The position numbers and the translations under genes are program-made. Of a stretch of 36,990 nt of DNA, positions 1-36,990 are shown one piece after another. The DNA comes from Jimgerdemannia flammicorona (Eukaryota). The stretch spans positions 1 to 36,990 of the forward strand of contig RBNJ01000199.1 of assembly GCA_003990765.1 (NCBI GenBank). Reading direction: 5' to 3'. Each line of letters begins with the position of its first letter. The first letter of the stretch is position 1. The notes beneath the pieces were generated by a model. It was not told the origin of the DNA and did no database searches. It worked only from the letters and a program-made list of their open reading frames with translations.

Positions 1-15
1 AAAAAAGGCACTCAC

Positions 16-490
16 CCTTTTCCTTGGTCGTGCCAGGTGCAATAACACCTGGACCCTTTTTATATTCTACCTTCTCACCCTCACCGTCCACGGTACTGCT
101 GGGCACGCCTACGGCGGTGTAGCTATCGTCAGGTAACATGTACCATACGAAGCCGACGACGAGGACAATGGCTATCACAGCGCGCCACCACGAGTTACCC
201 TTGCGGGCTTTGTTGTTCGTGACGGTCATCAGGCTCTGCCACCAGGCGCTGGAGCTATCGTTCTTGAAGAGGGGTGTGGTTGGCGGGCGGTGCTTGGAGA
301 TCGAGTTCTTGCGGGCGGAGGAGCTGTTGAACACAGGGAGGGGAGACGCGGACGTGGGGGGCTGCTTCGCGGAGACGGGAGAAGCCAAGGCGGTGGCTGG
401 GGCAGAGAAAGAAGAAGTACGGTGGCGGAGGGGAGTGGAAGTGGTGGTGGTGGTGGTGGTGGGTGGGTCTGTTGGCGGGGTGATGGGCAT
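16..490 (-). CDS. First coding exon of a type II membrane protein (Ser/Thr/Pro-rich N-tail plus one TM helix); gene continues beyond the window start
   Basis: Seen: ATG at 490 opens a stop-free frame MPITPPTDPPTTTTTTTSTPLRHR...KGNSWWRAVIAIVLVVGFVWYMLPDDSY...GTTKEK. It ends at a canonical donor G|GTGAGT (15-10). Inference: basic residues followed by a hydrophobic helix suggest a Golgi/ER type II topology, as in glycosyltransferases; the catalytic part is not visible. Confidence 0.75.
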
Positions 491-1094
491 ATTTGGTGTC
501 GGGTAGTTTGGATGCGAGAATGATGGAACGTTGGTTAGCGGGCTGGCTGGTATGCGTTCGGGTGACAGGCAGGACGAACAGTGTATGGACGTACGCGTTA
601 AATATACGGCAGGGTGGTTCTCTCTTGAGGGTCCAAGTCAAGTTACGTTCTCGGTCAAATCAAGCCCCTTACCTTTATCGCCTGTCCCTCCTTGAACCTC
701 CAATCACAATTGAACAGACGGTCACGTATTGGATACATCGCCTACCCATCCACATGACACGCTTTTGCTGTATCAAAGCCTGGGAAGCAAACGCCTCCAT
801 TCCATTATATAATCCTAACTCCACAATCTGGCTATCTTTCCCCCACTCGCCTGATAATAACCATTTCCATTTTTGGAATACCATTGCCCTTCTTTCCTGG
901 ACGAAAGGAAAATATCACCCATTGCATGGTCGAAGGATAACATATGCGGGTACCATTGTAAATATCATTGTGAGAATCATTATCGTTATCCGGCTCGGTT
1001 TCTGATTCGCTTACAAAAATAAAATGTCACCGCTTTCTGCTACTATTCTTCGGGCTCGTGAGCGCAGGCGTCCGAGGCGACGGAAGTCGAGGAA

Positions 1095-1470
1095 GTTGCT
1101 GAAATCTGATCTGTTTTGGTCTGCTTTGGTCTGAAATCGGATGCCTGAAATTGATGTTATTTTCAGATCCTGTTGTCATTTTCAGATCTGTGTTGCTATT
1201 TTCAGATCCTTATCAGATCCATGTTGTTATTTTCAGATCCTATCAGATCCGTGATTCATTACTGTTACATGGTGACAAAGATTACAGATGAATCATCATT
1301 TTGCAGATTTAGCAAAGCCACAAGCCGCAAGAGCTGTGAAGCTGCAAGCCACAAAAACCATATAACCTACCAGATTTGTGATGTCATTTTTAGATCTCCA
1401 CCAGGTTTATGATGCCATGTTCAGACCAGTCTGAAAACAGACCTGAAATCCGAATACTTAGTCTGAGCTT
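1095..1470. repeat. Degenerate array of TTTTCAGATCC / CTGAAATC motifs, possibly transposon subterminal repeats
   Basis: Seen: ttttcagatc recurs four times in 1160-1240, with further tcagatcc and ctgaaatc variants. Inference: these are CpG-deaminated forms of ttttcggatcc / ccgaaatc. Confidence 0.5.
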
Positions 1471-2157
1471 ATTTATTATTAAGAGTATTATTAAAGAAGA
1501 GAGAGAAAAAACAAAAAGTAAAAACAAAATCAAAACCAGACTCTTGATTTATAGTTTATATTTTATTGACTATTTAAATATAATATAATATAATATAATA
1601 ATTTAGTATTTAAGTATCAATATAATTAATATCTAAAATAAGATTATTATTATAAAAATATATAATATTTTAGCTTAATTTTCTTAATTAGTTATATTTT
1701 TTTCTTAATATTTTCTATCTTTTTTTAATATTAAGTATTTTATCTTAGCTAGTTATTGAGCTTTATAAAATATTTTATAATATATCTTTTTATAGCTTAT
1801 TAAATAATACTTATAATTTTGAGAGTAATAATTAAACTTTAGTTATTATATATATTTCTTAAGTTATAATTATAAAAATAATTATATAAAATAATTGTTT
1901 TTATTTTAATTTCTAATTTTATATTAACTTTAGTAACTTATATTTTTTTAAATATTTATCTTTATTTAATATAATTTTTAAATTATATTATTATTTAATA
2001 ATAAATATTCTTCAGAACTTTCTTCTTTAAATAATATTTCTAAAATATAAAATAAATACTTTATAATTTTATCTTTAAGAGCTAACAAGACTGATGATAA
2101 AAAATAATCTCAATTTTTATATTTATCATAAAGATCAAAGATCTTAAAAAGATGAAC
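1471..2157. other. Extremely AT-rich, mutation-saturated relic DNA
   Basis: Seen: almost no C or G, TpA-rich, no CpG. It resumes in the same style at 10145-10450 on the far side of the solo LTR. Confidence 0.6.
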
Positions 2158-2772
2158 TATAAGAGAATTACTTATAAAAGTACTATTATATAGTTCTAGA
2201 AGAGTTTTCTAGAAGTTCTGAATATTCTAAAAGACTATTTTCTTAAAATTAGGATTAATTTTATATAGAGTATATTCTCTATACTTATTAATTTTAAGAT
2301 TGAGTTGATATCTCAACTAAAGTCCTTTTTTAGACTTATTTTAGATATTTAGGATTTTTTATATTTCAGAAAGTTCAAAAAACTAAGATTAGCTTAGTTG
2401 AATTAGTATATTGTTACAGATAATATCCAATTAGAAAATTTTGTAATATAATTAAGAGTAGGATCTAATAGGATATAGATTTATTTAAGAGTAGTTTATA
2501 GATTATTAAATAGATTTATTTACTATTTATAATATTATTATACTAGGAGTAGTTTGTATGAAGAGATATTGTAGAGAAGTGTTTAAAAGTCACCTTTCTC
2601 AGTTACAATTTATATTACACATACTTTTACAATATACTTTCAAGTTGTTTATTGAAGAAAGGTACTAAGACAATAGTAAACAGTAAGTAATCTGAGATAT
2701 GTACTGAGCAGAGTGGCCCTAGTGTGTTTGACTAGCAGTAGGTGGAGAGAGATCCTAGTCTGGGGGGGGGGT

Positions 2773-4735
2773 ATGAGGGGGCTGCTGACAGGAGGATGAG
2801 AAGAGAGAGGAGATAGTATTAGAGGACAGGAGTCTGGAAGGATAAGCTTTGTAGAGATAGTGAAGGAGAGGCAGCAGATATCTGGGTTGAAGAGATGGCT
2901 AAGAAAAGGCAAGGAGATGGAGAAGTCAGTAGTTTATAGAGGAGTAGTCCTTAGCAGTGAGAGTAGTAGAGTTGAGAGAGTAGTGGTTGGGGTGAGTATA
3001 ATGGCTGATGGCGACAAGACTGCCAATCTGGAAAAAAATCCAAATGTGACTACTGATGGTGTAGCTAAACAGTAGGGGCTTAGAGAGCAGGGGAACTTGA
3101 CAAATAGTATAACAGACCTAGTGGTAGCCCTATTACTCAAAAAATCAATCTCAACATTCACAGTTATACTGTACTTCTGAGGCCTAGCAGTGATAGCAAA
3201 AATGATACTGAGGCTTATTATTAAATAGGTAGCTAGAGTAGTATTGATAAAGTTTCTAAAGGGATTACAGAGAGTAAAGGTGGGCTTTGAGGAAGCTGAG
3301 TCTTTAGAGGAGGTACTGAAGATTGGCTTAACTATTGGGGAGGTATGTGTTCCTATAGCATACTGCCTAAGATGGGATCCCAGGGTAGTATAACTGCTGG
3401 TGAAAGGAGTGCTCATAGTAATAGTAGTAGAGATAAGAAGAAGAATTGAGAAGATTATAGCAGAGTATAGCAAGGTAGTGAATATCAGCTTCAGAGTCTA
3501 GAAAGGGACCTTGCTCAGGACTAGAGATATTGACATACAGATTCAGCTGACAGGGAAGGAGACTACTGGAAAGACAAAGAACTGGTTATCAGTGATAGTC
3601 TGGGAGGCAATCTTGTACAAGGTGATGAGGGTGAAGAGGAGTGAGGAGGAGGAAGAGGAGTGAGGAGGAGGAAGAGGATTTGTTAGAAGTATTGAAAGAG
3701 CTGAGTAGTATAGTAGAGCAGTGGACAAAGGCTTAGAAGGTCTTTGTAGAATCAATATACTTAAAGATGGTGGATGGAAAGTAGATTAGAATAGACAAGG
3801 AGTAGTAGGAAAGAGCTCAGAGATGTAAGCATTAAAAGAAGTTACATACTAGCTAAGCTGAGAGATAGATCTCAGAAGGATGTGGGTGGAATAGTAGAGG
3901 TAGGGGGTGCCAAAGTAAGTATCTGGGCTAGTAAGGATAGTGAGAGTACAGGGAAGGTGGCAGAGGAGGACAGAAAAGTGACTAGTAATAATCTGTATAC
4001 TGATGGTATATTTGAGGTCTAGGAGGAGGACTGGGAGGGATTACCTATCTCTACTCCTCTTATTAGGTAAGGTCTGACTTCCTGAAGTAAAGTGGTAGAG
4101 GATGTACTAATGAGGGGGGCCCAGTGAGTACAGTTTGGAGTTCCTGAGGTAACAAATAGAGAACAAGTGGTGGCAGTTGGAGAGAAGAAACTGGTGGATG
4201 TCCTGGAGATATGAGATGAGTCTGTGAGTACTGAGGCTGATACTATGATGTTGGATGGTGGGAGACTGGTGACTCCTAGAGAGAAGGAGGTGGGAAACCT
4301 ACTTTGGATATATAGAATGATAAATAACCTAGTAGCTGAAGAGTTGGGAAAGGTGGACTTAAGAGTAATAAGTAATGAGTATTGGGTATAGATCCTACAA
4401 GAGGATGGCATGGAGCTGGCATTGAAGGCAGAAATTCTTGTGGTATATCTAGAGAAGGAAGGATATGAGATGGATAAGGAGCAAAAGGCTGAGCTAGCAG
4501 GGGTTACTGGTGAGAGGACTAAATACTGTTGGAATAAGTATTATAGATTATAACTCTGACAGGAGGCCTGTCTGGAGTACTGTGAGGAGTTTGAGAAGAA
4601 GGCAGATGGGGAGATAAATGAGCTATTGACTAGACTAGAGACTCAGAGAGCTGAAGAGAAAGAGGTGACTGCAGAACATATTCTAGACATGGTGTAGGAA
4701 GAGATGAACATGGAGTAGTAGAAATAGACTAGATA
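2773..4735 (+). pseudogene. LINE copy 1 ORF1 remnant (RRM-like region plus Glu-rich helical C-terminus); end approximate
   Basis: Seen: ATG at 2773 is equivalent to the ATG at 11033 in copy 2. It is homologous to the copy 2 fragment VRLIVGEVYVPMIHCLKWNPRVVQLLVKGV...EYGEVVDIGFRVWEGT, and carries many TAG/TGA stops. Confidence 0.65.
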
Positions 4736-4752
4736 ACACACCATATTTCATT

Positions 4753-7700
4753 ATGAATAGTACAACCAATATTTTCTCTTTGAATATAAATAAGTTACAG
4801 GGCACTTCTTGATGTAGGAACATTTTTACTTAACTGAAGATATTAGAGGCTAATCTCTTCCTCTTACAGGATATCAGGTGTGAGGATGATTTGGATAGGC
4901 TGGAATAAACAAAGAAATGGGAAGGTGAGGCAGTTTGGAAGGACAAGGTTGGAATTCTGGTCCAAAAGGGTTGAGGGGAGATACAGGAGATGAGGAGATA
5001 AGAGGATAGATTGGTCTGAGGAGAGTAGATACATATAGGTTGGGAGCTAGTTACAGTGGGCTCCTGTTACTGCTCTGCTATATAGAGTGAGTATGTGGAT
5101 TGGGTGAAGAGTCTTCAGGAGAGTGGGGTCCTTATGGAGGCTGGGGTGGATATACTTGATGGAGACTTCAATATAGTCTGAGATATACTAGTAGATAGAA
5201 AATATAGTGGAAGGGGAGCTGAGAGTAGAAGTGGAGGATTGGTGGCATGGGAGGATGTAGAAAGGCTAAGTGCTCTGGTAGATACTGATAGAGAATATTG
5301 GAGAGATAAGAAGATATACATACACTGGGCAGGGGGTCTGGAGACAAGGATTAACTAAATACTAACAGCTAGTTACTGGAGATTGAATGTTTAGAAGTTA
5401 CTAGAAGTGAAATAGTATCCTTGGTCAGATCATTAGGGGCTGTTAGGGCAGGGACATTTTGGAAGAAGTGGGGATGGGCCTGGACATTGGTGACTCAATT
5501 CCTCCTTATTAGATGATAGGATCTAGTAGAAGGCATAGACAGAAGACATTCAACTAAGGGTGGAGAGCTAGAGGCAGAAAGGTGTCCTGGTTGATGTTAA
5601 GTGGATGAGAATGAAAGCAATGGCCAGGGTTTACTAGAGTGAGGCTGGTAGGGAGACTGGGAAGCAGAGGAGATGATGGGTGAGATGGGCTTCTATTAGA
5701 CTGATCAGACTCTTAGAGGATTGGACAGGGCTAGTAATAGTGGGAGAGGAAAGAGAGGATTGGAGATTGATAAGGGTGAAAATAGAGGTTAGTGAATTAC
5801 AACAGGTACTGAGAGATGAGGAGGAGGCAAGAATATAGAGCTTAGTAGCACAACTTCATTGATAGGGATTGGAGGAAGGAGAGAGGCCCTCTAAGTATCT
5901 CATGAGAGCTCTTTAGGTGAGAAGGGTACAGTAAAGGTGAGAGGGAGTGGTTGACTCTGATGGTATACTGGTACATAGTATACAAGATATTCTTGGTTCA
6001 CTAAAGGAGTGATGGAGTGGATTATAGAGTGAGGAGGAGGGGGGAGCAGATGCTGCTGCCATTGATCAGACATTGGAGAATTGGTACTCTCCTCAAGCAG
6101 TTGGGCTAAGTGACTTAATATTGTTAGTATGAGAGGATGAGATCTACCAGATTCTTGTCACAACAACCCTGGACATAGTATCTGGAGAGGATGGTCTGCC
6201 CTGAGACTTCTGGAAGAAGATAGTAGGAGTCTCAGGATTTCTGGGTGCAATGATAGTATTGTGTGACTTTATATTACAGACAGAGAGATGGGTGGGGGAA
6301 TAGGATCTGAGGCTAGTGACACTGCTTTACAAGAATAAAGAGAGGCAAGAGAACTGGTAGAACTGGTGGCTGATTATGTTGCTGGATATAGACAGAAAGT
6401 TAGTAACTAAGGTAGTAGTTGCAAGGCTATAGAAGATGATCTAGCAAGTTCTGAGTGTTGAGAAAAGGGGCTTTATAGGAGGCTGGCTCATTAGAGATGG
6501 TACAGCTTGGATACATAGAGTTATTGAAGGGGTATGAGCCTGTAGACTAGATGGGTGATTGGTCTTCTTGGACCAAGAGAAGACTTATGACCAGGTGCAG
6601 TGAGTCTGACTGGTAAAAGTATTGGATAGAACTGGGGTACCACAACAGTTCTGGTCAGCAATGATCAGCCTACTGGAAAGGAGTAAAGCAGTGCTCATTT
6701 ATAATAGACATCACAGAGTATCATTTCTCTTAGATAGGGGAGTACTCCAGGGGGACCTGCTGTCCTCCATTCTATATGTTCTTTCTCTGGAGCCCCTAAT
6801 GGACAGAATCAGGTAGAAGATAATGAGGCTCTCTATCTTTGGAATTGGGTAGAAAGTTGGGATCTTTGCAGATGATATGGTGGTTGGTCTGAGATCTGTT
6901 ACAGATACTAAAGAGCTCAAAAAGATAGTGGAGTGGTACAAGGAGAACTCTAGAGCTAAACTCAATTGGCATAAGTGTGAAACAATAGTGTTGGGCAATG
7001 GCCTGGTGGGTGGGAATATCATCAGAACAATTGTCCCTACTGGCAAGATAGTGCAGTACTTGGATATTTATTTATCAGTATATGAGTTGGTACTTCTTAG
7101 ACTTTGGTAGGAGCAGAGGGTTAGAATCTGGGGGGAGGCTCTGCAGAGTTAGAGGGGTCACCATTTATCTCTAGCAGGGCATATCTCGATTTTGAATATC
7201 TATTGGCTACCAAAGTTATGGTATCTGGCTTATCATCTGGACTTCCCAGCCTAGGTAGTGAAGTGATTGTTGAAGCTGGCCAAGAAGTAGATCTGGGCTA
7301 GAAGAAGGGGTCAGATCAGTTGGGAGGTCTTATCCTTATTAGTGATAAGAGGAGGACTTGGGCTGGTTAACTTTCTGAAGTAGCTACACTGCTTGAGAAT
7401 ATGATAGTTGAAGAGAGTGGTGGAATTGAGAGGAGGTAGTTGGATTCTCCTATTACAGAAGGTCTGGGAGATGAGATCCTCACTAAGAGGCTTAATAGGT
7501 AATCTTCTATCATTGGTGAAGCTTTAGAAGACTGCATAATTGCAATATAAAGGCTTCTGGTGGGGAGTAGCAGAGGGGGCACACCACATTGGAATTCATT
7601 GGCAGGGGAATAAAGGAGAGGTGGCTTGGGACCCAGAGATATGGTGATGAGACTGAGTGTTGTTGAGAGGTATTCTCTTAGTTGAGTTTGACATTAGTGA

Positions 7701-8440
7701 TAGAATAGACTACCAAAGGGGACAAGACCAGGATCTGTGACCAAGCAGATGGCAGAGAGTTGGTATCAGAGAAGAGTAGAACTAGCATAGTGTGTAGGCC
7801 TAGAGTGCTAAGGTGAGGAGATAGATGCCACCAAAGTACTGGGTGGTCTGGTGGCACTTGCTAAGGAGGAATGTGATGCTCAACTTCCACTTGGATCACC
7901 TTATCAAGAGGGGTTGCTTTGACTGTGAGGAGTGCCACAATGTAGGGCAAGAAGGGGAATATATACAGATGCCTGAACATTGGCTAGGAGAGTGTAAGAT
8001 ACTTAGTGACTTCTGGCAGGCTATTAGAGACCACTTGGGGGTAGTGTGTCAGAGGGATAGTATATAGAGTTGGTGAGAAGATCTGAGAAATAGACTGATA
8101 GGGAGGAGTGGGAAAGGAGTAACTTACCTTAGGCTGGGTTTTGGCAATTTGGATGGGGCTGGCCAGTTACTGGCTATTTGTTTTTGAAAATGAGAAGAGA
8201 CTTGGCTTAGGGGACCAGTTGTTACATTGGCATGGCCTTATAGAAGACACCTTGACAGACTGGTGGCTTGGTTGGGAGCTGTAGGGTAGTTGAAGATACT
8301 ACTTAGTAGAGAAGATCTGTAGGCAGAGTAGAGAGAGGGTGAAGGTAGTAGGTGAGAAGGTGGTCTTTATTTGTGATGATACTAGAAGGAGCTCCTCTAT
8401 GGGAATCAGATAGAGAGAGAAGATGCTGTATAATTATGAA
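4753..8440 (+). pseudogene. LINE copy 1 ORF2 remnant (APE endonuclease, reverse transcriptase, zinc knuckle); end approximate
   Basis: Seen: MNSTTNIFSLN start, endonuclease-like (G)GDFN, and RT motifs GEDGLP, IMLLDIDRKL, LVFLDQEKTYDQV, GVLQGDLLS and FADD (6865-6876). C-terminal CFDCEEC...EHWLGEC. Numerous premature stops. Confidence 0.9.
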
Positions 8441-8775
8441 TAGATTAGTAATAAATGATGGAGTCCAAGTGACTATAAAAAAAAAATAAAAAAAAAAAGT
8501 ATTTAGAAGTTCTATTTATACATATCTATTTGTATCTATTTGAGTCTGAGTTTCTAAGGTCTGGAGGAGTAGGTATTTATACTAATAGAGGGCTATCTAG
8601 ACTATACTAAATATAGATATAGTACTTAGTATCTTATTGAGTCAGAATGTAGTTATATAGTATAAGTATAAACTGATATGTATATCAAGAGATCATCTGA
8701 CTGCTGAGTCAGTATGTAGTTACATCATATGAGGCTAATCTAACTATACTAGTGACTGTTAAGCTATCTATAAAT

Positions 8776-9872
8776 TTAGATGATATCTAGATAGTTTTCA
8801 ATAAGATTACTATTGATAATATCATCTTTGATAAAGTATTATCTAAGAAGAGTAGTTCTTGGATTATATCTTCTTATTTATTTATATAGTAGTAGGTTGG
8901 AACTATATCACCATTCTACAAGATGGCATTATCTGTCTCATATACTAGATAGAGTATTAGTAGGTAGAGAAAGAGTACATTATCTTTGCTTTTATCAGAT
9001 TTGTTATCTGTATACTTTCTATAAGTAATAATACTATAAGTTGCAAAGTTATAGTAAGCTAGTAGCTATGGTTCATTTCATTTATATTTAGAAGATAGAG
9101 TTATTGGTTTAATCTCAAGGGTTGTCTAGAAATATAGGTTGTATTCTTTGATCTCTTTATTATAGTTGAAGTAGTTAGATATAAATATAGATTAGTACTT
9201 ATATCAGTAATCATTATCCTAATAGGTCTTGTAGGTAATTATGAACTATTATAAGTTTATTAGTAAAGTTAGTAGAGTAATCAGGGCTAGTAGAGATTTT
9301 TAGCTAAAGATCATATTAGTATTAGAGAAATTATTATCTTTTACTTTATTATTATTGAACTAGATTATATTATAGATATTTTTTATAGTATATCCAACTT
9401 AGGGCATTGGTAGAATATAATTATCAGAGTGCAAAAAAGTTCTGTCTATAGTTTAGATATACTCAATATACTTATAGTTGAGTTCTTATACTATATTATT
9501 AATTTGGCCATAGGATAGAGTAGTAACTATTTCAGTAATAGTAACTTGAAGATAGAGAATAAAGATACTATACTTATAAAAGAGTTCTTAGTATTTATAG
9601 ATAATGAGTTTTTAATGTTGAGATATTTGAGTAATATCTATATTATAGTAATGTTCAACTATATCTTCTAGGAGATGATCAATCTGATAGTAGTTTGAAA
9701 TTTGTCTAATTTGGTGAGCTTTGCTAAATATATTTAGAGTATTCTATTAGACTTCTATAAAGTAAAGAGATACCAGGCTATAGATATTCATAAGGGGCAG
9801 AGGAGGTGTGGCTCAGTTGACAATAGTATTCCAAATGTCAGTATAGATGTAATTGTAGATCTTGGTAGTTAT
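8776..9872 (-). pseudogene. Heavily mutated copy of the LTR U3 ORF
   Basis: Seen: colinear with 32072-33169. The start codon reads ATA at 9872. TGG is retained at 9833-9831, where copy B has TAG. Confidence 0.7.
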
Positions 9873-10615
9873 AGTTATATATATGTTCAAAAGTTATAGT
9901 TATTTGTTTAGTTTATTGTAGTTCTCTATTTTAATATATCTGAGTACTTAGTATATATATATTTAGTTCTGATTAGTAAGGTTTCATTTGTGTAAATCTT
10001 ATATTCTGTAACTTTGAGTTGACTCAGCTTTGTACTCTATAACTTTGACTTGACTCAGCTTTGTAATCTTATATATAATTTCCAGATTTATTTAGAGAGT
10101 AATGTATAATTTTAGTGGCTTAGAGATTTTGTACTTATATAAACAATCAATAATTATAACTCTAGCATTATGATTGATAGATGAGCTTAGTGCTTAGAAT
10201 AAATTGAATTTTGATCTAATTTAATTCAAAGTTCAATTTAAAATAAATTTTTCAAAATTTAATAATTTAACCAAAATATATTTAAATTTAATAAATTTTA
10301 GTTTATTTAATATATCTTATAATAGAGAATATAATATAATAAAGAATATTAAATTTAGATATATTTCTATTAAGTTATTATATTTTGAATTTAAAATAAA
10401 TATTTCAAATTAAATCAGACTCTAATTTAATTCATTTGAAAATAATCTTAAATATAGTTAGTGCTCCAAATGAGCTGATTCAGATCAGATTCAAATCCCA
10501 TCCAGATCAACTTAGATGGGATTCAAATCTCATCTGGATTGATTTGAATCAATCATTGTTTTGATTTTTAAATTAGAAAATTAAATATTTATATTAATAA
10601 TTCAATAAATAATCA

Positions 10616-10848
10616 TCCAATTTTGATGATCTTGATGTTATTTGAAAGCCCTTAATGAAGTCTTTCTAATAATATCAAGAACATTGAAATTGAACCATAT
10701 ATTGCTAAGTTATCAAGAAAAATGTCTGACTTACTAATTTTGGAAATTTCTTCAAAAGAATGTTTTTCTTAATAGCTTAGCAATACATAATCCAATTTTA
10801 ATATTCTTGGTATCATTAGAAAGGTCTTATTAAAGGCTTTCAAATGAC
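10616..10848. repeat. Long inverted repeat (~105-bp arms); each arm contains a 33+13+33-bp palindrome; the right arm is completed at 16680-16700 after the LINE
   Basis: Seen: 10616-10722 is the reverse complement of 10763-10848 joined to 16680-16700. Confidence 0.85.
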
Positions 10849-13800
10849 CAGCACCTTTCTCAGCTATCATTAACATTACACACACTTTTACAACATACTT
10901 TTAAGTCATTTATTGAAGAAAGGTACTAAGGCAATAGCAAATAGCAAGTAATCTGGGGCACATACTGGACAGGGCAGCCCTAGTGCATTTGACTGGCAGT
11001 AGGTGGGGAGAGGTCCTAGTCTAGGGGGAGACATGAGAGGGCTGTTGGCAGGAAGATGAGGCAGAAGAGGAGGCAGTAGTAGAGAATAGGGGTCTAGAAG
11101 AGCAAGCTTTGTAGAGATGGTGAAAGAGAGGCAGTAGTCATCTGAGTTGGAGGATTGGCTGAGGAAAGGCAAGGAGATAGAGAAGACTACAGTTCACAGA
11201 GAAGTAGCCCTTGGTAGTGAGGGCAGTAGAGCTGGGAGAGTAGTGGCTGGGGAGAGTGTGATGGCTGATAGAGATGTGACTGCTGATGGTGTGGCTGAGT
11301 GACTGAGGCTTAGAAGGTAAGGAGATTTGGTAGATAGTGTGACAGGCCTAACAGTGGCCCCATTACTCAAAAAATTAATCTTGGTATTCATGGTGATATT
11401 GTGCTTCTGGAACCTGGCAGTGATGGCAAAAATGGTACTAGGGCTTATTGCTAAGCAGATGACTGAAGTAGCATCTGTAAAGTTTCTGAAGAGATTGGAG
11501 GGAGTGGAGGTGGACTTTGAAGAGGTCAAGCCTTTGGAGAAAGTACTGAAGGTTAGATTGATAGTTGGGGAAGTATATGTTCCGATGATACACTGCCTGA
11601 AATGGAACCCCAGGGTGGTCCAACTGCTAGTGAAAGGAGTATCTATAGTGACAGCAGTAGAGATGAGAAGGAGAGTCAAGGAGGTCATAGTAGAGTATGG
11701 AGAGGTGGTAGATATTGGATTCAGAGTCTGGGAAGGGACCTCACTCAGGACTAGAGATGTAGACATGAGGATTCAGCTGGCAGAAAAAGAAGCTACTGAG
11801 AAGGCAAGAGACTAGTCTTTGGAAATGGTCTGGGAGATAATCTTGTATAAGGTAATAAGGGTGAAGAAGAGTGAGGAGAAAGAAGAGGACTTACTAGAGA
11901 TACTGAAAGAGCTGAGTGGAGTAGTAGAGTAGCAGGTGAAGGCTTGAAGGACTTTTGTAGAGTCAATATACTTAGAGATAGTGGATAAGAAGCAGGTTCG
12001 AGTGGACAAGAGATAATGAGAAAAATCTCAGAGTTGTAAGCATCAGAAGGAGCTGCTAGCTAAGATGGAAGGTCAACCACAAAAGGAGGTAGGTGGAATA
12101 GTGGAAACAGGGGATGTCAAGACAAGTATCTGGACCAGTAAGGATGGTGAGAGTATAGAGAAAGAGATAAGAGAGGACAGGAAAGTAGTTGGTAGTGACC
12201 TGTATACTGATGGTATGTTTGAGGTCTGAGAAGAAAACTGAGAGAGATTGTTTACCCCTACTTCTCTTATCAGGTGAGGTCTGGCTTCCTAAAGTAGGGT
12301 GGGAGAAGATGTGCTGATAAAGGGGGCCCAGTAAGTGCAATTTGGAGTTTCTGTAGTAGCAAATGGAGGACAAGTGGTGGTAGTTGGAGAGGAGGAACTG
12401 GTGGATGTCCTGGAGGTGTGAGATGAGGTGGCAAGTACTGGGGCTGATACTATAATGTTGGACAGTAGGAAACTAGCAACTTCTGGAGGGAAGGAGGTGG
12501 GAAACCTACTTTGGATGTACAAAATGATAAATAACCTGATAGTGGAAGAGTTGGGAGAGGTAGACTTGAGAGTAATAAGTGATGAGCATTGGGTATAGAT
12601 CCTGCAGGGGGATAGTGTAGAGTTGGCATTAAAGGCAGAGATCTTTACAGTATATCTGGAGGAGGAAGAGTATGAGGTGGATAAGGAGCAAGAGGCAGAG
12701 CTAGCCAGGGTTAGTGGTAAGAGGGCTAAATACTATTAGGCCAAGTAATATGAATTGTAGCTCTGGCAGGCGGCCTGTCTAGAGTATCGAGAAGAGTTTG
12801 AGGAGTAGGTAGATGGGGAGATGAATGAGCTATTGGTTGAATTGGAGGCTCAGAGGGCTGAGAAAATAGAGGTGACTATGGAACATAATCTGGATTTGGC
12901 ACAGAAGGAGATAAACATAAAGTAGTAGAGAAGGACTTGATAATATACCATATTTTATTATGAATAGTACAACTAATATTTTTTCTTTGAATATGAATAG
13001 GTTACAGGGTGCTTATCAATAAAGGAACATTTTTACTTGGCTGAAGGGATTGGAGGCTGATCTCTTCCTCTTGTAGGATATCAGATGTAAAGATGATTTG
13101 AATAGACTGGAATAGACAAAGAAATGGGAAGGTGAGGCAGTTTAGAAGGGCAAGGTTGGGATTCTGATATGAAAAGGTAGAGGGGAGATAAGAGATATAT
13201 AGAGCTGGGGAGATAGATTGGTCTGGGGGAAGTAGATATGTGCAGAATGAGAGCTGGTTACAGTGGGCTTCTATTACTGCTCTGCTATATGGAGTGAGTA
13301 TATAGATTGAGTGAAGGACCTTCAGGAGAGTGAGATCCTTATAAAGACTGAAGTAGATATGCTTGGTAGAGACTTCAATATAGTCTGAGATATACTATTA
13401 GATAGAATAAATAGAGAATGGATCAAAGTAGTAGACTAGTAGTATGAGAGGAAGTGGAGAGGCTAAGTGTATTGGTGAATATGGGTAGGGAGTACTGGGG
13501 AGATAAGAGGGTATATATGCATTGGGCAAAGGGCTTGGGGATGAGAATTGATTGGATTCTGACAGCCGGCTGCTGGGGCTTGGATGTTTGGAAGTCACTG
13601 GAGATAGAATGATATTCTTAGTTAGATCATTGAGAAATTTTAGAACAGAGGCATTTTGGGAGGAGTGGGGATGGGCCTGGACATTGGTACCTCAATTTCT
13701 CCTTATTAGATAATAAGTTCTGGTAGGATGAGTAGACTGTGGACATTCAACTGAGGGTGGAGTGCTGGAGACAGGAAGGTGCCCCAGTTGGTGTTTGATA

Positions 13801-16665
13801 GATATAGATGAAAGAGATGGCCAGGACCTACTGGAGGGAGGCTGGCAAGAAGGCTGGGAAACAGAGGAGGTGATGGGTGAGATGGACTTCTAGTAGACTG
13901 TCTAGACTCTTGGAGGATTGGGCAAGACTAGCTATATTAGAGAGGGAGGAGAATTGGAGATCAAGAAGGGTGAAAATAGAGGTTGGTGAACTACAACAGA
14001 TATTACAGGAGGAGAAAGAGGCAAAGATGCAGAGTTTGGCAGTGCAGCTCTGTTGGTAGAGTTTGGAAGAAGGGGAGAGACTCTCAAAGTATCTCACAAG
14101 AGCCCTTCAGGTGAGAAGGGTATAGTAAAGATGAGAGGGGGTACTTGACTCTAATGATATACTAGTGCATAATATACAAGATATTCTTGGATCTTTAAAG
14201 GAGCATTGGAGTGGATTGTAGAGTGAGGAGAAGGGTGGGGCAGACACTGATACTATTGACTGAGCATTAGAGGATTGGTGCCCCCTGCAAGTAGATGGGT
14301 TGAGAGACTTAGTGTTGCCAGTACAAAAAGAGGAGATCTATCAGATTCTTACCACAACAATGCTAGGTATGGCACCTGGAGAGGATAATTTGCTCTGGGA
14401 CTTCTGGAAGAAGATGGTGGGAGTTCCAGGAGTACTGAGTGAGATAATAGCATTATGTGATTTTATTTTACAGACAGGGAGATGGGTGGGGGAATAGGAT
14501 CTGGGGTTGGTGACATTGTTTTTCAAGAACAAAGGAAGGAGAGAGGACTGGAAGAACTGGAGGCCGATTATGCTACTGGATATAGACAGAAAGTTGGTCA
14601 CTAAGGTAGTGATCATGAGGCTACAAAAGGTGGCCCAGCAAGTTTTAGGTATTGAACAGAGGGGCTTTGTAGGAGGCCAGCTCATTAGGGATAGTATAGC
14701 TTGAGTACATGGAGTTATTAAAGGGGTATAAGCAAGTGTATTGAATGGATGACTAGTCTTTTTAGACCAGGAGAAAGCTTATGACTGGGTGAGATGAGTC
14801 TGGCTGGTGAAAGTATTGGATAAGACTGGGGTTCTATATCAGTTCAGGTCAGCAATGGTCAGCCTACTGGAAGAGAGTAGGGCTGTGCTCATGTGTAATA
14901 AATATAGAGAGGTAGTATTTCCCCTTGATAGGAGGGTACTTCAGGGGGACCCACTGTCTCCCATTCTGTATGCTCTTTCCCTGAAATTCTTAATGGATTG
15001 AATTCAGCAGAAGATAGTAGAGCTCTCTATCTTTGGCATTGGGTAGAAAGTAGGGGCCTTTGTGGATAATATAGTGGTAGGCCTGAAATCAATTGCTGAT
15101 GTTGAGGAGCTTAAGGAGATAGTGGAGTGGTATGAGGAGAACTCTGGGGCTAAACTTAATTAGCATAAGTACAAAACAATAGTGTTAGGCAATAGTCTGA
15201 TAGAAAGGGAGATTATTGGAACAATTGTCCCTTCTGGTAAGGCAGTGTAGTACTTGGGTATCTATCTGTCAGTTTATGGATCAGTTCTATCTAGACTTTG
15301 ATGGAAGCAGCAGGTTGGAATCTGAGGGGAGGCCCTGCAGAATTGGAGGGGTTGCCAATTGTCTCTGGTGGGACATATCTTGATTTTGAACATCTACTGG
15401 CTGTCAAAGTTATAGTATCTAGCTTATCATCTAGACTTCCCAGCCTAAGTGGTGAAGAGATTGATGAAGCTGGCCAAGAGGTGGATCTGGGCTGAAAGAA
15501 GGAGTCAGATCAGCTGGAAGATCTTGTTCTTACCAGTGGCAAGTAGTGGACTTAGGCTGGTTAACTTTTCAAAAAGACTGCACTGCTTGAGAGTATGGTA
15601 GTTGAAGAGAGTCATAGAGTTGAAAGAGAGAGGTTGGGTTCCCCTATTGTAGAAGGTCTGGAAGATAAGATCTTTGCCAAGAGACTTAACTGGAGATCTC
15701 CTATCTTTAGTTGGCCTTCAGAACATTGAATAATTGTGATATAAAGGCTTCTGGTAGAGGGTGATGGAAGGGGCATACTGCATTGGAATTCATTGGCAGG
15801 AAAATGAAGGAGAGATGGCTTGGGACCTGGCAATATAGAGATAGGACTAAGTGTTGCTGGATGGCAGTCTCTTAATCAAGTTTGACATTAGTGATGGAAT
15901 AGAATGCCAAAAGAGACTAGGCCAGAATATTGGTGAAGAGTGAGACTGGCATGGTATTTGGGCCTAGAGTGCTGAGGTGAGAAGATGGATGCCACCAAAG
16001 TACTGGGTGACTTGGTGGTATATACTGAGGAGAAATGTAATACTCAACTACCACTCAGGTCACCTTATCAAGAGAGATTGCTTCAACTGTAAGAAGTGCC
16101 ATAATGTAGGGCAGGAAGGGGAATATATACAGATGCCTGAACATTGGCTAGGAGAGTATGAGATACTTAGTAACTTTTGGTAGACTATTGGGGATTAGTT
16201 GGGAGTAGGGTACAGGAGAGTTGGTATGTGGGGGTGGTGGGAGGATTTGAGAGATAGACTAGTGGGAGGGGGTGGGAAAAGAATAGCTTATGTTAGGCTA
16301 GGCTTTGACTATCTGGATAGGGTTGGCTAGTTACTAGCTATTTGTTTTTGAGGATAAGAGGAGACTGGGATTAGAGGTCCAGCTACTGTGGTGGCATAGC
16401 CTTATGGAAGATACCTTGACAGAATAGTGGCTTGGTTGGGGGTTGCAAGATGGTCAAAGATATTGCTTAGTGGAGAAAATCTGTAGGCAGAGTAGGAAGA
16501 GAGTTGGAGTAGTGGGTGAGAAGGTGGTCTTTGTTTGGGAGAGAGTGGGGAGAGGCTCTCCTATAGAGATCAGATAGTGGGAGGAAATACTATAAACTTA
16601 TTAATAGACTGATAATAAATGGCAGAGTCTAAGTAACTATAAAAAAAAAAAAAAAAAAAAAAAAA
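10849..16665 (+). mobile_element. Full-length degenerate L1/Tx1-like LINE, copy 2
   Basis: Seen: colinear with copy 1, ORF1 ATG at 11033, ORF2 ATG at 12960, motifs NWRPIMLLDIDRKLVTKV, QRGFVGG, DQEKAYD and QGDPLSPILY, poly(A) at 16641-16665. The 17-bp TSD is AAAGGCTTTCAAATGAC (10832-10848) / AAAGGCTTTCAAATAAC (16663-16679). Confidence 0.93.
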
Positions 16666-16720
16666 GGCTTTCAAATAACACCAAGATCATCAAAATTAAA
16701 TGTGATAGAATTTAATTCAA

Positions 16721-17899
16721 ACAATGACCATCCCTTTCTCCACTATCTTACCAGTCACAATAGTTTGGTAGATAACCTTCTAAGTCTACTTTTCCCAACT
16801 AAAACCCTCTCTATCTTAGATTGGGTTGCTATACCTATTATAGGGCAATAAGTGAGAGGCAATGGTGATGAGTTGCCTCTTTATCAGTATTAGATCAGTG
16901 TCTTCTCTACTTTTTCATAGTTTCTGATACCTTCAGCTATATCTGGAATATATTTATTTTAGTGTAACACCTTCTTTCTTTTGCTATTATCAATAAGGTG
17001 CTGTCTTGGTATATCATGGGCTATATAGAGAGTCAGCTGACCTTGGGTATCAAGTGCTCAGGTAGGTTACCTGTAGGTCCTCAGTATCTATAGTGGGACC
17101 CTCTGACTTTAGTGAGCTTCTCAATAAGCATGGTTCTGGTATAGGTGACTGCTTTTCAGGTATTGTTAGAATGGGAGAGGAGATGGTCATCACAGATAGG
17201 AGAAAGGATGATAACAGTGAACTAGTAGGGTGTCAGGCTGGGGACAGTCATTAAGGCTGGAGTGAATACTACTTTAGTGAGGTCTTTTGATTGGTGCAGA
17301 GCAGTTAGATAATAGATACATATCACTTTTGGCTTCTTTTGATAATTCAGCGAGTTAAGCCTCAGTTATTAGGGGGAATCAGGGGGTCCAAGGCTACCTA
17401 TTTTAGATATCTTAACTGTACTCAACTAGAACTGAGAGCTGATATGACAATGTAATCAAGGCTTGCAGACTTAAGTAGTAGAGCATTGGAGATTTCCTCT
17501 TGCCTCATATATAAGTCCTTTACTTATCTTGACTAGGAGAACCAAGCTCTACCTATTATGATATACTTTGATGAAAGTTTTTTCTTTGTCTATTATTCTT
17601 TTTGAAATGGTAAAAACTATTCTATTTAGCTCAGATATAATCTTATACATATGTTGGAGTCTCAAGTATGTGCTTTCAGTCATTGACATATGACTGAGTT
17701 CTCTCTAGTAGTAGAGAAAATATAGTATATAGAATAAGATATAAGCTAACATAAACCCTGTTATACCTGATATGGTCAAACTACTAGATAATAACTAGTC
17801 TAGATTAATAGAGAAGTAGTGCTTGATGAGTGATGAGAGAGGATTTTGACCTATATAATCTAGATTCCCTTCCAATAAAAATCCATAAGACATTGAGTC

Positions 17900-17971
<72 letters not shown>
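16721..17971 (+). mobile_element. 5'-truncated poly(A) retroposon of a different family (probable LINE 3' fragment)
   Basis: Seen: CpG-depleted body, AATAAA near 17874, 68-nt poly(A) at 17904-17971, and a candidate 7-bp TSD AATTCAA (16714-16720 / 17970-17976). I could not align it by eye to the 3' ends of LINE copies 1-3 and recognised no protein motif. Confidence 0.6.
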
Positions 17972-17973
<2 letters not shown>

Positions 17974-18119
17974 CAATCCAAATCCAATCCAAATCCAATC
18001 TGAGTTAAATTGACTTGTTCGAAATACTAAATATAGTATATATAATACTATTATAATGTATATCTACTATGTTCTACAAGGAGATCTATAAGACCATTGT
18101 GTTAACATCAGAGCCATTA

Positions 18120-18650
18120 CTGGATTTGAATATATATACAAAAAACTAAACAAAATGTAATGTTGAACTCAAAGAACTGTAAGAATAGAATTCTTTCTAA
18201 ATAAAATACAGAAGAATGACAATGAATACAAACCTTCTTAAAGATCTTCATATGTATAAACTCTACAAATGTCATCTGCATGGTCTCAGCCCCCCAAGCA
18301 CACAGCTTCTATGAGCTGCTTGATGATGTTGTCAACCACCTACCCAAACCTGCCATAATGCATCAGAAGGGGCATATAATCAAACATAACCAGTATGATG
18401 AGCCTTATGAGCATACTCAGGGTAGTCTTGAAATGAAAGACCTCAATCGATCTGGTGGTGTCTGCGGTAGCAGCATTCATTGCCTCTGTGAAACAATGGA
18501 CCACACGTGTTAAAGTATTTATCTCCTTTACAAACCCACATCAAAGAAAAAACATAGCTCTCACAAAACCCACCTATATTCCATTTCTCTTTTCCTGTTG
18601 TTTTCTTCTTGCTACTCTCCCCCCCCTCTCGCCACCATGGCTCTCATCTC
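18120..18650 (-). pseudogene. Decayed intron-containing fragment resembling the C-terminal region of cohesin subunit Scc3/STAG; outer limits approximate
   Basis: Seen: GT-AG introns at 18573-18486 and 18233-18177. Exon 18485-18234 translates EAMNAATADTTRSIEVFHFKTTLSMLIRLIILVMFDYMPLLMHYGRFG*VVDNIIKQLIEAV, with a stop and apparent +1 shifts in G-runs. Inference from remembered family motifs (STAG KLII...HY...DIIK; fungal LLxHYGR); no search was run. Confidence 0.5.
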
Positions 18651-18699
18651 CGGCTCGCCCCTCAGGGCGCGTCGTTGGAGCGGCAGCGGGAATAGTAGT

Positions 18700-19262
18700 A
18701 CTAGAAGCGGCGTGGCTGCTTCGAGGTAGCAGTCGCATGGCGCATTGTAGAAACAGCCACGAGGCACGTTACTGTAGTGGTGGCAGGGCTCATAGTTATA
18801 GAAGCAATGGGATGCGTCGTGGCAGCTGCCGCAGGGTGCATTGTGCTTGCAGCCATGGGGCGTGTCGTAGTAGCAGTAGCGGTGCGCGTCATGGTAAGAC
18901 CCGCGGGAAGCAACGTGTTAGCAGCCACGATGCATGTCATAGAAGCATCCAAGGGAAGATCTTGCATGGTAGACGTATCGTTAAAGCATTCAAGAGATGG
19001 TCTGGTGTGGTGGAGTGCGTCGTGATAGGGCCCGCGGGGCATGACATATAGTAGCAGCCATGGGAAGGCCTTGAGTGGTGGAACGCATTGCGGTGGAGCA
19101 CATCGTGGTAGAGCACGTCTTGATAGAGCCCGCGGGGCACGATGTCGTAGCAGCCACGGGACAGCCTTGAGTGGTGAAGAGCATCGCGGTGGAGGGAGCG
19201 CGTCATGGTGGTGCGCGTCATGGTGGAGCGCGTTGTGGTAGGGCCATGGAATGCGTCGTATA
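18700..19262. repeat. Degenerate GC-rich minisatellite (24-bp and ~15-bp units)
   Basis: Seen on the minus strand: actacgacacgccccatggctgca / agcacaatgcaccctgcggcagct / gccacgacgcatcccattgcttct and similar units. A ~85-bp higher-order duplication contains gccttgagtggtg twice. Confidence 0.7.
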
Positions 19263-19332
19263 AGCAGCGGCTGGGCTAGGCTGGGAGTGTGTGGAGGTTG
19301 AGCATGGTTTGGGATCTTGTTATTCGTAGAGG

Positions 19333-19489
19333 TTATTGGGAAGACAAGAAGGGTGTAAAATAATCTTATTGGGAAGACAAGAAGGATGTAAAATAATCTT
19401 ATCAGGAAGAAGATGTAAAATAATCTTATCAGGAAGAAGATGTAAAATAATCTTATTGGGAAGATAGGAAGACAAGAAGGATGTAAAAT
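19333..19489. repeat. Tandem repeat, five units of 27-41 bp with core GATGTAAAATAATCTTAT
   Basis: Seen: ttattgggaagacaagaaggRtgtaaaataatc x2, ttatcaggaagaagatgtaaaataatc x2, plus one longer variant. Confidence 0.9.
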
Positions 19490-19686
19490 GAAATGGCCAC
19501 TTTAAATTACTTCCACCAAAGGTAACATTTTAAAAGTGGCAGCCTCAAATAATCTGGCTGAAAGCCCATATCTTGGCACACATACTTTAACAAATATCAA
19601 TCAATAATAACAATAAAGAACCTATCGAATTTAGGGTAAAAGCGCGTACCTCTACCACATATGAGTAAAATATCAACATTCATGAC

Positions 19687-19756
19687 GTTGTGACGTGATT
19701 TCCAGTTGTGATGTGATTTCCAGTTATGGCGTGATTTCCAGTTGTGACGTGATTCC
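19687..19756 (+). repeat. Four 18-bp tandem units GTTGTGACGTGATTTCCA containing CRE-like TGACGT
   Basis: Seen: units start at 19687, 19705, 19723 and 19741, about 240-310 bp upstream of the Hsp20 ATG. Confidence 0.85.
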
Positions 19757-19835
19757 GATTGACAGGTTTTGTCGTGGGAAAATCATTTCGGTTCCAGACA
19801 TTTCCTAATTCTGACGTTAACATGTCTCAGTGTTG

Positions 19836-19897
19836 CGAATCTTGCCGAGTTGTGACGAAAGTGCCAGAACCTTCGCGTTTCCGAAGAATGATATAAA
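19836..19897 (+). promoter_or_regulatory. Putative Hsp20 promoter: partial heat-shock element plus TATA box
   Basis: Seen: aGAAccTTCg at 19866-19875, imperfect GAAtcTTGccGAG near 19838, TATAAA at 19892-19897, then a CA-rich leader. Established: an HSE consists of alternating nGAAn units. Confidence 0.55.
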
Positions 19898-19997
19898 TGT
19901 GCTCTGGTATAATGCGCTCCTAATTCTCACTCAATACCATACCACACACCACACCACACAAAAACAACTCCAACTACAAACAACTCCAACTACAACT

Positions 19998-20555
19998 ATG
20001 TCGCTTATCAACCGCGTGTTCCCAGAGATCTTCCGTGATGCCGGCCGCGCCTTTGCCATGCTGGACGATCCCTTTCTTCAGGCCGCCCGCCGCTCCATCG
20101 TTCCCGGTTTCGGCTCCCTCCGCCCGGCAGTTGACATCTCCGAGACGGATAAGGCCTACGTACTTGAGGCCGAAGTGCCCGGCATGAAAAAGAAGGATCT
20201 CGACATCGAATTTACCGACGACACCACCCTCATCGTCAAGGGTAAAATTGAGCGCTCTTCCGAGACCGGAGCCGGCGCTGGTTTCGGTGCCAAGGACGAG
20301 TCCATCATCGAGCAAGGGGAGAATCAGCAGCAGCAGTCAACTGACGTCGTCAGCGCCGAGGGTCCCCAAATGGGCGTAAGCGACCCGCGCCAGACCTGGT
20401 GGTCCAGCGAGCGCGTCCTAGGTTCATTCCAGCGCTCGTTCACCTTCCCTGGAAAAATTGACCCAGCCAACGTCAAGGCCACGTATAAAGATGGCGTTCT
20501 GACTATCACCGTGCCAAAGCCCGAGAGTAAGGTCAACAAGATCACGATTGATTAA
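19998..20555 (+). CDS. HSP20: Small heat-shock protein (Hsp20/alpha-crystallin family), 185 aa, intronless
   Basis: Seen: MSLINRVFPEIF... with alpha-crystallin motifs PAVDISETDKAYVLEAEVPGMKKKDLDIEF and SERVLGSFQRSFTFPGKIDPANVKATYKDGVLTITVPK. The ATG at 19998 follows the TATA box and leader. Confidence 0.96.
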   Translation: MSLINRVFPEIFRDAGRAFAMLDDPFLQAARRSIVPGFGSLRPAVDISETDKAYVLEAEVPGMKKKDLDIEFTDDTTLIVKGKIERSSETGAGAGFGAKDESIIEQGENQQQQSTDVVSAEGPQMGVSDPRQTWWSSERVLGSFQRSFTFPGKIDPANVKATYKDGVLTITVPKPESKVNKITID

Positions 20556-23500
20556 GCAGCATCGACGGAGATAGGTTTGGTAGCGATAGTAAAAACTAGC
20601 GAAATTGTTCGTTTCAGAAGTGAACGAGATGTTCCCGGAAAAAAAAAAAAAAAAAAAAAAAATTGTACATATAATCAATTGTCGTAAATTCCTAATACAT
20701 TTAGGTTAGCCAGGCAGATTCAGCTGTTTCAATGGACGATCGTTAAAATTCAAAAATAAACGGTAATTGAAATATCTAATACCACTATTTCGATACAAAA
20801 TGGCCGAGACTTCTAGAATGACACCTCATGGCCGGGACATAACGTAAGTGTGCCATAACACTGATTGGGAATATCAACGTTTCTCCTCTACGCATCCTTT
20901 TCAGTTCTCTCAGAGGTATATGTTCTTTTTTACATACACTCTCATCCTGGCTACTACCCGCGATCGGGTTTCGCACGGCAGCGAGCGAATTCCTACACAA
21001 GACTCTCGACGGCAATGGCTGGTCATGGAAGTCACTCTTAGGATATATACATTTTCGCCGGTGATGAGCTATATCTGTTTGCGTTTAAGTCGTGTTATCT
21101 GGTATTTGATGCGTGTCCCGACAGATCAAAGAGATCTAATGAACAGAACTTCGTGGATCCTGCACTACTTCGGGTACATTCATTCCTTGTCACCTGACAG
21201 TCCGAAGCTTTCTCTATCTTTTTGGCATGATGTTTTCTCACAAGGGTATATACATGGTTGGCATTCAGATTAACGTTCTCTGCATTCTTTCCTAATCTTA
21301 ATTGTATATATTCCCCGCCCCCAATATAATCAATATAATCGGAGCAGCACTGCATGAAAATCAGATCTACCCTGCAATTACACTATAAATATTTTCGCCA
21401 CCGGATTTACGCACATTGTCGGGCATTCTGTAATATTCGTCGTTTTTGTTTGATAACACTATCGTTTTCCTCGCTGAAACATTCGGCGATTTACAGGTGA
21501 CACCTCATGTATGGAATACATACTGTGACGAGTGCTGTATCGGAGCCGACAACCTTCATTGGTGTATATATATATATATATATCCTCTTCTCTTACCTCT
21601 CTGCCATGTCTCCGATGTTATTGGGATCCCGGCGTATACAACATCGCGCGGGACTTTCAACCGTCGGGACCTGCAATATGGCGCTGGAAGTGCTTCGATA
21701 TCTCGCATGTTTTCTTTTTCTTTTTTTTTTCTTTTTTTTAAGCAGGGAACATTGGCTAAGTGTCGTTATGTCTTTAGGAAAGGAGCTCTTATTATTAACA
21801 CTGTTTCTTCCATTGTTCAGCCTTTATGATTTTGAGAACGTTCAGGTATGCATCCGTTCCTATCCTGCTCACGAATTGCCAACCCCATGCCAAAGATCCA
21901 ACCCAATGCCTATGGAATCCGGACATCGTAACCTTCGGATGCCCTCATTCGTCGGGAAGACTAATCCCTCCGTCTGACTAGGAGCGGAAGTTATTTCGTC
22001 TTCCGCGCGTTTTCTCAACGGAGAATATTTTGGCGATAGGATGCGATCTTTGCCTCACCTTTTTTTTGACATTTGCATATCGCTTAGGTATTCATCAGTC
22101 GGTCCCTCCGGCTCACCCCGATAATCGTGAATTCGGACGCCAAAATCCGCCAAAATCCGCCGGACCCTCTATTGCGTCGGGTAGATTAAACTCTGTTCAA
22201 ATTACGGGGCGAAATATGACAGGACGTTCATTTCTCCCTACTTATGTGTGCCCCAGATACATATGTCATCGTCCACCGTATCGTCGACAACCAAAATAGA
22301 GAGCTCTCCCTTCCATCTCTGACGCTGAGTGAACGTTGGTCCACGGCTTGGTCTTGATGTGTTGATTACCCTCTTTTTGCTACGTCTGGAATATTCCTTC
22401 GTTATGTGTGTGCAATTGGCAATTGTTTAATCTATTCAATCTTATTGGTTTCTTTTCCACCGTATCGATGCGAAGATTTTGGACGAGACTCCAAGCTGCG
22501 TTTGTAAGCCGAAGTAGCGTTCGTTGCCTTCCCCTTCCCTCGGACGAGCTCCTAAGAACTGTCTCGGATTTCCTCAATCCAATCCGGTATATAAATATCT
22601 CCGCTCTTCTACCGACCCGAGATTTCTGCTCGGCGCCGGTACTACAAGCGAAGTATATACATCTCGCCTCTTGTTAATAAAAGAGTCTATTCTCCGGATT
22701 CTCAAGGCCGAGGAGATCTATGCGACTAAGCCTAGCGATTCCAGCAAGAGGATGACCGAGGTCTTGGGTAAATGATCAATAAAAAATGATCATTGCTCTG
22801 TGCTCAGCAGTTTATGGTGGATCCTGGAATTCCTGGCGACATTGTCTTTAAGGTACATTAGGTAAGGTATGTTTTACTACAAAAAATTTGGATTGCGTGG
22901 GTTTGGTTGCAAGAATTGTCTGTTGCGCGTGCGTAGATCCACCCCATCAGTATTGAGGGTCCGATCCGCCGCGTCATCGGATGCCTTTTCGTTGTTGGGT
23001 AGAGCGAGGTAGCACCCTGTTGTCTTTGGGCCAGAAAACTTCGTGTTCTGAGCATCCTAAAATCAGGGAGAACATGTCGTTGTTTGGATACTCTCTGTTC
23101 TTATGATTTTTTCTTGAAATTTTCCGATAATTCAATATGCACGCTTATTCATCCATCACCCCGCACTGCGACACAATGTCAGCAGTCGTTCGCGCATCGC
23201 TATCATAAACACTACTTCTATCAGGTACGCACGCTTCACTTTATTCCCTTAAGCAACGAACAATCCTGGATCCCCGTGCCCAACTTATGCAATTCGGACC
23301 CGACCCTTACATCGTGGCGGGACCCAAAGCGGGTTGGGTAGATCGATCGTATTACCTCCCCTGACTTTAGCCGTCCGGAAGTTCTGCGTTTCACTTCTGC
23401 GCGCGGTGTATTAGTGGGGATATTTCACTTGAGATGACAGTCATTGACATATTTGAAATTCTTCCTTGTCAAGTAGGCATGCCTTCAAGATCGGAATCCA

Positions 23501-24563
23501 TGTCTTTCACGATGTTCTCATTGCTGTATCCCTCTTCAGATCGTATACCATGCACGCCTCACCATGACCAACATCGGTGCCAACATGCCACGGAGGATTT
23601 CTCAACACCACGCCCTTGGTTCCTTGTTGATTTGTTATACTTTTATCGTCGGGCGTTGTCTGACCCTGACCCACCGCCCTTTCTGCCTCCGGGAAGAAAA
23701 GTGAACGTGTCCAATTCGTGCACGTGAGATCCTGCAGATCTTTCTGGACGGAGAGTTTTGGGCCTTCGTCTTGTTTCCCCAGTATGGAGAAAATTACAAA
23801 CAGCTCGGCATATTCTTATTACCTGGAAGGACTGCAATCCTCCTGTCTCCTTGTTAGTCTTTGCCAAGTCATTTTGGTTGTGATTTTCAATGAAATAAGC
23901 CCATCGTCGCCTCCGGCGGTCTGGGAACTCGAACTCTTCTTACCGCCCGGGATTGCGACACTGAACCCTCGTCGTGCGGTATTGAGCAGGATACATTTTT
24001 GTGCTGGAGGGTTCATTGCATCGGCATTGTTTTTTTGAAGGATTTCTTGTTCGACGTCTTCCGTTTTTCTCACATAAACCCGGCGGGATTACCCGTCCGC
24101 GAACCGTGAAGCAAACAGCCGCTACCATTCTAGGACCAAGACGAGCAAAAATCACATACTCGCAGAGGCCCAACTGTCCATCACGGGAGGGGTTGCGTCA
24201 AAATCTTCAAGCATGAATTATACATTCACCTTGTCCTCACTATTCCGTTCACCAACCTAACAAGATCTAAAAATCCACCGCAATGCGATGATTTGGCCAT
24301 TTTCGAACGGCCATTCTATTGACAAATGTCAAACTTCCGATGTAACAGCAAACGTGTACGACTAGGAAAAGAAAAAAGAAAAAAGAAAAAATTAACACCA
24401 AAGTTCCATACACTTGTGGCAAGAAGACGGACTAGCACCAATCCCAAAGACCGACACATACAACCGTCATTACAGGACAACGGACCTCAGCGCATCAAAT
24501 AAGGTGCTGTCTTTGCTTTGTCCATTCCCTACCTCCACAGCATCCAGCTCATGACCGCATGCC

Positions 24564-26127
24564 CTACCCCGCCATCCCCTCCGCGACGCGATAGTGCTCG
24601 AGTGAGCATACGGCCTTCCCGCTGCGACGGGCCACGTACTTCTTGGGGATCTTGCATCCCGGGATAGAGCAGGTCGGAACGGAGGGCAGGTAGCTGTTGT
24701 GGGTTGTGGGTTATTCGGAAACGAAGGAGCGGTATATTGGTCAGCCAAAATAAAAATATAAAAATGGTTCGTTGGCACTCGAAGGAATAAAGAGACAAAC
24801 GTTACCTCGCCTTCCCCGTGAGTACGTTGGCTACATCCACGTCCTCCGGAAACGAGAGAGTCGCACCGTCGGTGTTGGCAACGTAGTGGATCTCGGTCGG
24901 GGGCGGGAGAGGGGGCGGGAAGTCTTGGTAGTCCTGTGTGAGCGACATAAGAATGATAGTCGTGATGAGGGAAAGGTAACCTACTGACGTTCATGATGAG
25001 TCGTAAAGATGTTCGGCTCCCAAAACGAGAAGTGATTATACAGACCATCTGGTCCACGTCGTCCTTTTTGGTGCGCTTTGAGGCTTGCTTTTTGAGGAGG
25101 CGGTTGATTGTATCTGTCTATTACGGTGGCATGATGAGGTGACATGAGGTGTGAGAAAAGAATACGACATATGGTTTCATCAATAACAGCATCGACGTTC
25201 GAATACCACCACCATCCCCGTCTAAAGTTTCTCGCCACCAACCTTATCCTTCTCCGCGCGTTGCAGGCTCTGGTTCTTCCTCCGGCGCGAAACTTCAGAC
25301 CTCCTCAGCGCCAGCTCTTCCTCCGTCAGGTGCTTCTTCTTGCCGGTTTCTGCGGAGTTTTCGAATCCGGAGTTTGATTTATCTTTGATTAAAACAGGGT
25401 TCGAGGGGAAACTAGGAGGCGCACGCTATCGACGAAGAGGCGAACGAACCCATGGGTAGCTCCAGAAAGTCCTCGGCTAATTCGACGTTCAGCTTGGCGC
25501 GCTGACGTTTAGTGAGTGGGCGGGTGTTGGGAAGCTCGGTCGCGGAGGATTCGTCTTCGCTGTTGAGGAAAAGGGAGACGGGGGATGAGTTGTGGGGGGT
25601 TTTTTTTTGGGTATGGCAATTATACACATAGGTATTGGAAGTGATTTAAGGGGCGTATATACCTTTCCAGAGGCGATTCCGCTTGAATAACGAAATGAGA
25701 ATAAAATTGTAACGCTCAAATATATTATCATGCTCCTTCCCTGCCTTTCTCATACCGCAACACACAAAAACGTAAGCCCACCTTCCCGTCGCTTCTTGGC
25801 CGCGGTCGGCGTCACCTTTGTCTTGGATTTGGTGGCCTGCTTCTTGTTCGTAAAGTACTCCTCCTCCTGGGCCTCTTCATCGTCGTCATCCTCGTCCTCG
25901 TCCTCGTCCTCGTCCAACGGCTCCCTGTCGACGGCAATCTCGTCATCCATATCGTCCTCGTCGTCCATCAGCTCGGTCTCGTTGACATCGTTCTCATCAA
26001 TATCGATCTCATCCTCCTCGTCCTCGGTCTCGCTGAGGGGCTCTGAGTCGAGTGGGGAGGAGTCGCGTGCGGCAGTGAGCTGGTGAGAGAGACGGGATGC
26101 GGTACGCTTTGTTGCTGGGGAGGGCAT
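24564..26127 (-). CDS. IES2: INO80 complex subunit B / Ies2 (acidic N-terminus, PAPA-1 domain, C-terminal zf-HIT), 7 exons
   Basis: Seen: phase-compatible GT-AG exons 26127-25782, 25681-25663, 25559-25450, 25349-25243, 25117-25046, 24933-24806 and 24693-24564. They give LTKRQRAKL..FLELPM, LTEEELALRRSEVSRRRKNQSLQRAEKDKTDTINRLLKKQ and CSIPGCKIPKKY...VCSLEHYR. Confidence 0.92.
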
Positions 26128-26354
26128 AGTTGTTGGAAGGCTTAGGAGCAGAGAGAAAGGAGGCGGTTCCACGTCACATCTTTATATTGGTGGCCGTGAC
26201 GTCGATCAGTCACTTTGTGGACGCGCTCCTTTGAGTTTGACCAACGCCCAGAAATGTTGCAACGATAATGCTCCCAAATAGACAATCCAACACTACTCCA
26301 TGGACAAGACCCTACACCGCAAAGCAAATTCCCGTCAACCAGCGCTCTCTCGAT
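26128..26354. promoter_or_regulatory. Compact bidirectional promoter between IES2 and the ATRIP/Rad26 homologue
   Basis: Seen: 227 bp between divergent ATGs, with ACGTCA (26171), ATTGG/CCAAT (26186), TGACGTC (26197) and MCB-like ACGCG (26221). Confidence 0.6.
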
Positions 26355-29300
26355 ATGGAGGACGATGACGAATTCGGAGTCCTGGACCTGAACGACACCA
26401 TCGTGCGCGAGCTGGACTTAATTTGTACCCAGGCCATACAACATAACCAGCAGCAGCAGCCGCCGCCGAATGGCTCGCCCGTGGAAGTCGTGTCGCACGC
26501 GCCGCAACGAGGAAACGAGAGTGCAGTAGGGGATCCTGGTGGTGTGGCGGGTGTGGCAGCAAGGCAGTACACTTCGATAGGTTGGGCAGTCGACGAATTC
26601 TTTATGCACTCTCTTGAACATTTTTCCATTTAAAACCAACAGCCCTGATTAATTACATGATATATCGCAGATCACCCTACCCATACCTCATCCATTGACG
26701 ACCTGGCCCGCCTCCAAAACGACCTAGCGACGGTAAGCTGCATATCCTCATCTTCTCACCTCACACCTTTTCTTTAACCTAACTCAACTCCGCCGCTCGC
26801 ACGAGCAGCTCCTGGACACTAATCGGCGCTTGGAGAAGGACATGCAGGCCAAAGATGGCGAGATCTTCGTCGTTCGACGCAACATGATGCGCGCCGATGC
26901 GGAGAAAGACCAGCTGCGGTGCGCGATGGCCGCCTCCATAGCGGAGGCACAGCGCGAACGGGACAGTGCTAGGGGGGAGCTCGCGAGACAGGCCGAGAAG
27001 TTCAAGACCGAAATGGCATTCAAGGTATCGGAATTGGGGGGGTTTTTTTTTTGGGGGGGGCAGAGGGAGGTTGCAGCTCGTGTAGGGATGAACCCCAAGG
27101 GGAGGACGGTGCGGGGTTGGTGGTGTTGGATTTGGAATGACGTGATCGTTTTCTGTTCTTGGGATATGTTGCAGAAAGAAGAGTTGGATTCAATCATCAA
27201 GCAGCGCAACAGGGAGGCCAGACGCGAGCAAGTCAACGGCACCACCGGCGAATCGTCGTCGTCTCCAATCTTAAGCCCTCTCAAAACGAGCTCCAAGGGG
27301 AAAGGTGGGTACACTCAAACCTAACATTGGACCATTAGCATGGCACCCTCTTGCCGTATCTCACAGCCCCGCTCCCATCCACTCAAAGGGCCTGCCTTCC
27401 CAACCCTCAACACCTTCAACGAGTCTTCTTCCAAGCCCCTATTCCCGCTGCCGATTCCGGCTCCGGCCGTTCCTTCGTCGCCGCCGAGGAAACTCGTTCG
27501 ATCCGTCGCCGTCATGACTGACTTGGAACCGTCGCCTCCTCTCGAGCCGACTGTTGCCGTTGCGACCATGTCGATGCAGAGATCAGATGCGATGGACGTG
27601 GACGTGAACGGAGAGGGTGGTGAAGGTGGGGTACGACGGCGCAAGAGACGGAGGACGGGGAGGAGGCTGGTACCCGAGGCGGATGAGAGGATGGTGGTAA
27701 GGATGAAAGTGGGGAGCAGCGCTGGACGGGGTTGGTGATGCGGAAAGTAAGTCTTCTTTCGTGTTATGCTGATGATTTTTCTCGATTTATATCGTCTTGT
27801 TTTGTAGCTGATGCAGCGGCTGTTCGCAGATGTCGTTCCGGACACGGCGGCTTCGCGGCCCCATGGCAACGCCGACAACAGCGACGAACAGGATCGTCGA
27901 TCGATCCACGCGCTGATAAGCGACCGGTTCCTTATGGCTGAGAGAGATGGTACGTCTCCGTCCAATCTTCCTCTCGTCGTGTCAGACATATCTTCGCGTG
28001 ATTAAATTTTTCATTCCAATTTGTCGCCAGAACCCGTCCCCGCACACTTGCAGGCTCGCTACCACCGTCTCATGACCGGCATGCTGGACTGTCTGACGCG
28101 CGCGCTCGAGATCGAGATGGGACCCACGTTAGCAAGGTTGCTCGGGCTGGCGGAGGGTTTCCTGGGCGTGTGTCTAGAGTCACGGACGGTGAGTACCGAC
28201 TATTATTTTTTATTTATGTTGGAGAGGTAGTATTTGGCGGCGCAGGATAATACTGACTTTTTTTTTTTTTTTCCCCCTTTGTTGTTGTCGCGCGCAGTTC
28301 GCGATCTTGAAGCCAGTCATCGGTGTCGTCAGGGTTCTTGCGGCGTCGTACCCGACGTTTCGGACGTTGGCGATGGATAAAGGTGGCCGTACTGATGGTA
28401 CGAATTCATTTCATATTTTATTGTCCTATCTGTTTGATACGAGTTCTGGTGTTCATTTGTAATATGATATATCCTATATACATATGAATGACATAACCGA
28501 TATTACACTCCGCCACCTCTTCCTAGCATCCCAACCCATCGTCGATGCGTTGATATCGGTCCTAGCTGTGTACGCATCGTCGTCGTCCTCATCATTATTG
28601 ACATCGGATTCGGAGAACCAATCGCGTGAAATACCGGCAACAGGCGTCAAGTGGGAGGGCAGCAACGTCGAGCGGGCGGACGCGGTAGCTATATTGGAGA
28701 CGCTGAGGAACCTGACGTGGGGATGTGAGGTGGGACAGGCTGCAAGGTGTGTTTGAGGATTGAAATGAATGGAGGTTGACCGATTTCTCAAATATGATTG
28801 ACACTGTGTGTTTATTCGCGTGAAATTCGTCAGGCTCGAACCATTCCTGTCCACGTTCGTCACATCCCGGCTATTGAGCACGAACCAGCCCTGCCGGATT
28901 GTGCTCTACACGATCGAGTTACTGGCATCGGCGGTCGTCGGTGAGGTCCTTTCCGTCGCCGTTACATGGAGGACTCTAGAGATGAGACTTTGGGACTCTT
29001 GGTTGACCCTTTCCTATCCTGTAAATTTTGCTTCCAGACGATGCCCTCTACAAGATCGCCATGAGCCCCCTTAGCAGTCACCCGAGCACGATGGAGATGC
29101 AGCACCCGAAGCGCCCGGGTGCGATGGAGATGCAGCGGCCGAGCGCAATGGAGAGGGCGGTGCGGTTCCTGACGGAGAGGCCGGGAGACGCGACGGCGGC
29201 GGAGGTGGGCCGGACACCGAGATTTAAGTTTGGCCGGCGTGTTGGGTGGTTGTTTGCGAATACGAAGCCTGACCCATGCTCTCGTTTGCAGGTTGTTGAG

Positions 29301-30052
29301 GTCCGAGCGGCGACTCTCAGGCTCGTCGCGTGCGCGTGCGTGCAGAGTGGGCGTGAAGCAACGAAGGTGGTTGAGTGTGCAGCGATGGTAAGCAGGGTGC
29401 GTCCGATGGATGGGGGAATTTATGTGATAAACCATAGAGGAATCTGTCTCTGACGTTCGTCCCCATGGCCAGGTCCTCCCAAGAATCCTGGACGGGCTGA
29501 GCACTGAGCTAGAAGCCCTCGCGACGCGCCTAGACCCGCCGAAAAAGAGGTACGTTCTAATTGGCACGCAATTGTTCTTCGCTTCTCCACGATCGCGAAG
29601 ATTAATTATCACAATGCTCCCAAAAAAAAAAAAAAAAAACAAAAAAAAAAACGGTACAGTCTCCAGTTCGTCCGCGACGCCGTCCAACTGCTACATCACT
29701 TCTTCCTACGCCACCCAAACCTGTATGACCGGCTCAAAGGCGCCACGGCCCAACGATTGTTTGTCGCAATGACCAGATTGTCGTTTGCGAGGGAGATGAG
29801 GTTGAAAGAGCTCGAAGGCATGTCGGGTGAGTTTGGGTGGGTACGTTGGACATTGGGGTTAAATTGTCGGGCGAGGTTGCATGAAAGGAGAGGTGAGAGT
29901 TTGGGGGAACTTGTATCAGAAATCTCAAGTGTGTATTTATTATTTTTCAATTTCCATCCGGGTGCGTCATAGATCTTGCACATGACTTGGTCGAGGCCGT
30001 CATCACGCTGGAGGAGGAGGACGCCGTGGCGAGCTTGTTCAAGGTTGAATGA
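26355..30052 (+). CDS. rad26: ATR-interacting checkpoint protein (ATRIP / Rad26 / Ddc2-like), multi-exon
   Basis: Seen: acidic N-terminus MEDDDEFGVLDLNDTIVRELDLICTQA, coiled coil KDGEIFVVRRNM...EMAFK, helical middle exons, and C-terminus LFVAMTRLSFARE...DLAHDLVEAVITLEEEDAV. Clear exons include 26355-26580, 26671-26732, 26809-27024 and 29973-30052. Several internal junctions are uncertain, and an in-frame upstream ATG exists at 26268. Confidence 0.8.
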
Positions 30053-30561
30053 GCGGTTGGGGTGAACGATTTACCGGTTGGGAATTCGAGTGTCGTGCCG
30101 AGAAGGGAGTGGATTTCATTTTCTCGGCACATCGACTTTTGTAAATACACCCAATCAATTTAGATGCATTTGGGCTTACTAGACTGGAGGATTGCCTGCA
30201 GGACCGCGACCGCGACTTGTAGAAGGAAGCTCGTTCGTGACGAATATTAGTTATTTAGAGGGAAGGAGGAAGCGGAAAACTCCATCTTGCGCGAATCGAA
30301 AAAGACGAGCTTGTACCAGCCATGGTAGATACCAATTGTTGAACACTCTAGTCAAGCTCTTTAGATAAAAATATCTAGGATAATATTACTATCTTTAAAT
30401 TTAAATAGGTTGAATAAGTTATTTAGTGTAACAGTTGATCCAAATTAGGAACAAGAATCAGGGGAATAGATATTTGATTATAATACTTGAATCCAATTCC
30501 TGATATAGTATAGTATTATAGTTAGCAGTCATCTGATCTCACAGTTGTACAATTTGTATAA

Positions 30562-30620
<59 letters not shown>

Positions 30621-31395
30621 GTTCCTTGGACTTTACCATTTATTAACAGTCTATCAAAGATAAGTATAGTACCCTATCCCACTACTCAATCTCTCTAGAG
30701 GGGCCCTTCCTCATATTTTTATATTTGAATACTATTTTACTACTTACTACTATTACTCTCCTCTCACTCTGTTCACAAATTTTCTTTACCAAATAACACT
30801 AATGACCTCCCTGTAGACCTCATCCCAGTTACCAATCTATCAAGATATCCACCATCAACTCTTTCTACCTTGTCAGCTGCTCTCTTAAACCCAAATACCT
30901 CTTTTTTTCAAAAACAAATAGCCAGTATCTAGCTAGCCCCACCCATATAGCTAAAACTCAACCAATAGTGAGTCACTCATTTCCAACCCCCTCTATCAAT
31001 CTATCTCTCAGATTCTCCCATTAATCTCTTTCACCATTCCCCCTCCTCATAACATCCAATCTATTCTCAACTACTAATCAAAAGTCTCTAAGTATCTTAC
31101 ACTCTCTCAGCCAATGTTCTGGTATCTATACAAACTCCTCTTTCTGTTCTATATTATAATACTTCTCACAATCAAAGTTTCCCCCCTCTATAAGGTGGTC
31201 TGAACAAAAGTTGAGCATAATATTTTTTCTCAGTATATACCACCAAACCACCCAGAACTTAGATAATAGCTATTGCTATATCTCTGCACTTCAGGTCCAA
31301 ACTCTATTCTAGTTCCACCCCTCTCCAATACCTACTATCTGCCAGCCACTAAGCCATATATCCTATCCTAACCCTCTCTAGTACTTAACCTCATC

Positions 31396-33457
31396 TGTAA
31401 GAGGGTTACTTTTTAGGGTAACTATTACGTAGTTCTGGAAGGGTTTTCTGGAGGTTCTGGATATTCTGGAAGACCATTTTCTTATAGTCAAGATCAATTT
31501 CATATGGAGTATGTCCTCTATGCTTATTGATTTCAAGATTAGATTGACGTCTCAACCAAAGTCCTTTTTTGGACTAGTTCTGGATGTTCAGGATTTTCTG
31601 TATTTTAGGAAGTTTAAAAAACTAAGACCAGCTTAGTTGAATTGGTGTATCGCTGCAGACAATACCCAATTAGGAAATTTCATGATGGGGATAGGATTGG
31701 GACCTAATAAGGAGCAGATTTACTTAAGAGTAGTTTGAGGGTTATTAAATAGGTTTATTTGCTATTTATGATATTACTATACTAGGAGTAGTTGTATAAA
31801 GGGATATTGTGAGGAAGTGTTCAGGAATGTTCTTGTGTGTTCGAGTCTGAGATTCTGAGATCTGGGGGAGGGGGTATTTATACTAGTGAGGGACTATCTA
31901 GACTATGCTAGATATGGATATAGCACTAAGTGCCTTGTTGAGTTGGAATACAGTCACATAGTACAAGTGTGATCTGATATGTCAAGAGATCGTCTGACTG
32001 CTGAGTCAGTTCACAGTCACGTCATACAAAGCTAATCTAACTATACTATGACTGCTAGGCTATTTATAGGTTTAGGCGCTGTCTGAGTAGTCCTCGATAA
32101 CATCACCATTGATGACATCATCTCTGATGAAGTAGTCGTCTAGGAAGAGTGGTTCGCAGATTACTTCTCCTTGTTTGCTGAGGTAGTAATATATTGGGAC
32201 TTCGTCTCCATCCCATAGGATAGCATCATCTGTCTCATAGGCTAGATAAGGTATAGGTGGATGAAGGATGGGTGTATTGTCTTCACTTTCATTGGATTCG
32301 CTGTCTGTATACCTTCTATAGGTTATAGCACTATGAGTTGCAGGATTGTAGTAAGCTGGTGGTTGTAGTTCATATTGCTCATACTCAGGTGGTGGAGTGG
32401 TTGGTTCGATCTCGAGGGTTGTCTGGAGGTACAGGTTGTGTTCTCCGGTCTCTTCATTATAGTTGAAGTAATCAGGAGTAAATGCAGGTTGGTATTCGTA
32501 CCAGTGGTCATTGTCTCAATAAGTCTCATATGCAGTTATGAACTGTTGTAAGTTCATCGGCAAGGTTGGCAGAGTGATCAGGGTTGGCAGAGATCCTTGG
32601 CTAGAGGTCATGTCAGCATCAGAGGGATCATTGTCTTCTGCTTCATCTTCATTGAAGTGGATTATATCGTAGATATCCTTCATAGTATATCCAACTTGGG
32701 GTATTTGCAGGATATGATCATTGGGGTGTGAGAAGGTTCTGTCTGTGGTTTCGACGTACTTGAGGTACTTCTGGTTGAGTTCTTGTATCATGTCATCGAT
32801 TTGGCTGTAGGACAGGATAGCAACCATTTTGCTGATAGTGACTCGGAGGCGGGGAATAATGGTACTGTACTCATAGAAGAGTTCTCAATGTTTGCAGGTG
32901 ATAAGCTTCTGGTGTTGAGACATCTGGGTAATGTCTGTATCATGGTGGTATTCAACCATATCTTTCAGGAGACAGCTGATCTGGTAGTAGCTTGAGATTT
33001 GTCCGATTCGGTGGGTCTTGCTAAGCATGTTCAGAGCATTCCATCAGGCTTCCATGAAGTAGAGGAGTGCTAAGCTATAGATATTCATGAGGGGCAGAGG
33101 GGGTGTGGCTTGGTTGACAATGGCATTCTAAATGTTAGCATGGATATGGGTATAGATCTCAGTGGTCATGTTTGTGTGTTTGGAAGTTGTAGTTGTTGTT
33201 TGTTTTAGTTCTCTGATTCGACACGTCTCAGTGCTTGATATATATGCATTTGATCCTGATTGGTAATATTCCGTTTGTATAAATCTTGTATTCTGTGACT
33301 TTGTATTGACTCAGCTTTGTATACTGTAACTTCAGGTTGACTCAGCTTTATGATCAAGCAGGTGATTTCCAGATTTGTTCAGAGGTCGCATGTGATTTCA
33401 GTGGCTTGTTCAGAGGGTGACATGTAATTTCAGTGGCTTGGAGGTTGTGCACTTACA
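31396..33457 (-). mobile_element. Solo LTR copy B, 2062 bp, the less mutated copy
   Basis: Seen: TGTAAG...CTTACA inverted termini and a perfect 5-bp TSD TCATC (31391-31395 / 33458-33462). On the minus strand, TATAAATA near 31882-31875 is followed by AATAAA at 31759-31754. Established: TG...CA ends with a 5-bp TSD are LTR retrotransposon hallmarks. Confidence 0.9.
32072..33169 (-). pseudogene. 365-aa intronless ORF of unknown function inside the LTR U3, broken by four transition-type stops
   Basis: Seen: one continuous frame from ATG 33169 to TAA 32072 (MTTEIYTHIHANI*NAIVNQATPPLP...DVIEDYSDSA) with no frameshift. The internal stops are one TAG and three TGA, restorable to TGG and CGA. Confidence 0.85.
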
Positions 33458-36400
33458 TCATCACTAATATCAAAGTCAATTAGGAGAGTACTCTCTAACA
33501 ATACTCAATTCCATCTCTACATTACTGAGCCCTATGGTATCTCTCCTTCAGCCTTCTATTAGTGAAGATCAATATAGTGTACTCTATCTACTACTCTCTA
33601 CCAGAAGCCCTTATACTGCATGCACTCACTGTTCTGAAGCCCAACCAAGAACAGTATATCTTCTATAGAGCCCCTTGGTAAGAATTTCCTCTCTCAGACC
33701 TTTTTCATCAGAGGAACCCAGCTACCACCCCTCAGTTCCATAGCTCTCTTCAGCTATCAAGCTCTTAGACAATACAGCCTCTTTGAGAAGTCAACCAGCC
33801 TAAGGCCTTCTCTAGCTATTAGTAATGACAAAATTTTTCAGCTAATCTGACTCCATCTCTTAGCTCAGATCTAACCTTTGGCTAACTTCAATAGTCTCTT
33901 TACTACCTAGGCTAGAAAGTTCAGATAATATACTAAATACCATAGCTTTAATAGCCAGTAGACATTCAAAATTGAAATACAACTCACTAAGAAGATGTAG
34001 TGGCCTCCTCAGCTCTGCAGAGCCTCCTCCCAAATAGCTATCTGCTACTCTCACCAAGGTCTCAGTAGGACTGATCCATAGACTAAAAGATAGATGCCTA
34101 AGTACTATACAGTATCTCCAGTAGAGATAATTGTTCCAATGACATCCCCTTCTATCAGACTATTGTCCAACACCATTATTTCATACTTATACATACCAGT
34201 TAAGTTTAGCCCCAGAGTGTGCCTCATATCACTCCACTATTTCCTGGAGTTTCTCAATATCAGTGATTGATCTCAGGCCAATCACTATATCATCTGCAAA
34301 GGCCCTAACTTTCTACACAATTCTAAATACCAAGAGTCCTATTATCTTTTGCTAAAATCCTATCTATCAATGGCTCTAAAGATAGAGTATACAAAATAAA
34401 AGACAGTAGATCTCTCTGAGGAACTCCTCTATCCAGAGGAAATACTACCCTCTGATGTTTATTGTATATGAGTACTGCTCTACTTCCTTTCAGTAGACTG
34501 ATCATTACTACTCAGAACTGCTGAGAGACTCTAATCCTATTTAGTATCTTTACTAACCAGACCTATCTGACATAGTTATATACCTTCTCCTAATCTAGGA
34601 AGACCAATCTCTCATTCAGTTCACAGGCTTGAGTCTCTTCAATAATATTATAAACCTAAGCTATATTATCCCTAATGAGCTAGTTCCCTATAAAATCTCA
34701 TTACTCCTTACTCAAGACTTACTGGGCCACCTTCTGCAGCCTTACAACCACTATCTTGATGATCAACTTTCTGTCCATATCTAGGAGTATAATAGGTCAC
34801 CAGTTATTCCAGTCCTCCCTCCTATTCTTGTCCTTATATAACAGTGCTACCAGCCTCAGATCCTGCTCTCCCACTCACTTCTCTGACTATAATACCAAAT
34901 TGCAAAGTGTCATTATCTCTTCCAGCACTCCAGGGACTTCCATTATCTTCTTCCAGAAGTCTCAGGACAGACCATCCTCTCCTGGTGCTATGTCTAGTAT
35001 AGTTGTAATAAGAATCTGGTGAATCTTCTCCTCCTGTACTGATATAATCAAGCTACTAAGCCCATCTACTTATGGTGAGTGCTAATTCTCCAAAGTATGT
35101 TCAATAGTGGTAGCATCAGTCCCACCCTCTTTCTCACTCCACAAACCACTTCATCTCTCCTTCAGCAAGCTTAGAATATTTTATAGACCATATATCAGCA
35201 GACTATCAGAATCTAGTACCCCCTCCCATCTCTGCCTCACTCTCCTCACCTGAAGGATCCTTGAGAGATACTTAGAGGGCCTCTCTATCTCCTCTAGCCC
35301 CTGCCAGCATAGCTATATAGCCAAACTTCACACCCATATCTCCTCCTCTCTCAATACTTGTTATAACTTAGTGATCTCTAGCTTAGCTTGCATCAATCTC
35401 TAGTTCTCTACCCTCTCCAAGATCAAAAGACCTGCTCAATTTTCCTGAAGCCAGGTCAATCTAGTAGAAGCTCAGGTTATCCTCCTCTTCCTCTGTCTTC
35501 CTGCTATCTTACCAGCCTCATCTTAGTAAACCCTAGCAGTCTCCTTCAACCTCACCTATTGAACACTAACTGGGACACTCTTATGGACCCAACTCTCCAC
35601 TTTTCACCAAATGTTCTCAGCCCAATTATCTCATAACTCCTTCTTAGCTAACAAAGAGGAATTGAGATACTAATGTTCAGGCCTATCCCTACTTCCCCCA
35701 AACCACCCATGCCCTAATAAGCCTTAATAGTCTAACTATAGACAGACTTCCAGACATCTAGACCCCAGTAATTGGCTATCAGCACCCAGTTAATTCTAGT
35801 CTTCAGACCACTCACCCAATAGGTATAGATCCTCCTATCTCCCCACATTGCCCATCCAGCATCTACTAAGGAACTAAGTTACTCTACCTCCTCCCAATTC
35901 TTCAGACCACTACTCCTGCTCTCTGCATTTCTCCCCCCATCTGTCTTGTCCAACTGTGCCAAGCAAACTATATTGAAGTTCCCTCCAAACACCTCTACTC
36001 CTGTCTCTGTAAGTACTCCACTATCTAAAAGACTATTAATTCACTCTATATACTTGCTCCTGATCACAGGACAGTAGCAAGATCCAACTATAATCTAGAC
36101 TAATACCACTCTCTCTAAACCATATGATTTTCCCAGTTTCTACTTTCACATATTTCTCCTCACCCTTTCTATACTAGTAGCCCAATCTTGCTATTTCAGA
36201 CTGCTACTCTACCCCATTCTCTTGTCTACTTCTATTAATCAAGATTCTCCTCATATCATACATTCTATAGAAGAAAGAGATCAGCCTCTAATCTCTTTAA
36301 CCAAGTGAAAATGTTATGTTACCTTCTAGCACCCCACAGGCTATTTATATTCAATGAGAAAATGTTAGTTATACTATTTATAAGAAATAATGTTAAAATA

Positions 36401-36979
36401 GATGCATCTACTTTACAACTCTATGTTTACTTTCTCTCTAGCCAAGTCTAATCTATACTCAGTAGTAGCTTCTGCTCTCTCAACCAGCTTAGCTTCCAGT
36501 TCACCCAAAAGCTCATCCATCACTATATTATTCTTCAACTCTATTTCCTCCCAGTACTTCAAATAAGCCTCTTGCCAAATTTCCAATTCATGCCTCTGTT
36601 CTCACCAGAAGACTGTATGCTCTCTAATAGCCACCACCATCTCTGCCTTCCTTACAACATCTATCTCATAACCCTCCTCATCCAAATATACTGTCAGCAC
36701 CTCTTTCACCAGAGCCTCCACAATACCATCTCTCTGCAGAATTCTTATCCAGTGCTCCTCACTGATAACTCACAAGTCTATATCTCCCAACTCCTCAGCC
36801 ACTAAGTTGTTCATTACCTGGTATAGCTACTGCAAGTTCTCAATCTCCTTGCCCCTAGGTATTGCTAGTCAGCTAGCCCCAAGTATCATAGTGTCTGCCC
36901 CAGTACTCACAGACTCATTCCACTTCTCCTCAGGGATATCTACTAGCTCCTCCTCTCTAATCTCAACTATCTACCTCTC

Positions 36980-36990
36980 TTTTTTTTTTT
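36980..36990 (-). repeat. Start of a poly(T) run, possibly the tail of another retroposon inserted in LINE copy 3 ORF1
   Basis: Seen: homology to copies 1 and 2 is replaced by a T run at the window edge. Confidence 0.4.

Follow-up and report, generated by a model that had tools for sequence, protein, structure and literature searches.

In Neurospora, RIP is directed at CpA far above CpT, CpG and CpC, and it ceases when the copies fall below ~80% identity. The same mould has a RID-independent, heterochromatin-linked route of C>T mutation, which requires DIM-2, an enzyme of the DNMT1 superfamily, and affects silenced repeats in all CpN contexts. A CpG>TpG decay of methylated transposons occurs in many basidiomycetes and animals, and a CpG (TpCpG) hypermutation of transposons was reportedly described by Hood et al. 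in 2005 (cited in PMC11105155) in basidiomycetes such as Microbotryum. DNA methyltransferases read the 3' neighbour of the cytosine, while AID/APOBEC enzymes read the 5' neighbour.

RID was reported to be confined to Pezizomycotina, and DIM-2-like methyltransferases were reported in Endogonales (PMC9963178). The methylation of Phycomyces blakesleeanus was described as spanning whole transposon bodies, being stronger on retroelements (PMC11258239). RIP-like mutation outside Dikarya was suggested for Zoophthora radicans and other Entomophthorales, in which DNA-methylase-domain proteins are present; major caveats to the composite-RIP-index signal were listed by the authors of that report (PMC11105155). 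In a kingdom-wide screen, Jimgerdemannia flammicorona was entered as 'no_rip' (PMC12543289 Table S14). An early-diverging fungus outside Pezizomycotina had been suggested by the first-pass annotation as the source of the DNA analysed here. It indeed belonged to Endogonales (Mucoromycotina), namely to Jimgerdemannia flammicorona or a very near relative, HSP20 being 99% identical.

The transposon nest and the adjoining genes

In the window, that is the whole stretch of 36,990 nucleotides that was analysed, two solo LTRs were nested with three LINE copies next to a normal gene block (Table 1). RVT_1 was detected in the + frame of LINE1 (E=5.8e-18) and in LINE2 (E=2.1e-21). The sense strand of the LINE family was strongly skewed, with 31% G and 12% C. 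The left and right parts of LTR A were 79.0% and 73.2% identical to 31395-31821 and 31840-33407, respectively, the values being 97.5% and 96.1% in purine/pyrimidine code. LINE3 was 67% identical to LINE1 and LINE2 (89.5-90.2% in the same code). LTR B, with a GC content of 41%, is the younger, less mutated LTR copy. Several transcript contigs from other copies mapped to 16708-17371, within the repeat of another family, and most of their differences from it were A>G or T>C; no significant similarity was found between that repeat and the LINE 5' end.

Table 1. Positions of the elements, target site duplications and genes in the window.
Feature	Position	Strand	Remarks
AT-rich flank, LTR A insertion site	1501-2152		12% GC, 0 CpG
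LTR A 5' TSD TGAAC	2153-2157		partner TAAAC at 10140-10144
Solo LTR A, whole span	2158-10139	+	ends TA...TA; interrupted by LINE1
Solo LTR A, left part	2158-2589	+	starts TA not TG; 21% GC; CRI +0.79
LINE1 5' TSD AAGTGTTTAAAAG	2577-2589		partner AAGTATTTAGAAG at 8497-8509; 2 mismatches, both G/A
LINE1, full-length-like non-LTR retrotransposon	2590-8496	+	poly(A) tail; 122 in-frame stops; CpG O/E 0.01
Solo LTR A, right part	8497-10139	+	terminus TA not CA; 26% GC
AT-rich spacer	10145-10832		20% GC, without CpG; remaining C not CpT-enriched
LINE2 5' TSD AAGGCTTTCAAATGAC, 16 bp	10833-10848		partner ...AATAAC at 16664-16679; 1 mismatch TG/TA (..AATGAC/..AATAAC)
LINE2, LINE1 family	10849-16663	+	77% identity to LINE1; poly(A) tail; CpG O/E 0.03
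Repeat sequence of another family, nearly CpG-free	16680-18000		CpG O/E 0-0.07
Unique gene block, internal control	18200-30500		GC 49.5%, CpG O/E 1.08, TpA O/E 0.73
HSP20	19998-20555	+	within gene block
PAPA-1 (IES2-like), weak match	24470-25117	-	within gene block
LINE3, whole	36990-30567	-	interrupted by solo LTR B
LINE3, 3' part	30567-31390	-	poly(A) ~50 nt (+ strand: poly(T)); CpG O/E 0.00
Solo LTR B	31396-33457	+	terminal TG...CA; TSD TCATC without mismatch at 31391-31395 and 33458-33462
LINE3, upstream part	33463-36990	-	continues past window end

In the LINEs and LTR A the CpG O/E ranged from 0.00 to 0.03, in LTR B it was 0.38, and the gene block reached 1.08, in agreement with the earlier remark that the adjacent genes are CpG-rich. 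At both edges of the nest it shifted from 0 to ~1.1 over ~500 bp. Unique DNA overall had 40-50% GC and a CpG O/E of ~1; the corresponding values were 0.40-0.49 and 0.94-1.37 in the non-ORF stretch 20500-24499. Two introns were available in RNA contigs, one with 40-49% GC and a CpG O/E of ~1, the other, of 88 nt, with 38% GC and a CpG O/E of 0.41. The C>T changes were restricted to the transposons, and unique sequence lying a few hundred bases from them was spared.

Ordinary ageing of the copies, in which CpG methylation decays to TpG and slow neutral AT-biased drift is added with no special non-CpG process, would agree with the rise of AT content with copy age, which fits a time dependence. 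However, the neutral equilibrium would not be AT-rich, because the non-ORF stretches of unique DNA, and likewise one intron of the two, kept 40-49% GC and a CpG O/E of ~1.

The flank at 1501-2152 resembled a final product of the decay seen in the transposon copies. Its remaining C stood in CpT at 32 of 43 sites and its remaining G in ApG at 27 of 35, the corresponding shares in the gene block being 23% and 22%, and its CRI was +0.6 to +0.68. The spacer (CRI of -1.92 over 10140-10835) was CpG-free yet carried no CpT-survivor signature over 10145-10835, the base after C being A 32, C 10, G 0 and T 28 times, which counts against the explanation proposed below.

Direction and timing of the changes

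LTR A and LTR B differed at 495 of 1957 aligned columns. Transitions made up 442 of these differences and transversions occupied 53 columns; between LINE1 and LINE2, transitions accounted for 1129 of 1334 differences. The copies were 96-97.5% identical as purine/pyrimidine and 73-79% identical in four letters. C or G in LTR B stood opposite T or A in LTR A 368 times, and the reverse was recorded 74 times (binomial p=6e-48). The C>T hypermutation of repeats noticed in the first-pass annotation was confirmed. Contigs from other copies also differed from the window by transitions at ~90% of the variable places (562/626 in X1 and 473/525 in X2).

The ends of LTR A read TA...TA against TG...CA in LTR B, and the TSD mismatches, found at 4 of 39 positions, were G/A in all four cases, both as described earlier. 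At the LINE1 mismatch AAGTG/AAGTA the older state was G according to LTR B; at the second LINE1 mismatch LTR B differed in sequence. The in-frame stops of LINE1 (n=122) were re-read after C or G had been put back wherever any copy retained C or G, a procedure that presupposes the direction being described, the independent polarity checks being smaller. It turned 78 of them into Trp, Gln or Arg codons (58 TGG and 20 CAG/CAA/CGA/CGG), while 44 were still stops. The reported conversion of Trp and Gln codons to TAG was likewise found, 33 of the TAG stops deriving from TGG and 10 from CAG. With C and G put back, the composition came to 38-40% G and 15% C, which matched that of the near-intact relative L001 (G 39.2%, C 14.7%). 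Single-step codon differences from open-frame fragments, of which there were four, taken from other family copies and biased toward less-mutated ones, gave ratios of G>A plus C>T to A>G plus T>C of 116:19.5, 98:18 and 142:15 for LINE1, LINE2 and LINE3, respectively.

The change thus ran from G:C to A:T, as seen in the TSDs, the younger LTR B, the open-frame fragments and the LINE1 stops, and the mutation postdated insertion. All results were obtained from a single 37-kb window with its two LTRs and three LINEs, set against a single relative from a metagenome and four protein fragments.

The alternative that the copies arrive already mutated, because an AID/APOBEC-like deaminase edits the cDNA during retrotransposition or because the RNA is edited ahead of reverse transcription, would fit the fact that every affected element was a retroelement and the skew of the LINE sense strand. 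However, this skew was already present in L001 and was therefore native composition rather than damage. TSDs are host DNA duplicated at insertion, yet they carried the same G/A changes, and the mutation of LTR A continued after LINE1 had split it.

Sequence context and strand symmetry

The order of loss was CpG > CpA > CpC > CpT in all four copies tested. The observed losses in LTR A were 158/246 for CA, 62/181 for CC, 52/78 for CG and 42/239 for CT (p=2e-28), and CpA exceeded CpT with an odds ratio of 8.4 (p=2e-26), so that the earlier claim of a C>T change in transposons that includes non-CpG sites held. Fractions of.26,.19,.48 and.08 were lost in LINE1 (p=5e-32) and of.20,.18,.50 and.11 in LINE2 (p=1e-24), contexts being given in the same sequence. 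The observed CpG loss in LTR B was 15/78 against 5-9% in other contexts, and its non-CpG contexts did not differ significantly (CA 18/246, CC 17/181, CT 13/239; p=0.3); the order emerged there only after correction for sites hidden by LTR A loss, with independent-loss estimates of.65 for CG,.21 for CA,.13 for CC and.06 for CT. Such estimates kept CA>CC>CT in all four copies. The GG>GA changes mentioned earlier were real: LTR A had lost the C of CCT at 30 of its 53 sites. Losses at CHG and CHH were equal (.39/.39 and.18/.18).

CpG was wholly lost from the transposons and retained in the genes, as in Microbotryum. Unlike in Microbotryum, ~80% of the transitions lay outside CpG and a 5' T was not required at CpG (ACG 18/21, TCG 26/39). 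The effect of the 5' neighbour was small and inconsistent.

Ordinary ageing would predict CpG as by far the most depleted context, which it was, and as the sole one to stand out in the observed losses of LTR B. It was nevertheless regarded as quite unlikely. The non-CpG loss of LTR A was estimated at 70% for CpA, 38% for CpC and 19% for CpT against the few transversions, and the 3' neighbour had a strong effect (odds ratio for CA vs CT 8.4, 3.8 and 2.1). CpG sites masked as CpA were too few for the CpA signal, because the restored ancestor had ~87 cytosines in CpG context, whereas LTR A had lost 174 at CpA.

Per-site rates were equal on the sense and antisense strands, and no strand-coordinated clustering was found by the runs test (z = +1.35, -0.38, -0.87, -0.96). 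Both results argue against editing during retrotransposition, as does specificity for the 3' rather than the 5' neighbour. This alternative, contradicted by the TSDs and the strand symmetry, was rejected as highly improbable.

Comparison with known systems and proposed explanation

LTR A passed all three classical RIP indices (CRI +0.53 to +0.79), which were positive in no whole LINE copy and not in LTR B. Each taken whole, the three LINE copies had a CRI of -0.22 to +0.16, and LTR B had one of -0.35; the LINE substrate index (1.17-1.29) failed, and LTR B also failed the substrate and composite indices. The locus resembled RID-dependent RIP in that C:G->T:A changes were confined to repeats on both strands, the products were TpA-rich, AT-rich and filled with stops, and CpA was preferred among non-CpG contexts. 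It differed in its context order, in the failing indices of the LINEs and LTR B, and in its lineage.

True RIP, a homology-sensing detection of duplicated DNA tied to the sexual cycle with deamination of cytosines in both copies, would have to use the RID-independent heterochromatin route with a DIM-2-like enzyme here, because RID is reported absent outside Pezizomycotina. Such a route exists in Neurospora, and only repeated elements were mutated here, with sharp borders, spared unique DNA, TpA-rich changes on both strands and the three indices passed by LTR A. DIM-2-like homologs reported in Endogonales (PMC9963178) and composite RIP index signals reported outside Dikarya in Zoophthora (PMC11105155) point the same way. 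However, the context order was unlike RID-type spectra, run-wise strand bias was absent and the LINE substrate index failed. To our knowledge, no RID-type spectrum has CpG first and CpT last. Further, copies were found down to 67-77% identity and one flank at 12% GC, well past the ~80% limit, so a time- and chromatin-dependent process fits better than a homology-limited one. True RIP was therefore considered unlikely.

The RIP-like interpretation of the first-pass annotation stood with respect to lineage, transposon restriction and non-CpG sites. Its RID spectrum did not, since CpG was lost most, CpC was second among the non-CpG contexts and CpT was spared, and the RIP indices supported it in LTR A only. 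The alternative named there, dense non-CpG methylation, would be at least as likely.

We proposed as the probable explanation that cytosines of silenced transposons undergo deamination of DNA-methyltransferase type after insertion, with a RIP-like outcome distinct from canonical RID-type RIP. Inserted copies would be heavily mutated from C to T on both strands in every CpN context, the 3' neighbour setting the order from complete loss of CpG through CpA and CpC to CpT. Direction, transposon restriction, timing, strand symmetry and this order were shown by the sequences, and the 3'-neighbour dependence would fit a DNA methyltransferase rather than AID/APOBEC. A cytosine-5 DNA-methyltransferase-type system targeting silenced transposon chromatin may combine CpG maintenance methylation with a DIM-2-like all-context enzyme. 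Methylated or enzyme-bound cytosines would deaminate to thymine over time, leaving CpG-free, TpA-rich, stop-laden relics that drift to 12-25% GC.

The RID-independent route of Neurospora would share with this locus the action on silenced repeats in all CpN contexts without RID. Endogonales were reported to carry DIM-2-like genes (PMC9963178). By contrast, Neurospora DIM-2 prefers CpT according to a 2026 review (PMC13297926), opposite to the CpT sparing recorded here, which counts against the proposed explanation. Phycomyces blakesleeanus, of the same subphylum, is also affected at CG and non-CG sites, its transposons being methylated at CG and CHH; methylation rather than mutation was reported there, with CHH but not CHG enriched, whereas mutation was read from sequence here and CHG and CHH losses were equal (PMC11258239). 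Zoophthora radicans, with its transposon-inflated genome, belongs to another phylum, and the signal reported there consisted of window indices, without aligned copies, polarity or a context spectrum (PMC11105155). [quoted passage not shown]

Such a process in Endogonales was not found in the literature searched. The transposon-only C>T load points to a mutagenic genome defence, apparently undescribed for a lineage far from the RIP-bearing moulds.

Nested retroelements and the host

The nested retroelements at 1.5-18 kb and 30.5-37 kb were resolved by self-comparison and by reading of the junctions. They comprised two solo LTR copies (LTR A and LTR B) and three copies of one non-LTR retrotransposon family (LINE1, LINE2 and LINE3), all of the latter reading in the sense direction on their own strand. 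Both LTR copies lacked an internal region, and the termini and 5-bp target site duplication (TSD) of a solo LTR were intact in LTR B and mutated in LTR A. Of the hallmarks of an APE-type (L1/Tx1-like) LINE, the reverse transcriptase was seen in LINE1 and LINE2, together with poly(A) tails and TSDs of 13 and 16 bp. The Exo_endo_phos domain of the apurinic-like endonuclease was undetected in the mutated LINE copies of the window and was detected only in L001, a near-intact APE and RT relative with 3 stops in 1515 codons, which was the single true relative among 212 pattern matches of a metagenome scan.

Features of the two transposon nests and of the intervening gene block
Feature	Position	Strand	Description
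Solo LTR A	2158-10139		Interrupted by LINE1; ends TA...TA; TSD TGAAC/TAAAC
LINE1	2590-8496	+	RVT_1 E=5.8e-18; poly(A) tail
LINE2	10849-16663	+	0.7 kb beyond LTR A; RVT_1 E=2.1e-21; poly(A) tail
Gene block	18.2-30.5 kb		Separates the two nests; HSP20 and a weak PAPA-1/IES2-like match
LINE3	36990..30567	-	Interrupted by solo LTR B; poly(A) tail of roughly 50 nt
Solo LTR B	31396-33457		Ends TG...CA; TSD TCATC/TCATC

The first-pass annotation had guessed an early-diverging fungus, and correctly: the HSP20 protein was 99% identical to that of Jimgerdemannia flammicorona (Endogonales, Mucoromycotina), after which its named relatives were Glomeromycotina. An imperfect tandem duplication of ~100 bp (76-81% identity) was observed at 18663-19229, in sequence rich in both ORFs and GC immediately upstream of HSP20, and splicing was visible in transcript contigs near it.

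Two long A/T homopolymer runs, 17899-17983 and 30551-30621, matched each other on opposite strands in the self-comparison. The latter was the LINE3 poly(A) tail, and the former may mark a further degraded LINE, whose tail would lie at the border of the first nest. A separate CpG-free repeat family was observed at 16680-18000, where several transcript contigs of other copies mostly carried G/C at places read as A/T in the window. A fourth LINE 5' end near 16730 was rejected, its local score of 16 not being significant against a shuffled maximum of 15.

Direction of change between copies

Directional transitions between the LTR copies, described in the first-pass annotation, were recovered. LTR A and LTR B differed in 495 of 1957 columns, 442 of them transitions and only 53 transversions, and the A/T state of these transitions lay in LTR A 368 times against 74 in reverse (p=6e-48). 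LINE1 and LINE2 differed in 1334 of 5854 columns (1129 transitions), so that transitions made up 85-89% of the differences. When the alignments were recoded to purine/pyrimidine, the LTRs were 96.1-97.5% identical (73-79% in four letters), LINE1 and LINE2 96.0-97.3% (76.6%), and LINE3 was 89.5-90.2% identical to LINE1 and LINE2 (67%). These families will therefore be misjudged when repeats are annotated in the standard way or dated by Kimura-type landscapes.

The change ran from G:C to A:T, as was seen along four lines taken to need no prior assumption of direction: the TSDs, open-frame fragments from outside the window, stop reversion and the composition of L001. TSD pairs are identical when inserted, and hence their differences postdate insertion. 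The mismatched pairs reported earlier were all present (TGAAC/TAAAC, ...AATGAC/...AATAAC and AAGTG.../AAGTA...), and LINE1 had a second mismatch of the same kind; altogether 4 of 39 TSD positions differed, every one G/A. At one of the two LINE1 mismatches (AAGTG/AAGTA) LTR B supported G as the older state. The conserved LTR ends likewise read TA...TA in LTR A and TG...CA in LTR B, as had been claimed.

When the LINE RT region was compared with proteins by word matching, only relatives at 22-26% identity were returned; an exhaustive protein search yielded four short fragments with open frames (P0131, P0136, P0153 and P0171; 42-63% identity), which belong to other copies of the family. Single-step codon differences from fragment to window copy were counted as G>A and C>T against A>G and T>C, giving 116 vs 19.5 for LINE1, 98 vs 18 for LINE2 and 142 vs 15 for LINE3, with the fragments, being open frames, skewed toward less-mutated copies.

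Further, C or G was restored wherever any window copy retained it. The conversion of LINE Trp and Gln codons to stops, another earlier claim, was borne out by this restoration, which removed 78 of the 122 in-frame stops of LINE1 (58 to TGG and 20 to CAG, CAA, CGA or CGG); 44 persisted. After restoration LINE composition stood at G 38-40% and C 15%, in agreement with that of L001 (G 39.2%, C 14.7%), a relative used for composition and domains only, its ~65% nucleotide identity being too low for site-by-site polarisation. Majority-rule polarisation over the three LINE copies gave numerous apparent A>G changes, 110 each in LINE1 and LINE2, and was discarded, since G>A arising independently in two copies imitates A>G in the third. 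It was replaced by two-copy independent-loss estimates and by the outside copies.

Two transcriptome-like sequencing runs of the same organism (X1 and X2) showed HSP20 depth of up to 78,000 with spliced introns, so depth in them does not equal DNA copy number, and uncovered stretches of LINE1 and LINE2 are uninformative. Between the window and contigs of other copies, 562 of 626 variable places in X1 and 473 of 525 in X2 were transitions, and the A/T state was commoner in the window than in the contigs (364 vs 198 and 277 vs 196, respectively), over a stretch that also took in 4 kb of unique DNA. Transposon-derived transcripts were seen across 2100-17400 in both runs at depths of tens to hundreds, most of them from other copies with 80-95% similarity; transcription of some family members thus continues in spite of the decay.

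Sequence context and confinement to transposons

The mutation rate was set by the 3' neighbour of C, in the order CpG > CpA > CpC > CpT, in LTR A, LTR B, LINE1 and LINE2. The independent-loss estimates take account of sites gone from both copies, and the assignment of contexts presupposes in part the direction of change.

Loss of C by 3' context (counts or fractions of sites)
Element	Estimate	CpG	CpA	CpC	CpT	p
LTR A	Observed	52/78	158/246	62/181	42/239	2e-28
LINE1	Observed	.48	.26	.19	.08	5e-32
LINE2	Observed	.50	.20	.18	.11	1e-24
LTR A	Independent-loss		.70	.38	.19	
LTR B	Independent-loss		.21	.13	.06	
LINE1	Independent-loss		.33	.23	.10	
LINE2	Independent-loss		.27	.22	.12	

CpG dinucleotides were wholly absent from LTR A and the LINEs. 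In the young LTR B, observed losses showed an excess at CpG only, the three non-CpG contexts being alike (p=0.3). The 5' neighbour had little and inconsistent effect (loss of 0.34-0.51 over the four bases, on either strand), and no CHG-specific loss was present, CHG being equal to CHH. The GG>GA changes listed in the first-pass annotation were accounted for by a high loss at CCT among the CpC sites (30/53 in LTR A).

Per-site rates were equal on both strands, and a search for strand-coordinated runs, density clusters and hot patches gave none (runs-test z from -0.96 to +1.35). Editing of the AID/APOBEC type during retrotransposition was thus found highly improbable, since the strands were symmetric, clustered runs and 5'-neighbour dependence were lacking, and the TSDs had been mutated too.

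The LINE family also had an extreme native skew of its sense strand, which contained 31% G and 12% C in the copies of the window and 39% G and 15% C in L001:1-4546, and the scarce C of this strand was gathered in CpT (CT O/E 2.0). That this skew was mutational damage was rejected, as post-divergence per-site rates were equal on the strands and L001 was equally skewed. The skew is older than insertion and therefore belongs to the active lineage itself; sustained C>U or C>T pressure on the sense strand may be one origin.

The neighbouring genes were CpG-rich, as noted previously: the gene block had 49.5% GC, a CpG O/E of 1.08 and a TpA O/E of 0.73, and its non-ORF stretch 20500-24499 had 40-49% GC and a CpG O/E of 0.94-1.37. 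In the transposons CpG O/E was 0.00-0.03 (LINEs and LTR A) and 0.38 (LTR B), and at both nest borders it jumped from 0 to about 1.1 within ~500 bp. Such CpG depletion in transposons and its absence from genes is what CpG-only methylation decay (DNMT1/DNMT5 type) plus drift would give. Nevertheless, 285 of the 341 scored C>T losses of LTR A lay outside CpG, CpA loss there reached 0.70, and transversions between the LTRs were few, and this explanation was judged improbable.

The proportion of surviving C located in CpT climbed as decay advanced: the genes had 23%, LTR B 43% on one strand and 31% on the other, LTR A 58-75% and the flank 1501-2151 (12% GC) 74-77%. In this flank (~1501-2152, 650 bp) about 3/4 of the surviving C/G stood in CpT/ApG, with no survivor of the CpG, CpC or GpG type. 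It is probably a far older element mutated nearly to completion, the apparent end state of the decay series. The spacer 10145-10835 was AT-rich and CpG-free and fell outside the series, the enrichment of surviving C in CpT seen on either side being absent from it; its AT-richness may be native, or it may represent a different type of element. Short inverted repeats were seen by eye around 10480-10560 within it. Purine/pyrimidine recoding of the AT-rich spacers for hidden homology revealed nothing new.

Relation to RIP and the proposed agent

In Neurospora RIP, CpA is dominant and CpG and CpC are least affected. The classical RIP indices are TpA/ApT >= 0.89, (CpA+TpG)/(ApC+GpT) <= 1.03 (the substrate index) and a composite (CRI) > 0. 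All three thresholds were passed by LTR A (1.28, 0.48-0.75 and +0.53 to +0.79) and none by LTR B (0.87, 1.22 and -0.35). TpA/ApT of the LINEs was 1.07-1.18, and their three main segments passed this index alone, with the substrate index at 1.17-1.29 and CRI at -0.22 to -0.01; the 3' piece of LINE3 (30593-31344, 752 bp) had a substrate index of 1.03, at the threshold, and a CRI of +0.16.

The RIP-like reading of the first-pass annotation thus held in part. As in canonical RIP (RID/Masc1-type), C:G>T:A transitions occurred on both strands and in repeats only, with unique DNA unaffected. The spectrum, however, was unlike that of RID, with CpG first and CpT last. The classical indices were mixed, LTR A alone among the elements as wholes passing all three. 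Strict homology-dependent RIP was accordingly judged unlikely.

The mutation, then, was post-insertion, transposon-confined, on both strands and in all contexts, ordered by the 3' neighbour. Methyltransferases recognise the nucleotide that follows their target cytosine on its 3' side. PMC9963178 describes RID-1 as conserved in Pezizomycotina only and reports DIM-2-like homologs in Endogonales and Glomeromycota, and transposons of the related Phycomyces are reported to be methylated at CG and CHH (PMC11258239). On these grounds we proposed that a methyltransferase-type system would act on silenced transposon chromatin and that the cytosines would then be deaminated spontaneously or with enzyme assistance. 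This reading was considered rather probable on an evidence base of a single 37-kb window with few copies. More tentatively, Endogonales might possess an active, RID-independent mutagenic defence, in which DIM-2-like, heterochromatin-guided enzymes would deaminate transposon C in all CpN contexts (G>A>C>T).

RIP has reportedly been demonstrated experimentally in Leptosphaeria maculans. In PMC12543289 RIP-like signatures were concluded to be unique to Ascomycota, and J. flammicorona was labelled 'no_rip' (Table S14). The k-mers enriched in this species numbered 23 for non-coding sequence and 0 each for repeats and for both, TATA being 4.0-fold enriched in the non-coding sequence. Enrichment in L. 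maculans was likewise in non-coding sequence only (45/0/0). The J. flammicorona genome is given as about 240 Mb with >77% repeats (PMC10386755). As the screen is described, its criterion is enrichment in repeats over non-coding sequence, and it cannot fire here because the non-coding DNA is almost all repeats; the label is therefore compatible with heavy mutation. RIP signatures were undetected in Mucoromycotina according to the introduction of PMC8647823, which cites another paper, and RIP outside Dikarya was suggested, with caveats, for Entomophthorales from window indices (PMC11105155). No account of RIP-like mutation for Endogonales surfaced in full-text literature searches.

If an Endogonales defence of this kind were true, RIP-type mutagenesis would be older than Dikarya or would have evolved twice, and kingdom-wide screens would miss the process because of the repeat content of the non-coding DNA. 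Transposon-restricted, all-context C>T mutation in Endogonales would make mutagenic genome defence phylogenetically more widespread and would offer a natural system for such mutation without RID. Additionally, the process would bear on how so large and repeat-rich a genome keeps its transposons dead.

Follow-up and report, generated by a model that had tools for sequence, protein, structure and literature searches.

A Fungal Solo LTR Containing an Orphan Open Reading Frame in Sense Orientation

Features of the locus

The window analysed in this study is the whole stretch of 36 990 nucleotides from Jimgerdemannia flammicorona (contig RBNJ01000199.1, forward strand), and all positions are counted from its first letter. 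Two copies of the same LTR-like unit, designated A and B, were found in it. Their components and the surrounding elements are listed in Table 1.

Table 1. Positions of the two LTR copies, their internal signals and the neighbouring elements in the window.
Feature	Position	Strand	Details
LINE copy 1, poly(A) non-LTR retroelement within copy B	2591..8498	+	RVT_1, E 5.8e-18
Solo LTR copy B, 3' part (sense orientation)	2158..2590	-	heavily RIP-mutated
Solo LTR copy B, 5' part with ORF remnant	8499..10139	-	
TSD of copy A, left	31391..31395	.	TCATC
Solo LTR copy A	31396..33457	-	2062 bp; sense strand is the minus strand of the window
AATAAA poly(A) signal	31754..31759	-	assigned as a motif only
TATAAATA, candidate genomic-RNA promoter	31875..31882	-	assigned as a motif only
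TGACTCA between ORF and downstream TATA box	32002..32008	-	colinear with copy B 8705
365-codon ORF with TAA	32072..33169	-	ATG 33169, TAA 32074-32072
CA-rich leader	33170..33237	-	resembles Hsp20 leader 19930-19994
TATA-like run ATATATAT	33238..33245	-	69 nt upstream of ATG; assigned as a motif only
Two TGAGTCA, each within AAAGCTGAGTCAA, 5' of ORF	33307..33344	-	33344-33338, 33313-33307
32-nt tandem repeat, 2.1 copies, near LTR 5' end	33375..33440	-	enhancer-like
TSD of copy A, right	33458..33462	.	TCATC
LINE copy 3, host of copy A	33460..36960	-	resumes at 31344-30596

Copy A is bounded by TGTAAG at 31396 and CTTACA at 33457 and is nested within a poly(A) LINE copy; joints of the corresponding empty site (31379 joined to 33460 or 33462), which represent the LINE without copy A, are present in runs X1 and X10. 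The termini of copy B read TATAAG...CTTATA, which are RIP variants of the copy A ends, and its TSD (TGAAC at 2153-2157, TAAAC at 10140-10144) contains one G>A difference. The TG...CA ends with a 5-bp TSD described in the first-pass annotation, which was prepared from the sequence alone, were recovered for both copies. LINE copy 1, by which copy B is interrupted, is flanked by a TSD of 12 nt (2579-2590 and 8499-8510). Related contig pieces at ≥80% likeness numbered 3391, 647, 481 and 377 in four public runs. The retrotransposon family is abundant in soil metagenomes.

Copy B was destroyed by RIP, as is seen from its C>T and G>A transitions, their CpA preference and the raised TpA/ApT ratio. Relative to copy A, 209 of 298 CpA sites (70%) and 40 of 56 CpG sites (71%) were converted, together with 72 of 177 CpC sites (41%) and 63 of 293 CpT sites (22%); TpA/ApT amounted to 1.28, versus 0.63 in the genic part. 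The ORF remnant of copy B (8776-9872) is colinear with the ORF of copy A and contains 21 stops. As had been claimed for this second copy, the Trp codon is restored in it: TGG is kept at codon 14, the only one of the four copy A stop sites at which this is the case.

Open reading frame and database relatives

The ORF of copy A starts 288 nt inside the LTR, ends with a stop codon 676 nt before the LTR end, and is interrupted by TAG at codon 14 and by TGA at codons 42, 95 and 218. The six frames contain 4, 16, 31, 9, 25 and 32 stops, the value of 9 belonging to an antisense frame. When the sequence was shuffled, the best of three frames had four stops or fewer in 0 of 2000 shuffles (mean 14.4, minimum 6). 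At the four interrupted codons the database relatives carry W, R and R (P0004) and W (P0002), so that a single G>A or C>T change separates each stop from a sense codon. These four stops, all of C>T or G>A type, leave the copy A gene dead, and the description of a 365-codon ORF hidden by four transition stops is borne out by the frame and by the residues of the relatives.

Relatives of the encoded protein (P0001) were searched for among proteins of near length (1 match among 437 candidates), shorter proteins (1 match among 32) and longer proteins (0 matches among 1030), and in a set of 1.84 billion representatives, in which 3 matches were obtained at E ≤0.001. Two metagenomic protein fragments, P0002 and P0004, encoded on contigs of 998 nt and 1180 nt, respectively, are the sole relatives among billions of proteins. 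Both are free of stops, which is an ascertainment effect because they were called as proteins for being open. A third candidate, P0005 (E 3e-6, 34% identity), was rejected: it is a tandem-repeat protein whose similarity is confined to a motif of about 37 residues that is matched six times. When P0002 and P0004 were compared with the window by tblastn, only the two LTR copies were found.

Signals around the open reading frame

The cassette would comprise, in sense order, the 32-nt repeats, the two TGAGTCA sites, the TATA-like run, the CA-rich leader, the 365-codon ORF, TGACTCA, TATAAATA and AATAAA. It had been proposed that the ORF lies in sense orientation upstream of the TATA and poly(A) motifs of the LTR and that it possesses a TATA-like run of its own and a CA-rich leader like that of the Hsp20 gene; TATAAATA and AATAAA were indeed located on the ORF strand, and the other two motifs 5' of the ORF. 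Both TGAGTCA sites are kept in the RIP-mutated copy B at the colinear positions 10020 and 10051. Of the nine TGASTCA matches in the window, seven belong to the LTR copies A and B, where they occupy three colinear positions; window-wide, TGASTCA is not enriched (9 matches versus 6.56 expected).

The best reading of these features, and in our judgement a probable one, is that of a solo LTR, in a fungal, RIP-competent host, with an entire gene-like cassette oriented in the sense direction. The downstream TATAAATA would drive the genomic RNA of the element, so that the ORF would be situated in U3, and the upstream module would drive a separate mRNA ending at the poly(A) signal of the LTR itself. 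We infer the U3 placement from the motifs together with one weak step in the depth of X10.

An alternative, which we hold to be unlikely, is that the element has the upstream TATA-like site as its only promoter; the R (or R-U5) region would then be very long and contain the ORF, which would form the leading cistron of the genomic RNA. The upstream 290 nt have the appearance of a U3, with their tandem repeats, two TGAGTCA sites and TATA-like run, and an LTR of such a layout, with a U3 of 243 nt and an R of 2 kb, is that of rice Retrosat2, according to the part of the source consulted (PMC3485330). Against this, the consensus TATAAATA and AATAAA are separated by about 120 nt, both 3' of the ORF, which corresponds to a canonical short R. 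At about 31828, roughly 50 nt 3' of TATAAATA, the depth of X10 also climbs from about 10 to over 3800, a weak hint in the same direction, since X10 is an RNA run by guess only and transcription starts cannot be read from contig depth. With an ORF of 365 codons in front of it, gag would be expected to be translated less efficiently.

Selection on the open reading frame

Across 250 columns, in which all gaps are in frame, P0002 is 63% identical (82% positive) to the ORF protein, and it is open over 247 residues. In neutral simulations (n=900) the proportion of positives was ≤80.2% throughout, versus the 82% of P0002. The N-terminal 128 residues gave a neutral-looking result when compared with P0004 (86% positives, versus 87% simulated). 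Transversions between copies A and B are distributed over the three codon positions as 7/5/15, and two of the nine indels between them fall within the ORF, a region accounting for 53% of the length (p=0.063). Among the 24 best-supported ORF differences to other copies (40 of 524 listed), 14 are in third positions and 13 are synonymous, versus 20-33% expected.

These four partial tests speak in favour of an ORF that was once under purifying selection. That it was once coding is supported by its being far more open than chance and by substitutions that appear to have been shaped by the codon frame. The check for coding constraint suggested in the first-pass annotation accordingly gave a signal of this kind for the ORF, the N-terminal 128 residues looking neutral.

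These data bear on a further alternative, which we regard as quite unlikely, namely that the ORF is a passenger: a host or foreign coding piece captured where the LTR is variable, in its 5' half, with no function for the element and decaying everywhere. Such an origin would suit an orphan protein without a retroelement domain and an N-terminal part without a constraint signal. It would also suit the depth of X1, which over 31448-31751 is 2-3 times the depth over the ORF, as if relatives shared R-U5 only. A precedent for the variable region is found in the Podospora crapaud LTR, the 5' half of which varies between subfamilies in the portion of the source that was available (PMC10787394). The passenger account is opposed by the 63%-identical copy with its 247 open residues, in which replacements are more conservative than in 900 of 900 neutral simulations, by the bias of the differences to third positions and synonymous changes, and by the search of the 1.84 billion representatives, among which no host-gene relative of the ORF was found.

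Encoded protein

Pfam searches with P0001, P0002 and P0004 gave no family at E ≤0.01; the only hit, GrpE, had an E value of 0.057 and did not reach the cut-off. A sequence search of the PDB returned no chain at E ≤10. The earlier statement that gag, protease, RT, integrase and transposase motifs are missing from the protein agrees with the Pfam result, and an ordinary gag, which had been named as an explanation to be considered, was likewise not among the families matched.

Structure prediction with AF2 gave a pLDDT of 29.9 for the whole protein and of 55.2 for the N-terminal 128 residues. The ESM Atlas model of P0002 had a pLDDT of 0.39, with best structural matches at TM ≤0.30, and the feature matches of P0004 had fewer than 170 features in common with it and did not agree on a family. 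P0001 is an orphan, the N-terminal part of which (about 170 residues) is predicted at low confidence to be helical. The C-half (residues 171-364) has a pI of 4.05 and contains 42 D+E versus 4 K+R, 20 Y and 19 P; it is very acidic and Tyr/Pro-rich, is probably disordered, and ends in a conserved acid-hydrophobic motif. Of the proposed division into a helical N-half and an acidic C-half, the latter is confirmed by composition, and the former comes solely from the low-confidence secondary structure predicted by AF2. Two PPxY motifs of P0001 (PPEY 260, PPAY 270) were considered as a conserved late-domain-like signal and were rejected, being absent from P0002.

Ends, flanks and identity of the unit

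The sequences adjoining other copies of the unit were examined in the contigs of the public runs. Beyond 33457, ACTCTCCCCTTCT is common to five X2 contigs and one X7 contig of 200 nt. Read on the minus strand, this flank contains the polypurine stretch AGAAGGGGAGAGT, directly followed by TGTAAG, in at least six contigs (among 24 of the 247 loose ends). On the opposite side, before 31396, the minus strand reads CTTACA-ACT-TGGTAGCAGCGG in at least two X7 contigs (again among 24 of the 247 loose ends). The purine run adjoining the TG end is 13 nt long and a TGG site is placed 3 nt past the CA end, in consistent orientation; the TGG site is primer-binding-like and may match the end of the initiator-Met tRNA. 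Because the polypurine and TGG-site flanks fix the orientation, the sense strand of the LTR is the strand of the ORF. A scan of the window for tRNA genes yielded none, an Rfam scan of the window found nothing, and a literal search of paper texts with the 12-mer of the TGG site returned unrelated primers only.

Neither copy in the window is paired with a second LTR. Paired LTRs around gag-pol were not retrieved from metagenome, viral-contig or genome-contig scans: the metagenome scan with alignment A1 gave 99 pattern matches and 0 relatives, that with the LTR-end/polypurine 20-mer gave 0 matches, and the viral-contig and genome-contig scans each gave 0 relatives. A scan of viral contigs with P0004 reported one relative with 0 loci, which was not recovered on further viral-contig scans. 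As to the suggested search for a full-length element, the polypurine and TGG-site flanks were obtained on other copies, and no paired-LTR gag-pol element came from these scans. A full-length element would be expected to contain a TGGTAGCAGCGG-like sequence 3 nt past its left LTR and AGAAGGGGAGAG before its right LTR.

The assignment of the unit as a real solo LTR of an LTR retrotransposon is supported by the ends, the 5-bp TSDs, the abundance in four runs and the polypurine and TGG-site flanks, for which the support is thin (6 + 2 contigs); LTR identity, as originally put forward, is accordingly upheld. If the unit were instead a complete, short, non-autonomous mobile element of a different class, with TG..CA ends and 5-bp duplications by chance, it would be understandable that each window copy stands alone and that the scans brought up no pair. 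This reading is highly improbable given flanks that match the needs of an LTR (the 13-nt purine run at the TG end and the TGG site), a terminal inverted repeat of just 6 bp and the lack of any transposase in the Pfam search.

Possible role of the protein

If the solo LTR indeed contains a cassette with a separate mRNA, every LTR, whether 5', 3' or solo, could express the protein. The earlier idea of a gene that survives solo-LTR formation holds structurally; as regards function, both solo copies in the window carry stops (4 and 21) and are dead.

The protein might be a trans-acting regulator or adaptor that assists the element, such as a factor that switches on the element's own LTR. This proposal, which we put forward as a doubtful one, is made by analogy: the tail resembles an acidic activation domain, and foamy-virus Tas, a transactivator that possesses such a domain and is expressed from an internal promoter, serves as the model. 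Still more speculatively, and with little expectation that it is correct, each LTR may be a self-contained gene with promoter, leader, ORF and poly(A) signal, the product of which would act in trans either as an LTR activator or as a counter to RIP, quelling or heterochromatin, so that old solo LTRs would help young elements.

Comparison with known systems

Solo LTRs are normally masked as non-coding, and it is a textbook rarity, seen in complex animal retroviruses, for an accessory gene to lie within an LTR. A conserved ORF in a fungal LTR, if true, would be copied twice per insertion and kept in solo LTRs, which would change how gene evolution in such elements is viewed and how solo LTRs are annotated. 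It would also provide a tractable fungal system for retroelement accessory proteins under RIP defence. The recovery of two fragments among billions of proteins suggests that repeat masking hides such genes from gene callers.

A close likeness is to MMTV sag, the superantigen gene in the U3 of the mouse mammary tumour virus, a complete sense ORF of about 320-365 codons inside the LTR; an ORF of the sag type lies within the LTR and is therefore present in every LTR copy. The present protein differs in that it has no Pfam match, including to any Sag model, and belongs to a fungal retrotransposon. Foamy-virus tas/bet and HIV/SIV nef are accessory frames overlapping U3. Their starts are in the internal region and they do no more than overlap the LTR, whereas here the LTR itself contains the start codon, 288 nt in from its edge; the proteins were compared through the negative Pfam and PDB searches only.

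Extra ORFs of LTR retrotransposons are located between the LTRs in the literature searched, as far as the sources were seen. In the portions available, brtn of Boty (Botrytis) is a lineage-restricted extra ORF of unknown function, antisense between pol and the 3' LTR (PMC7264820, PMC4227169), and ORF0 of Retrosat2/RIRE (rice) is an extra ORF upstream of gag-pol (PMC3485330). Both resemble the present ORF in being lineage-restricted additions to LTR retrotransposons, brtn also in being fungal; on these descriptions they are internal and are lost on solo-LTR formation, whereas the ORF described here is inside the LTR. In the part of the source consulted, the LTRs of Cassandra, Helenus and Ajax have an embedded small-RNA gene with its own promoter (PMC10886601). 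These are pol III small RNAs of non-autonomous plant or animal elements, whereas the cassette here is protein-coding. Podospora crapaud is likewise a fungal LTR family under RIP, with a variable, exchangeable 5' half of the LTR; it differs in that the accessible portion of the source describes no LTR ORF, gag and pol being the sole ORFs given in its figure legend (PMC10787394). The locus is a solo LTR with an orphan accessory ORF, now broken; a protein-coding gene within an LTR is otherwise known mainly from a few animal retroviruses.

Copies of the unit and of the non-LTR retroelement
The 2-kb unit was found in two copies within the window, and the features located on it and around it are collated in the table. 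Copy A ends in TGTAAG and CTTACA with TCATC at either side, in agreement with the TG...CA termini and 5-bp target-site duplication of the first-pass annotation; copy B has the ends TATAAG...CTTATA, altered by repeat-induced point mutation (RIP), and is adjoined by TGAAC and TAAAC. The unit is discrete and was inserted independently in each case. A poly(A)-tailed non-LTR retroelement (LINE) of some 5.9 kb was detected three times by self-comparison of the window, and two of its copies, translated through numerous stops, matched Pfam RVT_1 (E values 2e-21 and 6e-18). The LINE site lacking copy A is represented by contigs of the public sequencing runs X1 and X10, which join 31379 to 33460/33462, and the LINE copy within copy B is bounded by a 12-nt duplication (GTGTTTAAAAGT / GTATTTAGAAGT). 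As copy A lies in a LINE and a LINE lies in copy B, the two families have inserted into each other.

Features of the window and of the LTR unit
Feature	Position	Strand	Basis or context
LINE copy 1	2591-8498	+	self-comparison
LINE copy 2	10852-16665	+	self-comparison
LINE copy 3	36960-33460 plus 31344-30596	-	self-comparison
2-kb unit, copy A	31396-33457		within third LINE copy
2-kb unit, copy B	2158-2590 and 8499-10139		interrupted by first LINE copy
Hsp20 gene	19995-20555		among ordinary genes in window middle
32-nt tandem repeat	LTR 18-83	sense	
Two TGAGTCA, each inside AAAGCTGAGTCAA	LTR 114-120, 145-151	sense	
ATATATAT, TATA-like run	LTR 213-220	sense	motif
CA-rich leader	LTR up to 288	sense	
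ORF	LTR 289-1386	sense	
TATAAATA	LTR 1390-1397	sense	
TGACTCA	LTR 1450-1456	sense	
TATAAATA (second)	LTR 1576-1583	sense	motif
AATAAA	LTR 1699-1704	sense	motif
LTR end	LTR 2062	sense	

When copy B was compared with copy A, 383 of 513 substitutions were G>A or C>T, with conversion of 70% at CpA, 71% at CpG, 41% at CpC and 22% at CpT, and the RIP indices of copy B were typical (TpA/ApT 1.28, GC 25%). Copy A is lightly affected (TpA/ApT 0.88, GC 41%), yet enough to have acquired four stops. The mutation pattern suggests an ascomycete with RIP, and the surrounding context a eukaryote.

In every LINE copy (33460-36960 for the third), irrespective of orientation, the sense strand is strongly rich in G and poor in C, with a G:C ratio of about 2.6:1 and a GC skew near +0.5 or -0.45. 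The copies differ from one another chiefly by G<->A changes; the bias seems to belong to the family and not to individual RIP events. Within 17887-17975, some 80 consecutive A follow GAGTCTATT; the arrangement resembles the LINE 3' end (GAGTCTAAGTAACTAT plus poly(A)) and may be the tail of a fourth, severely 5'-truncated insertion. Stretches of 15-25% GC with low-complexity AT repeats on both sides of copy B (1483-2150 and 10140-10850) are probably older repeats degraded by RIP past recognition. Upstream of the Hsp20 gene, a repeat unit of some 96 nt occurs at least twice (19007-19232, 76-83% identical) within a long open stretch (18437-19501), for which no Pfam family was found.

LTR identity and orientation
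The unit was compared with the contigs of four public runs (two soil metagenomes, coded organism A and coded organism B), in which 3391, 647, 481 and 377 unit-like pieces were found at a likeness of at least 80%; the family is therefore abundant. The flanks were mostly unlike one another, as expected of dispersed insertions, and two recurred among the 24 of 247 loose ends listed. Beyond 33457, five X2 contigs and one 200-nt X7 contig among these continue with ACTCTCCCCTTCT..., which on the minus strand is AGAAGGGGAGAGT followed immediately by TGTAAG; from these six contigs, the flank is read as a polypurine tract abutting the 3' LTR. Before 31396, two X7 contigs among those listed read CTTACA-ACT-TGGTAGCAGCGG on the minus strand, a putative TGG-initiated site 3 nt past the 5' LTR, which resembles the complement of an initiator-Met tRNA end. 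Both flanks agree on orientation: the LTR reads in sense on the minus strand of the window, which is also that of the ORF. Although few in contigs, the recurring flanks are the best evidence for the core of the first-pass annotation, an LTR carrying a gene in sense orientation.

No paired copy of the unit was present in the window, and no full-length element with paired copies was retrieved by scans of metagenome, viral and genome contigs. In the DNA run X1, the summed depth over 31448-31751 (presumed R-U5) was 2-3 times that over the ORF part 32056-33423, which suggests related LTR subfamilies with a common R-U5 and without the ORF-bearing 5' half.

The open reading frame and its relatives
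The ORF extends on the minus strand from ATG at 33169 to TAA at 32074-32072 and has, as annotated earlier, 365 codons broken in copy A by four stops (TAG14, TGA42, TGA95 and TGA218). The six frames hold 4, 16, 31, 9, 25 and 32 stops, and none of 2000 shuffles gave four or fewer in the best of three frames. In copy B the colinear frame has 21 stops, and codon 14 is still TGG, so that the Trp codon is restored there as had been reported.

Searches of 5.8 billion clustered and 1.84 billion representative proteins returned two relatives, both without stops: P0002, an ENA protein of 247 aa from a contig of 998 nt, with 63% identity to residues 115-364, and P0004, a JGI protein of 128 aa from a contig of 1180 nt, with 80% identity to residues 1-128. 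That these frames are open is in part an ascertainment effect, since only open frames get called as proteins, and the pattern of sequence differences was therefore examined. Against P0002, the alignment had two in-frame gaps, 205 of 250 columns were positive, and so were 47 of the 88 mismatches; when the window ORF was simulated 900 times to evolve neutrally to the identity of P0002, positives averaged 74-75% (maximum 80.2%) and positive mismatches 30-32% (maximum 45.5%). The comparison with P0004 gave no conservation signal (positives 86% observed, 87% simulated); by reading of this alignment, the window copy carries G>A or C>T changes at almost all of the differing sites, and these changes are recent decay.

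Transversions were counted between copies A and B because RIP makes none, and those in the ORF (n=27) were distributed 7/5/15 by codon position; two of nine indels, one of them at the ATG edge, fall in the ORF, which makes up 53% of the unit (p = 0.063). Of the 40 best-supported among 524 differences to other public copies, the ORF holds 24, with 7, 3 and 14 at first, second and third codon positions (p = 0.02); 13 of these 24 are synonymous, with 20% (all changes) or 33% (transitions) expected. No one of these comparisons is decisive alone; together they favour purifying selection on the frame during diversification of the family. The ORF was probably once a gene, as first proposed.

A 9601-nt X10 contig (depth 369; coded organism B, record 12) matches window 32262-32470 near one of its ends, in ORF sense; the match covers about 210 nt of the C-terminal half and, after a 104-nt skip, a further 42 nt, followed by unlike sequence. 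The contig may come from an element of the same kin whose LTR differs, or from a gene that shares this domain. Among viral contigs, a scan with P0004 indicated one tblastn-confirmed relative with no locus given, and it was absent from two follow-up scans. The only other match in the 1.84 billion proteins, P0005, belongs to a tandem-repeat family (ENA contigs up to 138 kb) repeating LSFDKIADFIEKLN.GY; the likeness of this motif to residues 119-135 in the LTR protein (LSYSQIDDMIQELNQKY) is probably due to chance.

Candidate transcription signals
All motifs named in the first-pass annotation were found on the ORF strand. TGA(C/G)TCA is a Gcn4/AP-1-type site, and of its nine matches in the window, seven fall within the two copies of the LTR, where they occupy three colinear positions and persist even in the RIP-ruined copy B. 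The summed depth of X10 contigs per 76-nt bin was 1300-6300 over 31524-31827 as against approximately 10-18 over 31828-32131. If X10 is RNA, as guessed by the tool, transcription beginning some 50 nt past the second TATAAATA, together with a short R, would match this step; the step is a weak hint, because contig depth cannot prove a transcription start.

That the downstream TATA drives the genomic RNA, which would place the ORF in U3, is rated slightly above an even chance. Whether the upstream module drives a separate mRNA using the LTR poly(A) signal is judged evenly balanced; with such an mRNA, any LTR, solo copies included, could express the protein. Alternatively, the ORF might have no mRNA of its own and be translated from genomic or spliced RNA, at the 3' end. 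In a further reading, the upstream TATA-like run would be the LTR promoter and the ORF would lie within a long R, for which the consulted part of a study of rice Retrosat2 offers a precedent in a 2-kb R (PMC3485330). The overall interpretation given earlier holds for the LTR, the sense ORF and, probably, its past as a gene, while U3 placement, autonomous expression and function are conjectural.

The encoded protein
The absence of a recognisable gag, protease, RT, integrase or transposase motif was borne out: no Pfam family and, at E <=10, no PDB chain was found for the LTR protein, and the ESM Atlas gave no usable lead. The pLDDT from AlphaFold2 (AF2) was 30 over the full length and 55 over the first 128 residues, with all-helical secondary structure over the first approximately 140 residues and no confident fold; the ESM Atlas model of P0002 had a pLDDT of 0.39. 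Residues 171-364 (pI 4.05, 42 acidic and 4 basic residues, 20 Tyr, 19 Pro) are, given this low value for P0002, probably disordered. The acidic, Tyr/Pro-rich C-half described at first is thus real in composition, whereas the helical N-half is low-confidence AF2 secondary structure. The C-terminus EPLF(L/I)D(D/N)YFIRDDVI is kept between the LTR protein and P0002. Two PPxY motifs of the window copy were ruled out as a conserved signal, being not conserved, and the start MTTEIY..., judged by eye, looks too weakly hydrophobic for a signal peptide. Our functional guess, a weak one drawn from the analogy of retroviral transactivators, is that the protein might act in trans as a regulator or adaptor, its acidic tail being of the activation type; the anti-silencing role conceived earlier is conceivable but not supported.

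Comparison with known systems
The unit is a solo LTR with a once-coding, family-specific sense ORF, a repeat- and motif-rich segment upstream of it, and a TATA and poly(A) signal downstream. In the literature searched, with most subscription journals outside its coverage and hence without proof of absence, no fungal retrotransposon was found to be reported with a protein-coding ORF within its LTR; the matches listed for ORFs in LTRs concern mainly MMTV, plus unrelated usages. According to the portions of the sources consulted, the extra ORF brtn of the fungal element Boty is antisense in the internal region between pol and the 3' LTR (PMC7264820, PMC4227169), ORF0 of rice Retrosat2 likewise lies in the internal region (PMC3485330), and Cassandra LTRs carry small-RNA genes (PMC10886601). 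For Podospora crapaud, the consulted text names the 5' half as the variable part of the LTR (PMC10787394), so that capture of foreign sequence into a fungal U3 appears plausible. The closest analogue in architecture to the LTR ORF is sag of MMTV.
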